In this document: one piece after another, positions 1 through 64,000 of the stretch | Layout of the letters: every line of letters starts with the position of its first letter | Numbering within the stretch: the first letter of the stretch is position 1 | From: Alphaproteobacteria bacterium | GTDB lineage: Bacteria > Pseudomonadota > Alphaproteobacteria > UBA6615 | Assembly (NCBI GenBank): GCA_965267185.1 | Contig: OZ253937.1 | Location: 327,030 to 391,029 of the forward strand | Direction of reading: 5' to 3' | DNA: 64,000 bases | Program-made: the position numbers and the translations under genes | The notes under the pieces: model-generated | What the model was told of the DNA's origin: nothing | Database searches by the model: none | The model's input: the letters and a program-made list of their open reading frames with translations, nothing else

Positions 1-759
<759 letters not shown>

Positions 760-792
760 GAAACCTCCAGGCGGGCGTCCGCCCGCGTTGCT

Positions 793-3129
793 CTACTCGG
801 CGGCGAGAGGCTGGTTGGCCGCTGCCCAAATGGCGTCGGGTGTCGCCGGCATATCGATCTCGGTCGATTTGCCGGCCGCGGCCATAGCATTGATGATGGC
901 GTTGATCACCGCCGGTGGCGCGCCGATTGCGCCGGCCTCGCCCGATCCCTTGAGACCCATCGGGTTCGTCGTGCACGGCACGTTGCGCATATTGAAATCG
1001 AAGTAGGGGAAATTATCCGCGCGCGGCAGCGTGTAGTCCATAAACGATCCCGAGACCAGCTGGCCCGACTGGCCGTCATAGACCGTGTGCTCGTGCAGCG
1101 CCTGGCCGAGCCCTTGAACGATACCGCCATGGACCTGACCCTCGATGAGCATCGGGTTGACGATATCGCCGAAGTCATCGACGACGGTATAGCGCTCGAT
1201 TTCCAGCGTTCCCGTGTCGGGGTCGATCTCCAATTCGCATATGTGACAGCCGTTGGGGAAAGTCGGGACGTCGGGCGCGTGGGTATAGGCCTCGTCCAGT
1301 GCGGGATCCATGCCCTCGGGCAGATTGGCCGCATCCGTCGCCGCGCGCGCCACGTCGAACAAGGTCATCGTACGGTCGGTGCCGGTCACCCTGAACGTGG
1401 CATCGGCATACTCGATATCCGCTTCCGCCGTCTCCATCACTTGGGCGGCGATGAGCTTGCCTTTTTCGATGATCGCGTCCGACGCTTTCAACACGGCGAC
1501 GCCGCCCACGGTCACCGAGCGCGACCCCCCGGTCAAACCCGACGGCACCAGATCGCTGTCGCCTTGCACGACGGTGAGATCATCGGTGTCGACGCCGAGC
1601 CGGTCAGACATGATCTGCTTGTACGACGTGTCGTGGCCCTGGCCGTTGGTGACCGTGCCGATATAGATGGTGATGTGATCGTTGTCGGTGTCGAACTTCA
1701 CATCGGCCGTTTCCGGGAAACCGCCGCCGCACTTTTCGACATAGGTCGCCATGCCGATGCCGCGCAGCTTGCCGCGGCTGGCGCTTTCGTCGCGGCGTTT
1801 GGCGTAGCCATTCCAATCGGCCCGCTCCATGCCAGCTTCCATGATCGCGGTGAACTCGCCGCTGTCGAACGTATCGCCCAGCGCCGTGGCGTAGGGCAAT
1901 TGCTCGGGCTTGACGAAGTTGCGCCGGCGAATCTCATCGGGCGACACGCCGAGATCGCGCGCGCACTTATCGACCAGGCGCTCGATGCAATAGATCGCCT
2001 CGGGCCGGCCGGCGCCGCGGTAGGCGTCGGTCGGCACGGTGTTGGTGAGCACGCCCTTCACGTTCACCCAAGCTGTCGGAATCGAGTAGAGGCCGTTCAG
2101 CATCCCGGTCCCGGCGTCGGTGGGGATGAAGGTACCGAAATGCGACAGATACGCGCCCAAATTGGCGTAGGTCGTCACCCGCAAGCCGAGGAACGTGCCA
2201 TCATCATCCATCGCCATTTCGGCGCGGGTCACGTGGTCGCGGCCCTGGATGTCGGACATGAAGCCTTCGCTGCGGTCGGCGGTCCATTTGACGGCTCGCT
2301 GTATTTTGCGCGCTGCCCACACCACGATCGCCTGTTCGGGATGGGGAAAAATCTTCATGCCGAAGCCGCCTCCCACATCGCCGGTGACGACGCGCAGCTT
2401 GTCTTTGCCGATTTTCAGAATCATGTCGGCGACGGCGTCGCGGATCCAGTGGGTGCCTTGCGACGAAGTGTACAGGGTCGAGCGGTCGGACTGGGAATCG
2501 TAGTCGGCGGTCGCCGCGCGGGGCTCCATCGAGTTGACGACAACGCGGTTGTTGATCAACTCAAGCGTCGTCACTTTTGTGGCGTTCTTAAACGCCGCGT
2601 CGGTGGCTTCCTGGTCGCCCTTGCCCCAGTCGAAGCAGACATTGTTTTTGGCGTCGTCATAGAGTTGCGCCGCGCCGGCCTGGGTGGCGCCATAGGTGTC
2701 GGTGGCGGCGGGCAACTCGTTGTAGCCGACGTCGATCAGCTCGGCGGCGTCGCGCGCCTGGAGCAAGGTTTCGCCGACCACCACGGCGACCGGCTGGCCC
2801 ACATGGCGCACCCGCTCCTGGGCGAGCAGGGGCCGGTAGGTGTCGGTGCGCTCGGTGCCGTCGATGTTCGTAATCGGAATCAGGCACGGCATGGGATCGA
2901 TATCGTCGGCCGTCACATCCTCGCCGGTTAAGACCAGCAGCACGCCCGGCGCCGACTTGGCGGCGCTCGCGTCGATACCGGTGATTTCGGCATGCGCGTG
3001 CGGTGAGCGCAGGATAAAGGCGTAGGCTTGACCGTCGAGGTTGACGTCGTCGGTATAGCGGCCGCCGCCGGTCAGCAGGCGCTGGTCTTCGATCCGCGTG
3101 ACAGCTTGTCCAATGCCGAATTGGCCCAT
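793..3129 (-). CDS. Xanthine dehydrogenase-family molybdopterin-binding large subunit (CoxL form II-like)
   Basis: 778 aa; R.ED.RLLTGGG start, RSPHAHA, GGGFG, AYRGAGR (not the form I CODH AYxCSFR), QVHGGIVQG.G.AL, KG.GE.G.IGAPPA. Confidence 0.9.
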   Translation of the reverse strand: MGQFGIGQAVTRIEDQRLLTGGGRYTDDVNLDGQAYAFILRSPHAHAEITGIDASAAKSAPGVLLVLTGEDVTADDIDPMPCLIPITNIDGTERTDTYRPLLAQERVRHVGQPVAVVVGETLLQARDAAELIDVGYNELPAATDTYGATQAGAAQLYDDAKNNVCFDWGKGDQEATDAAFKNATKVTTLELINNRVVVNSMEPRAATADYDSQSDRSTLYTSSQGTHWIRDAVADMILKIGKDKLRVVTGDVGGGFGMKIFPHPEQAIVVWAARKIQRAVKWTADRSEGFMSDIQGRDHVTRAEMAMDDDGTFLGLRVTTYANLGAYLSHFGTFIPTDAGTGMLNGLYSIPTAWVNVKGVLTNTVPTDAYRGAGRPEAIYCIERLVDKCARDLGVSPDEIRRRNFVKPEQLPYATALGDTFDSGEFTAIMEAGMERADWNGYAKRRDESASRGKLRGIGMATYVEKCGGGFPETADVKFDTDNDHITIYIGTVTNGQGHDTSYKQIMSDRLGVDTDDLTVVQGDSDLVPSGLTGGSRSVTVGGVAVLKASDAIIEKGKLIAAQVMETAEADIEYADATFRVTGTDRTMTLFDVARAATDAANLPEGMDPALDEAYTHAPDVPTFPNGCHICELEIDPDTGTLEIERYTVVDDFGDIVNPMLIEGQVHGGIVQGLGQALHEHTVYDGQSGQLVSGSFMDYTLPRADNFPYFDFNMRNVPCTTNPMGLKGSGEAGAIGAPPAVINAIINAMAAAGKSTEIDMPATPDAIWAAANQPLAAE

Positions 3130-3390
3130 CTGGCAACTCCGTGATTTTTAGGGCTGAAAAAAGCTCGTAAGCGTGTGCAATGATAAGCGAACTGTCCCCA
3201 CCGCTCCAGCCTTGCAGGCCGGATAGCGATAAGATTTTTCACCCATCCGGCAGGTTCGTCTGTTGCCGCTTCCCGAAGCGGTGGAGGCCGGTCTGGCACA
3301 ACACACGTGAATGCGATGGCTGCCCTATAGGCAACACAAAAGCGCGCGTGCTAAAGACGGACGACGAGACAATTCAGCGGAAATGGCCCC

Positions 3391-3741
3391 ATGCTTACGG
3401 TCTACGGTCTGAAGACCTGCGATACGACGCGCAAGTCTTTGAAATGGTTGGAGCGGCGGGAAGTGCCCCACCGGTTTCTCGACGTGCGCGCCGACGGCGT
3501 CGACTTGGAGCGGCTGACCCTTTGGGCGATGGAAGTGGGCTGGGAAGTGTTACTCAACAAGGGCAGCACGACGTGGCGCGGCCTGCCCGACGTGATCCGC
3601 GAAAACGTCACCGAGGATACCGCACTCGCCCTCATGGCGGAGAACCCGACCTTGATCAAACGCCCGGTGATCGAAGTCGATGGCGGCCTGATCGTCGGCT
3701 TCAAACCGGCTCAGCAGCGCGAACTCGAAGCCGCGATTTAA
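3391..3741 (+). CDS. ArsC/Spx/YffB family reductase-like protein
   Basis: 116 aa; YGLKTCDT, W..L.NK.STTWR.L, PTLIKRPV motifs. Confidence 0.85.
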   Translation: MLTVYGLKTCDTTRKSLKWLERREVPHRFLDVRADGVDLERLTLWAMEVGWEVLLNKGSTTWRGLPDVIRENVTEDTALALMAENPTLIKRPVIEVDGGLIVGFKPAQQRELEAAI

Positions 3742-3755
3742 CTAATTTGGAACCC

Positions 3756-3853
3756 CATGCTTCGAGACAGCGCATTCGCGCCTCCTCAGCATGAGGTGTT
3801 GGTTTGTTCGTCCTCATCCTGAGGAGCAATCTTGGATTGCGTCTCGAAGGGTG
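3756..3853. repeat. REP-like inverted doublet (CTTCGAGAC...CTCCTCAGCATGAGG / CCTCATCCTGAGGAG...GTCTCGAAG family)
   Basis: Two ~41-nt palindromic units in inverted orientation with a 15-nt spacer; same family at 7216 and 61823. Confidence 0.8.
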
Positions 3854-3865
3854 GGCGACCGCCAT

Positions 3866-3941
3866 CTAAAGCGGCCACACGATCAGGATCAGCGGCACCG
3901 AGACCAGGACGATCAGCGCTTCGAGCGGCAGGCCCATGCGC
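3866..3941 (-). repeat. Orphan copy of the 3' end of the SLC13 permease gene (RMGLPLEALIVLVSVPLILIVWPL*)
   Basis: 72/76 nt identical to 5435-5510 by manual alignment; all 4 differences synonymous. Confidence 0.95.
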
Positions 3942-4013
3942 TACCTTGCGGTGATTGCCTGATTTTCCAAAGCCCGCCATAGTTGCTTTGAAACAATTGA
4001 GGGAAGCCACAGG

Positions 4014-5438
4014 ATGGAATGGCTGGTGACGTTCGTCCTGGACTTTTTCGACGTGTTCTTATCAACCATCGCTAGTCTTTGGTCGGTGGTGACGTGGGTA
4101 TGGTCTTCGTTGATCTGGCTCGGGTTCGTTGGCATCGTTCTTTGGGTTCTGAGTCACAACCAGTCTTACAAGACTTTACTTAGTTGGCTCACAGCGCGGG
4201 GCCGTAAGGTGCGATACGAACGGGCGCTTGATTGGAGCCTGACTCGTACTGACAACTTTTTTGGACCTGAATGGTTATGGAGAGCGTTTAGCCGCAGCTT
4301 ATCCCTGGCTTACATCTATCCTGCTCTCTTTCTGCTGGCGTCCTGGGTTGCCGGAATAAGGCTGACCTTTGCCGAAGATCCGTTTCTCGGTGTACAAACG
4401 ATTGGTGGGCTGGCGAGGTTCCTGATTGCCGCGGGGCTTATCGTAGCAACCGGGGTTATTGTTCTATTAGTTAGGAAAAATGAAACGATAGCTAGGTGGA
4501 TGTTGGAGCGGCTGTTTCGCCAACCACAACTGTCAAGCCGGATGCGTTTACTATCGGAAAGTTTCGTTTTAGCGCTCGCGCTCGTATTCGCGTTCGCTGT
4601 CTCGATCGCATTCGTACTCGTAGGCGCATCTGCAAGCGTAGGTGCGCCCGTAGCCGCAGTTTCGATGGTAGTTATAATCGTAGTCGTGATCACAGTCGGA
4701 GGCATAGTTCCAATCACAACAGCGATGGCCGCCATAGGTGTAGTCGGAGTCACAGCCACAACTATAGGGGCGTTCACAGACGCCGGCGAATTCATACGCG
4801 CGGTGTTAGTCCTATATTTAGTTTTGCCGATCACGAATGCGTTTTTCGATTGGCTGTCCTGGGGAGTGACGCGGCGGTTACTTCATCGTCTGAGGCAAGT
4901 TAATGGAATCCTCGCGGTCCTCGGTCACGTTGTCGCCGACACCGTTCTTGCGATCTTGTTTCTTGCCGGTTTGTCGGTGGTACTACCGTTTGTTGTCGAA
5001 ATCGCCAACGCAGCGTTTCACATACTCGCATTGTCACCACTGGAATGGCGGCCGATGTTGACCGCCGTTATCGAGCATCCATTTAGCGCAGGTATCATGG
5101 TTAGCGGTATGCTGGTCACAACACTAGTTCCCACCGCGATGCACCTCGGCATGGCATGTATTTCGCTATTTGTGCCTCATTTAGATGTCGAACGGACGGG
5201 AGGTTGGTACCCGCTCCGCGCGCACCTCCTGGAATCGGTAACGAACCCGGATGATGATCCCGACCATCTCCAGCGAGGTCATGTAGCAGTTTGGCTGTTT
5301 GGGGCGTTTGCGCTGTCTTGGGGAGTGTTGCTCGTGATTGGCGCTTTCGTCTACGCGCTTGTCTCTGCTTTTGGTCCCACCGGTGGAGAGCTTCTTATAA
5401 TTCTCGCCAATTTCGGCGCGTCTCTGGCAGGTGCTTAA
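4014..5438 (+). CDS. Hypothetical multi-pass membrane protein (visibly lower GC than flanks)
   Basis: 474 aa ORF with many hydrophobic segments and AT-ending codons; stop overlaps the permease stop (TTAA); lies between direct repeats. Confidence 0.7.
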   Translation: MEWLVTFVLDFFDVFLSTIASLWSVVTWVWSSLIWLGFVGIVLWVLSHNQSYKTLLSWLTARGRKVRYERALDWSLTRTDNFFGPEWLWRAFSRSLSLAYIYPALFLLASWVAGIRLTFAEDPFLGVQTIGGLARFLIAAGLIVATGVIVLLVRKNETIARWMLERLFRQPQLSSRMRLLSESFVLALALVFAFAVSIAFVLVGASASVGAPVAAVSMVVIIVVVITVGGIVPITTAMAAIGVVGVTATTIGAFTDAGEFIRAVLVLYLVLPITNAFFDWLSWGVTRRLLHRLRQVNGILAVLGHVVADTVLAILFLAGLSVVLPFVVEIANAAFHILALSPLEWRPMLTAVIEHPFSAGIMVSGMLVTTLVPTAMHLGMACISLFVPHLDVERTGGWYPLRAHLLESVTNPDDDPDHLQRGHVAVWLFGAFALSWGVLLVIGAFVYALVSAFGPTGGELLIILANFGASLAGA

Positions 5439-7201
5439 AGCGGCCAGACGATCAGTATCAGCGGCACCGAGACTAGGACGATCAGCGCTTCGAGCGGCAG
5501 GCCCATGCGCCAATAGTCGCCGAAGCGGTAGCCGCCGGGGCCCATCACTAGAACATTGTTTTGATGGCCGATGGGGGTGAGGAACGCGCACGATGCGCCG
5601 ATCGCCGTCGCCATCAGGAACGGATCGGAATTGACGCCCAATTGTTGGGCGATGGCGACCCCGATGGGCGCCATGACGATGGCGGTCGCTGCGTTGTTCA
5701 TCAGATCGGACAGGGTCATGGTGACGATCAGCAGCACGGCGAGCACGGCGAAGGTGGGCACCGCGCCCGCCAAGCCCACGATGGCTTCGGCGATCAACTG
5801 GGTGCCGCCGGTCGCCTGCAGTGCGCCGCCGAGGGGGATCATGGCGCCGAGCAAGACGATCACCGACCAGTCGATGGTCTCGTAGGCTTCGCGCGGCGTG
5901 ATCCGGTTGAGCAGAATGAGCGCGACGACCGCGCCGGAAAACGAGATATGCACCGGTGCGAGACCGAACGCTGTGGCCAGTACCGCGGCGGCAAAGAGCG
6001 CGACGGGCAGCCATATATGCCGGGGCCGGCGTAGCGATAGCCCGCGCTCGGCGAGGGGAAGGCACCCGAGATTGGCGACCACATCGGGCAACACGTCGGC
6101 TTCGCCTTGCAGCATAAGGACGTCGCCGGCCTGGAACCGTACGGTTGCCAGGCGCTCGCGCACCGGCTCACCTTGCCGTGCCAGGGCGATCAGGGCTGCG
6201 CCATAGCGCCGGCGCAGATGCAGCAGTTGCGCCGAGCGGCCTTCGATGCGGGCGCCGGGCAGCACCACGGCTTCGATCAAACCGATTTCGTCGGAGCGCA
6301 GATTTTCGTCGCTCAACTCCGCTTCGCCCGCAAGCTCCAGACCGTTGCCGGCAACCAACTTGTCGAGGACGGCGGGGTCGGTGCGGATTAGCAGGCTGTC
6401 GCCGGCACGCAATATGTGACCGCGCAGATGATGTAGGAAGCGGACATCGCCGCGGATCAACCCGACAATGATCGAGCGGTCGTCGGTGCGGTGTTCCAAC
6501 TCGGCGATCGAGACGCCGATCAAGTCCGAGTCCTCGGGAATGTGTGCCTCGGCAATGTAATCGCGCACTTCGAACAGGTCGGCGGCCGACTTGCGCCCGC
6601 TGCGGCCGCGTGGGATCAGCCGCCAACCGATGGTGACGACGAACAAGAGTCCGATCACGGCGATGGGCGCGCCAACCGGGGCGAAATCGAACAACTGAAA
6701 GGGTTCGCCGGCGACGTCGGCGCGGAAGGTGGCGATGATGATGTTGGGCGGGGTGCCGATCAAAGTGACCAGTCCGCCGAGGATCGAGCCGAACGATAGC
6801 GGCATCAGCAGCGCCGCCGGTTTGCCGCCGAGGCGCAACGCCAGCGGCATCAGCAGCGCCAGCGCGCCGACATTGTTCATGAACGCCGATAAAACCGCGC
6901 CGAGACCTGACAGGGTGCCGATCTGGCTGGTTTCGCTGCGCGCCGCGCGGGTTACCAAATTCGCGATATGGTCGAGGATGCCCGAGCTCTGGAGCGTCCG
7001 GCTGATCACCAGAACGGCGGCCACCGTGATTACCGCCGGATGGCCGAACCCGGCAAAAGCGTTGGTGGACGGCACCACGCCGACGCCGACAGCCACGATC
7101 AGCGCGGTGAACGCCACCACGTCGTAGCGCCAGCGGCCCCACAGGAAAAACACCATGGCAAGGCCGAGGATGGCGAAGATCAGTATCTGGTCGGCGGTCA
7201 T
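5435..7201 (-). CDS. SLC13/DASS-family permease with TrkA-C domains
   Basis: 588 aa; SAFMNN, GG..TLIGTPPN, central TrkA-C-like repeats, MNNAATA, FLTPIGHQ.N..V.GPGGYRF.DY. Confidence 0.9.
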   Translation of the reverse strand: MTADQILIFAILGLAMVFFLWGRWRYDVVAFTALIVAVGVGVVPSTNAFAGFGHPAVITVAAVLVISRTLQSSGILDHIANLVTRAARSETSQIGTLSGLGAVLSAFMNNVGALALLMPLALRLGGKPAALLMPLSFGSILGGLVTLIGTPPNIIIATFRADVAGEPFQLFDFAPVGAPIAVIGLLFVVTIGWRLIPRGRSGRKSAADLFEVRDYIAEAHIPEDSDLIGVSIAELEHRTDDRSIIVGLIRGDVRFLHHLRGHILRAGDSLLIRTDPAVLDKLVAGNGLELAGEAELSDENLRSDEIGLIEAVVLPGARIEGRSAQLLHLRRRYGAALIALARQGEPVRERLATVRFQAGDVLMLQGEADVLPDVVANLGCLPLAERGLSLRRPRHIWLPVALFAAAVLATAFGLAPVHISFSGAVVALILLNRITPREAYETIDWSVIVLLGAMIPLGGALQATGGTQLIAEAIVGLAGAVPTFAVLAVLLIVTMTLSDLMNNAATAIVMAPIGVAIAQQLGVNSDPFLMATAIGASCAFLTPIGHQNNVLVMGPGGYRFGDYWRMGLPLEALIVLVSVPLILIVWPL

Positions 7202-7215
7202 GGCGGGCAGCCTCT

Positions 7216-7303
7216 ATCCTTCGAGACACCCTTTCGCCTCACCCTGAGAAGGGTCGTTAGGCCCGTCTCGAAGGGCGTGGCGAAAGGGCTCCTCAGGATG
7301 AGG
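7216..7303. repeat. Nested REP composite (one palindromic unit inside another)
   Basis: Reverse complement matches 61823-61909 with 6 substitutions and 1 indel. Confidence 0.85.
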
Positions 7304-7443
7304 ACAATTTCCGGTTGAGGCCAGTTGCATCGCTGTTCAGCGCCAGACGAAGAGAAGGGCGGAAACGGCTATCTGCCGTTACCGCCCAGTTGTCACATAC
7401 TCACAGGGAGGAGAGAAACAAACAGGCACCGTAAAACTGGCAA

Positions 7444-8403
7444 TCAATCAAAAGCCTCTTCCCAACTGCCGCGCGTGGCAGCCTTGGAATATTCGGTGGC
7501 GCGGTTTTCGAAGAAATTGGTGTGCTCGACGCCGTTGAGCATTTCCTCCATCCACGGTAGCGGGTTCTTGTCGATGCGGTAGACCGGCTGCAGGCCGAGC
7601 TGCATGAGCCGGCGGTCGGCGATGTAGCGGATATATTGTTTGACTTCGCGGGCCTCCAGCCCCTCGATGCCGCCGAGCTCGAACGCCAGATCGATGAACG
7701 CATCTTCGTGGGTCACCACGGTCTCGCAGCACACATAAAGGTCGCGCTGGAATTCTTCGGTCCAGATTTCCGAGTTCTCGTCGACGAAAGTGCGGAACAG
7801 CTTGATGATCGAGGCTGTGTGCAGGCTCTCGTCGCGCACCGACCAGGTGACGATCTGGCCCATCCCCTTCATTTTGTTGAAGCGCGGGAAGTTCATCAGA
7901 ATGGCGAAGCTGGCGAACAGCTGCAGGCCTTCGGTGAAAGCGCCGAACATGGCCAAGGTCTTGGCGATGTTCTCGTTGGTGTCGACGCCGAACTCCTGCA
8001 GATAGTCGTACTTGTCTTTCATCTGCTGGTATTTGAGGAACGCCGAATACTCGCTTTCGGGGATGCCGATGGTGTCGAGCAGGTGCGAGTAGGCGGCGAT
8101 GTGCACGGTTTCGATGTTGGAGAACGCCGACAGCATCATCTGCACTTCGGTGGGTTTGAACACCTGCGAATAGTGCTTCATGTAGCAGTTGTTCACTTCC
8201 ACATCCGACTGGGTGAAGAAGCGGAAGATGTGGGTCAGCAGATTGCGCTCGCCGTTGGTGAGCGTGCGGTGCCAATCTTTCACGTCGTCGGCCAGCGGCA
8301 CCTCTTCAGGCAGCCAGTGGACGCGCTGCTGCTGCAGCCAGGCGTCGTACGCCCAGGGGTATTTAAAGGGCTTGTACTGAACCCGTTCTTCCAAAAGCGA
8401 CAT
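7444..8403 (-). CDS. nrdB: Ribonucleotide reductase class Ia beta subunit
   Basis: 319 aa; W.PEEV.L..D, FFTQSD, E.VH..AY (radical Tyr), EG.QLF, RDESLH diiron ligands. Confidence 0.95.
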   Translation of the reverse strand: MSLLEERVQYKPFKYPWAYDAWLQQQRVHWLPEEVPLADDVKDWHRTLTNGERNLLTHIFRFFTQSDVEVNNCYMKHYSQVFKPTEVQMMLSAFSNIETVHIAAYSHLLDTIGIPESEYSAFLKYQQMKDKYDYLQEFGVDTNENIAKTLAMFGAFTEGLQLFASFAILMNFPRFNKMKGMGQIVTWSVRDESLHTASIIKLFRTFVDENSEIWTEEFQRDLYVCCETVVTHEDAFIDLAFELGGIEGLEAREVKQYIRYIADRRLMQLGLQPVYRIDKNPLPWMEEMLNGVEHTNFFENRATEYSKAATRGSWEEAFD

Positions 8404-8434
8404 CTAATCTAAAACCCCAAAAACAGTCGTTAAA

Positions 8435-10459
8435 TTATTGACAAGCAAGACATTCTTCGTAGTCGTTGACGCTCGCGGCGGCGCGGTCGGCCTCCTCGTC
8501 GGTGGTCACGGCGACCATCGGTGAGGTCGAGGCGACGCTCTCCGAGCGCTGCAGCGATTTCGACCGGCAGTAGTAGAGGCTCTTCACACCCTTCTTCCAT
8601 GCCTGGAAATGAATCTGGTGCAGGTCGCGCTTGTGCACGTCGGCCGGCAGGAACACGTTGAGCGACTGCGACTGGCACACCTGGTCGGCGCGGTCGGCGG
8701 CGAGATCGATCACCCAGCGCTGATCGATTTCGAACGCGGTCTTGAACACCGCCTTCTCGTCGTCGGACAGGAAGTCGAGATGCTGCACCGAGCCTTCGTT
8801 GGTGGTGATCGACGACCACACCTCTTCGGTGTTCTTGCCTTTCTCTTCCAAAAGGCGGGTGAGCGCCTTCGAGCGCACGTTGAACGAGCCGGACAAGGTT
8901 TTGTGGGTGAAGCTGTTCGCTGCAATCGGCTCGATGCCGGGCGACGAGCCGCCGCAAATGATCGAGATCGACGCGGTCGGCGCAATCGCCGTCTTGTTCG
9001 AGAAGCGCTCCATAATGCCGTAATCGGCGGCGTCGGGGCAGGCGCCCCGTTCTTCGGCCAGCGCCACCGAAGCGGCGTCGACTTGCGCCTTGATGTGGCG
9101 GAACATCTTGTTGTTCCACGCCTTCGCAGTGGCCGACTCGAAGGGCACCATCTGCCCCTGCAGGAACGAATGGAGGCCCATCACGCCGAGACCCACCGAG
9201 CGCTCGCGCGCCGCCGCATAGGTGGCGCGCTGGAACGAGTCCGCCGCGTTGTCGATGAAATCCTGCAACACATTGTCGAGGAACCGCATGACGTCCTCGA
9301 TAAAGGTCGGATGGTCCTTCCACTCGAGGTAGGTTTCCAGATTGAGCGACGACAGGCAGCACACGGCGGTGCGTTCTTTGCCCAGATGGTCGGTGCCGGT
9401 GGGCAGCGTGATCTCGGAGCACAGGTTCGACGTTTTCACGTTGAGCCCGGCCAGCTTGTGATGCTCGGGAATGCGCTTATTCACCGTGTCGGAATAGACG
9501 ATATAGGGCTCGCCGGTTTCGACCCGGGCGGTGAGGATGCGGATCCACAACGCGCGCGCCGACACTTTGGCGATCGGCGCGTTGTCTTTCGGGCTCACAA
9601 GCGCCCACTCTTCGTCATTCTCGACCGCGCGCATGAAGTCGTCGGAAATCAGCACGCCATGGTGCAGGTTGAGCGCCTTGCGGTTGGGATCGCCGCCGGT
9701 CGGCCGGCGCAGCTCGATGAACTCTTCGATCTCGGGATGGCTCACCGGCAGGTAGACCGCCGCCGAGCCGCGCCTAAGCGAACCCTGGCTGATCGCGAGA
9801 GTGAGCGAATCCATCACCCGGATGAACGGCACCACGCCCGAGGTCTTGCCGTTGCGCCCGACCTGTTCGCCGATGGAGCGCAGATTGCCCCAATAGCTGC
9901 CAATGCCGCCGCCGCGCGCGGCGAGCCACACATTCTCGTTCCACAGATCGACGATGCCTTCGAGCGAGTCGGAGGCCTCGTTGAGGAAACACGAGATCGG
10001 CAGGCCCCGTTTGGTGCCGCCGTTGGACAGAACCGGGGTCGCCGGCATGAACCAAAGCTTGGAGATATAGTCGTAGATGCGCTGGGCGTGTTCCGAATCG
10101 TCGCCATAGTGGGCCGCGACTCGGGCAAACAGCCGTTGCGGCTCGCCCGCCTCTTCGGGCAGCAGGTAGCGGTCTTCCAGCGTTTCCAGGCCGAAGGCGG
10201 TCAATTTGGCGTCGCGCGACGGGTCCATGACGACTCGCGCGCGCTCCGTTTGATAAACGTTCGCCGTGTTGTCGTCCTGGCCGATCAGATCGTTTTCCAC
10301 AGCCTCATTAGGTGCCGTGGCGTCGCCGATCACTGCCGAATTGCCGTTTTGATGCTCTTTATTCAGGGTATCCTTGTGTGCCAGGCCGGATACCTCTTCA
10401 TCTACAAACACCTTATCCACAGCGCTTTTTCTCGCCGAAACGCCCGCAGATCCATCCAT
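8435..10459 (-). CDS. nrdA: Ribonucleotide reductase class Ia alpha subunit (no ATP cone; start uncertain)
   Basis: PATPVLSN, PISCF, SNLCSEI, APTA.IS, KSLYY, C-terminal CLACQ. ORF open to 10498; alternative in-frame starts at 10459, 10300, 10228. Confidence 0.93.
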   Translation of the reverse strand: MDGSAGVSARKSAVDKVFVDEEVSGLAHKDTLNKEHQNGNSAVIGDATAPNEAVENDLIGQDDNTANVYQTERARVVMDPSRDAKLTAFGLETLEDRYLLPEEAGEPQRLFARVAAHYGDDSEHAQRIYDYISKLWFMPATPVLSNGGTKRGLPISCFLNEASDSLEGIVDLWNENVWLAARGGGIGSYWGNLRSIGEQVGRNGKTSGVVPFIRVMDSLTLAISQGSLRRGSAAVYLPVSHPEIEEFIELRRPTGGDPNRKALNLHHGVLISDDFMRAVENDEEWALVSPKDNAPIAKVSARALWIRILTARVETGEPYIVYSDTVNKRIPEHHKLAGLNVKTSNLCSEITLPTGTDHLGKERTAVCCLSSLNLETYLEWKDHPTFIEDVMRFLDNVLQDFIDNAADSFQRATYAAARERSVGLGVMGLHSFLQGQMVPFESATAKAWNNKMFRHIKAQVDAASVALAEERGACPDAADYGIMERFSNKTAIAPTASISIICGGSSPGIEPIAANSFTHKTLSGSFNVRSKALTRLLEEKGKNTEEVWSSITTNEGSVQHLDFLSDDEKAVFKTAFEIDQRWVIDLAADRADQVCQSQSLNVFLPADVHKRDLHQIHFQAWKKGVKSLYYCRSKSLQRSESVASTSPMVAVTTDEEADRAAASVNDYEECLACQ

Positions 10460-10536
10460 ACGTAATGCCCCCTTGAAAACAGTAACCAGGTCGTCCACAC
10501 GGTGTGGGTAATTTCCTGGGAATAGTCTGAATAGCT

Positions 10537-10583
10537 CTACAACATGTAGTCGCGAGGAATGAGTGTAACACTAAATATTGACC
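10537..10583. promoter_or_regulatory. Tandem NrdR boxes
   Basis: CTACAACATGTAGTCG (10537) and ACACTAAATATTGACC (10568) fit the CwAnATnTwG core and start 31 bp apart, directly upstream of nrdA. Confidence 0.8.
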
Positions 10584-10595
10584 TTTTGTCACCGT

Positions 10596-10610
10596 GAACA
10601 ATACGAGAAC
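10596..10610. promoter_or_regulatory. Alphaproteobacterial LexA (SOS) box
   Basis: GAAC-AATACGA-GAAC = GAAC-N7-GAAC in the divergent nrdA/SRAP intergenic region. Confidence 0.7.
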
Positions 10611-10746
10611 ATTCTAGAGATTCGCAATTTTTCGTCAACCGAATCGGGTGAAAAACCCATGCAAGCCAATAGTTTGCGCCGCTCCAAAATAAATTTGTCA
10701 CGAACCGGGCCGAAATGCCGCTATTTTGCGGGCAGCCCTATTTAGA

Positions 10747-10762
10747 ACCCTATATCTAGGGG
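10747..10762. promoter_or_regulatory. Single NrdR-box-like palindrome upstream of SRAP gene
   Basis: ACCCTATATCTAGGGG matches the NrdR core, 33 bp before the SRAP ATG. Confidence 0.5.
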
Positions 10763-10795
10763 CTGAAACAGCGCGAAATTGGCGGTAACCGGCAG

Positions 10796-11587
10796 ATGTG
10801 CGGACGCTTCGGACTGCTTCATCCCTGGACCGATATGTTCCAGGCCTACTCGATTATTTCCTCGCCGCTGAACCTGCCGCGGCGGTTCAACATCGCGCCG
10901 ACTCAGCCCATCGTCGCGATCACCGGCGCGCCGGCCGCCGAATCGGGGGACAGGAGGCGCGGCACCATCGCGACCTTGTTCCGCTGGGGCCTGGTGCCGT
11001 CCTGGGCGAAGGATATTTCGGCCGGCGCCAAGACGATCAACGCGCGCGCCGAAACCGTTGCCGAGAAACCGTCCTTCCGCGCCGCCTTCCGCCGCCGGCG
11101 CTGCCTCATTCCCGCCAGCGGCTTCTACGAATGGCAGAGCCAGCCGAAAGGCCCCAAGCAGCCGTTCTGGATTACCGCCGCCGATGGCGGGCTGCTCACC
11201 TTCGCCGGATTGTGGGAGAGCTGGATGTCGCCCGACGGCGACGAGCTGCAAACCTGCACCATCGTCACCACCACCGCGAACGAGTCGCTGGCGCCGATTC
11301 ATCACCGCATGCCGGTGATCCTGGCGCCCGCCGATTTCGCGGCGTGGCTCGATGTCGGCGACGGCAAGAACGATTTCGGCACCGACCTATCGGTCGTGCA
11401 AAGCTTATTGCGCCCGGCGCCCGACGGCGCCACCACTGCCTGGCCGGTCTCGACCCGTGTCAACAACGTGCGCAACGACGATGAAAGCCTGGTGGAACCG
11501 GCCGAGCCTATCTCTTCTGATTCACAGACCGACGATGACGGCGATAAGGGCCCGCCCGACTCCGGTCAGGGCGATCTGTTTTCGTGA
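10796..11587 (+). CDS. SOS response-associated peptidase (SRAP/YedK/HMCES-like)
   Basis: MCGRF N-terminus (catalytic Cys2), RFNIAPTQ, WGLVP.W, INARAET, GFYEW, IHHRMPVIL. Confidence 0.95.
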   Translation: MCGRFGLLHPWTDMFQAYSIISSPLNLPRRFNIAPTQPIVAITGAPAAESGDRRRGTIATLFRWGLVPSWAKDISAGAKTINARAETVAEKPSFRAAFRRRRCLIPASGFYEWQSQPKGPKQPFWITAADGGLLTFAGLWESWMSPDGDELQTCTIVTTTANESLAPIHHRMPVILAPADFAAWLDVGDGKNDFGTDLSVVQSLLRPAPDGATTAWPVSTRVNNVRNDDESLVEPAEPISSDSQTDDDGDKGPPDSGQGDLFS

Positions 11588-11635
11588 TCGGGCCGGGAGA
11601 CTCGATTAAAGATCGAACGTCCAGTAATCACCCCT

Positions 11636-12838
11636 TTACAGCCGCTCCAAAATCTCTCGCCGCCGCGTGGCCGCTTCGGCTTCGGTGATCAGACCTTTTT
11701 CCAGAAGGTCTTGGATTTTCCTAAGCCGCGTTTCGGTATCGTTTCCGCCGGTTTGCTTAGCGTGCGGACGTTCTTGCGCTGGAGTTTTTGCGGCGAGCGC
11801 TTTGTTGGCGGAGGTGCCGACCTGGAATGTTATCGGCCTTCCGTTTCCGTCCGTGCCCTCGCCGTTTCCATCCTGCTCGCTATTCATCTGGTAGGTGCCC
11901 GAGGCGGTTAAGCCGCTATCGCAGCGCATGAACCAGATGCCGAAGGGAGGTTGGGCTGTGCGCCACTCACCGCCTTTGGTCTGCCATCTGCCGGTGCAGT
12001 CACCTACATCTCCTTGCAGCTTCGCCGAAATCTTTCCCTCCTGGCCAAGCGTAGAGGTCGCGAGTGTTCCGGACGCAAGCTCGCTGACGCCCTCCCAATT
12101 GAAGGCGACAGGGAAGGACACCGGCGTTCGGCTGCCGCCGGTGGCGCCACTTTGACGGGGTTTCGATGGGGTTTGACTCGATGTGGCGACAGTGCTTGCT
12201 AAAGTCGTTGGTTTTGGCAGATCGTAGCGTTTCAGTCTCGCGATCGGCCGACCGTCTTTCTTGATCTTGGAGAGATAATGTGCGCTCAGCGCGATGGCTT
12301 CGGTGGCGTTGCCGCCGACTGGAGCACAAGAGACCGAACGTGCGTAATAATCACCATATGTGCCAAAATATCCTTCGCTATAAAACTCCTCGTCGATATA
12401 GACGAGACCAGCGCACATTGCGCCGGTCGGAACCCAGCGATAGGTGACGATTATGAGGTTCTTTGAGATCTTTTCAGAACTTTGAATGTCGCAGTTTTGA
12501 ACGTTTTTGGGGCTGCAGATCAGCCGGGACGCAGCATCTTCGTTGAATTCTGCAGATTGGTAATGCGATCCGGAGGGAAGTTTGTCATAGATGAGGGCAG
12601 AGTTATCGAAGCGCCAATACTCTCGGTAGCTATTGTTGCCGATAAATCCGGCGCTAACGCTAACTAACCGCCTGCCTTCAAGTGGAATTTGCAGCAACGC
12701 ATCAGTGGTATCGATCGTATCGTACCGATACTTGCCCAAATGAGCGCCACCAGTTGACTTGATCTCCACTTCCGCGGCGGATGCCGAGAGGCTCAACGCG
12801 GCCAAAATTAGTGCTGCTATGCTCCAACGAAGGATCAT
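11636..12838 (-). CDS. Exported hypothetical protein with C-terminal SHOCT-like domain
   Basis: ATG 12838 with GGGAGAG RBS, signal peptide (ALSLSASAA), C-terminal RLRKIQDLLEKGLITEAE...RREIL; lower GC. Confidence 0.7.
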   Translation of the reverse strand: MILRWSIAALILAALSLSASAAEVEIKSTGGAHLGKYRYDTIDTTDALLQIPLEGRRLVSVSAGFIGNNSYREYWRFDNSALIYDKLPSGSHYQSAEFNEDAASRLICSPKNVQNCDIQSSEKISKNLIIVTYRWVPTGAMCAGLVYIDEEFYSEGYFGTYGDYYARSVSCAPVGGNATEAIALSAHYLSKIKKDGRPIARLKRYDLPKPTTLASTVATSSQTPSKPRQSGATGGSRTPVSFPVAFNWEGVSELASGTLATSTLGQEGKISAKLQGDVGDCTGRWQTKGGEWRTAQPPFGIWFMRCDSGLTASGTYQMNSEQDGNGEGTDGNGRPITFQVGTSANKALAAKTPAQERPHAKQTGGNDTETRLRKIQDLLEKGLITEAEAATRRREILERL

Positions 12839-12977
12839 TTTTCGCTCTCCCGTACTGGTTGATAGAAAGCGTAGCACCAATCCGCAATAGGCGAAAACCG
12901 GCGCTGGAACCTGCAGATTTCGGGCGCCGTTAACCAAAACAGCGGTGCCTCACCGGCAAAAATGGTGGCGGAAGGGC

Positions 12978-13646
12978 TTAGCCAACACTGATCGCCAGGG
13001 TGCGGCTGATCTCCGATAGGCTGCGCCCGCTTTCGGCGCGCCATTCGTTGAAGGCGGTTTGTACGGCCTTGAGGTCGCGTTGCGAGGTGGGATTTTTGTC
13101 GACCACGCCCTCGGCGATGAGCGCGGCGACCACGTCGCGCGACATGATCGGCGTATCGAGGCCGGCAAAGCGCAGGAAGTACTGACCCGACGCGCCGCCG
13201 AGCCGGCTGCCGCGTTTCTTCAGTAGGGTCCACAGGCTGACCATGTCGTCGACCGGCCAGTTGGCGAAGAATTTGCCCGCGCTGCCATGTTCCTCGGCCA
13301 AGTCCAAAACGAAACGAGCGTTGTCGCGGGTGGAGAGAATCTTTTTCGCGTGGCGGATGATGGCGGGGTTGCGGGTCAGCGCGTCGATATCTTCGTCGTT
13401 CAGCGCAACGATCCGGCGCGGCTCGAAACCGAAAAAAGCTTCCTCGAAGCCCTCCCACTTCTGCTCGACCACCTTCCAGGAAAAACCGGCGTTGAACACG
13501 CACTTGGTCATGCCGGCGAGATAGCGGTGGTCGGGCGTCGCCGCCAACTCAGCCGCCGTCTTCGGCTGCGGCAACAGCGCGTCGAGTTCCTCGGCACCGC
13601 CGCGAAGCTTCGCCGCGCGGTCGTAGATGTCTTGAAAACGCCCCAT
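12978..13646 (-). CDS. DNA-3-methyladenine glycosylase I family protein
   Basis: DHRYL..MTKCVFNAGFSW.VV..KW.GFEEAF.GF, IIRH..KI, G.RLGG..GQYFLR..G.D. Confidence 0.85.
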   Translation of the reverse strand: MGRFQDIYDRAAKLRGGAEELDALLPQPKTAAELAATPDHRYLAGMTKCVFNAGFSWKVVEQKWEGFEEAFFGFEPRRIVALNDEDIDALTRNPAIIRHAKKILSTRDNARFVLDLAEEHGSAGKFFANWPVDDMVSLWTLLKKRGSRLGGASGQYFLRFAGLDTPIMSRDVVAALIAEGVVDKNPTSQRDLKAVQTAFNEWRAESGRSLSEISRTLAISVG

Positions 13647-13724
13647 CGTCTCTGTCCCCAAATTGTCGCGAGAAGAAACTTAGGCCGTAAGGGGTAATTT
13701 TCCAGGTGGGTCGGAGTCCCGGAT

Positions 13725-13799
13725 TGGTGGGCGCGGCTGGATTTGAACCAACGACCCCTCGCATGTGAAACGAGTGCTCTACCACTGAGCTACGCGCCC
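13725..13799 (-). tRNA. tRNA-Val (CAC)
   Basis: GGGCGCGTAGCTCAGTGGTAGAGCA-CTCGT-TTCACAT-GCGAG-GGGTCGTTGGTTCAAATCCAGCCGCGCCCACCA; full cloverleaf, encoded CCA. Confidence 0.95.
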
Positions 13800-13910
13800 C
13801 GCGCGACGGCGGATAACCGCTGGGTCTATAGGGGGAGCCGATCCGCCGAGTCAAGCGCCGCCCGCGCGCTTAAGCTGTTGGAGTCGCGCGAGTGTGCTAG
13901 CCTAAAGCGG

Positions 13911-14792
13911 ATGCACTTGAGGTTGCGACATACCGCCATCGCCGTAGCGCTCGCCGCCGGTCTGGCCGTTCCCTGGACGGTGGGACTGCGGGCGGATGGT
14001 GCTGCGCCCGTCGAGCGGGCGGCGGTGCCCATGCCGGCGCATACCGAAAGCGCGGGTGGCGACGGCTTCGCTCTGTCCTACGACGTCTACAAAAGCGGAT
14101 TCCGGGTGCTGACGCTCGATTTTGATGTGGCGCTCGGAGAGGGCCGCTACCGCACCGATGCGAAGCTTGAATCCGCCGGCATCATTGGCTGGCTGTTCGA
14201 ATGGCGGCTTGAGGCTCTGAGCGATGGCCTCTTGGAAGACACCGACGTGGTTCCGCAACGTCACCGTTTTGCCAACCGTTGGCGGGGGCGGGGACGTTCG
14301 GTCGAGATCGGCTACCGGGCGGGCGTCCCGGCCGACGTTCGCGCCGACCCGCCCTACGGCAATGACGCGGCGCGTGCCGTGTCGCCCGATATGCTGCCGG
14401 GCTCGGTCGACCCCATGAGCGCGGCGACCGCGATCGTGCTGGCAAACGCGACCGGGCCGCTATGCCCGCCGACGATCCCGGTTTACGACGGCCGCCGCCG
14501 CTACAACGCCTTGCTCGCGCCGCTGGGGACGAAGGACTTGAAACCGAGCAACGTCGCCGCGTTCAGCGGCCCGGCCGAGGGGTGCCGCTTGGACTTCGAA
14601 CGGATCGCCGGTTTTAAACAGGGCGACGACCGGATGAACAAAATGAGCGTCGATATCTGGCTGGCCGATATTGGTACGGGGGCTAAGGTGCCGGTGCGCC
14701 TGGAACTCGACACGCCGTGGGGCATCGGGTTCGCCCATCTCGCGTGGGCCCGGAACGCGAACGGAGCGCTTCTGTTCGGCGAAACGGAGTAG
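13911..14792 (+). CDS. DUF3108-like exported protein
   Basis: Signal peptide, LSYDVY..GF.V, DPMSAA, PVYDGRRRYN, VDIWLA..G...VPVR pattern; start chosen at ATG 13911. Confidence 0.7.
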   Translation: MHLRLRHTAIAVALAAGLAVPWTVGLRADGAAPVERAAVPMPAHTESAGGDGFALSYDVYKSGFRVLTLDFDVALGEGRYRTDAKLESAGIIGWLFEWRLEALSDGLLEDTDVVPQRHRFANRWRGRGRSVEIGYRAGVPADVRADPPYGNDAARAVSPDMLPGSVDPMSAATAIVLANATGPLCPPTIPVYDGRRRYNALLAPLGTKDLKPSNVAAFSGPAEGCRLDFERIAGFKQGDDRMNKMSVDIWLADIGTGAKVPVRLELDTPWGIGFAHLAWARNANGALLFGETE

Positions 14793-15025
14793 GCGCCAAC
14801 CTCATCCTTCCAGGCGCCGCGCGACGCCTCCCTACAGAGTTAACGATGCGTTAGCACGGGCGTTCTAACGTCCGGTAGGACACGGCCTCTGCCCGGATTT
14901 TGTAATAATTTCGAACAATTCGTGTCTTGGATGGAGTCACACCGCTGTGGCAGTGTCCGCCCGTCTGGTCCGGGGTAGTTTTGGGGGCTCTTCCGGGAAA
15001 CGGTTTGAAGCCACCTGTATGCACG

Positions 15026-16381
15026 ATGATGCCTGACACGCCTGTTGCCGCCCTTATTCTCGCTGCCGGTCTCGGCACGCGCATGAAATCGGACCGCCCG
15101 AAAGTGATGCATCCGCTCGCCGGACGGCCGATGGTGTCGCACCTGCTCGGCACCGTGGATGCGCTGACCCCCGACCGTGTGGCCGTTGTGGTCGGCCCTG
15201 GCATGGACGAAGTTGCCACCGCCGTGGCGCCCCATCCGACGTGCATCCAGCACGACCGGCTGGGCACCGGCGATGCGGTCAAGGCCGCCAAAGACGAACT
15301 GGAAGGTTTCACCGGGCCCGTCCTGGTGCTCTATGGCGATACTCCGCTGGTCAAAATAGAGACCATGCAGGCCGCCGCCGAGGCGTGCGCGAACGGCGCG
15401 GCGGTCGTCGTTGTTGGCTTCCGGCCTGCCAAGGCTGGCGACTATGGCCGGCTGGTCACCGACGACAGCGGTGCGCTGCTCGAAATCGTCGAAGCCAAGG
15501 ACGCCACCGAGGAGCAGCTCGAAATCGGGCTGTGCAATTCCGGGCTCATGGCGATTTCCGGCGAGCATCTGTTTGCGATGCTCGATGAGATTGGCACCGA
15601 CAACGCTAAGGGCGAGTACTACCTGACGGATATCGTCGCCATCGCGCGGGGCAGGGGCCTTGATACTGCCGTGGTCGAGGCCAGCGACGCCGAGCTGATG
15701 GGGATCAACAGCCGCGGTGAACTGGCGGTGGCGGAAGCGGTCGTGCAGTTCGAATTGCGCGCCCGCGCCATGGCCGGTGGGGCGACCCTGGTCGATCCGT
15801 CGACGGTCTGGCTCTCCCACGACACGGAGCTCGGCCGCGATGTCACGGTCCATCCCAACGTCGTCTTCGGGACCGGGGTAACGGTCGGCGACGATGTGGA
15901 GATCAAATCCTACAGCCATCTCGAAGGGGCAATGGTGGCGGCAGATGCCGTGATCGGCCCGTTCGCGCGCTTGCGGCCGGGCGCCGACATCCGCGCAGGC
16001 GCGCGGGTCGGCAACTTCGTCGAGATCAAGGCGGCGGTGCTCGGTGAAGGCGCCAAGGCGAACCATCTCAGCTATATCGGCGACGCCACGGTAGGCGCGG
16101 AGGCCAATATCGGCGCCGGCACCATCACGTGTAATTATGACGGCTTCGACAAATTCCAAACGGTGATCGGCGCCAATGCCTTCATCGGCTCGAACACCGC
16201 TTTGGTGGCGCCGGTGACGGTGGGCGACGGCGCCATCGTCGCTGCCGGCAGCACGATCAGCCGGGATGTCGAGGCTGACGCGCTGGCGATTGAGCGCGCG
16301 CCACAAGCCGATAAGCCCGGCTGGGCGTTGTCGTTCCGCGAGCCACGCCAGGCGGCCAAACTCAAGAAAGCGAAAGGTTAG
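15026..16381 (+). CDS. glmU: Bifunctional UDP-GlcNAc pyrophosphorylase / glucosamine-1-P acetyltransferase
   Basis: ILAAGLGTRMKS, LGTGDAV, GEYYLTD, hexapeptide repeats, GNFVEIK, HLSYIGDA, TCNYDG. Confidence 0.97.
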   Translation: MMPDTPVAALILAAGLGTRMKSDRPKVMHPLAGRPMVSHLLGTVDALTPDRVAVVVGPGMDEVATAVAPHPTCIQHDRLGTGDAVKAAKDELEGFTGPVLVLYGDTPLVKIETMQAAAEACANGAAVVVVGFRPAKAGDYGRLVTDDSGALLEIVEAKDATEEQLEIGLCNSGLMAISGEHLFAMLDEIGTDNAKGEYYLTDIVAIARGRGLDTAVVEASDAELMGINSRGELAVAEAVVQFELRARAMAGGATLVDPSTVWLSHDTELGRDVTVHPNVVFGTGVTVGDDVEIKSYSHLEGAMVAADAVIGPFARLRPGADIRAGARVGNFVEIKAAVLGEGAKANHLSYIGDATVGAEANIGAGTITCNYDGFDKFQTVIGANAFIGSNTALVAPVTVGDGAIVAAGSTISRDVEADALAIERAPQADKPGWALSFREPRQAAKLKKAKG

Positions 16382-16387
16382 CCGAAC

Positions 16388-18211
<1,824 letters not shown>

Positions 18212-18292
18212 GGGCGTTTCCCTTTTTGCTTTTGCTCGCCCGTGGCAAGCAATTATGCTGTGCTGCGGCGACGAAACGATAGGCGAGATAGC

Positions 18293-18733
18293 GTGCTAAC
18301 CACGGTTTCCGACATTTCGGTGAACCAGACCATCTGGCGGCTAAACGAAACCGACACCGCGTATGACGCAGCTGTCTTGATGACCGAGCGGGATATCTCC
18401 GCTGTGCTTATCTACGACAAAGACGAACGACTGGTGGGGATTGTTACGGAACGCGACATCGCCCGCCGCGTCGTTGCGGAGGGCCGCGATCCCAAATCAA
18501 CGGGCGTACGCGACATGATGACGCGCGACGTCGAGACAATAGAGCCTGGCGAGAGTAACAACCGGGCGCTACGCATTATGCAAGCGCGGCGAATTCGTCA
18601 TTTGCCGATTGTCGAAGAGGGACGTGTGGTCGGGATCGTATCGATGCGAGACTTAAGACGGTCCCGGGCTCAGACTTTCCCTCGCAATGTTGGTCGGGTT
18701 TTACGTCGAACATTTCGCAAACGAGCGGCGTGA
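18293..18733 (+). CDS. Stand-alone CBS-pair protein
   Basis: LVGIVTERD...MTRDV, RIRHLPIVE.GRVVGIVS.RDL; ORF open from 18242. Confidence 0.85.
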   Translation: MLTTVSDISVNQTIWRLNETDTAYDAAVLMTERDISAVLIYDKDERLVGIVTERDIARRVVAEGRDPKSTGVRDMMTRDVETIEPGESNNRALRIMQARRIRHLPIVEEGRVVGIVSMRDLRRSRAQTFPRNVGRVLRRTFRKRAA

Positions 18734-18813
18734 GTTTGGTAATCGTCAGCGCGAGACCGTTGCGAGAGAACGTTCATAGCACTGGGGCGGCGGGTAATAT
18801 CTGCACTTTCGTG

Positions 18814-19851
18814 CTATTCGGAGTCGTCGTAGCCACCATCGTCATCACCTCCGCCGGCGTCGCTTCCGTATCTTTGCAATTCATGGAATGGTACACGTTC
18901 CTCGATCGATTGAGCAGTTAGATTGAGCAGGCGCTCGGGCCGCAGAAATGTTAAGCGGACGCCTTTCCCAATAGGCAATTCTGGGACGGAGTCGTTGCCG
19001 TCAATTTTATCTTCATCACGCAGCGAGTGCAGTTCACGCTCGAATAATTTCGTTTGTTCGGGCAGTAGGCCGATATCGATGACGGTGGCACTTTCATGGC
19101 TACCGAACCAGTCGGTGCTGGATTGAACGGTATTCGCGAAGGCGAGACCCCGCGGTGTTAGATCGTGCACAACGAAGACATCGAGCTTTGGTTGTCTTCG
19201 TAAGTTTTGGAACAGATGACGCTGGTCTCCGGTAGGGATATCGCATCCACCCATTACAACGCAGTTGTTTTCGAGGTGAAACTCATGGACCAAATAAAAG
19301 CGTGCATATTCGGGATTCTCGCAGAGCAGTAGGCGGGCTGCGGGCTGCCCATCCAATACAACGGTGGTATCGCCTTCGCCCGGTGCGGACACGGATTCGC
19401 TTATCTTATGGGTCGGCGGGTTGATCCGCTCGTAGGCTCGTATCGCGTGGATAACATTGCGCGGGTTGGTATGGGGCCGCCCAAGTGCAACTGCGGTAAG
19501 CCCGGCTACGAGTGCGATAGCAACAAACAACACAAATATGTTGAAACCAGTGAATACGAAAACGATCAGGGAAACGGCAATCGTTCCCATTACTCCGAGT
19601 GCACTCGCGATCCTTTTAGGATCATTTGGCGGCGATGACCGACGGCGAACTTCGTAAAAAAGGTGATCTTCGAGATAGTAGTAGGCCTTGTTCTTGGAGA
19701 CCCCGTCGATGCAACGCTTGATAAAAAAATCCGTTGCTCCGTCGGTTTGTGGACTTAGTGCCACCCGGTGTCCGCAATTGGGACATTGGCCCAGCGAATA
19801 CTTGCCTGTGTCCGGCTCTTTCGCCTTGTGATCGCAGTTCACACAACGCAA
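18814..19851 (-). CDS. Hypothetical protein: CxxC...CxxC zinc ribbon, two TM helices, C-terminal TOPRIM-like domain (inferred)
   Basis: TTG start at 19851 (GGGGA RBS) gives MRCVNC...CPNC; hydrophobic hairpin; LLLCE...VVHDLTPRG...IDIGLLP spacing resembles TopoVI-A/Spo11-type TOPRIM. Confidence 0.6.
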   Translation of the reverse strand: MRCVNCDHKAKEPDTGKYSLGQCPNCGHRVALSPQTDGATDFFIKRCIDGVSKNKAYYYLEDHLFYEVRRRSSPPNDPKRIASALGVMGTIAVSLIVFVFTGFNIFVLFVAIALVAGLTAVALGRPHTNPRNVIHAIRAYERINPPTHKISESVSAPGEGDTTVVLDGQPAARLLLCENPEYARFYLVHEFHLENNCVVMGGCDIPTGDQRHLFQNLRRQPKLDVFVVHDLTPRGLAFANTVQSSTDWFGSHESATVIDIGLLPEQTKLFERELHSLRDEDKIDGNDSVPELPIGKGVRLTFLRPERLLNLTAQSIEERVPFHELQRYGSDAGGGDDDGGYDDSE

Positions 19852-19959
19852 CGATGAAATCCCCTGGTCCAAGCCGAAAATACACAATGAACTCACTGTG
19901 GAAGGGTCTATCCTAACCCATGGTGACTTACGACGAACTGTAATCTTGGATTGCCTTAA

Positions 19960-21825
19960 ATGTCCGACCTCCTGGGTGCTTGGTCGCTAACCGACCGGTT
20001 GGCCCTAAAACAGATTTCAGAGGGAGATAAGCGGGCGATGATGTCCCATCTGCCAGGTCATGCGGGTGGCTTGACGGAATTTGCACAAGGCCGAGCCTGG
20101 ATTGTGGCATCCCGGAGCAAATTGATTGGCCAGGGAGCGCAATGTTTGGCGTTCGAAGGATTGATCGTGCCAGCGCAGGATGAAAGACGGCCGCTTGACT
20201 ATTTATTCCGCGATTACGCGACCAATAAACCGGACGACGTAAAACCCGAGGGCCATTACGCGCTAGCGCTTGCGTTACCCGGCGGGGACGGTCTGGTGCT
20301 GCTGCGCAGCCTGTCCGGAGGTGAGCGCCTCTATTACACCCAAGTTGGGGATGTTGTGCTCTTCGCGTCCTCGATCCGTCCGATCCTGGCTCACTCTGGG
20401 ATACGTAGACGATTCAATTGGCCAACGGCAAACCAGGTGTTGGTGAGCGGTCTTTCGCTGTTCGGAACCGCTACCCTTGTTAAGGGCGTAGACGAGGTTC
20501 TTCCGGGTCACACTCTGAAATTAGCGCAAACCGTCGGGCGCCAACGCTGGCATTGGCAGGGGTTGTTGGAACCGCCCGAGGGCGACATTGCCACGTTGGC
20601 GAAAACATACAGAGACCGCCTCACACATGATGTGGAACGTGCGATCGGCAACGATTCGACAGTCGCAGTTACGCTATCCGGTGGCATCGATTCGTCGGCG
20701 ATCGCTGCGGCGGCGGTCGATGTCGTCGGCGCCAAGAACGTCGTTGCGATCACCTACGAATTTGACGACCGCGCGCATTACACGGAGACACACTATGCGA
20801 GCGAAGTGTGCTGTGCGCTCGGCATAACGGATCATCGGATATTTCAACTTGGTTTTCGCGAATTTCTGCAGGCTATACCCGAAGCGATGTGGCGCGCAGA
20901 AAGCATTGTGCATTGGCCGAAGGCGTTCATGCTCACTGCCAATCGGCAGATTCGTGATTATGGTTTCAGCAAATATCTGTGTGGATTTGGGATCGGTAGC
21001 CACATGGCATATTTCGAAGATCTCGCCAACGCCGTGGGCAGCGTGCCCTTTCTCAGCGAAGCTCTAACGAGCTGGACCCACCAATATTCGCGACCTGTAC
21101 GCTGGCGGCGTCATCTCGGAAAGGTTCACCCCGCGCTCGAACCTGCCTATCCGCGATTGCGCTACCTTGTTCTAACCATATTGCGGAACAAGGGGCTTAT
21201 CGGCTCGTTCGCCTCCTATTTTCCTGCCGAAATACGGCCGCTCTTGGATGAAGACATCGACCTTTCGAGGACCGAGCCTTACGGCGATGAGCTTTCGCTC
21301 ATAGAGCAGTTGCGTGAGCATAGTTTTGCTCATCTCCTGTCGTGTATCGATGTGACGCGCTGGGAGAAGCCTCTACGTGAGGTTGGCGCGTCACGAATTT
21401 CACCCGCGCATTTCGCCAACAGTTTGCCATACTCCTATCTTCCGCCTCATCCGCCGCCGGCGTTTTGGTCGCACGACCGGCGGCTTCGGCCGGGTAAACT
21501 GCTGCTTAGGGAGGCCATGAAAAACACTCTGCCGGACTCCGTACTTTACCGACGGAAAAAGTGGGACCACGCCGTGGTTTCGCCGCGGTGGATGAAAGCC
21601 GGATTGCGTTGGATACGCGATGCGCTCCCGAACTCCGACCGGTATTTAGGGATCCGGGATGAAGCCTATTTGAAAGCAATCAGGGCCTTAGCACCCCGCG
21701 CACCTCAGGCGTCAGTGACTGCATTGCGGCTTTGGCACCGCATGTTTATCGAGCTGCCTTTGACGAACGAACCGCCGAGTTGGGAGAGTATTGGGGTTAG
21801 GCAAAGAGATTCCGCTGAAGCCTAG
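19960..21825 (+). CDS. Asparagine synthetase-like ATP pyrophosphatase with degenerate glutaminase domain
   Basis: 621 aa; LSGGIDSS, KLLLREAM...LP..V.YR.K; no N-terminal Cys; GHTL and LFASS remnants of the Ntn domain. Confidence 0.8.
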   Translation: MSDLLGAWSLTDRLALKQISEGDKRAMMSHLPGHAGGLTEFAQGRAWIVASRSKLIGQGAQCLAFEGLIVPAQDERRPLDYLFRDYATNKPDDVKPEGHYALALALPGGDGLVLLRSLSGGERLYYTQVGDVVLFASSIRPILAHSGIRRRFNWPTANQVLVSGLSLFGTATLVKGVDEVLPGHTLKLAQTVGRQRWHWQGLLEPPEGDIATLAKTYRDRLTHDVERAIGNDSTVAVTLSGGIDSSAIAAAAVDVVGAKNVVAITYEFDDRAHYTETHYASEVCCALGITDHRIFQLGFREFLQAIPEAMWRAESIVHWPKAFMLTANRQIRDYGFSKYLCGFGIGSHMAYFEDLANAVGSVPFLSEALTSWTHQYSRPVRWRRHLGKVHPALEPAYPRLRYLVLTILRNKGLIGSFASYFPAEIRPLLDEDIDLSRTEPYGDELSLIEQLREHSFAHLLSCIDVTRWEKPLREVGASRISPAHFANSLPYSYLPPHPPPAFWSHDRRLRPGKLLLREAMKNTLPDSVLYRRKKWDHAVVSPRWMKAGLRWIRDALPNSDRYLGIRDEAYLKAIRALAPRAPQASVTALRLWHRMFIELPLTNEPPSWESIGVRQRDSAEA

Positions 21826-21842
21826 GCGCAAAAATGCATGTT

Positions 21843-21899
21843 GACACCTATGTGGACCAGCCGCGCAACCTGGCGAAAAGCGTCACCGTGGAGTAGGGG
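21843..21899 (+). repeat. Orphan copy 1 of glmS 3' end (DTYVDQPRNLAKSVTVE*)
   Basis: GACCAGCCGCGCAACCTGGCGAAAAGC (21855-21881) identical to glmS 18170-18196; ends GAG TAG GGG as in glmS. Confidence 0.95.
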
Positions 21900-21931
21900 A
21901 GCCTGGCGGCTCCGCCTGCCCGGAAAGCGCT

Positions 21932-22369
21932 TTAGTACTTTTTGAACGGCAGGAACTTGCCATTCATCGTAACGACGACGCGGTCCCCCTTGGGATCTTC
22001 GGCCCGCTCGACATGCATCTCGAAATCGATAGCGCTCATGATGCCGTCGCCAAATTCGTCCTCGATGAGTGCCTTCAACGTTGTGCCGTAGACCTGAGTT
22101 ATCTCGTAGAATCGGTAGATTAGCGGGTCCGTCGGCACTGTCATGCCAAGAGAACCGCGCGAAGGTATCTCTGCCAGCATTGCCGCTTCGGGCATGTCGA
22201 GAACCTCGACGGCATGTGCCGTTGCATCCTCGGGCAGCGCCATTTGACCCATGACCGCTGACGTTGCAAACACCGGCGACATGCCGATGGCTTCGGCGAA
22301 AGCCTTTAGAGACATATTCTTTTCGGTGAGGCGCTTGCGGATCGCTTCGCTTAATTCCTGACGTGTCAT
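21932..22369 (-). CDS. cynS: Cyanate hydratase (cyanase)
   Basis: 145 aa; PTDPLIYRFYEI.QVYG..LK.LI..EFGDGIMSAIDF, GKFLP. Confidence 0.96.
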   Translation of the reverse strand: MTRQELSEAIRKRLTEKNMSLKAFAEAIGMSPVFATSAVMGQMALPEDATAHAVEVLDMPEAAMLAEIPSRGSLGMTVPTDPLIYRFYEITQVYGTTLKALIEDEFGDGIMSAIDFEMHVERAEDPKGDRVVVTMNGKFLPFKKY

Positions 22370-22412
22370 GTTGGCTTCTCTCTCGGTGTTCGGATTTGGT
22401 TTTCGGATTTTT

Positions 22413-23348
22413 CTACAACGCGGCGCGCTCGGCCTCTGTTGCGTTCGGGGTTTGCAAAACGGGTGGCTCGGCCACGGGGGAGGGCGATGTAATGCCCGGC
22501 TCGACGATTGGCGGGTGGCGCGGGTCGTAGTCGCTGCCGGCAATTTCGGCTTCGAAAGTACGCGAACGCGAAACCAGGAAGTCGAGCAGATGGTTGCGCA
22601 GGGGGTAGTAGTGCGGATGGCGGTGCATCGCCTCGCGCTGACGTTCGCGCGGTAGTGGGTTTTTAACGACCTCGGCGATTTTTGCCGACGGGCCGTTGGT
22701 CATCAGCACGATCTTATCGGCGAGGAAAATTGCCTCGTCGATATCATGAGTGATCATGAACGAGGTTTGCCGCGTCTCGGCGCAGATGGTCAGCAATTCA
22801 TCCTGCAGAGTCCCCCGGGTCAGTGCATCGAGAGCGCTGAACGGCTCGTCCATCAGCATCACCCGCGGTTGAATGGCGAAGGCGCGGGCAATGCCGACGC
22901 GTTGGCGCATACCGCCCGATAGTTGGGACGGCTTTTTGTCCTCGTTGCCGGTCAACTTGACCAGATCGAGATACTTCATGCAGTGATCGTGCAGCTCGGC
23001 ACCGCCCATCTGCGGCCACTTCGAACGCGCCGCAAAGGCGACATTGCCGAGTACGGTCATCCACGGCATTAGCGCATGGCTCTGGAAAATTACCGCGCGA
23101 TCGAGGCTGGGGCCGGTAATCTCGCCGCCGTCGAGGATAATGCCGCCCTCGCTGCCCACTTCCAATCCGGCGAGGATATTGAGCAGGGTGGTTTTACCGC
23201 AGCCGGAATGGCCGATAACGCAAACGAACTCACTTTCGTCGATATGTAACCAGATATCGTCGAATACCGTCAGCTCATCTTCGCCTTTCGGATTGGGGTA
23301 ACGCTTGGTAAGGGCTTCGACGCTGATCAGAGGCCGGGTATTGGACAT
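22413..23348 (-). CDS. Cyanate/nitrate ABC transporter ATP-binding subunit (CynD/NrtD-like)
   Basis: GHSGCGKT Walker A, LSGGMRQR, LMDEPF, ITHD. Confidence 0.9.
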   Translation of the reverse strand: MSNTRPLISVEALTKRYPNPKGEDELTVFDDIWLHIDESEFVCVIGHSGCGKTTLLNILAGLEVGSEGGIILDGGEITGPSLDRAVIFQSHALMPWMTVLGNVAFAARSKWPQMGGAELHDHCMKYLDLVKLTGNEDKKPSQLSGGMRQRVGIARAFAIQPRVMLMDEPFSALDALTRGTLQDELLTICAETRQTSFMITHDIDEAIFLADKIVLMTNGPSAKIAEVVKNPLPRERQREAMHRHPHYYPLRNHLLDFLVSRSRTFEAEIAGSDYDPRHPPIVEPGITSPSPVAEPPVLQTPNATEAERAAL

Positions 23349-23360
23349 GTCGTTCTCCGG

Positions 23361-24200
23361 TTAGTCGGCGTAAGTAACCATCCGCGTCAACCGAGCCAGC
23401 GTCTGGTCGAGAACCAGGCCGAACAAGCCAATGAACAAGATGGCGACAATGATGTTGGTGATGGAGAGATTGTTCCACTCGTTCCAAACGAAGTAGCCGA
23501 TGCCGGTGCCGCCCACGAGCATTTCGGCCGCGACGATCACCAGCCACGCTATGCCGATGGAGATACGCATACCGGTCATGATTGTCGGCGCGGCGGCTGG
23601 CAGGATCACCAGTAAGGCCGTACGCAGACGTCCGGTTTCCAGCGTCTTGGCGACGTTCAGCCATTCGCGCCGCACCGAGGTGACGCCGAAGGCTGTGTTC
23701 ACCAGCATCGGCCAGAGGGAACAAATAAAAATGACGAAAATCGCCGATGTGGTTGAATCCTTGATTGTAAAGAGAGCCAGCGGCATCCAGGCAAGCGGTG
23801 AAATCGGCTTGAGAATCTGAATAAACGGATCGAGAACCCGATAAGCCAACGGCGACATGCCGATAAAGAAGCCAAGCGGTATTGCGACCAGTGCTGCAAC
23901 AAAGAATCCAGTCAACACGCGCAGTAAGGAGAAGCCGAGTTGAATGCCGATGCCCTTGTCGTTCGGGCCGGCATCGTAAAACGGGTCGGTTACATGGTTC
24001 CAGATTTCCACCGCGATTGTGCTTGGTCCGGGCATTGCCGAAGCGCCTTTAGCCGTCGCGCCCATTAGTTTGGCGTATTCAGGGTCCATGCCGGCGGTGC
24101 TTGTCGCACCGCCGGACACGGCCAGCTCCCAGATACCCATAAACAGGGCGAACAGCGCCACCGACAACAAGGCGGCGCGGATCGGGAGTGCCAGAGTCAT
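23361..24200 (-). CDS. Cyanate/nitrate ABC transporter permease (CynB/NrtB-like)
   Basis: DPFYDAGPNDKGIG, QILKPISPLAW, RISIGIAWLVIVAAEM, FVWNEWNNL. Confidence 0.9.
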   Translation of the reverse strand: MTLALPIRAALLSVALFALFMGIWELAVSGGATSTAGMDPEYAKLMGATAKGASAMPGPSTIAVEIWNHVTDPFYDAGPNDKGIGIQLGFSLLRVLTGFFVAALVAIPLGFFIGMSPLAYRVLDPFIQILKPISPLAWMPLALFTIKDSTTSAIFVIFICSLWPMLVNTAFGVTSVRREWLNVAKTLETGRLRTALLVILPAAAPTIMTGMRISIGIAWLVIVAAEMLVGGTGIGYFVWNEWNNLSITNIIVAILFIGLFGLVLDQTLARLTRMVTYAD

Positions 24201-25606
24201 GCGGCCCTGCCGATCGCGAAGCTTTTGGCGTAGGCGTCCGCTTCTGCGGGATCGAATGTCCTGCCCATGATCGTGTGGCTGGTGTAGGTGGTGCTGGGCG
24301 CCTCGAGGCCCATCTCCGCCATCACTTCCTGGGCGCGGGTGGCCATGTAGACCTCTTCGGCAACATCCGTGTAGTTGATGTCGCCGTCGATGTAGCCCCA
24401 GCGTTTCATCTGGGTGAGGATCCACACCGCCATCGAGTGCCAAGGGAAGGGGTCGAAACCGATGCGGTCCGGTTCCTTGCGAATGTTACCCAAACCGTCG
24501 GCAAACGTGCCCGTCAGTACCTGATTGACCACTGTTTCCGGCTGGTTGAGGTAGTTCTTGGGTGAGATAGCCTTCGCCACTTCGGAGCGATTGCCAGGCT
24601 CGTTGGCGTACTGCGTGGCCTCGATGATTGATTTGTAAAGCGCGAGGAAAGTATTCGGCATTTCGGTGACGAACTCTTTGCTCGCGGCGAAGGCGCAGCA
24701 CGGGTGGTTTTGCCAAATTTCCTTGGTCAGAAGATGAATAAAGCCGACCCCGTCAAAGACGGCGCGCTGGTTGAACGGATCGGGCGCCAGATAACCATCG
24801 ACATTTCCGGCGCGCAGATTGGCAACCATTTCGGGTGGCGGCAGCACGCGAATCTGGATGTCTTTGTCGGGATCGAGTCCGTGCTCGGCGACGTAGTAGC
24901 GCAGCAGGAAGTTATGCATCGAGTAATCGAACGGAACGGCGAAGCGGAAGCCTTTCCACTGTTTGGGATCGCGCTTGTCTTTGTGCTTCATCGCCAGTGT
25001 GATGGCCTGGCCGTTGATGTTTTCCACCGCGGGCATCGTCCACGGTGTCGCCGTCGAACCGGCGCCGACGCTAATCGCCAGCGGCATTGGCGTGAGCATA
25101 TGCGCGGCGTCGTATTCCCCCGACAGCGATTTATCGCGGGCGACCGCCCAGCCGGCGGTTTTGATCACCGATACGTCGAGACCGTGTTTCTCGTAGAAGC
25201 CCATCGGGTGGGCCATGATGATGGGTGTCGCGCAGGTAATCGGCACGAAGCCGACATCGAGCTTGGTCTTTTCCAATTTGCCCTTGGTTTCCGCCGCCAG
25301 TGCTTTAGCCGCTTCGAGCGGGAAAATTTGCGATACGGCTGCCAGCGCGGTGCCGCTACCGACGGCGCGCAGAAAATTGCGGCGATTGGCGTCGCCGCCG
25401 AAGATCCCGGTGAGCACGGCGGTTTCGACGCAACGTGCCGTCAAATCGTCGACGTCCGCCGTCTTCGGGTCGAGGGTGTCTTCGGTTGTGTCATTGGCCG
25501 ACGCCGTCAACGCGTCGTCGTGTTCCGCTTGACTGGCATGGGCACCGCACGAACATCCACCACCGGCTTTCTTCGTGGGGTCGAACGGATCGCTAAAAGC
25601 TGCCAT
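24197..25606 (-). CDS. Cyanate/nitrate ABC transporter substrate-binding protein (CynA/NrtA/CmpA family)
   Basis: RRNFL twin-arginine motif, GFVPITCATP, ENINGQAI, PPPEMVANL, HPCC, DPFPW.SMA.W. Confidence 0.9.
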   Translation of the reverse strand: MAAFSDPFDPTKKAGGGCSCGAHASQAEHDDALTASANDTTEDTLDPKTADVDDLTARCVETAVLTGIFGGDANRRNFLRAVGSGTALAAVSQIFPLEAAKALAAETKGKLEKTKLDVGFVPITCATPIIMAHPMGFYEKHGLDVSVIKTAGWAVARDKSLSGEYDAAHMLTPMPLAISVGAGSTATPWTMPAVENINGQAITLAMKHKDKRDPKQWKGFRFAVPFDYSMHNFLLRYYVAEHGLDPDKDIQIRVLPPPEMVANLRAGNVDGYLAPDPFNQRAVFDGVGFIHLLTKEIWQNHPCCAFAASKEFVTEMPNTFLALYKSIIEATQYANEPGNRSEVAKAISPKNYLNQPETVVNQVLTGTFADGLGNIRKEPDRIGFDPFPWHSMAVWILTQMKRWGYIDGDINYTDVAEEVYMATRAQEVMAEMGLEAPSTTYTSHTIMGRTFDPAEADAYAKSFAIGRAA

Positions 25607-25674
25607 GGAAATTCTCCTTTGCCGTTTCGATGCACCGGCAATCACGATGACTGTCGGGTTACGTAATGCTGCGG

Positions 25675-25691
25675 TGCAACATACGTGCCAA
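25675..25691 (-). promoter_or_regulatory. Sigma-54 (-24/-12) promoter of the cyn operon
   Basis: TTGGCACGTATGTTGCA on the minus strand, 68 bp upstream of the substrate-binding protein ATG. Confidence 0.85.
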
Positions 25692-25992
25692 AGAAGGAAT
25701 TCCCCTGAATTGTTGCGTTTTCGCGGGTATTTTATGTGTTCCGGAAACCCGTTGTTGCGATGCAACGCACGATGCGTAGGCAGACCGCCCAAAAATTGGA
25801 CGGCCAGAAAACGCCTTAGTAGGAATTTGGAAATGACGCGCGCGATCTTTGGCGCCACCGGTTCGCGATGCGACGAACATGGCGATGTCTGATCCGGGCC
25901 GTCGATAATTTGTCTAGACGCGGCTCAGCTTAAAGATTCTCGGTGATTGAAGTCGCCAACATTCTCGTCAACGCGCGGCGCGCTCGAACTGG

Positions 25993-26079
25993 CTGTTGCT
26001 CACCTATCGCATGGCGGTCAAAGGTACGGACGTCGACCAGCCGCGCAACCTGGCGAAAAGCATCACGGTGGAGTAGGGG
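25993..26079 (+). repeat. Orphan copy 2 of glmS 3' end (LLLTYRMAVKGTDVDQPRNLAKSITVE*)
   Basis: 33 nt (26029-26061) identical to glmS 18164-18196; similarity extends over ~28 codons with a one-codon gap. Confidence 0.95.
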
Positions 26080-26125
26080 TGCGGGTGCTTCGGCCCGCGT
26101 CAGTCGCGACTTTCTGAGCCGTGGT

Positions 26126-27103
26126 CTACCGCCAGATCCAATACGCGCCGTTGTGACGCCGGCGCCGCGAGAGCACACCAAATCCAAGTAGCCCCAGAGC
26201 GAACAGGCCAAAGGTGCCCGGCTCGGGAATCGTCGCGGCTACGTGCTCGACGATAGGATCTTGGGTCACGGTCACTTCGCCGCCGTCGACGAAGGTCAGG
26301 CCGGTCACGAAGGCCAAGGGGTCCGTGGGGTCGAGTCCTTCGTCGGTATCGATTTCGAGAATCGAGAAACTCGAAAGGCCTTCCGCGACCACCGCCAGCA
26401 AATCGAACTCGACGCCAGCGAGCAGCGCAAATAAGCCATGGATACCCAGATCGAGGGTGAATTCCGAATCGCCGTTGGGCAGCGCCTCCGGCACGAGGAC
26501 GGACGCGAAGTTGGGCCCCGACGTCACCGCGTAGTCGTAGCCGGTGGCCACGTCGGGATCGATAAAGAACGGCACCGTGTGGTCGGGCGGCGTGAAGGTG
26601 AACGAGAAGCCGCCCGGCGTTATTACCGTCGGCAGCAGCGGGTCGTCAGCCGAGCTTCCCGGCGGCGGTGCTCCGACCGGTGAGAGGGCATAGGTCCAGA
26701 TATCTCGTGACGCGGAAAACCCTCCGAATACAGGGTCGCCGCTAAAATTCCAAACCGTGCCCACACCCGCCACGCCGCTGGGCACGGCAAAACCGGGAAT
26801 GACCGGAACGGTGTCTACGGTGTCGGGGCTTACCACAAGGCCGCTGGAGGTGATTACCGTCACCCCGCTAAACGATTGGATTTCACTGTGTTGCAATAAC
26901 CCGTCACCGCCGACTCCGTCGTCGAAGCGAATGGTGAAATCGGTGAGTACCCCGGTCACACCCGGTAAAGAATGGCCAGGGACGGCAAGCGATGTCGCTT
27001 GCAGATCGAACAGAATGGCGTGAGCCGGCCCACTGGCGCCAGCGGCCGCTAATCCAAAACCCAACGCGGCTGCCAGAAGTCCGCGAATACCTTTCGAGTT
27101 CAT
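26126..27103 (-). CDS. PEP-CTERM sorting-domain surface protein
   Basis: Signal peptide; C-terminal IPEPGTFGLFALGLLGFGVLSRRRR. Confidence 0.9.
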   Translation of the reverse strand: MNSKGIRGLLAAALGFGLAAAGASGPAHAILFDLQATSLAVPGHSLPGVTGVLTDFTIRFDDGVGGDGLLQHSEIQSFSGVTVITSSGLVVSPDTVDTVPVIPGFAVPSGVAGVGTVWNFSGDPVFGGFSASRDIWTYALSPVGAPPPGSSADDPLLPTVITPGGFSFTFTPPDHTVPFFIDPDVATGYDYAVTSGPNFASVLVPEALPNGDSEFTLDLGIHGLFALLAGVEFDLLAVVAEGLSSFSILEIDTDEGLDPTDPLAFVTGLTFVDGGEVTVTQDPIVEHVAATIPEPGTFGLFALGLLGFGVLSRRRRHNGAYWIWR

Positions 27104-27283
27104 TACCTTGCACTCCCAAATAACTTATTCGCCGACGTTTTTCAGCCGGCATTTCTTGTCGGAAAGGCTATGGGAGAGGGACGCTGATGTCCCGCCAGGC
27201 ATATAGCGCAAATGCACTAGACAAAGGTTGCGCCTGAGCCACGATAGTGATTTGACTGAGAAAAAATTAATAATTTCAATATG

Positions 27284-28384
27284 TTAAATGATAGACATGA
27301 GAAGCCGCAATAAGGCGCCCTGATTGGGAGCGCCGGTCTTCTCAAAAATATGCGCGAGATGAACCCGTGCCGTGTTTGAGCTAATCGCCATCGTCTCCGC
27401 CGCTTGGGTCAGGGTCTTGCCTTCTCTTAGGAGGACGGCAAGCTCGGCCTCGCGCTTTGACAAACCCAGGCTTGCCCGCAGGTCGGTATGGCTGGATGGT
27501 CCGACGTCGTGCTCCGGGTCCGTGACGACGATCGCGGCGGCGATCGTGTTCTTGGCGCCATCGAGATGCAGCGGCCACGGCATCACGCGCAGCATATAGG
27601 AGAGCGCTCCCGACGGGCGGGTGAGGGACATCACCCCGCCGCCTTCCCAGGGGGCCGCAATTACGCTGGAGATGAGACCGTTCAAACGGCGCGCGTCGGC
27701 AGCTTTGCTCGCCTTGAGATTGCCGTCCGCGACCGTCAACCCATCATCGTCGGTGAGAATGCGCTCGGCTTCGGCATTGGTTTCCGAGACCTGGCCTTTG
27801 TCCGACAGCAGAATCAGCCCCTTTGCCCCGCTTCGGTCCAGCAAATCGAATAGGCTCGCGCGTTTCTGGGTTGCGGTGAGCTGTCCCGAAAGAACCACGG
27901 CGTGGCGAATGTGAGGACCCAACAGCTCGAAACGGGAGACGTCCATCTCGTCGACATGGCCTTGTTTGGCGCTGCGATTGACGGCCGCGTAGAGGGTTGT
28001 GCCATCGTCGAGCGGGTAGCGGGCGCCAATGAAATAGCGCACGCCGCTTTTGCGCTCGATCCAGTCGTAGAACTCGTGGCGGTCCATATCGCGGTCTGTC
28101 GTGAATCGGTAGTCCCAGCCCACGGTTCCGGGACTCGCCGACTTGGCCCAGCGAACGCGCGGATCGATGGCGTGGATACGCTCGCCATACTCGCGACCGT
28201 CGGGCTCCTTGCCGACGCCGCGCCACGATACGATCCGTTGCGCTTGATCGGTCACGAACAGTCCGGCGCCGGCGCCGCCGAGGAGCTGCCGGTACCCGTC
28301 GATCGCCGTGTTCCAACCGTCGGGGCTCACGGCGGCCTCATAGAGGCCCGCGATGACGCGATGGAGTTGCTGTTCCTGTCGCAT
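27284..28384 (-). CDS. LuxR-type HTH regulator with N-terminal GAF/PAS-like domains (paralogue 1)
   Basis: 366 aa; C-terminal GLSKREAELA..L..G.TL...A..M.IS.NTARVHL..IFEKTG; colinear with three neighbours. Confidence 0.88.
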   Translation of the reverse strand: MRQEQQLHRVIAGLYEAAVSPDGWNTAIDGYRQLLGGAGAGLFVTDQAQRIVSWRGVGKEPDGREYGERIHAIDPRVRWAKSASPGTVGWDYRFTTDRDMDRHEFYDWIERKSGVRYFIGARYPLDDGTTLYAAVNRSAKQGHVDEMDVSRFELLGPHIRHAVVLSGQLTATQKRASLFDLLDRSGAKGLILLSDKGQVSETNAEAERILTDDDGLTVADGNLKASKAADARRLNGLISSVIAAPWEGGGVMSLTRPSGALSYMLRVMPWPLHLDGAKNTIAAAIVVTDPEHDVGPSSHTDLRASLGLSKREAELAVLLREGKTLTQAAETMAISSNTARVHLAHIFEKTGAPNQGALLRLLMSII

Positions 28385-28405
28385 AGCGTTCCGGGTCTCG
28401 GAGTT

Positions 28406-29515
28406 CTAAGGGATCGACAGCAGTAGCCGCAAAAGATCGCTCTGGCTGGAAACGCCGGTCTTCTCGAAAATATTCGTGAGGTGGACCCGCGCGGTGTTGG
28501 CGCTGATGCCCATCGCCGCGGCCGCTTCCGACCGGCTCTTTCCCTGGCTGAGATGGACGGCAAGTTCGGCCTCGCGCACGGAAAGGCCCAAGAAGGCCTG
28601 AAGATCGGCGCGATCCGGCCGCCGGCTCAAATGCTCGGGATCGGTGACCAACACGGCGGCGGCTATGGTCTCCGGCGTTCCATCGAGGTGCAGGGGCCAC
28701 GGTGTTACGCGCAGCAGGTAGGAGAGTGCTCCCGAGGGGCGCATAAGTGAGATAGCTCCACCACTGCCGGCCGCTGCGGCAGCCGCGCTGGAGACGAGTT
28801 GCCTTAAATGGCGCGTATCGGCGGCTTTATTGGCTCTCAGATATCCATCGGCTGCCGCGAGCCCGTCATTTTGGCCGAGAATCCGGTCGGCTTCCGTATT
28901 GGTCTCGACGATCCGTCCGTCCGCCGATAACAGGATTAGTCCCTTGGTACCTCTAAGGTCCAACAGGTCGTAGAGACTGGCGCGTGATTTCGTCGGGGCC
29001 AACTGCGTCGAAAGGGAGATCGCGTTGCGAATATGCGGCGCCAGGAGTTCGAAACGGGAGACGTCCGTTTCGTCGACATGGCCTTGCCTGGCGCCGCGAT
29101 TAACCGCTGCGTACAAGGTCGTGCCGTCGTCGAGCAGATAATGGGCGCCGATGAAGTAGCGAACATTGCTCTTCTGCTCGATCCAGTCATAGAACGCGTG
29201 ATTGTCCATCTCCCGGTCGGTGGTGAAGCGGTAATCCCAGCATAAGGCGCCCGACGGGGCGTTTGCCGCCCAGTGCACGCGCGGATCGATGGCGTAAATG
29301 TGCTCGCCGTACTCGCTGCCGTCGGGCTCGAGGCCCACGCTATGCCACGTCACGAGCTGCTGCGATTGGTCGATCCGGAAAATATTTGCGCCGGCCCCGT
29401 CAAAAAGCTGCCGAAATTCATCGACGGCTGCCGCCCAAGAACCAGAGGCTATCGCCGCTTCGTAGATGTTGGCAATGGTCTGATGTAGCTGGTCTTCCTT
29501 CGACGTGGACTTCAT
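28406..29515 (-). CDS. LuxR-type HTH regulator (paralogue 2)
   Basis: 369 aa; same architecture and shared motifs (AIDPRV.W, WDYRFT.DR.MD, RYFIGA, GHVDE.D). Confidence 0.88.
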   Translation of the reverse strand: MKSTSKEDQLHQTIANIYEAAIASGSWAAAVDEFRQLFDGAGANIFRIDQSQQLVTWHSVGLEPDGSEYGEHIYAIDPRVHWAANAPSGALCWDYRFTTDREMDNHAFYDWIEQKSNVRYFIGAHYLLDDGTTLYAAVNRGARQGHVDETDVSRFELLAPHIRNAISLSTQLAPTKSRASLYDLLDLRGTKGLILLSADGRIVETNTEADRILGQNDGLAAADGYLRANKAADTRHLRQLVSSAAAAAAGSGGAISLMRPSGALSYLLRVTPWPLHLDGTPETIAAAVLVTDPEHLSRRPDRADLQAFLGLSVREAELAVHLSQGKSRSEAAAAMGISANTARVHLTNIFEKTGVSSQSDLLRLLLSIP

Positions 29516-29536
29516 GAGCGCTAGATTTACAAGGTT

Positions 29537-30634
29537 CTAAGGGATCGACAGCAGAATTCGCAGCAGGTCGCCCTGATTGGAGACGCCGGTCTTTTCGAAG
29601 ATATGCGTGAGATGAACCCGCGCCGTGTTGGTTCTGATCTCCATTGCAGCGGCGGCTTCCGATAGGCTCTTGCCGTGGCTGAGATGGACGGCAAGTTCGG
29701 CCTCGCGCACCGAAAGGCCAAGGGCGGCTTGAAGATCGGTATGAACCGATTGGTAGGCCCGGTGCGACGGGTCGGCGACCAGCATGGCGGCCGCAATCGT
29801 CTCCCGTGTGCCATCGAGATGGATCGGCCACGGCATCACGCGGAGCATATAGGAAAGCGCTCCCGACGGACGCGTGAGCGACATGACCCCGCCGCCACCC
29901 AATGCCGCAGCGACGGCATCGGCGACAAGGTTGTACAGATGCCTCGTATCGGCGGCTTTGCTGGTCTTCAGATATCCGTCGGTAATCGCAAGCCCATCAT
30001 TTTCTGTGAGAATCCGGTCGGCTTCCGCGTTGGTGTCCACCACCTCGCCCGTTGCCGCTAGCAGGATCAATCCCTTGGCGCCGTTTTGGTCCAGCAGGTC
30101 GTAGAGGCCGGCGCGCTCCTTCACTTCGGCCAGCTGTCCTGAAAGCGCGACGGCGTTGCGGATATGCGGGGCGAGCAGTCCGAAATGAGCAATGTCCGTC
30201 TCGTCGACATGGCCTTGCTTGTGGTTGCGCTCGACCGATGCAAATAGATGCATACCGTCGTCCAGCGGATAGTAGGCGCCGATGAAATAGCGGACGTCGC
30301 CCTCGCGCCTGATCCAGTCGTAAAATTCGTGGCGGTCCATCGTCCGCTCGTCGGTAAAGCGATAGTCCCAACACACGGCGCCCGGCATGGCGAGAGACCA
30401 GTGCGCGCGCGGGTTTATCGCGTGAATACGCCTCCCGTATTCGCTGCCGTCCGGTTCGATGCCGACGCTATGCCACGAGGTGATCTGCTGGTCTTGGTCG
30501 GTGAGAAAGACAACGCCGCCGACTCCGCCGAGAGCCTGCCGGATTCTGTCGACGGTCCCGGCCCAATGGCCGGGGTTTATAGCCGCCTCGTAGATATCGG
30601 CGACGGCCCGATGTAGCTGGTCTTGCTCGGACAC
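29537..30634 (-). CDS. LuxR-type HTH regulator (paralogue 3)
   Basis: 365 aa; GTG start; same motifs. Confidence 0.88.
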   Translation of the reverse strand: MSEQDQLHRAVADIYEAAINPGHWAGTVDRIRQALGGVGGVVFLTDQDQQITSWHSVGIEPDGSEYGRRIHAINPRAHWSLAMPGAVCWDYRFTDERTMDRHEFYDWIRREGDVRYFIGAYYPLDDGMHLFASVERNHKQGHVDETDIAHFGLLAPHIRNAVALSGQLAEVKERAGLYDLLDQNGAKGLILLAATGEVVDTNAEADRILTENDGLAITDGYLKTSKAADTRHLYNLVADAVAAALGGGGVMSLTRPSGALSYMLRVMPWPIHLDGTRETIAAAMLVADPSHRAYQSVHTDLQAALGLSVREAELAVHLSHGKSLSEAAAAMEIRTNTARVHLTHIFEKTGVSNQGDLLRILLSIP

Positions 30635-30740
30635 GGTTCGCGTCCCTCATCCTTTTCAGCGGTATATTACGGAGGTGTACCTAACGGTTGTTGAATGCCG
30701 ATACAGCTGGCTCTCGAAAAGATTCAATATTTTCAAACCT

Positions 30741-31841
30741 CTAAGGAATAGACATCAGAAGCCGTAGCAGATCGCCCTGATTGGAAGCCCCGGTTTTCTC
30801 GAAGATATGGGCGAGATGGACCCTCGCGGTGTTGACGCTGATCTTCATTGCCGCCGCTGCTTCCGGCACGGACTTTCCCTCTCCGAGGAGGACCGCCAGC
30901 TCGGCCTCGCGCCGTGACAGGCCCAGGCCCGTACGAAGATCGGCATGATCCGGATGCTGGCTGCGGTGTTCCGGGTCCTTGATCATTGCGACGGCGGCGG
31001 CCGTCTCCGTCGCGCCTTCGAGATGCAACGGCCACGGCAAAACGCGCAGCAGGTAGGATAGCTTCCCCGAGGGGCGCGCCAGCGAAGTGACGGCGCTGCC
31101 ATCGGACGTTACTGCAACCGCGTCCATGACGAGCGCGCTCAAACGTCGAGTGTCGGCGGCTTTGTTGGCTTTGAGATGGCCTTCCACAACGGCAAGCCCA
31201 TCATTCTCGGCGAGTATGCGGTCGGCCTCGGCGTTGGTTCCGATAACACGGCCGGTTTTCGACAACAGGATCAGGCCTTCGCCGGCGCTTTGGTTGAGCA
31301 AATCGAAAAGACTGGCGCGTTCTTTTGTAAGAGCCAGTTGCTGCGACAGCGCCATGGCGTTGCGAATATGCGGCGCCAGGAGCTCGAAATGGCCGATGTC
31401 CGTCTCATCGACGTGATCTTGCTTGATCGCTCGATTGATCGATGCAAACAAACTGGAGCCGTCGGCTAACTGATAATGGGCGCCGATGAAATAGCGAACG
31501 CCGCTCTTCCGCGCCATCCAATCGTAGAATTCGTGGCGGTCCATCTCCCGGTCGTTGGCGTAGCGGTAATCCCAGCACAAGCTTCCCGGCGGCGCGTTGC
31601 GGACCCACTTCACGCGGGGGTCGATGGCGTAGATATGCTCGCCATATTCGACGCCATTCGGCTCGAGCGCCACGCTGTGCCACGACATGATCTGTTGCTC
31701 GGGATCGGTGAAGAAAATAACCCCGCCCGCGCTGTCCAGAATCTTGCGGATATTGTCGACGGCGGTTATCCAGGCAGCGGGCTGTACGGCTGCTTCATAG
31801 ATATCGGCGACGGCCTGATGTAGCTGGTCTTGTTCAGACAC
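30741..31841 (-). CDS. LuxR-type HTH regulator (paralogue 4)
   Basis: GTG at 31841 (MSEQDQLHQ, matches paralogue 3 N-terminus); 366 aa; same motifs. Confidence 0.88.
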   Translation of the reverse strand: MSEQDQLHQAVADIYEAAVQPAAWITAVDNIRKILDSAGGVIFFTDPEQQIMSWHSVALEPNGVEYGEHIYAIDPRVKWVRNAPPGSLCWDYRYANDREMDRHEFYDWMARKSGVRYFIGAHYQLADGSSLFASINRAIKQDHVDETDIGHFELLAPHIRNAMALSQQLALTKERASLFDLLNQSAGEGLILLSKTGRVIGTNAEADRILAENDGLAVVEGHLKANKAADTRRLSALVMDAVAVTSDGSAVTSLARPSGKLSYLLRVLPWPLHLEGATETAAAVAMIKDPEHRSQHPDHADLRTGLGLSRREAELAVLLGEGKSVPEAAAAMKISVNTARVHLAHIFEKTGASNQGDLLRLLMSIP

Positions 31842-32081
31842 AGTCCGCTTCCCCCCATATGTTTCAGCGGCACCCACACGATGCGGTATTCGCGTGCGTT
31901 GTGGAAGGGGGCTAACGCTTTCTTGATGGACGCCAGGACCTGTTCCTCGCCGGAATGGTTCGTCCATTAGGTGCGCAGAGGCGCCATAACGCCGTTATTT
32001 GATGCGATATGGCAGGATTTTGGTGCTTTTTTGAGATTCGCGGTATCTGGGTCCGGTGCGGTGACATTTTCCCGCCCGCAC

Positions 32082-33176
32082 TTACGCCAGTTCGATCGGC
32101 AGGGTTAATTTGGTGTGAGGCGTGATGATGCCGCCTCGGTCGCCGACGGTGACCGAGCCGTAGCGCTGCTTGTAGACCTCTGGCAACGGGCGGTCGCCGG
32201 GGATCGCGAGCCACAGGCGGAGCAGGTGACGCTGCGGTTTCGGCGCGGGCCAGTCGCGAAACGCCGTGCGGTCGTGCATCAGCGAGTGATTGTGGACGAA
32301 CTGCATGTCGCCGGGCTCTAGCCGCATGGCGAAATTCAGCTCCGGATCGTTGGTGAGTTCGTCGAGTAGATCGAGCGCCTCGATCTTGGCGTCGCTGAGT
32401 GGCGGTGCGCCGGGAATAAGCTGTGCGCTGTCGATATATTGCCGTTGATAGAGCGCACTCAGATAGCCTGCGTACCAGTTGAACACGGGAATTTCGAAGT
32501 AAGGTTTTTCGCCCGCCGGCACTTCGCCGCGCCGGTCCATGGGGACCGGCTCGAACAGCAGCGGCACCAGGTCGGGCCGTCGCCGCTGCATCTCGTTGTA
32601 AAGCGTAGCCGTGCTCACCAGTTGCGAGTCGCCGCCTTCCATCGCCTGGTGGACACATAGCAGCCCGGCCACGTCGGATGAATCGGTGTGGAAGGTCTGC
32701 CGGTGGGCGGTCTGGTAGATGCGCACATTACGGTCGTTCAAGTCGGCGCCGACGTCGCGGACATGGCCCAGCAGGTGGCCCATCGCATTCTGCGAGCGCG
32801 CTTTTCCCAGATGCGCGCCAATGCCGCAAAAAATCGTTGCGGTCATTTCGGGCGAATAACCGGCCACCGGCAGGCCACGCAATATCTCGAAGCCGATGCC
32901 GGCGATCAGGGTTTGCTGCAATACCGTTAGGTGTTCGCCGAAAGTGGGCAACGGGAAATCGTCGCGAGACAGGGCGCCGATGTCTTTGCCGCTCTCGATG
33001 AAGCGCGCCGCCGCGCTCTCCAACTCGGCGATATCCGATGGGGCAAGCTGGACCAGCCAGCGCTCCGGCGCGGCTGCCATGTCTTTGCCCCGCCACGCCG
33101 ACGGCGTGTCGACGACCGGAGGTGGCAGGGGGTATGCCGTTGCCTTTTCCTGTGAGGAGGTCGTCGCGAGGGTCAT
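32082..33176 (-). CDS. TauD/TfdA-family Fe(II)/2-oxoglutarate dioxygenase
   Basis: FHTD (HxD), LEPGDMQFVHN...HDR, RHLLRLWL. Confidence 0.85.
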   Translation of the reverse strand: MTLATTSSQEKATAYPLPPPVVDTPSAWRGKDMAAAPERWLVQLAPSDIAELESAAARFIESGKDIGALSRDDFPLPTFGEHLTVLQQTLIAGIGFEILRGLPVAGYSPEMTATIFCGIGAHLGKARSQNAMGHLLGHVRDVGADLNDRNVRIYQTAHRQTFHTDSSDVAGLLCVHQAMEGGDSQLVSTATLYNEMQRRRPDLVPLLFEPVPMDRRGEVPAGEKPYFEIPVFNWYAGYLSALYQRQYIDSAQLIPGAPPLSDAKIEALDLLDELTNDPELNFAMRLEPGDMQFVHNHSLMHDRTAFRDWPAPKPQRHLLRLWLAIPGDRPLPEVYKQRYGSVTVGDRGGIITPHTKLTLPIELA

Positions 33177-33236
33177 GGTGAAACAAGAGAACCCGGATTA
33201 AGCCGGTTTGTAAACTGCAGCCGGGTTAGGTTGGGC

Positions 33237-33365
33237 TCAGACGCTGTGCTTCTTTTTCAGTTCATTCGCCTGAAGCGACACCCACCAAATGGCGGCGACG
33301 CCCAAAAAGAATATGCCGAGGCCGGCAAAGAACAGGCAGATGAACAGCATCGGGGACATGCTCAT
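33237..33365 (-). CDS. Small single-TM protein (42 aa), below ORF-track cutoff
   Basis: GGAGG RBS; MSMSPMLFICLFFAGLGIFFLGVAAIWWVSLQANELKKKHSV*. Confidence 0.65.
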   Translation of the reverse strand: MSMSPMLFICLFFAGLGIFFLGVAAIWWVSLQANELKKKHSV

Positions 33366-33478
33366 GGATCCTCCGTTGGGGAAAAGCGGCCGGGTTGGCC
33401 GCGAGCAATCCCACTACCGAAGGAGGCTGCGTTCATTGACTTCGGTCAGTCTGACGGCCGAGGATAGGCGATGCCGAT

Positions 33479-33916
33479 CTAGAGGATCGGCGACAGCCAG
33501 CCGACCACGGCGCCATAGAGTATGTGCACAACCAGCGCGGTGACCCAGGCCCAGGGGCCGTGTTTGAGACTAAAGAACCCGCCCCGCAGGAAGATCGGCA
33601 CGAAAATGAGCTGCGCGCCGAAGAATAGAATGACGCCCCAAATCACGCCGCGAATGAACGGATCGCCGGGCAAATATTGGGCGACGACGGTTGCGTAGAG
33701 AAGGGCGAATATTGCCCCGTTCACGTGCAAGAGGGCGATCCCCATACCGTAAGGCGCGGGGCCGTCGTAGGAGTCGCCGAAAGTAAGTTCCGTCATCCCC
33801 CGAGGGAAATCGAGCCGCGGCAGACCGTACCGGGGCGCCCACAGCGCGAAAATCAAGAGAATATAGCCGGCGAGAACGCCGACACCTGACACATGCAGGA
33901 AGAAATCTAAGCCCAT
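33479..33916 (-). CDS. Hypothetical 4-TM membrane protein
   Basis: 145 aa; hydrophobic helices with intramembrane His (LLHVNG, VVHILYG). Confidence 0.75.
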   Translation of the reverse strand: MGLDFFLHVSGVGVLAGYILLIFALWAPRYGLPRLDFPRGMTELTFGDSYDGPAPYGMGIALLHVNGAIFALLYATVVAQYLPGDPFIRGVIWGVILFFGAQLIFVPIFLRGGFFSLKHGPWAWVTALVVHILYGAVVGWLSPIL

Positions 33917-34139
33917 GACCCCTCTAACCCCCAGTTCAAGAATGATGGCCGGCTGAATAGCCGCTGCCGAAAACTGTTGCGGCCCCTAATGTAACGCTTT
34001 CGGTAGGCGCGGTGGCAAGAGGTGGTTCAGAGGTTACGGCTGAAAATGGCAGAGCAAGAAAACTTAACGCCGCGTGGTTGAGCGGGCCCTAGTGATGTGC
34101 CAATCCGTTCTTGAATTCGGCGACGGGGAGTAGACGCAG

Positions 34140-35021
34140 ATGATCAGCGCGGCGATGCCGTACAAGAAGAAGACCGTTCAGGTGAACGGCTACGACATCG
34201 CCTATGTCGACGAGGGCGACGGCGATCCCATCGTGTTCGTCCATGGCAACGCCAACTCATCCTATATGTGGCGTAACATTATGCCTCATCTCGAAGGGCT
34301 TGGCCGGCTGATCGCGCTGGACAATATCGGTCAGGGGGATTCCGATAAGCTCCGCGATAGCGGACCCGATAGCTACATGATCGCCGAGCACCAGATCTAT
34401 TTCGACGGGGCGCTGGCCGCGCTCGGCGTGACAGAAAACGTCACACTGGTTGTCCACGACTGGGGCGGTACGCTGGGCTTGTCGTGGGCGGAGCGCCACC
34501 CGCAGGCGATCAAGGGCATCGCCCATTGCGAAATCGTTGTTGCCGATCATGAAAGTTACGAGGCTTACCCCGATGGTCATGGCGAACGCTTAAAGCACGC
34601 TCGGGGACCGGAAGGTGAGGCGTTGGTGCTCGAAGACAACTTCTTCGTTGAGCGGGTGTTCACCGGAGGCGTCATCCGCGAGATGGATGGCGAAGCGATG
34701 GCCGAGATTCGCCGCCCCTATGAAGAACCCGGCGAGGCGCGGCGGCCGACCCTGTCATGGGTGCGCCAAATTCCCATCGGCGGCAAACCGGCGAATGTCG
34801 CTGAGCTCAGCGAACGGCTGTCGGCCTGGATGGCCACGACCGATTTTCCCAAGCTGTTCATCGAGGCCGACCCGGGCCAGATTATCTTCGGCCGCGACCG
34901 CGACATCATCGACAGCTGGCCCAACCAGTCGCGGATCAAGGTCCGCGGCCTGCATCACCCGCAGGAAGATTCCCCCGATGAGATCGGCGGCGGGCTGGCC
35001 GACTGGTACCGGCGTATTTGA
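34140..35021 (+). CDS. Haloalkane dehalogenase (HLD-II-like alpha/beta hydrolase)
   Basis: HGN..SSY.WRNIMP, VVHDWG (nucleophile Asp), N.FVE, RRPTLSW.RQIP, GLHH.QEDSPDEIG. Confidence 0.88.
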   Translation: MISAAMPYKKKTVQVNGYDIAYVDEGDGDPIVFVHGNANSSYMWRNIMPHLEGLGRLIALDNIGQGDSDKLRDSGPDSYMIAEHQIYFDGALAALGVTENVTLVVHDWGGTLGLSWAERHPQAIKGIAHCEIVVADHESYEAYPDGHGERLKHARGPEGEALVLEDNFFVERVFTGGVIREMDGEAMAEIRRPYEEPGEARRPTLSWVRQIPIGGKPANVAELSERLSAWMATTDFPKLFIEADPGQIIFGRDRDIIDSWPNQSRIKVRGLHHPQEDSPDEIGGGLADWYRRI

Positions 35022-35042
35022 TATCTCGCGTTGTTCGGGGCG

Positions 35043-35528
35043 CTAGCCGGTAATCGTCACTTCCGCTTCGATCTCGACCGCCATGGAGAAGGGCAGGCCG
35101 GCCACGCCGATGGCCGAGCGGGCATGGCGGCCGATGTCGGGGCCGAATACCTCCAAGATGAGTTCGGAAAACCCGTTGATCACCAACGGCTGTTTGTCGA
35201 AGCCGGGCGCGGTGTTGACCATGCCGAACACCCGGTTCCACGAGATAATGCGGTCGAGGTCGCCGAGCTCGCGCTCAAGGCTCCCTAGCATCGACAGTGC
35301 TGCTTTGTGCGCTAAGCTGGCAGCAATCTCGACGCTGACATCCCCGCCGACCTGACCGAACGGTCCGGCCAGCGATCCGTCTTCACTCTGCGGCCCGTGG
35401 CCCGACACATAGACCGTATCGCCGCGCACGTTCACCCACGGGAACGGGAGTTCCATGCCGCCCGGTATTTGTGGCGCGGGTGGCAGGCTCAGCCCCAATT
35501 CGGCAATTTTTTCCGCGATCTTCGGCAT
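35043..35528 (-). CDS. RidA/YjgF-family protein
   Basis: VYVSGHGP, VINGFSEL...VFG...GRHARSAIGVA.LP...AVEIE. Confidence 0.85.
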   Translation of the reverse strand: MPKIAEKIAELGLSLPPAPQIPGGMELPFPWVNVRGDTVYVSGHGPQSEDGSLAGPFGQVGGDVSVEIAASLAHKAALSMLGSLERELGDLDRIISWNRVFGMVNTAPGFDKQPLVINGFSELILEVFGPDIGRHARSAIGVAGLPFSMAVEIEAEVTITG

Positions 35529-35691
35529 GGCTCTCTCTCCGGTCGTAAGCGGGCGCGACCCTTAGTCTAGTCCGATCGGCGCCGGATAGCCGCCCGGTAA
35601 AGGAATTATTTAGGTTAACGGAATACCATACTCCTCATATCAGAAGGCTTCGGTTTAAGCCTTTGGCACAGCTCGCTTTAGGAGTTTCGCA

Positions 35692-36111
35692 ATGGCTATC
35701 GTTGAGTGGTCCGACGACTTCAAGATCGGTGAGGACAAGATCGACAGAGAGCATTGGGGCCTGTTCGCCCTGATCCACGATCTCGGCGACAAAATCTCAC
35801 AAGGTGCTGCGGAGACATCGATCAATGCAACGATCGAGGCGTTGGCGGCATATGTGGACGTGCACTTCGAACACGAAGAACGGCTGATGCAGGAAACCGG
35901 TTACCCCGAGTTCGACGCGCACAAAAAAGCCCACGAGGCGCTGGACCAGCGGGTCGCCGAGTTCAAGGAGGCGCTGCGGCGTTCACCGGAGACCTTCGAC
36001 TTCGAAGGGCTGATGGATTTCTTGTCCAACTGGCTGAGCGAGCACATTCTCAAAGTCGACATGAAGTTTGCCGCGTTCCATAAGGAACAACTCGCCGCAG
36101 CCGAAGCTTAA
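35692..36111 (+). CDS. Bacteriohemerythrin (single domain)
   Basis: ID.EH, HF.HEE.LM, YP...AHK.AH, WL..HI...D: full diiron ligand set. Confidence 0.92.
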   Translation: MAIVEWSDDFKIGEDKIDREHWGLFALIHDLGDKISQGAAETSINATIEALAAYVDVHFEHEERLMQETGYPEFDAHKKAHEALDQRVAEFKEALRRSPETFDFEGLMDFLSNWLSEHILKVDMKFAAFHKEQLAAAEA

Positions 36112-36193
36112 GCGCGCGCCTAACGTCAGCGCTTTGTCGCGGCTTTGCCCCGGCCTGCCGAGCCGGGGCCAGCCTATATGGACAGGGCCAGCG

Positions 36194-36415
36194 TTACTTC
36201 TTGCGCCGCTTCTTAGGTCGCGCCACCGAGTGACGCAGCTCAGCTTCCAGCCGTTCATCCCAGTAGTATCGGCCGAACGCCGATTTGGTGAGCGCTTTAG
36301 CGAACTTTTCGCGCGCCGCCGGGGTAGAGCTCTCTTGCCGCCTGATGGGGTTGTGTTCTTTGCTCTTGTGGGTCCGCGTGGCCGGCGTCGTCGCGCCGTC
36401 TACCCGCTTTTTCAT
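36194..36415 (-). CDS. Small basic hypothetical protein (73 aa)
   Basis: ATG 36415 preceded by GGAGA; K/R-rich ends; no recognised family. Confidence 0.45.
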   Translation of the reverse strand: MKKRVDGATTPATRTHKSKEHNPIRRQESSTPAAREKFAKALTKSAFGRYYWDERLEAELRHSVARPKKRRKK

Positions 36416-36626
36416 AAGGGTGATCTCCATAGCCAGTATCGATCGCCATGGCCCAATGGCAACATGGCGCCGGGTTGCCCGCAGACGCACGTCGCCTGCG
36501 GCCCGGATCGATGACTGGTTGGAGGAGGGAGTGACCCCTAAGGCTTTGGATCTGTCACAAAGCAGTTCATGGGAAATAAATGGATTGCGACGCTTGCGTT
36601 TGCAAGAGCCGGCCCCTGAAAGCGCG

Positions 36627-37436
36627 TCACCCGAGCTGCGTTAGCGTGACCACAAATATGAAAGTGAGATACCCGACGAACATGCGGTGCAGGAGCTTGT
36701 CGGCGATCTTGTGAGACCAGCGGACGCCGAAGGGCGAGCCGATCACCGCGCCGACCGCCAACCCGCCGAACGCCGGCAGATAGAGATAACCCACCGATAG
36801 AGACGGCAAGCCGATTTCGTCGAAGCCGCCATAGATGTACCCCGCGGCGGCGGCGAGCCCGACCAGACCGGCGAGCGCCGAGCAGGTCGCTGCCACGACC
36901 GGCATAGGGCAGCGCGCGGTGCGCAGATAGGGGCCGATGATAATCGCCGGACCGGGCCCGAGCAGCGCACCAGAAACGCCAGTGAGCGAACCGTGGGCCC
37001 ACAAGGAGGGCCCGCGGACGCCGATAAAATTTCCGCCGGGGACAGGCGCTTCATGGCGCTGAAAGACGCCGCGCACGATGGCCAGCGCGACGAAGCTGAT
37101 AAAGATCACCTTTAGGACGATCCCCGGCAGGACGTCGCCGAACAATGCACCCGCGACGGCGCCCACTACGATGAACGGAACGAACCGGAAGGCCAGCGGC
37201 AAATGCAGATCGCCGGTGCGCAAGCGCAACACCGTTATGTAGGCCGAAGTCGCCGCCATCACCGCCAGCGACGTGCCGGCGGTCATGTGCATGACCTGGC
37301 TGTCGACGACGCCCTGCAGGGGTAGGGCGATGATCAGCGCGGGCGTTGTGGTGAAGGCGCCGCCGACGCCGAACAGGCCCGATACGAACCCGGCGAGCAG
37401 TCCGGTAGCCACATAAATTGCAACGGCTTCGAGCAC
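36627..37436 (-). CDS. Sulfite exporter TauE/SafE-family membrane protein
   Basis: AGFVSGLFGVGG...PAL, AGTSLAVM, VGYLYLP, G...G.P.G.R; GTG start. Confidence 0.85.
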   Translation of the reverse strand: MLEAVAIYVATGLLAGFVSGLFGVGGAFTTTPALIIALPLQGVVDSQVMHMTAGTSLAVMAATSAYITVLRLRTGDLHLPLAFRFVPFIVVGAVAGALFGDVLPGIVLKVIFISFVALAIVRGVFQRHEAPVPGGNFIGVRGPSLWAHGSLTGVSGALLGPGPAIIIGPYLRTARCPMPVVAATCSALAGLVGLAAAAGYIYGGFDEIGLPSLSVGYLYLPAFGGLAVGAVIGSPFGVRWSHKIADKLLHRMFVGYLTFIFVVTLTQLG

Positions 37437-37605
37437 GTGGAACGGTCTCCGGTGGATATGCACGGCGCGAGCGGCCATGCGCATGAGAAGCCAGCACCTT
37501 GCGCCGTGCCGCCGCTGCTGGCAATGGCACGCACTCTCCCCTGGGCGCTACGATGGCGAGATAATAAATAAGATTGCGCTATGCACGTCGCTGGTTGAGG
37601 TCTGC

Positions 37606-37953
37606 ATGAATATTGGACAAGCTATTGGAACATGCTTCGGCAAATATGCTGTCGTCGAGGGTAGAGCAAGCCGGTCTGAGTACTGGTATTGGATGTTGTT
37701 CAGCGTTCTCATCTGCGCGGTGTTGTCGACGATATTTCCCTTGTTGGGCTTAATATTTGCGCTGGCGATTTTCTTTCCGTCGATAAGTGTGTTTGTTAGA
37801 CGAATGCATGATACCGGAAGATCGGGCTGGTGGTTTTTCCTGTCGTTTATTCCGCTCATCGGCTCGATCGTTCTAATAATCTTCGCGATCCAGAAGGGTA
37901 CCGAAGGTGATAACCGGTACGGCCCGAGTCCTTTGGGTATTACCGCCAGTTAA
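37606..37953 (+). CDS. DUF805 family inner-membrane protein
   Basis: KYA..EGRASRSEYWYW, VRRMHDTGRSGWW, GT.GDNRYGP; AT-rich. Confidence 0.9.
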   Translation: MNIGQAIGTCFGKYAVVEGRASRSEYWYWMLFSVLICAVLSTIFPLLGLIFALAIFFPSISVFVRRMHDTGRSGWWFFLSFIPLIGSIVLIIFAIQKGTEGDNRYGPSPLGITAS

Positions 37954-38489
37954 CCACCGACCTTTAAGGTGATTCCGCTGCCCTGGCAGAACGTGTCGGG
38001 TTGATCGGGCACCCCGTATTCCACATCTATGGAAAGCTGATCGCCGTCGAGGCGGCCGGTGATCCATTGGAATATCTGCGCGCCGGTGTCGTGCTGCTTC
38101 AAGGGCAGCCGCCCGCCGAACGAACCGTCCTCGGCAATCGGCCAGTCGAAGTTGGCGCCCTCGGCCGCCATGCCGCTGATGCGCCCGTCCTGCACCCGGC
38201 CGAGGAACGAACCGTCGAACGGGAAACGGCAGCCGCGCGGGCCGACCCAGCCGCTGAACGGCCGCAGCGGGCGCTCCGCCGGTGTGGCGTCGGGGCTCGC
38301 CGTCGACGGATCAACCTGCATCTTAGGCAGCGGCATGATCTGACGGTTCTTGCCCATCCCCTCAACCGGGCCCGACAGCACGCCCTGTGGTTCTTTATCC
38401 TGCGCATGGACCGGGCCGACGCTGCCGAATACCATCAGAAGCCCGGTAAGGCAGGCTGCTCTTGCTTTTGCGGCGGCGGAACAGATCAT
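37950..38489 (-). CDS. Exported hypothetical protein
   Basis: 179 aa with signal peptide (PVHAQ), two Cys. Confidence 0.6.
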   Translation of the reverse strand: MICSAAAKARAACLTGLLMVFGSVGPVHAQDKEPQGVLSGPVEGMGKNRQIMPLPKMQVDPSTASPDATPAERPLRPFSGWVGPRGCRFPFDGSFLGRVQDGRISGMAAEGANFDWPIAEDGSFGGRLPLKQHDTGAQIFQWITGRLDGDQLSIDVEYGVPDQPDTFCQGSGITLKVGG

Positions 38490-38595
38490 GAGCCCATCGG
38501 CTATTTGATATTCGCGGTACAGAGGTTAAGTAACGGTCTAAGAAGTAGGTTCGCTTCGATTATTCTCAAATTCAAGCCCCGGGAGGTTCAGTCCC

Positions 38596-39972
38596 GTGTC
38601 CGATTACGATTACGACCTGTTTGTCATTGGCGCCGGCTCCGGCGGGGTTCGCGCCGCCAGATTCTCGGCAAATTATGGCGCCCGCGTGGCCATTGCCGAA
38701 GATATGTTCATGGGCGGCACGTGCGTGAATGTCGGCTGTATCCCGAAAAAGCTGTTCGTCTATGCCGCCCACTTCCATGAAGATTTCGCCGATTCAGCGG
38801 CCTATGGCTGGACCGCCGAGGCCAAGGACTTCGACTGGCGCACGTTGGTCGACAACAAGGATACGGAAATCAAGCGCCTGAACGGCATCTACGAGCGCCT
38901 GCTCGGCAATGCCGGGGTCGAGATCGTCAACGGCCGTGCCACCCTGGTCGACGCCCATACGGTCGAAGTCGCCGGCAAGCACTACACCGCGGAGAACATC
39001 CTGGTGGCGACCGGCGGCTGGCCGGTGGTGCCCGATATCCCCGGCAAAGAGCACATCGTGACGTCGACCGAGGCGTTTTACCTGGATGAGCTGCCGAAGC
39101 GCGCGATCGTCGTCGGCGGCGGCTATATCGCCGTCGAATTCGCCGGCATTTTCAACGGCATCGGCGTCGATACCACCCTGATGTATCGCGGGCCGCTGTT
39201 CATGCGCGGCTTCGACCAGGACATCCGAACCCATTTGGCCGATGAGCTGGCCAAGAAGGGTATCGATCTGAAATTCTCGACCAACATCGCCTCGATCGAG
39301 AAGACGGCGTCGGGGCTGGTCGCGACGTGCGAAGACGGCTCGACGGTAGAGACCGATCTCATCATGTACGCCACCGGGCGGGCGCCCAAGGTCGCCGGGC
39401 TAGGTCTGAAAGAACTCGGCGTCGACATGGCGGACAACGGTGCCATTATCGTCGACGACCATTTCAAAACCTCGGTGGATTCGATCTACGCCATCGGCGA
39501 CGTGATCGACCGTATGCAGCTCACCCCGGTCGCGCTGGCGGAAGGTATGGCTGTGGCCAAAACGCTGTTCAGAGGCGAACCCTCGACCGCCGACTATGAG
39601 CATGTCGCCACCGCGGTGTTCAGCCAGCCGCCGGTCGGCACCGTGGGCCTCACTGAGGAGGAGGCGCGCGAGCGCCATGGCGACGTCGCCATCTTCCGCT
39701 CGACCTTCCGCGCGCTGAAGCACACGCTTACCGGGCGCGACGAGCAAACCATGATGAAGATGATCGTCGACAGGAAGACCGACAAAGTGCTCGGCGTCCA
39801 TATGGTCGGCGCCGATGCCGGCGAGATCCTGCAGGGGATCGCCGTGGCGCTTAAAGCGGGCGCGACCAAGGCCGTGTTCGATTCCACCATCGGCATCCAC
39901 CCGACGGCAGCGGAAGAGTTCGTCACCATGCGCGATCCGGTGCCCGAACCGGTTGCTGAGGCGGCGGAGTAG
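38596..39972 (+). CDS. gor: Glutathione-disulfide reductase
   Basis: [36 protein letters not shown]. Confidence 0.95.
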
Positions 39973-40009
39973 GACCGCTCGGTTTTACGGCGCAGACGCC
40001 GGTTTGACC

Positions 40010-41599
40010 CTACCCTAGCGCCGGTTCAGGGACGGGCGTCCACCATTTGTCGAGTTCCAAATCCTCGGCAATCACGTTGGCGGCGTTATAGCCGGCGGCG
40101 CCGCTGATCGAGCCGCCCACATGATTGCCTGACCCCGCCATGTAGACGCCTTCGACTGGCGTGCGGTAGTGGGATAGCTCCGGCGTCGGGCGGTTGTAGC
40201 CGACCTGGTCGAGCGTATACGCCCCGACATGGTGGCTGCCGCGGATCATGTTGATGCAGCTGCGCTCGGTATCGCGCGGGGTGAACAGAAACGTGCCGAG
40301 CACGTTGTCCGCATCCAGATTGGGCGCGTAGCTGCGCCACACTTCCAGCAATCGCTCGGTGAATTCGGGCTTCCGCGTATCCCAAGCCTCCGCGCCGCCG
40401 TCTTTCAGCTCATAGGGCACGAACGGCCACCAGAAAGCGCTGTGCTTGCCAGCGGGGGCGTAGGAGGGATCGACAAGCGAATTGCACGCGCCGTTGCCCA
40501 TGAGGAACGGCGGGAAATCGCCCCGGTTGGTGGCCTGGAAATTCTCCTCCAATTGCTGCTCGTCGGCGACCCCGAAGAAAATGTTGAAGGTGCGATTGAT
40601 GTCCGGGTCGAACGCCGCCGCGGCATATTCGGGCGGTTCGTTGAGCGCGAGGTGCAGCGTGCACAAAGCGTGCGGCGAGGCTTTGAAGTTGCGCACCTTT
40701 TCCGACAACTCCGCGTCAAAGGCGTCGTCGCCCAGCATGCGTAGGGTCTGCGGCGGATCGACCGTGCTGACGACGGCTTGCGTGGCCTCGATGGTGTCGC
40801 CGTTTTCGAGGCGGATGCCGGTGACCTTGCCGTTCTTGTGGCGGATCTCGGAGACATGATCGCCCTGGACGATTTCGCCGCCGAAAGACCGGAACCGCTC
40901 GGCAAGAATGTCGGCGAGACGCTCCGATCCTCCTCTCACCAGGGAGAAACGGTCCATCCGCGAGTGCACGCGCGGGAAGAACGCGCCCGTGCCGGGGTCG
41001 TTCTCCAGCGCGATGACATGGAACCAAAGCTTGAAGAGGGTGCGGACGTGGGCCTCTTCGAAATTTTGGTCCACGGCCTCGTACATCGTCATCTGGTTGT
41101 AGGATTTGATCTCCTCGCCCAGGTCGCCGTTGAGACGCGCCGCGATTTCGTCGGGCGGCAGGGGGCGGTTGAACATCGACGAGGTGATGTAGTCGCGCGT
41201 GCCCAGCGTGAATTTTTCGTAGACCTCCCAATACTTATCGCTGTCTTTTCGCGAGAACCGGGCGATCGAGGCCGCAGTCTTCTCCGGGTCGCGGTGGATA
41301 CAAATGGCCGTTCCGTCGGGGAAGGCGATCCCGTGCTGCACGTCGGGGTAGATCAGTTCAAGCCCGAGGCCGGGAAGATCCAGGTCGGCGTAGAAGGGCG
41401 TCAGCTCGAGGCCCATCATGAAGTTGGCGTGCAGATTGTGCTGGAAGCCCGGCAGGGTCGATTCCTCGGTCAAGAGCCCGCCGCCAACGCGGTCGTTTCG
41501 TTCGACCACCAGAACCTTCATGCCGGCCTTGGCCAAATAACTCCCGCAAATCAGCCCGTTATGGCCGCTGCCGATGATAATTGTATCGAACGTCTCCAC
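40010..41599 (-). CDS. FAD-dependent oxidoreductase, phytoene-dehydrogenase-like family
   Basis: IIGSGHNGL...YLAKAG..VLVVE, YRTPVEGVY.AGSG.H.GG.ISGA.G.NAA. Confidence 0.85.
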   Translation of the reverse strand: METFDTIIIGSGHNGLICGSYLAKAGMKVLVVERNDRVGGGLLTEESTLPGFQHNLHANFMMGLELTPFYADLDLPGLGLELIYPDVQHGIAFPDGTAICIHRDPEKTAASIARFSRKDSDKYWEVYEKFTLGTRDYITSSMFNRPLPPDEIAARLNGDLGEEIKSYNQMTMYEAVDQNFEEAHVRTLFKLWFHVIALENDPGTGAFFPRVHSRMDRFSLVRGGSERLADILAERFRSFGGEIVQGDHVSEIRHKNGKVTGIRLENGDTIEATQAVVSTVDPPQTLRMLGDDAFDAELSEKVRNFKASPHALCTLHLALNEPPEYAAAAFDPDINRTFNIFFGVADEQQLEENFQATNRGDFPPFLMGNGACNSLVDPSYAPAGKHSAFWWPFVPYELKDGGAEAWDTRKPEFTERLLEVWRSYAPNLDADNVLGTFLFTPRDTERSCINMIRGSHHVGAYTLDQVGYNRPTPELSHYRTPVEGVYMAGSGNHVGGSISGAAGYNAANVIAEDLELDKWWTPVPEPALG

Positions 41600-41838
41600 C
41601 GCTTTTCCTCCCCGTTAAGCCCGTTCCCCTTGGGTGGTGAAGTCTAACGGTCGCGGCGGCGGCGGGATAGTTCATGCGAAAGATTTAGTAATTTGCCGTA
41701 CGGCGTTGATTTTAGACGGATTTTAGTAGAAACCGGCGGCCAATAGGCGTATAGCCATGCCCGCGCGCGGGACGTAAGCCTATATTCAAGTTAGGATAGT
41801 AGAGCAGGGGGCCGGAAAGGCCCCGGAGGACTAAAGAT

Positions 41839-43236
41839 ATGTCTGCAGCCTGGCAGCTGGACAGTTGGCGCAGCCGCGAAATCCGGCAGGTGCCCGACTA
41901 CCAAGATACGGCTCATCTCGAACGGGTCGAGGAGACGCTGCGGGCGTCGCCGCCGCTGGTGTTTGCCGGCGAGGCGCGCACCCTGCGTAACCATTTGGCG
42001 CGGGTCGCTAACGGTGATGCGTTTCTCCTGCAGGGCGGCGATTGCGCCGAGAGCTTCGCCGAGTTCCGGGCGGACAATATTCGCGACACCTTCAAGGTGC
42101 TGCTGCAAATGGCCGTCGCGCTCACCTTCGGCGCGTCTTGCCCGATCGTCAAAGTGGGCCGCCTGGCCGGCCAGTTCGCCAAACCGCGCTCGGCGCCGAC
42201 CGAGACCATCGGCGATGTCGAGCTGCCGAGCTACCGCGGCGACATCATCAACGATATGGCCTTCACGCCGGAAGGGCGCGAGCCCGATCCGGAGCGCATG
42301 CTGCGCGCCTACAATCAGGCGGCCTCGACGCTGAACCTGTTGCGCGCCTTCGCCCAGGGCGGTTTCGCCGATCTGCACCAGCTGCACCGGTGGAACCTCG
42401 ACTTCGTCAAGGAAAGCCAGCAGGGCACGCGCTACGAAGAACTGGCGACCCGGATCGACGAGACGCTCGGGTTCATGGCCGCCTGTGGTTTGACGAGCGA
42501 GACAATCACCCAACTGCGCGAGACCGACTTCTACACCAGCCACGAGGCGCTGCTTCTGGTCTACGAGCAAGCGATGACCCGCCAGGACAGTTTGACCGGG
42601 CGGTGGTACGACACTTCGGCGCATATGCTGTGGATCGGCGACCGCACGCGGCAGCCGGATGGCGCCCATGTGGAGTTCCTGCGTGGCGTCGAGAACCCGA
42701 TCGGGCTCAAATGCGGACCGACGCTCGATCCTGACGAATTGATCCGCCTGATCGACATTCTCAATCCCGACAATGAGGCGGGGCGCCTCACGCTCATTTG
42801 CCGGGCGGGCGCCGACAAGGTGGGCGATCATCTGCCGACGCTGATCCGTGCCGTCGAGCGCGAGGGCCGCAGCGTCGTGTGGTCGTGCGACCCGATGCAC
42901 GGCAACACCGTCAAGGCGTCGAACGGCTACAAGACGCGGCCCTTCGACCAGATCCTCGGCGAGGTCGACGCCTTCTTCGATATCCACCGCGCGGAGGGAA
43001 CCCACGCGGGTGGCGTGCATTTCGAGATGACCGGCCAGGACGTCACCGAGTGTATCGGCGGCGCTCAGGAGATCACCGAAGAGGCGCTATCGGACCGCTA
43101 CCACACCCATTGCGATCCGCGCCTCAACGCCAACCAGTCACTCGAGCTGGCCTTCCAGATCGCCGAGCGCTTGAAGCGCAACCGCGATACCGATGCCGCC
43201 AACGGCACAGGTAAGGCAGCCGCCTCGGGCGCTTAA
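41839..43236 (+). CDS. Class II 3-deoxy-D-arabino-heptulosonate 7-phosphate synthase
   Basis: [49 protein letters not shown]. Confidence 0.95.
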
Positions 43237-43356
43237 ATTCCGGCATCCCTGGATCGATACCCCCAACGGTCTTACTTCGCCCTCAGGTGCTAGCGAGTCG
43301 CGGGCTTAGCGCCTAACATTTACGAGGGTTTTACAAGGTTTTACGGGGGGTTCTTG

Positions 43357-45690
43357 ATGGGTGAGTTTTCAATCGGTCAATCGGTATTGCGGCGCGAGGA
43401 CCCGCGCCTGCTCCAGGGCCGCGGCCGCTATCTCGACGATCTGAACCTCGACCGCCAGCTTTGGGCGGTCGTGCTTCGTTCGCCGCATGCGCACGCCGAT
43501 ATACGCGGTATCGATACCGCGGCGGCATCGGCGGCGCCGGGCGTGCATGCCGTGCTGACCGGGGCGGATTACCGCGCTGACGGCATGGGGGTGGTGCCGT
43601 GCATGGGCGCTTACACCCACCGCGATGGCGGGCCTATGTACATCCCCGACCGGCCGGCGCTCGCCGTCGGGCGGGTGCGTCACATCGGCTATCCGGTCGC
43701 GCTTGTCATTGCCGATCATGAGGCGCAGGCGCGCGACGCGGCGGAGCTGATCGAAGTCGATTATGCGCCCTTGCCGGCGGTGACCTCGTGCTTCGAGGCG
43801 TTCCAGCCGGGCGCGCCGCAGCTCTATAACGATTGTCCGAATAACGAGTCCTATCTCTATGAAGCGGGCGACCGGGCCGCCACCGAGGCGGCGTTTGCCG
43901 ACGCCGACCATATTGTCGAGCAGCGGCTGGTGATCAACCGGGTGACGGCCAACGCGCTCGAACCACGCGGTGTCATCGGCGAATACGATCCCGGTAGCGA
44001 ACGCTTCACCCTGCATTGCGGGTTCCAGCGGCCCTGGCTGTTCCGCCGCTCACTCGCCGAACAGTCGTTCAAGGTGCCGGAGGCGAAAATCCGTCTCGTC
44101 ACCGGCGATATCGGCGGCAGCTACGGTTTGCGCGGGTCGATCTATCCCGAGATGGTGCTCATGCCGTGGGCGGCGAAGCGGGTGGGCCGGCCGGTCAAAT
44201 GGGTCGGCGACCGCAGCGAGAGCCACCTCAGCGACGACGACGGCCGCGACAACATCGTCGACGCCGCGCTTGCCTTCGACGCCGACGGCGCCTTCCGCGC
44301 GGTGAAGATCCGTAGCTGGGGCAATCTCGGCGCGTTTGTTTCCTACCGGGGCGCCGCCCCGCCCGCCGTTCATATCGGCTCGGCCGCCGGCGTCTACACC
44401 ACCCCGGTGGCGCATGCGGAAATCTCCGGCATGCTCACCAACACCCACTGCACGTCGCCCTATCGCGGCGCCGGCCGGCCCGAGGCCGCCTACATGATCG
44501 AGCGGTTAGTCGAGATGGCGGCCGACGAGCTGGGCATGGACCCGGCCGAGCTGCGGCGCAAGAACATCATTCCGCCCGAGGCCATGCCGTACAAAACGGC
44601 GCTGACCTACACCTACGATAGCGGCCGGTTCGAAGAGAATATGGACCGCGCCATGGGACTGGCCGACTGGGCGGGCTTTGCGGCGCGGCGCGACGAAGCG
44701 GCGGCGCGCGGCAAATTGCGCGGCATCGGCATGTCGAACACCATCGAGTTTGCCGCCGACAACACGTTGGAGACGGCGGAAATCCGTTTCGATCCCCAAG
44801 GCGATTTGACGTTCGTTGCCTCCTCAATCACCCACGGTCAGGGCCACGCGACGACGCAGACGCAGATCCTGGTCGATTTGCTCGGCGTCGATCCCGAGCG
44901 GGTCAATGTACTGCAGGGCGATACCGACCTGGCGGTCTTCGGCATGGGCACCGGCGGCTCGCGCACCACGACGATGACCAGCGCGGCGATGACGGTCGCC
45001 GCTGGCAAGATTATTGCCAAGGCCAAGCGGCTGGCGGCGCATCTGCTCGAAGCGGCAGAAGCCGATATCGACTTCGCCGATGGCCAGTTCGTCGTCGCCG
45101 GCACCGACCGTTCGGTGGAGATTCACGAGGTCGCCCAAGCGGCCTACAAGCTGCCCGACCTGCCGGGTGATTTCGAGCCCGGTCTGTTCGAAACCGGCAC
45201 CTGGAAGGCCGAGACCGGCAACTTCCCCAATGGCTGTCACATCTGCGAGGTCGAGATCGATCCCGATACCGGCGTCACCGAGATCGTCGGCTACTGGGTG
45301 GTCGACGATGTGGGCACGGTGATCAATCCGATGCTGGTCAAGGGCCAGCTCATGGGCGGCATCGCCCAGGGCATGGGACAGGTGCTGATGGAAGACAAGG
45401 CCTACGATCCGCAAACCGGCCAGCTCATCGCCGGCTCCTTCATGGACTACTGCATGCCGCGGGCCGACGATTTCTGCACCGTCGTATTCGAAGAGAACGA
45501 GGTGCCGACGCCGACTAACCCGCTCGGCGTCAAGGGCGCGGGCGAGGCGGGCACGGTGGGCTCGCTCTCGGCGGGGGTCAACGCCATCGTCGATGCGCTG
45601 TCGGTCTACGGCATCCGCCATATGGATACGCCGTGCACGCCGCTGAAAGTGTGGCAGGCGATCCGCGACGCGGAAACGGGGCAGGGGTAA
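43357..45690 (+). CDS. Second xanthine dehydrogenase-family molybdopterin-binding large subunit
   Basis: R.EDPRLLQG.G, RSPHAHA, PYRGAGR, GQ..GGIAQG.GQ.L, KGAGEAG; paralogue of 793-3129. Confidence 0.9.
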   Translation: MGEFSIGQSVLRREDPRLLQGRGRYLDDLNLDRQLWAVVLRSPHAHADIRGIDTAAASAAPGVHAVLTGADYRADGMGVVPCMGAYTHRDGGPMYIPDRPALAVGRVRHIGYPVALVIADHEAQARDAAELIEVDYAPLPAVTSCFEAFQPGAPQLYNDCPNNESYLYEAGDRAATEAAFADADHIVEQRLVINRVTANALEPRGVIGEYDPGSERFTLHCGFQRPWLFRRSLAEQSFKVPEAKIRLVTGDIGGSYGLRGSIYPEMVLMPWAAKRVGRPVKWVGDRSESHLSDDDGRDNIVDAALAFDADGAFRAVKIRSWGNLGAFVSYRGAAPPAVHIGSAAGVYTTPVAHAEISGMLTNTHCTSPYRGAGRPEAAYMIERLVEMAADELGMDPAELRRKNIIPPEAMPYKTALTYTYDSGRFEENMDRAMGLADWAGFAARRDEAAARGKLRGIGMSNTIEFAADNTLETAEIRFDPQGDLTFVASSITHGQGHATTQTQILVDLLGVDPERVNVLQGDTDLAVFGMGTGGSRTTTMTSAAMTVAAGKIIAKAKRLAAHLLEAAEADIDFADGQFVVAGTDRSVEIHEVAQAAYKLPDLPGDFEPGLFETGTWKAETGNFPNGCHICEVEIDPDTGVTEIVGYWVVDDVGTVINPMLVKGQLMGGIAQGMGQVLMEDKAYDPQTGQLIAGSFMDYCMPRADDFCTVVFEENEVPTPTNPLGVKGAGEAGTVGSLSAGVNAIVDALSVYGIRHMDTPCTPLKVWQAIRDAETGQG

Positions 45691-45773
45691 ATTACCTTAG
45701 CGGCGTTGCCGCCAGCGCGTGACAGTACCACATAGTCACGCGGCAAAGCGCGCACGCGGGAATGGATGACCAC

Positions 45774-46799
45774 ATGAAGAAAATCGGGTTCTTATCTTTT
45801 GGCCACTGGTCGCCCGGACGGGGCTCGCAGACCCAATCGGGGTCCGACGCGCTGCTCCAGTCGATCGACCTCGCCGTTGCGGCTGAGGAACTGGGGGCCG
45901 ACGGCGCCTTCTACCGGGTTCATCACTTCGCCCGCCAGCTCGCCTCGCCGTTTCCGCTGTTGGCGGCCGTCGGCGCGAAAACCAGCAAAATCGAAATCGG
46001 CACCGCCGTGATCGATATGCGCTATGAGAACCCCCTCTACATGGCCGAGGATGCCGGCGCGGCCGACCTCATCGCCGGCGGGCGGCTCCAGCTCGGCATC
46101 AGCCGCGGCTCGCCCGAGCAGGTGATCGATGGCTGGCGGTATTTCGGCTACCGGTCCGAAGACGACGACAGCGATGCCGCCGATATGGCGCGGCGGCATT
46201 CCGAGGTTTTTCTCAACGTGCTGCAAGGCGAGGGGTTCGCGGAGCCGAACCCGCATCCCATGTTTCCCAACCCGCCCGGCAAGCTGCGCGTCGAGCCCTA
46301 TTCGGAGGGCTTGCGCGAGCGCATTTGGTGGGGGGCGGCCTCGAACGCGACCTCCGTTTGGGCGGCCAAGCTGGGGATGTACCTGCAGAGCTCGACCCTA
46401 AAAACCGACGAGACCGGCGAGCCGTTCCATATTCAACAGGCCAAACAGATCCGGGCCTACCGCGATGCTTGGAAGGAGGCCGGCCATACGCGCGAGCCGC
46501 GCGTGTCGGTCAGCCGCAGCATCTTTGCCCTGGTCGATGACCGCGACCGCGCTTATTTCGGGCGGGAGAGCCAGAGCGAAGACCATATCGGCTTCATCGA
46601 TGCGAACACCCGCTCCATCTTCGGGCGCAGCTACGCCGCCGAGCCGGATATCCTCGTCGAGCAACTCGCCAAGGACGAGGCGATCGCCGAGGCCGACACG
46701 CTGCTGCTCACGGTGCCCAACCAGCTCGGCGTCGATTACAACGCCCACGTCATCGAAGCGATCCTAACCCATATCGCGCCTGCGCTCGGCTGGCGCTGA
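45774..46799 (+). CDS. Luciferase-like (LLM) flavin-dependent oxidoreductase
   Basis: MKKIGFLSFGHW, RVHHFARQ..SPFP, GTAVIDMRYENP.YMAEDAG. Confidence 0.88.
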   Translation: MKKIGFLSFGHWSPGRGSQTQSGSDALLQSIDLAVAAEELGADGAFYRVHHFARQLASPFPLLAAVGAKTSKIEIGTAVIDMRYENPLYMAEDAGAADLIAGGRLQLGISRGSPEQVIDGWRYFGYRSEDDDSDAADMARRHSEVFLNVLQGEGFAEPNPHPMFPNPPGKLRVEPYSEGLRERIWWGAASNATSVWAAKLGMYLQSSTLKTDETGEPFHIQQAKQIRAYRDAWKEAGHTREPRVSVSRSIFALVDDRDRAYFGRESQSEDHIGFIDANTRSIFGRSYAAEPDILVEQLAKDEAIAEADTLLLTVPNQLGVDYNAHVIEAILTHIAPALGWR

Positions 46800-46808
46800 C
46801 GGGCTTTC

Positions 46809-47747
46809 TTAAAGTGCGAAACTGTCGGTCGCGAAGCCGACCCGTCCCTGCGCTTCCTTGAGGCGGGCCGAGGGCGGGTCGGTGATACCCCAATGGTCGC
46901 TCCGGCCCGGCGGCCATCCCCAATCATCGGGCGCGCCGGTTGGATAGCTTTCGTCGACCTGTTCGACCTCGGCGGTGTATTCGATGGGGATGTCCTCGGT
47001 GCCGACGAAGTAGGCGAAGACGTTGTTGCCGGGTCCGTGCCGGCCAACCCCCCATTCGATCGGCCAGCCCTCGTCGCGGCATCTGCCGGCGCCGCGCATC
47101 ACCGACTCCAGATCCGGCATCTCGAAGGCGATGTGGTTGAGCGTCGCCCCGCCGCCGTTACCGATGGCAAGGTTGTGATGGTCGATAGGACCGGCAGCGG
47201 CGTCGCCGCAGCGCAGGAAATTGTGCATGCGGGTGCGGTCGCTCACGCGAAAGCCGAGTAGGTCTGTAAACAGTGAGACCGATTCTTCGGGGGCTTCGGC
47301 ATTGAGCACGACATGGGCCAGCTTGCGCGGCCGGTCCGGCGCATCGTCGGTGTCCGTGTGGGTTGCGATATCGGCGACGATGGCGAGGTTGCGGCCTTCG
47401 CCGTCGCGAAAGGCGAAACCGTAGCCGCCGCCCGGCCGGTCGAGATCCGCCGGAGCGGTTAGACCGGTGACGCCACGGACCGCGCTCTGCTCGGCAGCAC
47501 GTACATGGAGGGCATCGACGCCGGCGCGGTCGGCCGCCAGCAAATTGACCCGCAGAATTTCGGCGCGCGGCCGGTGGTGCAGTGCGAGGATGTGGTGGAA
47601 CGGCCCGGTGCCGCGCAGGTGGCAGGAGGCGTCATCGCGGGCGACAAGCGTCAGGCCCCATATATCGGTGAAAAACGCCGTGGCGGCGGCGAGGTCGGCG
47701 ACGCCGAGATCGACGCTATGGAGCGCTGTGACGCGCGGCTCACTCAT
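46809..47747 (-). CDS. VOC-superfamily protein (extradiol dioxygenase-like)
   Basis: Two VOC domains; L.HVVL, DHH.LA, LNHIAFE, EWG.GRHG.G.N.F.YF...IEY. Confidence 0.85.
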   Translation of the reverse strand: MSEPRVTALHSVDLGVADLAAATAFFTDIWGLTLVARDDASCHLRGTGPFHHILALHHRPRAEILRVNLLAADRAGVDALHVRAAEQSAVRGVTGLTAPADLDRPGGGYGFAFRDGEGRNLAIVADIATHTDTDDAPDRPRKLAHVVLNAEAPEESVSLFTDLLGFRVSDRTRMHNFLRCGDAAAGPIDHHNLAIGNGGGATLNHIAFEMPDLESVMRGAGRCRDEGWPIEWGVGRHGPGNNVFAYFVGTEDIPIEYTAEVEQVDESYPTGAPDDWGWPPGRSDHWGITDPPSARLKEAQGRVGFATDSFAL

Positions 47748-47902
47748 GACCGGCTCCTGAAGACTGCGTTGCGACGTAGGACAAATACATCGCATTTAGA
47801 TCGCATTGTCGATGATTCTACCTGAGATGGAGCGGTTTTAGCCCGGCATTAACGCTGCCGCGGTACCTTTCCGTACCAGGGGCCTTAGAAGGATTTTCGA
47901 CA

Positions 47903-48874
47903 ATGTTCGATCGAATGCGCCGAATTGCAGCGATCGCATCCGCCTGCTTGACGGTTGTCTTTGTGTCGCCTGCTAATGCGCAGGGTGCGGCAGACGCCGT
48001 TTCGCTCAACTTCGCCTGGCCGGAGGGTCTGCAAGCAAACGTCGAGTTCGAATCCTGGTCCAGGCGGTCGACCGACGGCCGCAACGAAGACGTCGGCGTG
48101 ACAGGCCAGTACGCCTTCACGACGTCGCGCGCCGGCCAAGACCTACTGATCGAGTTCGGCGATGTTCAAACGCAGGTCGATAGTCCGAGCACCGACATAC
48201 GCGCCATGATGACGAACTTTATCGCCAAGGCGGTCAGCGTGCCGCCGAGCTATGTGGTGGCCAATGACGGCAGCTTCCGCCGCCTGGAGGGCCTCGACCG
48301 GTTCCGCCGCAATATGCTGGACGGTCTCGACGATGCTTTTACCGAGTTTCCGCCCCAGATCCGCGATCAGGTTGTACGCGTCTTGGATAGCGTTCTCACT
48401 GATGAGCAACTCCAGGCCAGTATCGCTTCCGAGTGGAACCAGGCCGTCGGCGCTTGGTTGGGAGCGGACCTGGACCGCGGCGACCTCTATGAGCTCAGCT
48501 ATGAAGAGACCGTACCCGCTTTTAACAACGTGACGGTGCCCATGCGCTCGACATTCAAATTCGTGGAGCGCGTACCGTGCAACGGCGACAGCCCAGAGCG
48601 GCGCTGCGTGAAATTGGAGATGCGGTCGTTCGTCGATCCGGAGGGTTTGGCGGCGGCGATCGAGTCCTTCCTATCGCAGCTGCCCGCCGGTCAGGATCGC
48701 CCGCAAATCGAGGCGATGCGGCAAGAATCGGTGGTCCGTCTGGTCACCGAGCCCGATACCTTGATCCCCCACCTCATGGAATCGGCCAAGCACACGGAAA
48801 TGACCATGCTGCTGGACGGCCGCATCCAGGAATCCGAACGGCTCGAGCGCAACCGCTACGTCTACACCTATTAG
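47903..48874 (+). CDS. Exported hypothetical protein
   Basis: 323 aa; signal peptide (PANAQ); host-like codon usage. Confidence 0.7.
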   Translation: MFDRMRRIAAIASACLTVVFVSPANAQGAADAVSLNFAWPEGLQANVEFESWSRRSTDGRNEDVGVTGQYAFTTSRAGQDLLIEFGDVQTQVDSPSTDIRAMMTNFIAKAVSVPPSYVVANDGSFRRLEGLDRFRRNMLDGLDDAFTEFPPQIRDQVVRVLDSVLTDEQLQASIASEWNQAVGAWLGADLDRGDLYELSYEETVPAFNNVTVPMRSTFKFVERVPCNGDSPERRCVKLEMRSFVDPEGLAAAIESFLSQLPAGQDRPQIEAMRQESVVRLVTEPDTLIPHLMESAKHTEMTMLLDGRIQESERLERNRYVYTY

Positions 48875-48899
48875 CATAACCTTCGGTCCGCGTTTTGCG

Positions 48900-48976
48900 A
48901 GCGCCTATTCTGCCGGGGCGGGGCGGACCACTGCGCGGCGGCCGAGAGTGGTCTCGTTGCCCTGGTCGGGATCGTG
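48900..48976 (-). repeat. Orphan diverged copy of the MFS gene 3' end (HDPDQGNETTLGRRAVVRPAPAE*)
   Basis: 64/77 nt identical to 50294-50370, no indels, reading frame and stop conserved. Confidence 0.92.
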
Positions 48977-49015
48977 AGAGGTGGGGCTTGTCCACCTGCC
49001 TATGCGACGCCCCAT

Positions 49016-49136
49016 CGTCATGCTCGGGCTTGACCGGGGCATCCATGGTCGTGCTGGGTTCCAGTCCTTGTGCGTGTCTCAAGTGAAGACTGTGGGACAG
49101 AGGGATGGATACTCGCGTCGGAGGGCGAGTATGACG
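49016..49136. repeat. CGTC-tagged REP inverted doublet
   Basis: CGTCATGCTCGGGCTTGACCGGGGCATCCAT (49016-49046) and inverted ATGGATACTCGCGTCGGAGGGCGAGTATGACG (49105-49136). Confidence 0.8.
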
Positions 49137-49173
49137 GTTGGCAGTGCGGCGGGCGAGAGCGACCGGGGGCCCT

Positions 49174-50043
49174 TCACGCCGCAAACAGTTCCTCGATCGG
49201 CATTCGATCGGCATGCACTTTTGGTCGAGAAAGATAGAACTCGGCTAACAAATGGCCCTGATCTTCCATGTCGGTTGGATCGACACCGATCTCGCACAGT
49301 TGTTCGAGCACTTGGGCTTGCTCTTCCTGGGTCGCAAACTCACGCTGGACGAACGTGGTATCCTCGAGTTTCTCGGTCACATAACCCCACCGGTCCAATG
49401 TCTGTGCGATGACGTCGAACGGGAACATGCGCAACACGAAATTCGCCAACCAGGGTGATTTGCCTTGGGTTATAGCCGGCAATAAATTGTCGAAGGTTTT
49501 TTCCGTGACATAGCCGACGCAGCCTGTCGACATCACCAAATCGACAGAGGCGAGATCTTCCTTGACGGGTTCGGGCAGAAACTCCGTCTCGAGATCGATC
49601 GCGATGCCGTCATCGATAAGGCCCACCTCTTCGGCGAAACCGATTGCGTTCTCCGCTTGATCGAGACCTATCATTTCAATGTTTTCAGGTTCTTCGAGAT
49701 GGCCGAAAAAGCGCTGGTCATATTTGACGACTTCCCCAGGGGTTGCCGAAGCGAGCCGGTCCTGATTCCAATGCTGATAGAGCTCTGACAGTGAAAGATC
49801 ATGTTTGAGAAGGGCGGCATTGACCCCGTAGGAGCAGCCGATATCGAGGACGCAAAGCGGTTCCTGCCGGCAGCGGCGCAATGCTGAAATCAATCTCTTG
49901 AATACCGGCTTGGCCGCGCCTGGAATGCTGTAGTTAAGCTTCCTGAGTTCGCGAAAATAAGCCCTTGGATCCGGCTCATCGTAGATATAATCCATGTTGG
50001 CTTTGGCTTCGTTGATTGCATCGAAGTCGCCGTCGCCGGTCAT
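49174..50043 (-). CDS. Class I SAM-dependent methyltransferase-like protein
   Basis: VLDIGCSYG motif I, IGLDQAENAI, STGCVGY. Confidence 0.75.
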   Translation of the reverse strand: MTGDGDFDAINEAKANMDYIYDEPDPRAYFRELRKLNYSIPGAAKPVFKRLISALRRCRQEPLCVLDIGCSYGVNAALLKHDLSLSELYQHWNQDRLASATPGEVVKYDQRFFGHLEEPENIEMIGLDQAENAIGFAEEVGLIDDGIAIDLETEFLPEPVKEDLASVDLVMSTGCVGYVTEKTFDNLLPAITQGKSPWLANFVLRMFPFDVIAQTLDRWGYVTEKLEDTTFVQREFATQEEQAQVLEQLCEIGVDPTDMEDQGHLLAEFYLSRPKVHADRMPIEELFAA

Positions 50044-50298
50044 AAGTTCTCTCCATTACCTCGGGTTTGGTTATCATCCGCAACACGTTCCTCTCGGCGG
50101 CGGGACTCGAAAATCGAACCCACCACTCCACATGTATGCAGTGGTGGAGCACCAGGCGGTTGCTATGGATGATCGTATTTTACGATAGCCCGGAGAGTAA
50201 CAGAGCAGGACAGCAAATTGAACCGCTGGCCTTGCAACTATTTGGCGTTTGTCGGTTCCAATTGCGGCGATCAAACTCGAATGACGCTGCACAAGCGC

Positions 50299-51507
50299 CT
50301 ATTCCGCCGGGGCGGGGCGGGCGACCGCGCGGCGGCTCCATACGGTCTCGTTGCCTTGGTCGGGGTCGTGGGGGATGATCTGAGCCAGCGCCAAGCTCAC
50401 CGCCGCGAGAGCGGCACCGGCATAAAACACCAAGCTCGGGTTGACCAGCCAGATCAACCCGAAAGCCGCTGGGACCACGACCGCGGCGATATGGTTGATC
50501 GAGAACGAGATGCCGGCGGTCGGCGCGATATCGCGCGGATCGGCGATCTTGCCGAAATAGGTGTTCAGCGCCAGCGCCATGGCGAAAAAGATATGGTCGA
50601 GGATATAGAGCCCGCTGGCTATCCACACATTCTCGACCAGCGCGTAGGCGATGAAGACGCCGATCAGGCCGGCATATTCAAATGTCAGCGCGCGGCGCTC
50701 GCCGAAATGGGCGACGAAGCGGCCAATCTTCGGCGCTAGAAACGTGTTGATCAAATGATTGATCAACATCAGCAGTGTCAGATTGGCCGCCGAGAGGCCG
50801 AATTTTTCGACCATCAGGAAGACGGCGAACACAGTAAAAATTTGCCGCCGCGCGCCGTTGATGAAGGTGAGCAGATAGAACAGCCAATAGCGCTTGCGCA
50901 GGAACAGTTCGCGGCGCTGCTCGGTCATCACTTCATAGCGCGGGAACGCGACCCAGGCGATCGCCGCCAAGCCGATCGTAACGCCGCCGGCGAGGGCGTA
51001 GAGCACCGCGAAGTCGAGCTGCAGAAACTGCAGCCCGGCCCAAACCAGCAGGAAGGCGACAATCGAGGCGACGCTGCCGGCGGCGAGCATGCGGCCGAAC
51101 ACGATGGGCGCGCGTTCCCGGCTCGACCATTGCAGCGCCAGGCTTTGCGACGCCGCTTCGAAATAGTGGAAGCCGATCGACATGATCATGGTCGTCACCA
51201 GCAAGCCGAAAAAGCTGGGGAACAGGCCGGTCAGCGCCACCCCGGCGCCCAGGAACACCAGCGCGAGGATGGCGATGGTCTGTTCGCGCATGATGAACAG
51301 CAGCGCCACGATAGTGAAGGCGAGGAAGCCGGGGATCTCGCGGATCGACTGCAGCATGCCGATATCGGCGCCGTCGAAAGCGGCGCGCTCGACGGCGAAA
51401 TTATTGATCAGCGCCATCCAGGTCGACGACCCAATGGGGTAGGCCGCCGCCATTAGCAGCAGCAAGATTTCCGGGCGGCGCCAGCCGGTGTAATCTTCCA
51501 TTTTCAT
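50299..51507 (-). CDS. MFS transporter
   Basis: 402 aa, ~12 TM helices; LQSIREIPGFLAF, INGARRQIFTVFA, FSINHIAAV. Confidence 0.9.
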   Translation of the reverse strand: MKMEDYTGWRRPEILLLLMAAAYPIGSSTWMALINNFAVERAAFDGADIGMLQSIREIPGFLAFTIVALLFIMREQTIAILALVFLGAGVALTGLFPSFFGLLVTTMIMSIGFHYFEAASQSLALQWSSRERAPIVFGRMLAAGSVASIVAFLLVWAGLQFLQLDFAVLYALAGGVTIGLAAIAWVAFPRYEVMTEQRRELFLRKRYWLFYLLTFINGARRQIFTVFAVFLMVEKFGLSAANLTLLMLINHLINTFLAPKIGRFVAHFGERRALTFEYAGLIGVFIAYALVENVWIASGLYILDHIFFAMALALNTYFGKIADPRDIAPTAGISFSINHIAAVVVPAAFGLIWLVNPSLVFYAGAALAAVSLALAQIIPHDPDQGNETVWSRRAVARPAPAE

Positions 51508-51648
51508 GGGGAGACCATCCTAACCCCTATCTGTTAACGGGCGCGGGCGCGCCGGTCCATCGAAATCGCCGCCGGGATTTCGCCTGCACCGATTGACGCC
51601 CCCAGCGGCGGGACTTAGGGTCGCCGCGCCTTACATTATGTCGTGCTC

Positions 51649-53319
51649 ATGACCGATTCCTTGACCATTGCCCTGGCGCAGCTCAACCCGACCGTCGGCG
51701 ATATCGACGGCAATGTGGCGCGTATCCGCGCCGCCCGTTTAGCGGCCGCCGCCGGCGGCGCCGACCTGGTGGTCGGCACCGAACTGTGCGTCTCGGGCTA
51801 TCCGCCGGAAGATCTGATCCTCAAGAATGCCTTCCTTGAGGCGGCGCGCGCCGGCGTCGAGACGCTGGCGGCGGAGACCGCCGATGGCGGGCCGGGATTA
51901 ATCGTCGGCGCGCCGTGGCTCGACGATGATGGCAAGCGCTACAACGCCGCCTTGGTGCTCGATGGCGGCAAGATCGCGACCCGGCGCGACAAGTACGACC
52001 TGCCCAATTACGGCGTGTTCGACGAGAAGCGGGTGTTCGATGCGGGCGCGCCGCCGGGCCCGGTGAACTACCGCGGCGTACGCTTGGGCCTGGCTGTCTG
52101 TGAAGACATGTGGACGCCCGACGTGTCGGAAACGCTCCAGGAATCCGGCGCCGAGCTTTTGCTGTTTATCAACGGCAGCCCCTATGAGCGCGACAAGGTG
52201 GATGTGCGGCTCAACCTGGCGGTGGCCCGGGTGACCGAGACCGGCTTGCCGCTAATCTATGTGAACCAAGTGGGCGGGCAGGACGAACTGGTGTTCGACG
52301 GTGGCTCGTTTGTGCTCAACGCCGACCGCAAGATGGCCGCCACGTCGCCCCAGTTCGTCGAGAACGTGTCGCTCACGCGCTGGCAGCGCGGGGAGGGCGG
52401 CGCGCCGTGGTCCTGCACCGAGGGCGAGCTGACCAGCCAGATCGAGGGCAGCGAGCGTATCTACCAGGCGATGGTTCTGGGCCTGCGCGACTATGTGAAC
52501 AAGAACGGCTTCCCGGGCGTCGTGCTCGGCCTGTCGGGTGGTATCGATTCCGGCATCACCGCCGTCGTTGCGGTGGATGCGCTGGGGCCGGAGCGGGTGC
52601 ATTGCGTGATGATGCCGTCGCCGTTCACCAGCCAGGAAAGTCTCGACGACGCCCAGGAATTGGCCGACCGGCTGGAGGTACGCCTCGACAGCGTCGCCAT
52701 CGAGCCGGCGATGAACGCCTTCGACGATATGCTCAAGCAGGCCTTCAACGAGCCGTCATCCGGCGTCACCAAGGAAAACATCCAGAGCCGGGCACGCGGG
52801 CTCACCCTGATGGCGATCAGCAACACCACCGGCGCCATGCTGGTCACCACCGGCAACAAGTCGGAAATGTCGGTCGGTTACGCCACGATCTACGGCGACA
52901 TGGCGGGCGGTTACTCGGTGATCAAGGATGTCTACAAGACCGATGTGTTCAAACTCTGCCGCTGGCGTAACGAACACTATCCCACGGGCGTGTTGGGCCC
53001 CGCCGGCGATGTGATCCCCGAGCGCATCATCACCAAGCCGCCCTCGGCGGAGCTGCGGCCTGACCAGAAGGACGAGGATTCGCTGCCGCCCTATGACGAA
53101 CTCGACGCGATCCTGCACGGCTTGATCGAGGAAGATTTGGGGGCCGACGATCTGGTTGGCCGTGGTCATGACGTGGACACGGTGCAGCGCATCTGGCGGC
53201 TTCTCGAGATGTCCGAATATAAGCGCCGCCAGGCGCCTCCGGGGGTGAAGCTGACCAGCCGCGCGTTCGGCCGCGACCGCCGCTACCCGATTACCAATGC
53301 GTTCAAGGGTAAGGCCTAA
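51649..53319 (+). CDS. nadE: Glutamine-dependent NAD+ synthetase
   Basis: Nitrilase domain (EL...GYPPEDL, K..LPNYGVFDE.R, CED.W) plus GLSGGIDS, ENIQSR.RG, TGNKSE, PPSAELRP.Q.D. Confidence 0.96.
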   Translation: MTDSLTIALAQLNPTVGDIDGNVARIRAARLAAAAGGADLVVGTELCVSGYPPEDLILKNAFLEAARAGVETLAAETADGGPGLIVGAPWLDDDGKRYNAALVLDGGKIATRRDKYDLPNYGVFDEKRVFDAGAPPGPVNYRGVRLGLAVCEDMWTPDVSETLQESGAELLLFINGSPYERDKVDVRLNLAVARVTETGLPLIYVNQVGGQDELVFDGGSFVLNADRKMAATSPQFVENVSLTRWQRGEGGAPWSCTEGELTSQIEGSERIYQAMVLGLRDYVNKNGFPGVVLGLSGGIDSGITAVVAVDALGPERVHCVMMPSPFTSQESLDDAQELADRLEVRLDSVAIEPAMNAFDDMLKQAFNEPSSGVTKENIQSRARGLTLMAISNTTGAMLVTTGNKSEMSVGYATIYGDMAGGYSVIKDVYKTDVFKLCRWRNEHYPTGVLGPAGDVIPERIITKPPSAELRPDQKDEDSLPPYDELDAILHGLIEEDLGADDLVGRGHDVDTVQRIWRLLEMSEYKRRQAPPGVKLTSRAFGRDRRYPITNAFKGKA

Positions 53320-53338
53320 CGTCTTGTCCTTGGTTTAA

Positions 53339-53461
53339 CCCTCTCCCTGAGGGAGAGGGTGGCGAGCGCATGCGAGCCGGGTGAGGGTTTAGGAACGGTT
53401 GGAAAACATCCTGGATATATCTTACCCCCTCACCCCAACCCCTCTCCCCATGGGAGAGGGG
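53339..53461. repeat. REP inverted doublet (CCCTCTCCC...GGGAGAGGG...GGGTGAGGG family)
   Basis: Unit 1 CCCTCTCCCTGAGGGAGAGGG...GGGTGAGGG; unit 2 CCCTCACCCC AA CCCCTCTCCCCATGGGAGAGGGG in inverted orientation. Confidence 0.82.
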
Positions 53462-53465
53462 CTTT

Positions 53466-53507
53466 CGCCGCTATCCGATCACCAATGCATTCAAGGGCAA
53501 GGCGTAG
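53466..53507 (+). repeat. Orphan copy of nadE 3' end (RRYPITNAFKGKA*)
   Basis: 36/42 nt identical to 53278-53319; all 6 differences at synonymous third positions (including TAA/TAG). Confidence 0.93.
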
Positions 53508-53522
53508 AGTGCCGCGGCGGGA

Positions 53523-54122
53523 TTAACTGCCCTGGCGATTCGAGAGCAGGGTATCGAACGTCGTCGAGTTTTTCTTTAGACGATGTGGCACGGCGCCACT
53601 CGATAAATCGAATAGATCGCTCGAGCGAACCTCGACGACGTTGGCCGCATATTCGCCTAGATGCCGGCATTGCACTTTCCCGCCCCGTTCGCCGGTTACC
53701 TTATTGATGCTGTCCGAGGGATATTTGAAGCAGACGCCATAGCCTTTGCCATCGTTTCGAGGCACCAATCGCCACTTGGAGGGGACTGCGGCAGCATTGC
53801 CCGGATACCAGAGATAGGCATTGCCGGTGTCGGAGAAATACTCGATCTGTGTGCCGTGGCCGGGCCGACGCTGGCAGCTCGTCACCGTATAGCAAATCGT
53901 CTGGCCGGGATCGTAGGTCATGATCGTCTTATCGGCGATAAATGCGCGCGCTTCCTCGTGCGGCATCGCGTTGATTTCGCTGATCTCCCGCCCCAACGTG
54001 GAGACATTGTTGTAAACGCTCGGCGAACACGCCGCCAACCCAAGCGCCAACGCGCAAACAACGGCCCGCGGAACTTTTCTGAAAGTGGCGCAAGCAGACG
54101 ACGTTAATACCGCAATATTCAT
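53523..54122 (-). CDS. Hypothetical lipoprotein
   Basis: Lipobox LAAC; HGTQIEY....AYLWYPGN, CF.YP, four further Cys. Confidence 0.7.
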   Translation of the reverse strand: MNIAVLTSSACATFRKVPRAVVCALALGLAACSPSVYNNVSTLGREISEINAMPHEEARAFIADKTIMTYDPGQTICYTVTSCQRRPGHGTQIEYFSDTGNAYLWYPGNAAAVPSKWRLVPRNDGKGYGVCFKYPSDSINKVTGERGGKVQCRHLGEYAANVVEVRSSDLFDLSSGAVPHRLKKNSTTFDTLLSNRQGS

Positions 54123-54237
54123 CGCTTCGAATGTTCTCCATTTGCCTGAAAACGTGAGGGGGTTTTATTAGCGCAGTTTCCTAAAAGATTCCTACCTCCC
54201 CCGACTGCGGGTAGGGCAATAGGGTTAACCGCTTGAT

Positions 54238-54266
54238 TTGCCTTCATTTCCGTTCGGCGCTATACA
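54238..54266 (+). promoter_or_regulatory. Sigma-70-type promoter upstream of cysS leader
   Basis: TTGCCT-17 nt-TATACA; expected start site falls at about the ATG at 54275. Confidence 0.6.
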
Positions 54267-54274
54267 GCGTCCTT

Positions 54275-54328
54275 ATGGAGATACGTTCCCATCGATGTTG
54301 CGCGGCCAGCCGGCGAATTACCGGCTGA
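54275..54328 (+). CDS. Putative leaderless Cys-Cys leader peptide (MEIRSHRCCAASRRITG)
   Basis: 17 codons with tandem TGT TGC, 67 nt upstream of cysS; 3' part overlaps hairpin CAGCCGG-N7-CCGGCTG. Confidence 0.6.
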   Translation: MEIRSHRCCAASRRITG

Positions 54329-54395
54329 AGACGTTGCCGCTGCGCGGATTTCCCGCGCCGCTTCGTCCGCGCAATCTGATCTTGGGAACCCCTAA

Positions 54396-55745
54396 ATGAC
54401 GCTCCAACTCCACAATACGCTGACCCGCTCGAAAGAGGTTTTCACGCCGCTCGATGAGAGCCGTGTGCGCATGTACGTCTGCGGGCCGACGGTCTATGAC
54501 GACGTGCATATCGGCAATGCCCGGCCGCTCGTGGTGTTCGACGTGCTCTACCGGCTGCTCAAACATAGCTACCCGGACGCCAAGGTCAGCTATGTGCGCA
54601 ACATCACCGACGTGGACGACAAGATCATCGACCGGGCGGCTGAGAGCGGTGAGGCGATCGACGATCTGACCCGGCGCACCACCGACCGTTTCCACGAAGC
54701 GACAGCGGCGCTGGGCTGCCTGGAGCCCGATGTGGAGCCGCGGGCGACCGACCACATTCCGGAAATGATTTCCCTGATCGGTACCTTGATCGAGAAAGAC
54801 CACGCCTACGAAGCCGAAGGCGAGGTTTTGTTCAGCGTGCCGTCGATGGCGAACTACGGAAAGCTATCGGGGCGCAACCGCGACGAGATGATCGCCGGTG
54901 CCCGTGTCGAGGTATCGAGCCACAAGCGCGATCCCGCCGATTTCATTTTGTGGAAGCCGAGCACGGCGGACCAGCCCGGCTGGGACAGCCCGTGGGGCCG
55001 CGGCCGGCCCGGCTGGCACATCGAATGCTCGGCCATGAGCGAGAAACATTTGGGCAAGGCGTTCGACATCCATGGCGGCGGGGTCGATCTGGTGTTTCCC
55101 CATCATGAAAACGAGATTGCTCAGTCGCTGTGCGCCCATCCGGACGAGACCTTCGCGCAAACGTGGGTACATAACGGTTATCTGATGAGCGAAGGCGAGA
55201 AGATGTCGAAGTCGCTCGGCAACTTTTACACCGTCATCGAACTGCTCGACGAGTTTCCCGGCGAGGCCCTGCGCTTGGCGCTACTCAAAACCCACTACCG
55301 CCAACCGCTGGACTTCACCAAAGAGGGCGTGCGCGAAGCCAAGCGGGAGTTGGACGGGTTCTATGGCGCGCTGCGCGTTGCGGGAAAAGAGAGTTCCGGC
55401 GACGTGGCGGCTTCGGTGCTGGACGCCCTGGCGGATGATTTGAATTCGCCGGCCGCGCTGGCCGAACTGCATGTATTGTTGAGGGGCGTGAACGCGGGCA
55501 ACACCGACGCAGCAGAACTGCGTTCCGCAGGCGCAATCCTCGGGCTGCTTCAGCAGGATGCTGACGCGTGGTTCCACGGCGTAGATGATGGGGCAGCCGA
55601 GATCGAGGCCTCGATTGCGGCCCGCAACGACGCCCGCGCGGCGAAAGACTTCGCAGAGGCCGACCGCATCCGCGACGAACTGGCGGCGCAAGGCATCGCG
55701 CTCGAAGACGGGCCAGATGGCACCACGTGGCGGCGGGACGGGTAG
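54396..55745 (+). CDS. cysS: Cysteine--tRNA ligase
   Basis: YVCGPTVYD..HIGN, GRPGWHIECSAM, DIHGGG.DL.FPHHENE, KMSKSLGN. Confidence 0.97.
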   Translation: MTLQLHNTLTRSKEVFTPLDESRVRMYVCGPTVYDDVHIGNARPLVVFDVLYRLLKHSYPDAKVSYVRNITDVDDKIIDRAAESGEAIDDLTRRTTDRFHEATAALGCLEPDVEPRATDHIPEMISLIGTLIEKDHAYEAEGEVLFSVPSMANYGKLSGRNRDEMIAGARVEVSSHKRDPADFILWKPSTADQPGWDSPWGRGRPGWHIECSAMSEKHLGKAFDIHGGGVDLVFPHHENEIAQSLCAHPDETFAQTWVHNGYLMSEGEKMSKSLGNFYTVIELLDEFPGEALRLALLKTHYRQPLDFTKEGVREAKRELDGFYGALRVAGKESSGDVAASVLDALADDLNSPAALAELHVLLRGVNAGNTDAAELRSAGAILGLLQQDADAWFHGVDDGAAEIEASIAARNDARAAKDFAEADRIRDELAAQGIALEDGPDGTTWRRDG

Positions 55746-55764
55746 ATATGACCACACTTTTTGT

Positions 55765-55954
55765 CGTCACCCCCACCCCGACCCTCCCCCCTCAAGGGGG
55801 AGGGGGTTATAGCGAGCGGGCTGCTCCAAAATTCCCTCCCCCCTGGAGGGGGAGGGTTAGGGAGGGGGGGCTTTGCTCCCTCATCCGGAGCTTGTCGAAG
55901 GATGAGGGACGCAGGCTAAAGTCAGCCCCATACTTCGACAGGCTCAGCATGAGG
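55765..55954. repeat. Cluster of two REP doublets from different families between cysS and cimA
   Basis: CCCTCCCCC..GGGGGAGGG pair (55765-55870) followed by CCCTCATCCGGAGCTTGTCGAAGGATGAGGG / CATACTTCGACAGGCTCAGCATGAGG pair (55878-55954). Confidence 0.8.
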
Positions 55955-55988
55955 CTGTGTGTGCGGACCGTAACCCAGGCAGGTAGCC

Positions 55989-57584
55989 ATGCCTGAGCGG
56001 ATCAGCGTCTTCGACACCACTTTGCGCGACGGGGCGCAGACGCAGGGCGTCGATTTTTCGGTCGACGACAAGCGCACCATCGCCCGCGCCCTCGACGGCT
56101 TGAACGTCGACTATGTGGAAGGCGGCTGGCCCGGCGCTAACCCGGTCGACGACGATTTCTTCGCCACGTCGCCTAATCTCAATAACGCCACCTTCACTGC
56201 TTTCGGCATGACGCGGCGGCCCGACCACAGCGCCGCCAACGATCCCGGCCTGAATGCGTTGCTCACCAGCGCCGCCGACGCCGTGTGTATGGTCGGCAAG
56301 ACCTGGGATTTTCACGTCGATGTGGCGCTTGGCATCTCTCAAGACGAAAACATCGCCATGATCGCCGACAGCGTCGCTCACGCGAAAACCCGGGTGAACG
56401 AGGCGCTATTCGACGCGGAGCATTTCTTCGACGGCTATAAGGCCAACCCCGACTTTGCGCTAGCGTGCCTGAAAGCGGCGCTCGACGCCGGCGCGCGCTG
56501 GGTGGTGCTGTGCGATACAAACGGTGGCACCTTGCCCTACGAGGTGTCGCGCATCGTCGGCGAGGTGTGTGCGAAGCTGCCGGGCGACCATGTGGGCATC
56601 CACGCCCATGACGATACGGGCAACGCGGTGGCCAACACGCTGGCGGCGGTGGAAGCGGGGGCGCGGCAGATCCAGGGCACGCTCAACGGATTGGGCGAGC
56701 GCTGCGGCAACGCCAACCTCATTTCGGTGCTGCCTAACCTGATGCTGAAGTATGACGGCGCCTACGAGACCGGCCTGGGCGATGCCGAGCTGGCTCAGTT
56801 GACCCATGTGTCGCGCCTGCTCGATGAGCTGCTCAACCGCGCGCCCGACCGCCATGCCGCCTATGTCGGCGAGGCGGCCTTTGCGCATAAGGGCGGCCTA
56901 CACGTGTCGGCGGTGCAGAAAGACCCGCGCACCTACGAGCATGTCGAGCCCGGCATCGTCGGCAATCACCGCCACGTCGTGGTGTCAGACCAGGCCGGCC
57001 GGTCGAACATTCTGGTGCGGCTCGTCGACGCCGGCATCGAGATTGACGCCGGCGACAAGCGCATCTCGCGCCTGGTCGAGGACGTCAAGGCCAAGGAGTA
57101 TGAGGGCTATACCTACGATGGTGCGGAGGCCAGCTTCGAGTTGCTGGCGCGCCGGGCACTGGGGGAGGTACCGCGCTTCTTCGATGTGGAGAGCTTCCGC
57201 ACCGAGGTCGAGCGCCGGTTCAATGCCCGCGGCGAACTGACCACCATCAGCCAGGCGGTGATCAAGATCGAGGTCGCCGGCGAGCCGACCATGCAGGTGG
57301 CCGAAGGCAACGGCCCGGTCAACGCGCTCGACGCGGCGCTGCGCAAGGCGCTGCTGCCCAAGTTCCCCGAACTGGAGCAGATGCGCCTGGTGGACTTCAA
57401 AGTGCGTATTCTGACGCCGCAACAGGCCACCGCGGCGGTGACGCGGGTGATGATCGAATCCGCCGACGAGACCGGCCACCGCTGGGGCACCGTCGGCATC
57501 TCGCCCAACATCATCGATGCCGCCTACGCGGCGCTGGACGACGCCATCGTCTACAAACTCCTGCGGTCAGGCAACGGATCGTGA
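55989..57584 (+). CDS. cimA: Citramalate synthase
   Basis: [52 protein letters not shown]; typical cysS-cimA linkage. Confidence 0.92.
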
Positions 57585-57796
57585 ATGGGTTCGGTCAAGC
57601 GACCGTACCGATCTTCAACTGATTTTGTGTTGCGAGTTTCTGCCGTTAGCAGCACACATCAATTAGGTCTCTTGTTGCTCAGCTTCGCGAAACGCAGCCT
57701 GTGGCGCCTGCTTCGGGGAATAATCCAGCCGTGTTTCTGTTTGTTGAACTTGCGGGCATTCAAGTGACCTACCGAGATTAACTGGGGGAGAATCAG

Positions 57797-58189
57797 GTGA
57801 AATATTTGTTTGCAGCTTTCGCGATATCACTCGCCACAGCGGCGCTGCCCACGGTTGGACATGCGGAAGGGAATGCGGTTACCGGCAAGGAGGTATTTAT
57901 TACCCACTGCTGGCAGTGCCATACGGTGGAAGAGGGCGGAACAGATAAGATCGGCCCCAATCTCTTTGGCCTGTTCGGCACCAAAGCCGGATTGCGGAAA
58001 CCCAGCTACGAAGGCCGTTATTCGCCGGAGATCAAGAAATCCGGCATTGTCTGGGGCGACGACACCCTCGACGTGTTTCTCACGAGCCCTCGAGAATTTA
58101 TCCCCGGCACAAACATGCCGTTCGTCGGATTCGAAAATAAGATCGACCGGGATAATGTCATCGCCTACCTAAAATCGGTTACCCAATAG
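57797..58189 (+). CDS. Class I cytochrome c (c2-like)
   Basis: Signal peptide, CWQCH haem motif, KIGPNL.G, PGTNM axial Met. Confidence 0.92.
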
Positions 58190-58260
58190 AGGCCATCGAT
58201 AGAGGCATTATGCACCGCGCGGATGCGCAGTTTTCAATACGAAGCGCATTTTACCGGCTG

Positions 58261-59037
58261 ATGATTCGATCGCTGGTGACAGTCGCAATTTTGCTAGCAC
58301 CCGCAATAATCAGCGATTCCGTCGCGCAGACGGTTACCTACGAGAAGTTCTCGCAAGCATTTAGGGATATTGTGCTGGGTTCAGAATATGTGCCCCGAGA
58401 AAATCCACGTGTTCTCAAGTTCGTTGATGATCTAGATATCGTAATTGTAGGAACGCCAAGTAGCTCGTTTCTTTCCAAGCTGTTTCGACACCTTTCTGAA
58501 CTCGACAAGCTAACGGGTTTGAATTCCGATGTTAGCGCAATCGTGAACGCCAACGAGTTTTTTGCGCAACCTTCACGATTCCAATCGGGAAATATTTTCG
58601 CATTTATCTCTGAAAGCCGAAAAGAATACCTCGAGTTCTTGTCGTCACGTACTTTTAATGACGGGAGTTTTAGCGATAAATTCATACGCGAAAATGTTTT
58701 CTGCGTTGTCCGTATTGTTCCGAACCCGCGTCTACAGATTGGTTCAGCCTTTATCCTCTTTCCACCAAATAATATTCCCGGGAAAGATAATAGCCGGTGC
58801 GTGGTCGAGGAATTCTCGCAAGCGCTAGGGCTACCGAACGATTCGAAATCCATCAAAGAAACAATATTCAACGATGACGATGTTCATTCGGAGCTCACAG
58901 ATCTCGATGCTCTACTAATTCGTGCGTTATACTCAGACGATATCAAGCCGGGTGACAGTTGGAATGATCTGCGGCTGGTTCTTCCTGGCGTCTATCAACG
59001 TCTAACGTCAGTGAGTAGAGACACAATACGTCCATGA
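58261..59037 (+). CDS. DUF2927-like exported protein (AT-rich)
   Basis: C..EE..QALGLPNDS, IFNDD, LT.LD.LL...LY...IKPG; ORF open from 58210. Confidence 0.8.
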   Translation: MIRSLVTVAILLAPAIISDSVAQTVTYEKFSQAFRDIVLGSEYVPRENPRVLKFVDDLDIVIVGTPSSSFLSKLFRHLSELDKLTGLNSDVSAIVNANEFFAQPSRFQSGNIFAFISESRKEYLEFLSSRTFNDGSFSDKFIRENVFCVVRIVPNPRLQIGSAFILFPPNNIPGKDNSRCVVEEFSQALGLPNDSKSIKETIFNDDDVHSELTDLDALLIRALYSDDIKPGDSWNDLRLVLPGVYQRLTSVSRDTIRP

Positions 59038-59143
59038 AGCATGGATTGAGCCCGCTTCGAAGTATTTCCATCACGCCGAATTGAGCAACCGTCGGGTGGA
59101 CGGGGGCGTGCGCACAGCTACGCTGTTCGGACATACGATAGGC

Positions 59144-60157
<1,014 letters not shown>

Positions 60158-60213
60158 ACCCGCAAATGCAGGTGCATCGGCGCGGCGTAAACTGCGCGCG
60201 CCTGTTCGCCCGG

Positions 60214-60870
60214 CTACGCGATCCCGACGGGTTCCTCGGCCCACCGCGCGCTATCGAACATCGAAATAGCGTGCTCTAGGGCTGCCTCGTCGAACGGGTC
60301 TGCCTGCTTGCCGATCTCAAGCGCTCCGTCGAGCGTTTCGATTGCTGCGGTGTAGAGCCGATTTCTCGTGCGGCCCCTTCGGACCGCTTTCGCGGCGGCC
60401 TCAAGCGCATTGGCGGCGCAGTCGGCGACGTCTTGCCATTCGGCTTCACCGTCGGCGGCCTTCGCCAGTGCCGTCTTGGTCGCTGTGATTTGAGTGGCGG
60501 CGGCTTCGGCGAACGTGGCCGCGTCATAGTCTTGCTTCCTTGCACCCGATAGCGTCCTGAGCGCCGCCGGCACGATCAATTTGGTGATGCGCTCTGCGAT
60601 GTATGTGGCGCGCGCCGCCTCGTTGTCCGGGTCGCGATTGTCGATCACGCGCAGAATAAACATCTTTAGCCGTTGGCGCTGATCGTCCGGTAGCAGGTCG
60701 TTCAGGCGGAACGCGTAGGATCGGATCACCGGACAGGCGCTGGGCGGGTCGTCGCCGACCGTGCCGTACAGGATCCAGTTGGCGGCGTCATACAAACAGG
60801 CACCATTGCGCGGATGATCGGTGCTCCCCTTGCAAAGGTCGAAATTCCAAAGACTGGCGATGTCGGTCAT
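60214..60870 (-). CDS. Hypothetical protein (218 aa)
   Basis: ATG 60870 with AGGAG RBS; N-terminal LCKGS.DHP..GACL...D.P..ACPVI...LND.L.D..RQ.L; Ala-rich helical C-terminus. Confidence 0.75.
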   Translation of the reverse strand: MTDIASLWNFDLCKGSTDHPRNGACLYDAANWILYGTVGDDPPSACPVIRSYAFRLNDLLPDDQRQRLKMFILRVIDNRDPDNEAARATYIAERITKLIVPAALRTLSGARKQDYDAATFAEAAATQITATKTALAKAADGEAEWQDVADCAANALEAAAKAVRRGRTRNRLYTAAIETLDGALEIGKQADPFDEAALEHAISMFDSARWAEEPVGIA

Positions 60871-61012
60871 TTGGTGTCGCTCCTGGTGGGATCTGAGCCC
60901 ACAGTAGTTGGCAACGGAGCACCATAATAGACGATTCGATTGGCGGCACGATGCGCAAGTAAACGCCATTTGGATTGGCCTTAACCGCCACTGCGGCGTA
61001 TATGCAGAGCCC

Positions 61013-61807
61013 ATGTCTGGTACCGACCGTACCCAACAGCCCGTGCTTGGCGGGCCGCGCGTCATTCTCATCGAGCCGCAGCTCGGCGAGAATATCGGCG
61101 CGGCGGCGCGCGCCATGCTCAATTGCGGGCTCACCGATCTGGCGCTGGTGAACCCGCGCGAGGGCTGGCCCAACCCCAAGGCCGAGGCGATGTCGGCGGG
61201 GGCGACGGAGGTTCTTGAAAACGCCAAGCTCTTCGACAGCGTCGAGGACGCCATCGCCGGCTTGACCCGGGTCTACGCCACCACTGCGCGCCCGCGCGAC
61301 ATGACCGTGCGGGTGACGACCCCGCGCCAGGCTGCCGCCGAGCTGCGCACCGCCTGGCAGGCGGGCGATACGCTCGGCTTGCTGTTCGGCCCCGAGCGCT
61401 CAGGCATGACCAACGAGCATATCGTGCTGGCCGACAGCGTGATTTCGGTGCCGCTCAACCCGGCCTACGCGTCGCTGAATTTGGCCCAGGCGGTGCTGAT
61501 CGTCGGCTACGAATGGTTCGCCGCCGCCGCCGATGCGCCAGCGGAGCAGCTCATCGAAAACGGCACGCGGCCGGCCAACAAGGAAGAATTGGTGTCCTTC
61601 TTCGACCGGTTCGAGGCCGCACTCGATCAAAGCGGCTTCTTCCGGTCCCCCGATATGCGTCCGTCGATGGTGCTCAATCTGCGCGCCATGCTCCAGCGCG
61701 CGAACCTCACCGAACAGGAGGTGCGCACGCTTCATGGCGTCGTTTCCTCGCTCTCGGGCAGCTGGCGCGACACGCCGAACCAGCGCCGCAAGCGGGGGGA
61801 GGACTGA
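61013..61807 (+). CDS. trmJ: tRNA (C32/U32-2'-O)-methyltransferase TrmJ (SPOUT)
   Basis: PQLGENIGAAARAM.N.G, LFGPERSG, SLNLAQAV, GFF, E..TL.G. Confidence 0.9.
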   Translation: MSGTDRTQQPVLGGPRVILIEPQLGENIGAAARAMLNCGLTDLALVNPREGWPNPKAEAMSAGATEVLENAKLFDSVEDAIAGLTRVYATTARPRDMTVRVTTPRQAAAELRTAWQAGDTLGLLFGPERSGMTNEHIVLADSVISVPLNPAYASLNLAQAVLIVGYEWFAAAADAPAEQLIENGTRPANKEELVSFFDRFEAALDQSGFFRSPDMRPSMVLNLRAMLQRANLTEQEVRTLHGVVSSLSGSWRDTPNQRRKRGED

Positions 61808-61822
61808 GGCGGCAACGTCACA

Positions 61823-61909
61823 CCTCATCCTGAGGAGCCGTTTCGCCCGCCCTTCGAGACGGGCCTAGCGGCCCTCCTCAGGGTGAGGCGAAACGGCGTC
61901 TCGAAGGAT
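61823..61909. repeat. Nested REP composite, second copy
   Basis: Inverted near-copy of 7216-7303. Confidence 0.85.
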
Positions 61910-61951
61910 CGAGTCGTTTGAGCGGGGCTAGGCGGGTTGCGGTTTATGTGC

Positions 61952-62824
61952 CTACGCGCTGGCGCGTTCGAGTTCGCGCACGATATAGTCGCGCAGCCGG
62001 TGCGCGGCAGGGTTGAGATGGGGCGCTTCGATCAGCGCCATCTCGGTGTCTTTGAGGTCGGGCAGGGCGAGCGATTCGTCGTTGAGAATGGTGAGATCGT
62101 CGGGGACCATTTCCTTCGGCAATACGGTCACGCCCAGGCCCGCGCGCACCGCCGCATGGGTGCCGGCGAGCGACGCGCACGTGTAAGTGACACGCCAGGA
62201 CCGGTCGATGGCGTCGAGCGCATCGGTTGCCCGCTTGCGGTATACACAAGGTTGCGGAGACACCGCCAAGGGAATGGCGTCTTCCGCCAAAGCCAGCTCC
62301 CGGCTGGCGGACACCCACACCAGGGGTTCGCGCCACACGCGGATGCCACCGGTTCCGCCGGTCGGTTCGCGCTTCACCAGCGCAATGTCCAACTCGCCCG
62401 CCTCGAAGTCTTCGAGAAGTTCGAGCGTCAACTCGCACGTTACGCTCAAGGTGACGCGGGGATGACTATTGGCGAAGCGCGCCAAGACGCTCGGCAGATG
62501 GCTGGTCGCGAAGTCTTCCGGCGCGCCGAGGCGCACCACGCCGGACACCTCCGGCTCGGTAATGCTCGTGACCAGCTCGTCGTTCAGGTTGAGGATTCGC
62601 CGCGCGTGATCGAGCACCAGCTCGCCCTCGCTGGTCAGCGATATTCGGCGCGGATTGCGCTCAAGCAGGCGAACCCCCAAGCGGTCCTCTAGGCGCTTGA
62701 TCTGGAGCGAAATCGCCGATTGACCGCGCAACAACCGCTCGGCGGCGCGCGAGAAACCGCCGCATTCGACGACCGTAACGAACGCACGCAACAAATCCGG
62801 GTCGATATTGGCGTTGGCGTTCAT
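61952..62824 (-). CDS. LysR-family transcriptional regulator
   Basis: LLRAFV.V...GGFSRAAE.L...QSAIS.QIKRLE HTH; RLGAPEDFA substrate-binding domain. Confidence 0.93.
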   Translation of the reverse strand: MNANANIDPDLLRAFVTVVECGGFSRAAERLLRGQSAISLQIKRLEDRLGVRLLERNPRRISLTSEGELVLDHARRILNLNDELVTSITEPEVSGVVRLGAPEDFATSHLPSVLARFANSHPRVTLSVTCELTLELLEDFEAGELDIALVKREPTGGTGGIRVWREPLVWVSASRELALAEDAIPLAVSPQPCVYRKRATDALDAIDRSWRVTYTCASLAGTHAAVRAGLGVTVLPKEMVPDDLTILNDESLALPDLKDTEMALIEAPHLNPAAHRLRDYIVRELERASA

Positions 62825-62834
62825 GGGCTTCCTT

Positions 62835-62855
62835 ATCATTGAGAATATCAATGAT
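62835..62855. promoter_or_regulatory. Perfect palindrome ATCATTGA-N5-TCAATGAT containing T-N11-A (probable LysR site)
   Basis: Read directly; lies between divergent LysR and icd starts. Confidence 0.65.
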
Positions 62856-62937
62856 AATATTATTAATTATCAATTTCCACAATTAATGGGGCGTCCCTAT
62901 TTAGAGGCGGATATCAACCCTTCAAGGAGTTTCGAAG

Positions 62938-64000
62938 ATGCCGCCATCCACGCTAATCGATGAGCTAGAGTTACCCCAGATTGCAGACGCTGAAGGTAGC
63001 GCCGTTCCGATAACCGTCGCGTTTGGCGACGGTATCGGCCCTGAAATCATGAAGGCGAGCCTAAAGGTGCTCGTTTCGGCGGGCGCGAATATCGCGATCG
63101 AGCCGATCGATATCGGCGAACAGGTCTACTTGTCGGGCCAGACGGCGGGCATAACCGCCGACGCCTGGGACAGCCTGCGCCGCACCAAGGTGTTCTACAA
63201 GGCTCCCATTACGACACCGCAGGGCGGTGGTTACAAAAGCCTCAATGTGACGGTGCGCAAGTCGCTCGGCCTCTTCGCCAATATTCGCCCTTGCACGGCC
63301 TACGCGCCGTTCGTCGCGACCAAGCATCCGGGCATGGATGTGGTGGTGTTTCGCGAGAATGAAGAAGATCTCTATGCCGGCATCGAACACCGGCAGACCG
63401 ACGAGGTTTATCAGTGCCTGAAACTGATCTCGCGGCCGGGCTGCGAGAAGATTGTCCGGCACGCGTTCGAGTACGCCAGCACCTACGGCCGCAAGAAGGT
63501 CACCTGCTTCACTAAAGACAACATCATGAAACTCACCGACGGGCTGTTCCACAAGGTGTTCGATGAGATCGCTGCGGAATATCCGGACATCGAAAACGAA
63601 CATTGGATCGTCGATATCGGCGCGGCGAAGCTGGCCGATACGCCGGAAGCCTTCGACGTCGTGGTTATGCCGAACCTGTACGGTGATGTCTTAAGCGACG
63701 TCGCTGCGCAGATCGCCGGGTCGGTCGGGCTCGCGCCGTCGGCCAATATCGGCGAGCAGTGCGCCATGTTCGAGGCCATTCACGGTTCGGCGCCGCGCCG
63801 TGCCGGACAGGATATCGCCAACCCGTCGGGGCTGCTGCTCGCCGGCGTCATGATGATGGCTCATGTCGGCCAGCGCGAGGTCGCCGAGCGCGTCCACAAC
63901 GCCTGGCTGAAGACCATCGAGGACGGTATCCACACCTACGATATTTTCGACGATACGGTCTCGCAGCAAAAGGTGGGCACGACGGCCTTTGCCGACGCGG
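62938..64000 (+). CDS. icd: NADP-dependent isocitrate dehydrogenase (runs off window)
   Basis: Translated by hand: GDGIGPEI, KAPITTPQGGGYKSLNV, RENEEDLYAGIEH, KDNIMK.TDG, PNLYGD, FEAIHGSAP...G..IANPS. Confidence 0.93.
   Translation, partial: MPPSTLIDELELPQIADAEGSAVPITVAFGDGIGPEIMKASLKVLVSAGANIAIEPIDIGEQVYLSGQTAGITADAWDSLRRTKVFYKAPITTPQGGGYKSLNVTVRKSLGLFANIRPCTAYAPFVATKHPGMDVVVFRENEEDLYAGIEHRQTDEVYQCLKLISRPGCEKIVRHAFEYASTYGRKKVTCFTKDNIMKLTDGLFHKVFDEIAAEYPDIENEHWIVDIGAAKLADTPEAFDVVVMPNLYGDVLSDVAAQIAGSVGLAPSANIGEQCAMFEAIHGSAPRRAGQDIANPSGLLLAGVMMMAHVGQREVAERVHNAWLKTIEDGIHTYDIFDDTVSQQKVGTTAFADA

Follow-up and report, generated by a model that had tools for sequence, protein, structure and literature searches.

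In most accounts, bacteria gain genes either through elements that supply an integrase or transposase themselves or through clean double crossovers located in flanking genes. Tn7 enters the DNA behind glmS about 25 bp after the stop codon with a 5-bp duplication and carries tnsABCD and terminal repeats, and the ccr-less pseudo-SCC elements at rlmH are a case similar to CIMEs. CIMEs, like ICE/IME-type islands that accrete in tandem at a target gene's 3' end (Pavlovic et al. 2004, reviewed in PMC5704250), descend, as that review presents them, from elements whose dedicated integrase has a single specificity; att cores and remnants of the elements remain recognisable in them. Another class, insertion with long target duplication (Furuta, Abe & Kobayashi 2010, PMC2853133), comprises inserts of <20 kb between direct repeats of >30 bp and without mobility genes. 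Its repeats vary in length and often span the stop site, so that the target gene stays intact; the class was defined on restriction-modification cargo and read as target duplication (PMC2853133). Finally, C-terminal displacement produces orphan arrays at rhs, CDI and T6SS effector-immunity loci, for which homology-facilitated illegitimate recombination (HFIR) has been proposed (Jackson et al. 2009, cited in Kirchberger et al. 2017, PMC5361080). At those loci, as described in the citing paper, incoming DNA is anchored by the conserved upstream portion of a gene, a new 3' end arrives with its linked genes and the previous one moves downstream; repeated events build arrays in which the oldest piece is the most remote, and no integrase takes part. 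The 3' end that arrives encodes another toxin domain, one subject to diversifying selection.

The locus reported here shares features with each of these systems. Within the window (the whole 64-kb stretch of DNA analysed, from an alphaproteobacterium that is uncultured), five blocks of foreign DNA lie in one 50-kb stretch, each between a working gene 3' end and a second copy of that end. As in the long-target-duplication class, the inserts are <20 kb, the repeats are 42-84 nt and no mobile-element gene is present. Unlike in that class, the cargo comprises metabolic, membrane or unknown genes or a REP doublet alone, and the two copies differ only silently in three tail pairs, which shows them to be different alleles and not the product of duplication at the site. 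The layout resembles C-terminal displacement, so far as the citing paper describes it, in that all five cases combine a conserved upstream gene part with an old 3' end apparently displaced behind new DNA, and glmS carries a serial array with the most decayed end furthest away and no integrase. However, the incoming tail here would encode the same protein end of housekeeping genes (glmS and nadE), and the gain is unrelated cargo. Compared with CIMEs as reviewed, the locus has four unrelated targets, no element remnants, no common motif, variable repeat length and one case without cargo. As with Tn7 at attTn7, foreign DNA gathers right behind glmS, with the conserved 3' coding end as the landmark; unlike Tn7, it starts 3 nt past the stop codon, and the window contains no tnsABCD-type or other transposase genes and no terminal inverted repeats. 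Nor does the locus resemble an integron, as no integrase was found and no k-mer occurs in at least three of the five distal flanks.

Duplicated gene ends and the DNA between them

Five orphan in-frame 3' tails, each retaining its stop codon, lie 0.19-7.9 kb downstream of four genes, namely an SLC13/CitMHS permease, glmS (two orphans), an MFS transporter and nadE (Table 1). Homology between the copies ends 0-5 nt past the stop codon in 5/5 cases, and the foreign DNA starts at exactly +3 in both glmS cassettes. The repeats span from 13 to 27 codons, with copy spacings of 188, 1394, 1569, 3685 and 4180 nt, and they are unequal for the two glmS events, starting at -13 codons in one and at about -27 codons in the other. 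The longest identical run between copies is 15 nt for MFS and 8 nt for nadE, while the SLC13 and glmS repeats hold identical blocks of 32-35 nt towards their 5' side.

Table 1 Genes, orphan tails and intervening DNA in the window
Feature	Position	Strand	Description
Orphan SLC13 tail	3866-3941	-	24 codons + stop; 71/75 identical (codon alignment)
SLC13 cargo	3942-5434	+	One gene (4014-5438), 474-aa protein, about 12 TM-like segments (hydropathy); GC 53%
SLC13/CitMHS-type permease	5435-7201	-	TrkA-C domains; intact tail 5435-5510; Pfam CitMHS 1.9e-81
glmS	16388-18211	+	Intact tail about 18131-18214; Pfam SIS + GATase; orthologues 83% aa
glmS cargo A	18215-21854	+	Three-gene module between glmS and tail 2
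Cargo A gene	18242-18733	+	CBS-pair protein
Cargo A gene	18814-19896	-	360-aa zinc-ribbon/2-TM protein
Cargo A gene	19960-21825	+	Asparagine-synthase-like PP-loop ATPase
Orphan glmS tail 2	21855-21899	+	13 codons + stop + GGG; 43/45 identical, 2 silent differences
glmS cargo B	21900-25995	-	Cyanate-utilisation operon (Pfam)
Cargo B gene	21932-22543		cynS
Cargo B genes	22413-25858		ABC ATPase, permease and NrtA/CmpA-type binding protein
Orphan glmS tail 3	25996-26079	+	About 26 codons + stop; one-codon gap
Orphan MFS tail	48900-48976	-	23 codons + stop + 5 nt; 64/77 identical, frame kept
MFS cargo	48977-50293	-	289-aa methyltransferase-like gene (49174-50043), GC 53%
MFS transporter	50299-51507	-	Intact tail 50294-50370; Pfam MFS_1
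nadE	51643-53319	+	Glutamine-dependent NAD synthetase; intact tail 53278-53319; Pfam NAD_synthase + CN_hydrolase; orthologues 81% aa
nadE bracket content	53320-53465	.	146 nt; inverted pair of REP hairpins alone, CCCTCTCCC-N3-GGGAGAGGG, at 53338-53360 and 53439-53461
Orphan nadE tail	53466-53507	+	13 codons + stop; 36/42 identical, six differences silent or stop-to-stop

The cargo is foreign, with a GC content of 52-58% against about 65% (62-66%) in the four host genes, and it is missing from relatives. In the nearest of these, the homologue of 36627-37484 directly follows glmS and the distance from glmS to nadE is about 7 kb, compared with 33 kb here; the SLC13 slot in relatives is occupied by other genes. 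Relatives at 66-83% protein identity have a single tail and no cargo, and neither a donor genome nor a same-species empty site was found in the two collections scanned, in which the closest relatives reach at most 83% protein identity. The single gene behind the permease, whose stop codon overlaps that of the permease by 2 nt, encodes a protein without Pfam, NCBIfam or PADLOC match and with just two homologues, both distant, among 5.8 billion proteins. The trio of cargo A also occurs, with its gene order kept, in Pirellulaceae, Terriglobia and other Alphaproteobacteria, never adjoining glmS there, and cargo B has about 70% nucleotide identity to cynS-ABC operons of Methylobacterium and Bosea plasmids. 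Further, a REP-like doublet follows the methyltransferase-like gene and adjoins the orphan MFS tail. The nadE bracket holds such a doublet only, and a REP doublet is normal content behind a gene, not a mobile element. All five distal joints are in non-coding DNA, and every cargo gene is whole.

Searches with Pfam, NCBIfam and PADLOC found no integrase, transposase or defence-type recombinase in the cargo or the rest of the window, and no remnants of integrative-element genes were found. No k-mer is common to the junctions and the four tails, and a single 6-mer occurs in three proximal flanks, a number compatible with chance (null mean 1.4). For 28 window genes, both the tails and the heads were scanned at the protein level, which returned these five tails only and no orphan heads. 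Genes with an orphan tail amount to 4/47 here, compared with 3/3189 for relatives, in which 335 loci were covered (Fisher P=1.3e-6), and about 0.04 windows like this one would be expected among 250,000. None of the 153 other glmS loci has a second glmS tail; likewise, neither a tail repeat nor an adjoining integrase-bearing element was seen at these 153 loci, at roughly 80 nadE loci or at the six closest SLC13 loci of relatives.

Divergence between the tail copies

The four differences between the SLC13 tails are all silent and lie at third positions or in the stop codon, namely CTG/CTA, ATC/ATA, GTG/GTC and TAG/TAA (orphan/intact gene). Together with glmS tail 2 and nadE, this gives 12 silent differences (two TAA/TAG among them) and no replacement in 159 nt. 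Under in-situ duplication followed by neutral drift, such a pattern has P=2.6e-5 even with half of the change on the selected copy, and P=1e-7 if all change fell on the orphan; that course of events is therefore rejected. On sequence grounds, this shows the tail copies to be alleles that diverged under selection while both were functional, rather than decayed local copies, so that one of each pair would have arrived with the cargo. The other two tails have changed further. The MFS copies differ by 5 silent changes and by 8 nt in 4 replaced codons, and glmS tail 3, the most distal and most decayed glmS copy, has several replacements in its 5' part and is changed in the conserved LLAYH stretch.

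Given that the three glmS copies have synonymous states in common (e.g., GCGAAAAGC) that are lacking in all relatives, the donors were probably close kin. The CTA/ATA rare-codon habit of the present SLC13 tail extends over the whole gene (11 observed, 2.6 expected, P=9e-5), while the orphan uses the usual CTG/ATC. No donor tract within the host genes was detectable in the GC3 profile, and the rare-codon profiles had no clear tract boundary.

These results bear out most of what an earlier note on this DNA had described, namely orphan direct repeats of the SLC13, glmS (twice), MFS and nadE 3' ends, synonymous-only divergence of the SLC13 and nadE tails, orphan tails that are orthologous alleles, and brackets free of integrase, transposase and terminal inverted repeats (which holds for the whole 64 kb). 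The note had also called all four genes core. The MFS gene is not clearly so, because it sits in a block missing from the closest relatives.

Candidate routes of import

The brackets resemble the marks that import without a recombinase would leave, with close relatives as the donors; this route is known but little studied. We tentatively regard HFIR, in separate and fairly recent imports from a closely related donor, as the best reading. The incoming DNA would carry the donor allele of a conserved gene, as a minimum the 3' end up to and including the stop codon, together with what followed that gene in the donor, be it an operon, a single gene or a REP doublet alone. One side would be settled by ordinary homologous pairing within the conserved gene, and the far end, which has no homology and so would need illegitimate joining, would be attached to the resident gene at a point within its final 13-27 codons. 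The gene would consequently now end in the donor tail, and the resident tail would be displaced behind the cargo as an in-frame orphan. We infer this direction, in which the orphan is the resident tail, along with a homologous crossover upstream within the gene and an illegitimate distal joint. For nadE and MFS, RecA exchange within the tail would require longer identical runs, and any homologous exchange would therefore have to lie upstream in the gene. A repeat event at glmS would stack two cassettes with the oldest orphan furthest away, and such serial displacement predicts what is observed, namely the strongest decay in the most distal glmS orphan. A dedicated recombinase would not be required, and the mechanism would be that already proposed for the orphan arrays at T6SS and rhs loci (PMC5361080). 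Between the two mechanisms offered earlier, a recombinase acting in trans and homology-facilitated capture of donor DNA with its own C-terminus, the latter fits best because the nadE bracket is REP-only, identical runs are as short as 8 and 15 nt and the junctions have no motif.

On the other hand, several observations count against HFIR. Random illegitimate joints would mostly strike coding DNA, yet all distal joints are intergenic and the cargo genes whole; and the proximal boundaries at +0 to +5, both at +3 for glmS, look more 'designed' than random import. The GC3 profile, with no donor tract detectable in the genes, and the negative search for a donor genome or a same-species empty site also speak against it. 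Furthermore, experiments yield HFIR only rarely, at frequencies orders of magnitude lower than those of homologous recombination (PMC5361080), and five events in 50 kb would therefore need a hotspot or strong selection.

The intergenic joints, the whole cargo genes and the boundary positions would be expected under site-specific integration with CIME-like accretion, its recombinases being encoded in other parts of the genome or lost from the elements, a reading that we consider unlikely. Here each cassette would be what remains of an integrative element, attP would carry a copy of the target gene 3' end and new elements would enter at the functional tail; rebuilding of the coding part only would fit the repeat ends in all five cases, and the identical 32-35 nt blocks of the SLC13 and glmS repeats could hold the crossover core. 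However, four unrelated targets would require several recombinases, and the 64 kb encode none. The lack of element-gene remnants, of a motif common to junctions and tails and of equal repeat lengths at the two glmS events also argues against it, as do the single-tailed loci of relatives described above, and at nadE the 'element' would be a 146-nt REP doublet.

A decidedly unlikely route is a recombinase-free mobile cassette, in which tail-tail recombination would release a circle of gene tail and cargo that re-enters at an orthologous tail by a single RecA-dependent (Campbell-type) crossover. Such a crossover yields exactly the order tail-cargo-tail, the 32-35 nt identical runs at SLC13 and glmS are near the minimum for RecA exchange, and the fixed +3 right end of both glmS tail copies suits a portable tail segment. 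The nadE and MFS runs fall short of this, however, a 188-bp circle for nadE is implausible, and the initial formation of a unit would still require illegitimate joining; the unitigs, which could not have resolved such junctions at SLC13 or glmS, contained neither circle nor empty-site joints. The broader notion that conserved-gene 3' ends serve as portable homology arms, giving a recombinase-free cassette system akin to an integron run by the host's general recombination, has similarly slim prospects. If it were true, units once formed would loop out between their two tail copies and travel as DNA (e.g., by transformation or gene transfer agent) and enter related genomes at the orthologous gene, cassettes would accumulate behind housekeeping genes, and this lineage or region would be an unusually active hotspot.

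It is very unlikely that the tails are remnants of imported full-length copies, in which a gene-cargo-gene tandem, both copies functional for a time, later lost all but a tail by deletion. Although silent-only divergence and in-frame tails with stop codons would also be accounted for, two events per site would be required, the deletion would have to spare just 13-27 codons five times, and neither longer remnants nor intermediate stages were seen in the window or in the loci of relatives. In-situ 'long target duplication' at insertion with later divergence of the copies, although the layout fits the descriptive criteria of Furuta et al. 2010 (PMC2853133), is highly improbable in view of the silent-only differences in three tails and of the stop codons retained in all orphans.

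An assembly artefact, with strain variants past a shared gene end chained by the assembler, is barely credible: the sample is a metagenome, unitig depth varies from 35 to 127x along the window and the short-read unitigs are interrupted within the 32-36-nt identical cores of the repeats at glmS and SLC13, leaving the order there without independent confirmation, but within single unitigs it is cargo, not gene body, that precedes each orphan, one independent short-read unitig runs from the MFS orphan through the cargo and the MFS gene into nadE with 0 mismatches, both nadE junctions are covered by unitigs, and the depth of the glmS cassettes equals that of their flanks in five runs.

Gene gain behind housekeeping genes

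The new 'general mechanism' suggested in the earlier note is not established by these data, since the layout fits published classes (long target duplication, PMC2853133; HFIR and C-terminal displacement, PMC5361080), and roughly one in two foreign inserts of this window lacks a tail repeat. A third route of gene gain, in which one-sided homology and an illegitimate joint leave a duplicated gene tail, would act repeatedly at housekeeping genes. Such a route may import whole operons, as with cyanate use and the widespread three-gene module, and the duplicated tail is an easily searched scar. According to the silent-only differences, the apparent 'target duplication' would really be a donor tail and a resident tail, which gives a direct handle on donor relatedness, event order and event age. 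Should this arrangement turn out to be frequent throughout the genome or in other lineages, orphan tails may serve as a general marker of integrase-free horizontal transfer and of recombination hotspots.

Orphan tails in the window and their assembly support

An earlier note had described second in-frame copies of gene 3' ends (orphan tails) for a permease gene, glmS (twice), an MFS gene and nadE, and each of the five was found in the window. In all five pairs, similarity begins sharply 13–27 codons before the stop codon and ends 0–5 nt past it, and both cassettes behind glmS start at +3 past the stop.

Repeated gene ends, with examples of blocks present in the window only
Feature	Gene	Strand	Copy or block	Description
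SLC13/CitMHS permease	5435-7201	-	3866-3941	last 24 codons and stop; 4 differences, each third-position or TAA/TAG
glmS tail 2	16388-18211	+	21855-21899	last 13 codons, stop and GGG; 2 silent differences
glmS tail 3			25996-26079	approximately 26 codons; gap of one codon; replacements within LLAYH, a stretch that is otherwise invariant
MFS gene	50299-51507	-	48900-48976	last 23 codons, stop and 5 nt; in frame; 5 silent differences and several replacements
nadE	51643-53319	+	53466-53507	last 13 codons and stop; 6 differences, silent or stop-to-stop
Window-only block			11636-12937	no tail repeat
Window-only block			26.1-36.6 kb	no tail repeat
Window-only block			40010-41599	no tail repeat
Window-only block			57.6-59.1 kb	no tail repeat

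To estimate the background frequency, the tail, head and middle of each gene in the window and in 335 related loci were compared, without gaps and over 42 nt, with the 10 kb on either side. Orphan tails were counted after the removal of generic repeats and of gene ends explained by paralogues. Orphan tails occurred at 4 of 47 genes in the window versus 3 of 3189 in the related loci (L256, L088 and L305; Fisher P = 1.3e-6), and approximately 0.04 such windows would be expected among the 250,000 screened if the events are assumed to be independent. At the protein level, a search with the 50 residues at either end of 28 gene products returned the five tails only, with no orphan heads. Furthermore, a second copy of the glmS tail peptide was present in 0 of 153 other glmS loci, and scans of relatives at nadE (approximately 80 loci) and at SLC13 (the six closest loci) found no tail repeat. 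Two of the background cases are described here. In L088, a complete alphaproteobacterial MAG, a 2.4-kb gene has an orphan tail of approximately 20 codons 3.2 kb further downstream (16050 and 19224). In L256, whose SLC13 gene is 68% identical, the gene that follows the permease has a 48-nt tail and a hairpin repeat (REP) unit at its end (5060-5300), and a tandem copy of both lies 74 nt downstream; the copies show 5 differences (one replacement, TAA/TAG). This duplication is small and resembles the nadE case, and it shows that the scar is not confined to the genome of the window.

The organism was found in one sample only. Independent unitigs from five short-read runs covered every cassette and every orphan tail with no mismatch. 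A single unitig runs from the MFS orphan through its cargo and the MFS gene into the beginning of nadE, and both nadE junctions are likewise covered. At glmS and the permease, unitigs break within identical cores of 32–36 nt, and the order there therefore rests on the original assembly; the depth of the glmS cassettes equals that of their flanks. No circle or empty-site joints were seen at MFS or nadE in the Logan unitigs, in which neither form would show at SLC13 or glmS. Separately, among unitigs that match perfectly (runs X1-X4 and X11), mean k-mer depth varies approximately threefold along the window. It rises stepwise from approximately 39 at 1-1.8 kb to 127 at 22-26 kb, then passes through 101, 84 and 61 to 38 at 52.6-55.9 kb, and reaches 90 at 62-64 kb; co-occurring strains with common segments or a coverage bias are possible causes. 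One same-sample contig in run X11 agrees with the end of glmS as far as the stop codon (window position 18209) and continues into different DNA (GATCCGCGACGG...); it could represent the conserved glmS end of another organism or a strain in which something else lies downstream.

Divergence between intact and orphan gene ends

The proposal that the tails are orthologous alleles was borne out by the pattern of substitution. The permease, glmS tail 2 and nadE pairs differ at 12 positions in 159 nt, all of them silent. Under a null of local duplication, in which the orphan drifts and the intact copy takes silent changes only, approximately 41% of differences are expected to be silent, and 12 of 12 has P = 2.6e-5 (P = 1e-7 if all change falls on the orphan). 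A local 'target duplication' with later drift is thus rejected: both copies diverged as working gene ends for nearly all of their separation, and they derive from two lineages. The events are recent enough that decay has yet to set in at these orphans.

The three glmS tail copies have synonymous states in common that were found in no relative, which makes the donors close kin. Decay has begun in tail 3, the most distal copy, and this fits a stacking of pieces through successive events, in which the piece most distant from the gene is the oldest. At the permease, the intact gene contains 11 CTA and ATA codons versus 2.6 expected from other core genes (P = 9e-5), and they are spread along its whole length. 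The present tail has this CTA/ATA habit, and the orphan tail uses the usual codons. The permease gene, or a large part of it, may therefore have arrived with the cargo, and the permease gene may be a foreign allele over its entire length. Neither GC3 nor rare codons revealed a donor-tract boundary inside the intact genes.

Cargo of the brackets and gains in the surrounding segment

The cargo genes have 52–58% GC and GC3 of 0.56–0.73, against 62–66% GC and GC3 of 0.83–0.85 for the four host genes. Behind the permease lies a single gene for a 474-aa protein with approximately 12 TM-like segments and almost no homologues. The first glmS cassette (cassette A, 18242-21825) encodes a CBS-pair protein, a 360-aa zinc-ribbon/2-TM protein and an asparagine-synthase/QueC-like PP-loop ATPase; the second carries a cyanate operon with cynS and NrtA-type ABC genes. 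The MFS bracket holds a methyltransferase-like gene and a REP doublet, and the nadE bracket only an inverted pair of REP hairpins (146 nt). The three-gene module of cassette A recurs in the same order, at 30–55% identity, in Pirellulaceae, Terriglobia and several Alphaproteobacteria (L161-L165 and L170), never beside glmS in those genomes, and it has no PADLOC match. In one of these loci, L165, the module is bracketed by 1557-bp direct repeats that are 99.9% identical (4539-6095 and 10778-12333) and carry a 514-aa ORF without a Pfam match. Our first impression was of a Campbell-type scar; because IS21 istA/istB genes lie alongside, the repeats are more likely IS copies and the arrangement is probably a composite IS.

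As the earlier note had stated from the sequence, the brackets contain no integrase or transposase; Pfam, NCBIfam and PADLOC detected no recombinase of any kind, transposases and integrases included, in the cargo or in the whole 64 kb, and no terminal inverted repeats were found at the cassettes. The sole tRNA gene in the window has no relation to the brackets. The possibility that the cargo has a hidden role in defence or as a recombinase was considered and set aside after the negative PADLOC result. A plasmid origin of the cassettes was also rejected, with only distant (approximately 70%) cynS operons and the tails of plasmid-borne glmS genes matching. The cargo was not found natively behind glmS in 320 loci, and no record matched the cargo or glmS proteins exactly.

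The window is a segment of an alphaproteobacterial chromosome (61% GC, from a 4.33-Mb contig) whose nearest public relatives are Rhodospirillaceae-type MAGs with 80–83% protein identity. Three genome-contig scans and one metagenome scan found no species-level relatives, donors or empty sites, the best match having 83% protein identity. In the two closest MAGs (L001 and L002), a homologue of the gene at 36627-37484 directly follows glmS, and glmS and nadE are approximately 7 kb apart versus 33 kb in the window, which marks the whole stretch as a hotspot of gene gain in this lineage. The slot behind the permease is occupied by a different gene of approximately 400 aa in three related loci (L256, L258 and L269) and by yet another gene in two more (L257 and L259). 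By our own count, approximately 11 blocks of the window are absent from relatives, about half of them with a tail repeat. The description of all the targets as core genes does not clearly extend to the MFS gene, because that gene itself lies inside a block that relatives lack.

Other features of the segment were recorded. Two further low-GC inserts have no tail repeat: the one at 11636-12937 carries a gene for a 433-aa secreted-type protein (55% GC) between SRAP and methyladenine-glycosylase-like (Adenine_glyco) genes, and the one at 57797-59037 (47.5% GC) carries a cytochrome c gene and a DUF2927 gene. Four tandem co-directional paralogues of approximately 366–408 aa, with 65–74% DNA identity and a C-terminal LuxR/GerE helix-turn-helix, lie at 27284-31967 within a block absent from relatives. 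Paralogous 778-aa molybdopterin hydroxylase large subunits (XDH/CoxL type) are encoded 40 kb apart (793-3129 and 43354-45690); they are 67% identical at the N-terminus, and no small-subunit genes were seen beside either.

Possible mechanisms and known parallels

For the origin of the brackets we tentatively infer homology-facilitated illegitimate recombination (HFIR), to which we give a little less than an even chance. A conserved gene would serve as a one-sided homologous anchor for incoming DNA, and the other end would be closed by an illegitimate joint within the tail of the resident gene. With HFIR, one process covers all five cases, including the trivial cargo at nadE, and the codon habit of the SLC13 permease fits it. 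Its weak points are the neat intergenic joints and the boundaries at the stop codon. These features would be explained by site-specific integration through trans-acting or decayed elements: the repeats end at the stop codon, both glmS cassettes start at the same position, and all joints are intergenic. However, site-specific integration would require several trans-acting recombinases for four unrelated sequences, and it explains neither the variable repeat length at one site nor the cargo-less nadE bracket, nor the lack of element remnants and of a motif, none being found in common among the cargo flanks of the five junctions or among the four tails. Hairpins occur at distal joints only at MFS and nadE, where REPs lie, so there is no general hairpin rule. 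We regard site-specific integration as unlikely.

A single RecA crossover between a cassette circle and a tail would be feasible at the permease and glmS, where the identical runs between the copies are 32–35 nt, but not at nadE or MFS, because the runs there are only 8 and 15 nt; a 188-bp circle at nadE is also implausible, and this route seems quite improbable for the set. Deletion of a second gene copy that left its tail behind is very improbable.

HFIR with C-terminal displacement has been proposed to explain the orphan arrays of T6SS, rhs and CDI loci (PMC5361080), and the mechanism that we propose for the brackets is the same. Accretion of the CIME type (PMC5704250) is its site-specific counterpart. 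[quoted passage not shown] What the present case adds is five events at four genes within 50 kb of a free-living-type alphaproteobacterium, with housekeeping targets and metabolic cargo; it also demonstrates cleanly that the 'duplication' is made up of two alleles.

Follow-up and report, generated by a model that had tools for sequence, protein, structure and literature searches.

The nadE tail duplicated around a MITE-like element is best read as a homology-anchored recombination scar

Insertion with long target duplication is an integrase-free event that leaves direct repeats of more than 30 bp, which are single-copy in the empty genome (Nobusato et al. 2000; Furuta, Abe & Kobayashi 2010, PMC2853133). 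The repeats often overlap the 3' ends of genes, as do the 46-bp repeats over gene ends in H. influenzae (PMC2853133). The locus analysed here, the 3' end of nadE in a 64,000-nucleotide stretch of DNA (the window, whose numbering is used for all feature coordinates), resembles such insertions in its 42-nt repeat, in the single tail per nadE found in 29 relatives and in having no recombinase nearby. The features by which Furuta et al. (2010) selected their cases, namely a direct repeat above 30 bp, a single-copy empty site, no mobility gene and an insert below 20 kb, are all present at nadE. In the described cases, however, the repeat is a duplicated target around an insert with restriction-modification genes, whereas the nadE copies are probably xenologous and enclose a gene-less, seemingly resident repeat. 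C-terminal displacement and orphan arrays are described at rhs, cdiA and T6SS effector loci (for example Kirchberger et al. 2017, PMC5361080); the existing 3' end gives way there to a new one and persists downstream as an orphan, and this is attributed to homologous plus illegitimate recombination. Differing toxin tips and immunity genes are exchanged at those loci, whereas the nadE tails encode 13 identical residues and no function is exchanged. Integration at a gene 3' end between attL and attR needs a tyrosine or serine recombinase beside the element, and nadE has none beside it.

Palindromes are known breakpoints, in keeping with the flush junction at nadE. REP/BIME sequences and REPINs with their RAYT, reportedly the subjects of work by Shyamala et al. 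in 1990 and by Bertels and Rainey in 2011, provide a further comparison, and both duplications and illegitimate recombination are reported to have their joins at REPs. The element at nadE is like them in being extragenic, palindromic, multi-copy and located just past stop codons, but it is an asymmetric three-hairpin unit of about 125 nt at about 28 loci rather than two inverted REPs, and the genome lacks RAYT. Another comparison is with homology-facilitated illegitimate recombination and single-crossover duplications, the former reportedly treated by De Vries and Wackernagel in 2002, in which foreign DNA is anchored by homology at one end and illegitimately joined at the other. In E. coli conjugation, most recovered events duplicated, not deleted, 109–950 bp of the anchor (PMC3240628). 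Those systems are laboratory ones with identical anchors, whereas the present case is natural, with about 14% tail divergence (silent only) and duplicated stubs of 30–110 nt.

The gene nadE (51643..53319, + strand) is an ORF for a glutamine-dependent NAD+ synthetase of 558 aa (Pfam CN_hydrolase, 1.5e-30; NAD_synthase, 6.5e-74). It is an essential gene, and its C-terminal motif RRYPITNAF... is kept even across classes. Its final 13 codons and TAA (the genic tail, tail G; 53278..53319, + strand) recur downstream as 13 codons and TAG outside any long ORF (the orphan tail, tail O; 53466..53507, + strand). The direct repeat, 53278–53318 versus 53466–53506, is 41 nt long and 88% identical, or 36/42 with the stop codons included, and a match of at least 36/42 is expected by chance at about 9e-16 per position. 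All six differences (TAC/TAT, ATT/ATC, GCG/GCA, GGT/GGC, GCC/GCG and TAA/TAG) lie at third codon positions and are synonymous, both tails encoding RRYPITNAFKGKA and a stop; with uniform placement assumed, the probability of this is 5.7e-4. The repeat of 14 codons with six synonymous differences, as noted in the first-pass annotation of the window, is thereby borne out as 13 codons plus the stop. When differences were pooled over 11 ungapped orphan tails of the genome, 9, 12 and 43 fell on codon positions 1, 2 and 3, respectively (chi-square P=6e-8). This third-position bias (43/64) indicates that both tails of a pair diverged under coding constraint and, therefore, in different lineages.

We consider it probable that the two nadE tails are xenologues that were juxtaposed when DNA from a related bacterium recombined into the nadE–cysS spacer. 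Each tail would have evolved as a working nadE end in its own lineage, the divergence between the lineages being roughly that of two congeneric species; one side of the incoming DNA would have been anchored by homology and the other joined illegitimately. Besides this scar, the same process, which involves no integrase, has probably left two orphan tRNA halves and at least 13 further orphan gene tails in the genome. The whole structure is accordingly best read as a homology-anchored recombination scar, rather than as the footprint of a transposon or a cassette built by REPs. With the silent-site pattern at nadE and in the pooled tails, 'long target duplications' can be re-read as homology-anchored capture of a relative's DNA.

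With regard to the relatives, the gene order MFS<-nadE->cysS is conserved within the family, the usual arrangement being nadE-(REP)-cysS. In each of the five closest relatives the nadE stop is followed within about 15 nt by a REP or MITE; these repeats differ in family, position and orientation, and none of the five genomes has an orphan tail. In the nearest sampled relative (G017) the repeat is a MITE of the same family as the nadE-locus element and lies 2 nt past the stop. Tail O matches the nadE tail of this relative at 39/42 positions and tail G at 34/42; over the five relatives the ranges are 33–39/42 for tail O and 32–38/42 for tail G, with silent sites saturated in the relatives. By similarity to these five and by codon usage, the two tails tie as candidates for the native one. 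A mosaic check of nadE against the five, all about 84% identical, gave no switch near the 3' end in a test without resolution. Between the downstream gene305 and the cysS leader, nothing scored above controls as a third, decayed nadE tail. The 17-nt spacer from the nadE stop to the element (53320..53336) agrees with the 17 nt past the orphan stop at 7/17 positions. Homology of the 17–21 nt after both stops, including a common GGNTTAAC box, was rejected (7/17, P=0.13; 10/21, P=0.03); the box was not counted because AAC is the element's own end and TTA, on the other side, is the gene305 stop codon.

The 146 nt between the tails consist of this spacer and one copy, of about 123–129 nt, of a MITE-like element. 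The copy (about 125 nt; 53337..53465, + strand; nhmmer score 135, model positions 1–127) has its left end 17 nt past the nadE stop. It had initially been described as a 'REP doublet', an inverted palindrome pair and nothing else. The palindromes CCCTCTCCC-n3-GGGAGAGGG are indeed present, at 53339–53359 and 53439–53461, but they are the terminal hairpins of a single element, in which an inner GGGTGAGGG/CCCTCACCC pair (stem 53379–53394 / 53420–53435) makes the third hairpin, rather than two separate REPs. Folded as a single strand, the copy reaches -37 kcal/mol (z = -4.6). The pair had also been placed as ending 4 nt before the orphan tail, whereas the element's conserved end ...GGGAGAGGGGCTT adjoins that tail within 0–1 nt.

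The genome has about 28 loci of the element, of which about 20 are full copies and 8 are variants. The full ones (19–20) measure 121–129 nt, and their ends, AACCCTCTCCC... and ...GGGAGAGGGGCTT, are sharp. The element occurs in 27/46 family genomes and is 80–90% conserved across genera. It typically lies 9–75 nt past a stop codon (17–18 nt at nadE), with an A/T-rich left flank and a GC-rich CGCC-type motif on the right, where CTT(A/T)GCGC is usual; 19–28 of 3781 gene ends (0.5–0.7%) carry it, and none of the other approximately 27 loci is inside a gene. It shares with MITEs that it is short, non-coding, multi-copy and defined in its ends, but a target-site duplication and a related autonomous element were not found: none of 19 copies showed a short duplication, and no pair of element ends enclosed a transposase, the longest variants being 186–445 nt. 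A search of Rfam returned no family, the sole match being a chance miRNA (E=0.73). The element was not enriched beside low-GC3 genes (4/56 neighbours, with a baseline of 29%). Some copies border large gaps, which mostly contain normal-GC ORFs overlooked by the crude gene finder.

Within this genome the element forms a young subfamily with 87–97% identity. The nadE copy is 87–94% identical to 13 same-genome copies, which are its top 13 matches, while the best foreign copy reaches 85%. Its mean identity to the 13 other members is 0.90 (member range 0.90–0.93), and it has 8 differences from the subfamily consensus, where members range from 4 to 10. Judged by these sequence comparisons, it is an ordinary member of the genome's own young subfamily, resident and not brought by a donor; a copy so typical of its own subfamily would therefore not have arrived with the diverged foreign tail. 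A long flanking repeat is seen at only one of about 47 copies examined (19 here and 28 in relatives), the nadE copy itself.

Beyond the orphan tail lies gene305 (53523..54122, - strand), an ORF of 199 aa with a signal-peptide/lipoprotein-like N-terminus and possible cargo. It converges on nadE, its stop being 15 nt from that of the orphan tail, and its GC3 is 0.68 versus 0.85 for nadE. It had no match in Pfam and is absent from the 45 other family genomes; only three homologues were found among 5.8 billion proteins, 38–47% identical and all in unrelated contexts, and the neighbourhoods of these three provided no donor context. Similarity to relatives starts again at 54222, within a conserved cysS leader region (54222..54395, + strand; aligned with G011, G014 and G012) that is a candidate right-hand homology arm. 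An arrangement nadE-gene305-cysS, as a possible donor would have, was found in none of the sampled genomes.

Genome-wide, 14 orphan tails were found, each downstream of its own gene; the underlying statistics use an ORF/GC3 heuristic gene set of 3781 genes, in which glmS is missed and its two orphan tails are uncounted. Intergenic tail matches with a retained stop numbered 12 downstream and none upstream, save for internal repeats of the repeat-rich protein gene gene62, and an unbiased spaced-seed scan over whole genes had the same downstream-only outcome. The other loci hold low-GC cargo of 0.4–3.2 kb between gene and orphan, followed by native-GC DNA past the orphan, and the next-smallest tail spacing is 454 nt. 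The nadE locus is the only gene-less orphan-tail scar of the genome and hence a constraint on how such scars form: duplication there requires neither a cargo-encoded function (a nuclease or a restriction-modification system) nor an integrase. At 188 bp, a double-stranded circle would be very small, so that such a circular intermediate is not needed. The recombinase genes of the genome, two of PF00589 and two of PF00239, lie at 2.48, 3.79 and 3.10 Mb, all a long way from the orphan-tail loci. Two orphan tRNA halves are also present in this genome, and at g502 about 1 kb of foreign-looking DNA lies past the last orphan.

The first-pass annotation had inferred from three cases that REPs help to create the orphan-tail junctions, and this did not hold up genome-wide, where it failed the refuting condition set in that annotation, an adjacency of REP and tail no greater than REPs show after stop codons in general. 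Only 1/11 orphans outside the window has a REP (P=0.27), which is no enrichment in a test that, with n=14 orphan tails, is weak; 2.9% of all gene stops have a repeat element within 100 nt. A repeat element occurs just beyond the tail at 2/14 orphans (SLC13 and g765; P=0.06) and just before it at nadE alone of the 14. The SLC13 repeat does lie just beyond its orphan tail, as had been claimed, but this is the normal post-stop position, and the claimed MFS 'REP doublet' turned out to be a weak local hairpin that belongs to no repeat family in this genome. A strong hairpin at the junction of cargo and orphan is likewise confined to nadE, the best perfect stems at the other 13 being 4–6 bp versus a control mean of 5.3. 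RAYT genes, which had been proposed as something to look for, are absent: PF01797 (RAYT/Y1 transposase) scored nowhere in this 99%-complete, single-contig genome, while the same search scored in 6/14 control genomes. With the generalisation dropped, a local question takes its place, namely whether the hairpin foot served as the breakpoint at nadE. Foot and breakpoint coincide there within 0–1 nt, and a physical role of the foot at this locus has a nearly even chance. It is more doubtful that the outer hairpin foot of a REP-type element formed the physical breakpoint and there captured a foreign fragment whose end, a stub of the neighbouring essential gene, was too short for recombination. If true, palindromic repeats just past core genes would be landing pads where accessory genes, at this locus gene305, are gained without an integrase, and the orphan gene tails would be stubs of incoming DNA, not displaced native ends.

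The inferred order of events that we tentatively favour, and give somewhat less than an even chance, is a join of a foreign fragment at the hairpin foot with gene305 as cargo. It would start from a resident nadE - 17 nt - MITE - cysS leader. The incoming fragment would comprise a 42-nt stub of a relative's nadE end, 15 nt, gene305 and the conserved cysS leader, the donor nadE ending ...GGCAAGGCGTAG. Its right end would have entered by homologous recombination in the leader or in cysS, while the left stub (42 nt, 86% identity) would have been too short and too diverged for RecA and would have been attached by an illegitimate join to the terminal hairpin of the MITE at its outer foot, a likely site of stalling or breakage. 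As a result, tail O would be foreign, recent and non-functional, nadE would retain its own tail and gene305 would be cargo. Both inferred parental arrangements fit the family gene order. On the assumption that the private differences of the MITE (8/127) postdate its insertion, about 2.6 changes are expected in 42 neutral nt, with a probability of 0.17 that none falls on codon positions 1 or 2; tail O has no change at these positions and therefore appears to be younger than the MITE insertion. Several observations count against this order. The proposed cargo lies beyond the orphan, unlike at the other orphan-tail loci (g502 being partly alike), the nadE-gene305-cysS donor is unsampled and the gene305 homologues are located elsewhere. 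Moreover, neither tail is assignable as native, and the hairpin-foot breakpoint rests on one coincidence, with no enrichment at the other 13 junctions. The right flank of the element is also loosely like the usual CTT(A/T)GCGC, which fits a later, target-guided landing.

Such a later landing is part of the reverse order of events, which we regard as possible but rather unlikely. Here the resident arrangement would have been nadE(tail O) - 15 nt - gene305. A piece of nadE from a relative, extending about 17–22 nt past the stop codon, would have entered by homologous recombination inside nadE and, at its non-homologous end, by a join 42 nt before the resident stop, a case of homology-facilitated illegitimate recombination. 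The intermediate, tail G - about 20 nt - tail O without any cargo, would then have received a resident MITE in its gap. This would give nadE the geometry of the other 13 orphans (foreign tail and foreign DNA, native orphan, native downstream), and a MITE 17–18 nt past a stop is within the usual 9–75 nt, with flanks (A/T-rich left, CGCC-type right) that roughly match the family consensus. The region past nadE is also a landing hotspot, because varied REPs and MITEs lie there in the five closest relatives. Nevertheless, with an element at 19–28/3781 gene ends, landing in a given gap of about 20 nt has an a priori chance below 1%, and a MITE-free, gene-less scar of the kind required as intermediate is found nowhere in the genome, so that the landing would have to be a coincidence. 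The older orphan would in addition be expected to carry the about 2.6 substitutions calculated above, with none at codon positions 1 and 2 (P about 0.17), and the insertion of gene305 would be without a scar of its own. It is improbable that a resident MITE instead struck nadE itself 42 nt before the stop, severing the conserved C-terminus, and that recombination with DNA of a relative, in which the nadE end was intact and followed by a MITE, then restored the gene, with crossovers on the left in nadE and on the right in the MITE. Two flush junctions and the absence of cargo would be explained in this way with no illegitimate join, the MITE is resident, the nearest sampled relative has a MITE of this family 2 nt past its nadE stop, and the 80–90% cross-genus conservation is sufficient for a homology arm. 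This account nonetheless needs a viable intermediate whose nadE, normally essential, lacked RRYPITNAF...; the other approximately 27 element loci all lie outside genes, the left flank at -42 (GCGAC) differs from the A/T-rich flank of other copies, and the age objection (P about 0.17) applies here too.

About equally improbable are two accounts that trace back to the first-pass question of whether the site is a minimal unit or an emptied one. The question itself remains apt, but an imported unit of 'REP doublet plus gene tail' is disfavoured by the resident character of the element. In that account tail G, 17 nt and the MITE would have come together from a donor and been joined at -42, the MITE end being the breakpoint. 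Other loci hold, by analogy, donor DNA between their tails, the adjacency of nadE and MITE exists in the family (G017), and the flush junction at the hairpin foot is compatible. The MITE copy is, however, indistinguishable from resident copies (mean identity 0.90; 8 differences from the consensus), and the tails differ at 6/14 silent sites, too many for a donor at less than about 20% neutral divergence (P<0.05). Congeners with equal tail divergence (G011 and G024, nadE tails also 6/42 different) moreover show a lower best MITE identity across genomes (90%) than within a genome (94%). In the emptied-site account, of the same low probability, gene cargo once lay between the tails and was lost by illegitimate deletion or by MITE-MITE recombination, leaving one MITE. 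The cargo of 0.4–3.2 kb at other loci is in its favour, and two direct MITE copies recombining would leave exactly one complete copy; yet a MITE-bounded cassette is seen nowhere else in the genome, a deletion would be required in addition to two further insertions placed exactly at the ends of the cassette, and no residual cargo sequence is present, the leftover 17 nt being without any match. Least probable is a duplication in situ, either a long target-site duplication made by the MITE or replication slippage, followed by drift, or else a template/variable repeat pair of a DGR. A direct repeat around a mobile-looking element is what it predicts, but drift would strike all positions and the differences are synonymous only (P=5.7e-4; pooled 6e-8), 46 other element copies lack such a repeat, and the sequences after the two tails are unrelated. 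As far as sequence can decide the matter, the silent-site pattern and the unrelated downstream flanks refute an in-situ tandem or MITE-made target duplication. A TR/VR pair of a DGR was rejected as well, the substitutions being T/C (three times), G/A, C/G and A/G, all silent and not adenine-specific.

The collections searched contained no genome of the same species or genus, and among metagenomes searched for closer relatives, the best contig was only 85% identical at the amino-acid level. The sequencing runs comprised the source sample and distant relatives only; the contigs end within the element and show no other junction. In two other sequencing runs, 151-nt contigs were identical to 54226–54376, within the cysS leader region.

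The gene nadE, encoding a glutamine-dependent NAD+ synthetase with the Pfam domains CN_hydrolase and NAD_synthase, occupies 51643-53319 on the forward strand. Its 13 final codons and stop (53278-53319, same strand) recur at 53466-53507, outside any long ORF, as an orphan tail, i.e. a detached downstream copy of a gene's 3' end. The two copies share 36 of 42 bases, a match that would arise by chance with P of about 9e-16 per position. All six differences (TAC/TAT, ATT/ATC, GCG/GCA, GGT/GGC, GCC/GCG and TAA/TAG) fall at third positions (P=5.7e-4, uniform placement assumed) and are silent, either copy being translated as RRYPITNAFKGKA and stop. The first-pass annotation, which counted 14 codons with six synonymous differences, had thus rightly seen a real structure. 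Comparison of the copies shows that one tail of the pair is foreign.

The DNA between the tails had been read as a pair of REP palindromes ending 4 nt before the orphan tail. The palindromes are present, as two CCCTCTCCC-n3-GGGAGAGGG units, but they are not independent REPs, since they and an inner GGGTGAGGG...CCCTCACCC stem are parts of a single MITE-like element of about 123-129 nt (53337-53465) with sharp, conserved ends (left AACCCTCTCCC..., right ...GGGAGAGGGGCTT). Its left end lies 17 nt past the nadE stop, and on the right only 0-1 nt, rather than 4, separates it from the orphan tail. As single-stranded DNA the element is predicted to fold into three hairpins (-37 kcal/mol, z = -4.6). 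A profile made from 13 copies and run on the 4.33-Mb genome under study (G000) returned 19-20 copies of full length, plus about 8 variants that are longer (186 and about 440 nt). Element copies occupy short intergenic spacers, mainly 9-75 nt past a stop codon. Of the 46 genomes that represent the taxonomic family, 27 have the element family, spread over 10 of 18 genera. The element has no coding capacity and matched no Rfam family, and neither a target-site duplication nor an autonomous partner was found for the G000 copies. At G000:C1:816350-817276 (C1 being the contig), a 186-nt variant sits at each junction of a 741-nt tandem duplication that repeats the head of a 195-aa gene. Elsewhere (G000:C1:628880-628929), the element's left 50 nt are fused to a REP of another family (cctcgtcctgagcttgtcgaagg), and this chimera adjoins about 1 kb of DNA with a GC of 0.50.

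The nadE copy of the element is 87-94% identical to 13 other G000 copies and at most 85% identical to any other genome's copy, and its sister in a tree is a further G000 copy, within a genome-specific cluster. It differs from the subfamily consensus at 8 positions (other members, 4-10), with a mean identity to subfamily members of 0.90 (members' range 0.90-0.93). The yardstick for import was the congeneric pair G011 and G024, in which 6 of 42 positions of the nadE tail differ, all silently; the best identity between their element copies is 90% across genomes vs 94% within a genome. With six of 14 third positions silently changed, a donor at less than about 20% neutral divergence is excluded (P<0.05). 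Since the nadE copy is typical of the G000 subfamily, the congener yardstick argues that the element was not imported with a diverged foreign tail. Judged by its sequence, it is an ordinary resident MITE-like element, which evidently got to nadE by transposition within G000's own lineage.

When each gene's last 30-39 nt in G000 were compared with 20 kb on either side, 12-14 intergenic copies with a retained stop were obtained, all downstream of the gene (188-3246 nt off), with about 1.6 false positives expected. The only upstream intergenic copies with a retained stop within those 20 kb were internal repeats of gene62, which encodes a repeat-rich protein. An unbiased scan with spaced seeds, in which whole genes were compared with intergenic DNA nearby, gave the same loci, each fragment running to the gene's 3' end, and its 'head' matches were all tRNA halves. 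The DNA between gene and orphan contains one to three accessory genes and has a GC of 0.46-0.56, vs 0.606 for the genome. Paired tails differ on codon positions 1/2/3 at 9/12/43 sites (P=6e-8), and this third-position excess indicates that they diverged as working gene ends in separate lineages; evidently, they did not arise by duplication of the target within the recipient. A 61-nt piece of tRNA-Leu(TAA), its 3' half starting at the anticodon loop, has a second copy 1991 nt downstream (60/61 identical; G000:C1:428397-430480, locus L146:398-2480). Between the two copies lie 283-aa and 103-aa ORFs in low-GC DNA (0.52), with no integrase, a layout the same as that of the protein-gene orphan tails. 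For tRNA-Cys(GCA) it is the 5' half (47 nt, 45/47 identical) that has a second copy, 1398 nt upstream of the gene's 5' end (G000:C1:871070-872550, locus L147:271-1749), and a 340-aa ORF in DNA of GC 0.48, without an integrase, is enclosed. This is the sole case of a duplicated gene 5' side.

It had also been proposed that REPs help create orphan-tail junctions in general. An all-against-all BLAST catalogued 113 segments of intergenic repeat families in G000, and a repeat element follows 2.9% of gene stops at a distance of no more than 100 nt (crude set of 3781 genes made in this analysis). Among 14 orphan tails, an element lies just beyond two (SLC13 and g765, P=0.06), and a repeat just before only that of nadE. 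For the 11 orphans outside the window, which had not prompted the hypothesis, adjacency drops to 1/11 (P=0.27); by the criterion that the first-pass annotation had set, the proposal fails as a generalisation, in a test that is weak at n=14, and it may hold only locally, at nadE. Of the examples originally offered, the 'REP doublet' ahead of the MFS orphan occurs nowhere else in G000. Beyond the SLC13 orphan, as at g765, the element occupies an ordinary post-stop position, which suggests that both orphans are former native gene ends. Perfect stems near the junction of the orphan with the intervening DNA measure 4-6 bp at 13 loci (control mean 5.3) and 10 bp at nadE only, and the nadE copy alone, among 19 full G000 copies and 28 from other genomes, has a long direct repeat in its flanks. 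REPs have precedents in the literature as recombination join points. The suggested search for a RAYT gene found no Y1/RAYT transposase in G000. In the tyrosine and serine classes together, the genome has only four recombinases: two of the tyrosine type, possibly XerC/D, near 2.479 and 3.787 Mb, and two of the serine type at 3.095-3.104 Mb. None of the four is near nadE or the orphan tails, and yet orphan gene tails number at least 14, with 2 tRNA halves orphaned as well. No recombinase in cis was involved in the nadE duplication.

The gene order MFS<-nadE->cysS is kept across the family. In all five closest relatives, whose nadE DNA is 84-86% identical to that of G000, a REP or MITE lies within about 15 nt of the nadE stop, and in none is there an orphan tail after nadE. 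G017 has the same element family 2 nt past the stop in opposite orientation, and the other four (G011, G014, G012 and G024; with G017, loci L002-L006) have a different REP family. As families, positions and orientations differ among the five, the spot appears to have been repeatedly colonised; perhaps the repeat is selected as the nadE-cysS terminator. The G000 spacer is about 900 nt longer than in the relatives and runs 17 nt, element, orphan tail, 15 nt and convergent gene305, and similarity resumes at 54222 in the cysS leader. gene305 (53523-54122, reverse strand) encodes 199 aa with a lipoprotein-like N-terminus, matched no Pfam family and is absent from the 45 other family genomes; only three homologues (38-47%) were found among 5.8 billion proteins, all in unrelated contexts and one in a Primorskyibacter genome. 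No closer relative appeared in metagenome contigs (best 85%, amino-acid level) or public runs, so neither nadE tail is assignable as native. Two unrelated runs from public data, one a marine metagenome and one of 'organism B', each contain a 151-nt contig identical to the leader at 54226-54376, and nothing else of 52900-54400 exceeds about 92% identity in them; this leader is either extremely conserved or has moved recently between lineages.

The order of events that we tentatively favour starts from a resident nadE-17 nt-MITE-cysS leader arrangement, which would have received from a relative a fragment comprising a nadE stub, 15 nt, gene305 and the leader. This fragment would have recombined homologously on the cysS side, with an illegitimate join of its other end to the terminal-hairpin foot of the element; the nadE stub, 42 nt and 86% identical, would have been too short for recombination. 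In the main rival, a foreign nadE end plus about 20 nt of flanking sequence would have entered by homology-facilitated illegitimate recombination, the element landing in the gap only afterwards. This we consider somewhat less likely; its geometry is the same as at the other orphan-tail loci. The element end coincides with the breakpoint, and since nadE is the only gene-less scar in G000 and <1% of gene ends carry the element, a later chance landing needs a coincidence, one softened by the nadE flank being a REP hotspot in all close relatives. Furthermore, the orphan tail shows no decay at non-silent positions while the element copy has 8/127 private changes, a divergence at which the probability of no change at 28 first and second positions is 0.17. 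On these grounds we lean, tentatively, to the order in which the resident element preceded the foreign fragment.

That the element first inserted into nadE, which a foreign nadE end then rescued, seems quite unlikely, and we see little probability in an emptied cassette between the tails. Joint import of element and tail is disfavoured by the copy belonging to the resident G000 subfamily, and is likewise improbable. In-situ duplication of the tail is essentially refuted.

We rate the nadE structure as a known, though poorly characterised, kind of recombination scar, of the loosely described class 'insertion with long target duplication' (Furuta et al. 2010, PMC2853133). Its mechanism would be nearest to homology-facilitated illegitimate recombination and single-crossover duplications (PMC3240628), and near also to the C-terminal displacement arrays at toxin loci (PMC5361080). 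Particular to nadE are the lack of a gene between the tails and the junction at the foot of a palindromic element, and the scar matters mainly for what a gene-less example tells of mechanism. The gene at G000:C1:588237-590792 has two stacked cassettes (184-aa and 196-aa genes) with an orphan tail after each; past the last orphan, this locus (G000:C1:588237-593300) holds about 1 kb of DNA of GC 0.47 with no trailing tail, the same situation as that of gene305 behind the nadE orphan.

Follow-up and report, generated by a model that had tools for sequence, protein, structure and literature searches.

[quoted passage not shown]

The cysteine--tRNA ligase gene cysS in the 64-kb stretch of DNA analysed here (the window) is preceded by a short leader that we read, with a probability of about 0.62, as a translational attenuator of cysS that senses cysteine through the ribosome and that probably acts on cimA as well, by polarity. 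The reading is based on a conserved promoter, reading frame, set of Cys codons and RNA complementarity, and on the absence of a terminator; from these we infer that the leader sORF is translated, that ribosomes stall on it and that stalling responds to cysteine. A cysteine-sensing Cys-Cys leader for cysS had been proposed in an earlier annotation made from the DNA letters alone (the sequence-only reading). In 28 distinct leaders, the conservation of frame, start, stop and Cys codons, together with a predicted helix between an anti-Shine-Dalgarno (anti-SD) segment and the cysS Shine-Dalgarno (SD) sequence, now lends support to that proposal. The features are collected in Table 1.

Table 1. Features of the cysS leader and the genes behind it, in window positions.
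Feature	Position	Strand	Remark
-35 hexamer TTGCCT	54238..54243	+	read directly; TTGC[CT][TA] at this position in all 28 distinct leaders
-10 hexamer TATACA	54261..54266	+	TATACA in 27/28 leaders, TATATA in 1
sORF MEIRSHRCCAASRRITG, 17 codons + UGA (54326-28)	54275..54328	+	putative leaderless start
anti-SD GUUCCCA, sORF codons 4-6, 5' arm of helix H1	54285..54291	+	paired with 54383-54389 in MFE and centroid structures
tandem Cys codons UGU UGC, codons 8-9, proposed stall site	54296..54301 (TGT 54296-98, TGC 54299-301)	+	
UUGCGCGG, Cys codons + 4 nt, 5' arm of helix H2	54298..54305	+	predicted to pair with CCGCGCAA
hairpin P1, CAGCCGG - CGAAUUA - CCGGCUG, overlapping the last sORF codons and stop	54307..54327 (arms 54307-13 / 54321-27)	+	perfect 7-bp
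GC-rich hairpin P2/P3, GACG...CGUC enclosing GCGCGG / CCGCGC (54342-47 / 54353-58)	54330..54367	+	predicted fold
CCGCGCAA, 3' arm of helix H2, directly 5' of the SD region	54367..54374	+	predicted pairing
UGGGAAC, cysS SD (GGGA 8 nt before AUG), 3' arm of helix H1	54383..54389	+	predicted pairing
cysS, cysteine--tRNA ligase, 449 aa, regulated gene (putative)	54396..55745	+	TIGR00435, E 6.7e-150
cimA, citramalate synthase, probably co-transcribed	55989..57584	+	TIGR00977, E 5.9e-196

The sequence-only reading had described a promoter TTGCCT-17-TATACA followed, after 8 nt, by an ATG without an SD and by tandem TGT TGC, and all of these elements were confirmed at their positions; the 8 nt between TATACA and the ATG at 54275 read gcgtcctt. 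The spacer between the two hexamers, 17 nt in the window, is exactly 17 nt in every one of the 28 distinct leaders. In all of them the sORF start codon lies 6-8 nt downstream of the -10 hexamer, and an SD-like motif occurs 5' of it in one leader only. The start is an ATG in 19 leaders and the GTG of a GTGATG in 9. Such a promoter-to-start geometry is what a leaderless mRNA requires, and it would place the transcription start at A54275 or within 1-2 nt, making the sORF start a putative leaderless one. A scan for E. coli-type promoters gave no match at the leader, since it accepts only a -10 hexamer ending in T. The leader sequence was found in DNA metagenome contigs only, and RNA runs under the same organism label gave no match.

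The same promoter, start, frame, Cys-Cys pair, stop and 3' stems recur upstream of cysS at 39 loci, which reduce to 28 distinct leaders encoding 24 distinct peptides. Every one of the 39 lies in a MAG or metagenome contig that carries the label Rhodospirillaceae or Alphaproteobacteria; many are of marine origin and all are uncultured. The leaders were gathered from CysS homologues, from two pattern scans of species-representative genomes and from one scan of metagenome contigs. An initial short DNA pattern matched mostly by chance (3 real among 119); CysS homologues at 70-74% identity were fetched without any DNA pattern, and 7 family members were recovered by CysS homology alone, independently of the pattern. 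In the closest CysS relatives within the protein collection searched (85% and 83% identity, on metagenome contigs) the leader is nearly identical base for base, and among the 28 distinct leaders it is kept down to about 68-70% CysS identity. Distant cysS loci in Reyranellaceae, Magnetospirillum, Nisaea and Dongia, at 60-63% CysS identity, have no such leader. Within the 64-kb window, a leader profile search found a single copy, the one before cysS. Against Rfam, cmscan at E up to 10 returned only two chance matches, on the minus strand, and no T-box, riboswitch or curated leader.

Short ORFs are common and the window copy has just two Cys codons, so that a chance ORF in a GC-rich 5' UTR, with no regulatory role, might be suspected. 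This explanation is effectively refuted, and we give it practically no weight: the arrangement is kept in 28 distinct leaders over the range of CysS identity given above.

The pattern of conservation is that of a reading frame. The frame, start and stop of the sORF are intact in 28/28 leaders, and its lengths of 54, 57, 63 or 69 nt are all multiples of three, whereas the stop and the cysS AUG are separated by 60-67 nt with no frame preserved; indels are multiples of three within the sORF and not so 3' of it. A check of relatives for the Cys codons and their frame, which the sequence-only reading had called for, was run and came out in its favour (Cys-Cys in 27/28, frame in 28/28). More precisely, Cys-Cys or CCC is present in all leaders except one (L001), which reads Cys-Phe and has one Cys only. 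The Cys residues stand at codons 8-10 across the family and number 1-5 per peptide, making up 16% of residues; the two Cys codons of the window would make a small sensor, a point against our reading. In the 20 leaders analysed for this, TGY triplets number 55 in frame vs 2 and 2 out of frame, and 16 vs 2 and 2 when the canonical pair is left out, counts that come from related sequences and are not independent events. Additional Cys residues have been gained at no fewer than five separate positions in different subfamilies, as in MINRSHRCCATACCTDGRITG, MIICSPRCCCRTHCGFGRITA, ...CCIACSRITG and METCSQRCC..., with the extra Cys in the contexts CCATACC, CCC, IAC and THC and at residue position 4.

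Synonymous changes, on the other hand, are two only (ACC to ACG and UGC to UGU, in L209/L242), and conservation at the nucleotide level is so strong that selection on codons can hardly be told apart from selection on the RNA. The leader could instead be an untranslated, structured cis-regulatory RNA, for example an operator for CysRS (thrS-like autoregulation through a GCA-containing element) or for another factor, with the ORF as a by-product. Besides the very high nucleotide-level conservation, this would suit an anticodon-like GCAA conserved directly 5' of the SD, and the invariant P1 loop CGAAUUAC, which is otherwise without explanation and for which a search by eye found no conserved pairing partner. 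An untranslated RNA does not, however, account for TGY enrichment that is specific to one frame, for extra in-frame Cys codons placed differently by subfamily, for indels of multiples of three inside the ORF only, or for a start codon fixed at the expected distance from transcription start; nor did the leader match any Rfam family. We consider it very unlikely.

The residues flanking the Cys pair speak to a third possibility, namely that the product of the sORF is a functional or arrest peptide (S-x-R-C-C ... R-I-T-G/A-stop) acting in the tunnel or as a small Cys peptide, which would sense free cysteine, redox state or a metal rather than Cys-tRNA charging. For a classical leader peptide the motif is conserved unusually well; both Arg positions are exclusively CGA, a slow Arg codon, across the family, and the base after the UGA stop is mostly C, which makes for weak termination. 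Against this, the variation at flanking residues is explained by RNA pairing. Ser is followed by H, Q, P or R, always encoded by CNN, which points to a constraint acting on the nucleotide and not on the amino acid, and the last residue (G, A or D) tracks the P1 arm. Among annotated small proteins no homologue was found, and the position before cysS points to tRNA-Cys charging. Consequently, a peptide-borne signal appears highly improbable to us. As a separate observation, the end of the sORF, CGA-AUU-ACC-GSC-UGA (54314-54328), is invariant in the family apart from the ACC to ACG change already mentioned.

How the sORF could be connected to cysS expression is suggested by the predicted RNA fold. 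In the window leader, the MFE and centroid structures coincide at -59.3 kcal/mol (z = -4.3 vs dinucleotide shuffles), and in this fold the closing stem of helices H1 and H2 encloses P1 and P2/P3. The anti-SD GUUCCCA is placed two codons before the Cys pair and forms a helix of 5-8 bp. Across the family, 27/28 MFE structures have the SD paired with UCCC at -9 to -6 relative to the first Cys codon, and in 23/28 leaders at least 4 pairs join the Cys-codon segment to the 28 nt immediately before the SD. H1 has at least 5 contiguous pairs in every leader except one with a weakened anti-SD (L234). At its flank, an A-U pair in the window's group is replaced by G.U in L224/L225 and by G-C in the L226 group, where His CAU changes to Arg CGU together with a U to C change before the SD. 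The arms of P1 also covary between subfamilies (GCCGG:CCGGC, GGCGG:CCGCC and GUCGG:CCGAC), with the last residue of the peptide changing to G, A or D accordingly. P2/P3 is retained by RNAalifold, with 3 pairs changed on both sides.

Pairs were counted on anchored segments, since the SD columns are 1-2 positions out of register between subfamilies in both MAFFT alignments. RNAalifold run on the MAFFT alignment had paired CAUCG with the cysS start, (C/U)GAUG, in place of anti-SD:SD; this alternative was rejected, and the CAUCG:CGAUG pairing is absent in the window.

The sequence-only reading had drawn attention to the perfect 7-bp hairpin CAGCCGG/CCGGCTG and to GCGCGG...CCGCGC stems before the cysS ATG at 54396. 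Both exist as described; the part given to the 7-bp hairpin as the key element needs revision, as the regulatory helix is more probably the one, overlooked then, that sORF codons 4-9 would form with the ribosome-binding region of cysS. Its report that a U-tract terminator is lacking was borne out by a terminator scan: there is no intrinsic U-tract terminator in the window, and P2/P3 has no U-run behind it. A T-run of four or more occurs in the sORF-cysS spacer of 1/28 leaders, where it is located between the SD and the AUG. The sequence-only reading had concluded from this that control would be Rho-dependent or translational, which is in line with the present results. With no terminator, translational attenuation is the best reading.

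The absence of an intrinsic terminator would also fit a leader in which the Cys sORF senses and the output is Rho-dependent termination, or a change in RNA stability or RNase access, in the leader or early cysS. The covarying GC-rich hairpin P3 could serve such a mechanism as a pause site for RNA polymerase, cimA downstream would be co-regulated by polarity, and the mycobacterial study discussed below treats polarity as a secondary effect (bioRxiv 10.1101/834739). However, a Rho mechanism has no need of the precisely placed anti-SD:SD complementarity found in 27/28 leaders, and the 60-67-nt spacer is mostly base-paired, with no C-rich, G-poor, rut-like tract evident in it. We regard this output as unlikely.

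For translational attenuation we propose the following sequence of events. Transcription would start at or next to the A of the ATG at 54275, and a leaderless ORF of 17 codons would open the mRNA. With Cys-tRNA(Cys) in good supply, the first ribosome would terminate at the UGA (54326-28) and the leader would fold, with H1 and H2 together closing a multi-branched structure that buries the cysS SD UGGGAAC, and cysS initiation would be low. When Cys-tRNA(Cys) is scarce, the ribosome would stall with UGU or UGC in the A site. The stalled footprint would then cover the anti-SD, 6-11 nt upstream on the exit side, as well as the Cys-codon arm of H2; the SD would remain single-stranded as it is transcribed, and cysS would be translated.

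The predicted effect of ribosome position was computed by modelling the ribosome as a 30-nt footprint forced unpaired and taking the probability that the SD is unpaired. In the window leader this probability is 0.00 for the free RNA and 0.26 with the footprint on the Cys codons. The mean is 0.02 for the free leader, 0.34 for a ribosome with a Cys codon in the A site, 0.02 for a ribosome at the stop codon and 0.06 for a ribosome at the conserved Ile codon; it is 0.23 for the control in which the upstream sequence was dinucleotide-shuffled. In the model, the SD is about ten times less exposed in the native leader than in random GC-rich sequence, and a Cys-stalled ribosome restores that baseline, raising the predicted accessibility of the SD only to about 0.3. 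Shuffling a GC-rich leader still leaves the SD paired about 77% of the time, and for the window leader 12% of the shuffled versions hide it no less tightly than the native one. The thermodynamic argument for any single sequence is therefore a modest one, and the case rests on the conserved position of the pairing partner, not on energy.

Two further candidates were considered. First, sensing of Ile on behalf of cimA finds no support here: ATH triplets have no frame bias (36 vs 31 vs 0), and a ribosome at the Ile codon leaves the SD hardly accessible, as the value above shows. Ile makes up 11% of sORF residues, and one AUU is invariant. Second, an out-of-frame ORF (54295-54399) runs from an internal AUG (MLRGQPANYRLK...) to a UGA overlapping the cysS start (AUGA / UGAUG). 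It is not a conserved coupled ORF and is probably a by-product; its equivalent reaches the cysS start in 12/20 leaders and is broken early in 8/20.

With regard to the locus, the gene order nadE-cysS-cimA is kept in relatives. Co-control of cimA with cysS by polarity is plausible, since the cysS-cimA gaps in relatives are just 3-138 nt. The corresponding gap in the window measures 243 nt and is full of REP-like palindromes (55770-55960), of the form CCCTCCCCCC-TCAA/TGGA-GGGGGAGGG and, for a second pair, ctcatccggagcttgtcgaaggatgagg / cttcgacaggctcagcatgagg. The same repeat families lie directly 5' of the cysS leader in some relatives (L082 at 240-330, L083 at 470-590, L164 and L224), and in relatives without them cysS and cimA are separated by 3-5 nt. 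Between nadE and cysS, on the minus strand and divergent from the leader, the window has an orphan 199-aa ORF (53523-54122) with no Pfam or NCBIfam match and a single relative, a 40% match in Tritonibacter mobilis; nadE and cysS are adjacent in relatives, so the ORF looks like an insertion. Farther downstream, 58210-59037 on the plus strand encodes a 275-aa protein with a DUF2927 domain (PF11150, 1.2e-27) and no NCBIfam name.

To our knowledge, cysteine-sensing leader peptides were thought to be absent until 2020, and experimental tests have been made on mycobacterial ones only. If our reading is right, the same design, comprising a leaderless sORF, Cys codons and SD sequestration, would have arisen in Alphaproteobacteria too, on the synthetase gene itself. 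Nothing is overturned by this: the family is new, but the kind of switch had been described before, and two earlier reports (PMC8632094, PMC4007540) make the element less novel than the sequence-only reading implies. It is further evidence that uORFs commonly control cysS across Alphaproteobacteria, through differing output mechanisms. The anatomy is unusually clean, with the anti-SD helix two codons before the stall site, and the proposal is testable with few point mutations. For annotators, the uncultured marine clade gains a small, putatively translated ORF and a well-defined promoter.

Among known systems, the classical leader-peptide attenuators (trpL, hisL, pheL and the pheM of pheST) and the translational attenuators ermC and cat share the principle that a short ORF is read and the position of the ribosome selects the RNA fold. 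The present leader resembles them in having cognate codons in the short ORF and, like ermC, in the predicted unmasking of a downstream SD. It differs from the trp/his type in that there is no terminator/antiterminator pair with a U-tract and in that its sORF would be leaderless, not SD-led. By analogy with ermC and cat, the stall would occur in a short ORF, but it would arise here from tRNA charging, not from an antibiotic.

Cys-containing short ORFs may be a recurrent solution for cysS. Among 79 proteobacterial loci, 12 have a Cys-Cys ORF of up to 35 aa on the sense strand in the 300 nt before cysS, vs 4 on the antisense strand and 3.5 expected from shuffles. Unrelated Cys-rich short ORFs were seen 30-200 nt upstream of cysS in Dongia sedimenti (L007), in Hyphomonas (L040 and L067) and at L014, L017, L002 and L035; their products include MTDCCCGCD in Dongia, ...ALCPACCCCR in Hyphomonas, ...SYRCTCCC, MTFIRHICCSICG, MLGCCPDC... 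and a peptide of 27 aa with 9 Cys. This distribution suggests that Cys leaders on cysS have had repeated independent origins. In another phylum, the cysS mRNA of Deinococcus deserti begins with a leaderless 10-aa peptide with 2 Cys, its transcription start being the start codon, and its authors proposed transcription attenuation (de Groot et al. 2014, PMC4007540); that peptide is shorter than the present ones.

The best mechanistic match is to the leaderless poly-Cys sORFs of mycobacteria (Ms5788A and others), shown experimentally to be translational attenuators in which the stalled ribosome blocks an SD-sequestering structure and no terminator takes part (Canestrari et al. 2020, bioRxiv 10.1101/834739). 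Consecutive in-frame Cys codons are common to both, as is the pairing of sORF RNA with the SD of the next gene, here a prediction seen in 27/28 MFE structures. The differences are several. First, the mycobacterial sORFs belong to Actinobacteria and control cysteine-metabolism operons (e.g. the cysA2 locus), not cysS. Second, the poly-Cys tract itself pairs with the SD there, whereas here a separate anti-SD lies two codons upstream and the Cys codons are predicted to pair just 5' of the SD. Third, there is no sequence relationship, and the present family has only 2-3 consecutive Cys.

The closest system by host and gene is uORFC-8-2 (Brewer et al. 2021, RNA Biol 18:2417, PMC8632094), which comprises 145 examples, only upstream of cysS in Rhodobacterales. 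Its tandem Cys lie at codons about 14-15, in the first stem, and the leader ends with an intrinsic terminator and a U-run; it was predicted to be a ribosome-mediated attenuator. The sequence-only reading had known of no experimentally described alphaproteobacterial example. A computationally described one existed in uORFC-8-2, which is itself a prediction. The two families are alike in being alphaproteobacterial tandem-Cys uORFs directly upstream of cysS for which the same logic of stalling at low Cys-tRNA is proposed. In the present family, in contrast, the Cys codons are at 8-10, no U-run is present and the output helix would sequester the SD; the hosts are labelled Rhodospirillaceae or unclassified Alphaproteobacteria, not Rhodobacterales. 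Leaders of the uORFC-8-2 type were seen at the Rhodobacterales cysS loci L037, L039, L044 and L076, and a nhmmer profile of the present family had no significant match to Rhodobacterales cysS loci (best L076, E = 1.5). Rfam 15 does not contain uORFC-8-2.

A point of contact between the two is the 12-mer ATTACCGGCTGA (I-T-G-stop), which is common to the 3' end of the window sORF and to the uORF MTTTCIICCCITG of the Rhodobacteraceae locus L076 (about 1380-1420), and which is possibly a trace of common ancestry or a functional element. Three of the uORFC-8-2-type leaders (L037, L044 and L076) end in ...CC-I-(I/T)-(R/G)-stop. One might tentatively imagine, as a doubtful possibility, that both families descend from one ancestral alphaproteobacterial cysS leader, that a terminator output was here replaced by the anti-SD:SD output, and that the CGA-AUU-ACC / UGA-C end is an additional functional element, for example through slow termination or a nascent-peptide effect. 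The shared sORF end ...I-T-G-stop and the leaderless appearance of both families would be consistent with this. If true, it would be a natural case of an attenuator that retained its sensor while switching its expression platform. Differing from uORFC-8-2 in terminator, Cys position and homology, the present family would, on our best reading of the predicted folds, act like the mycobacterial class on the very gene that uORFC-8-2 precedes.
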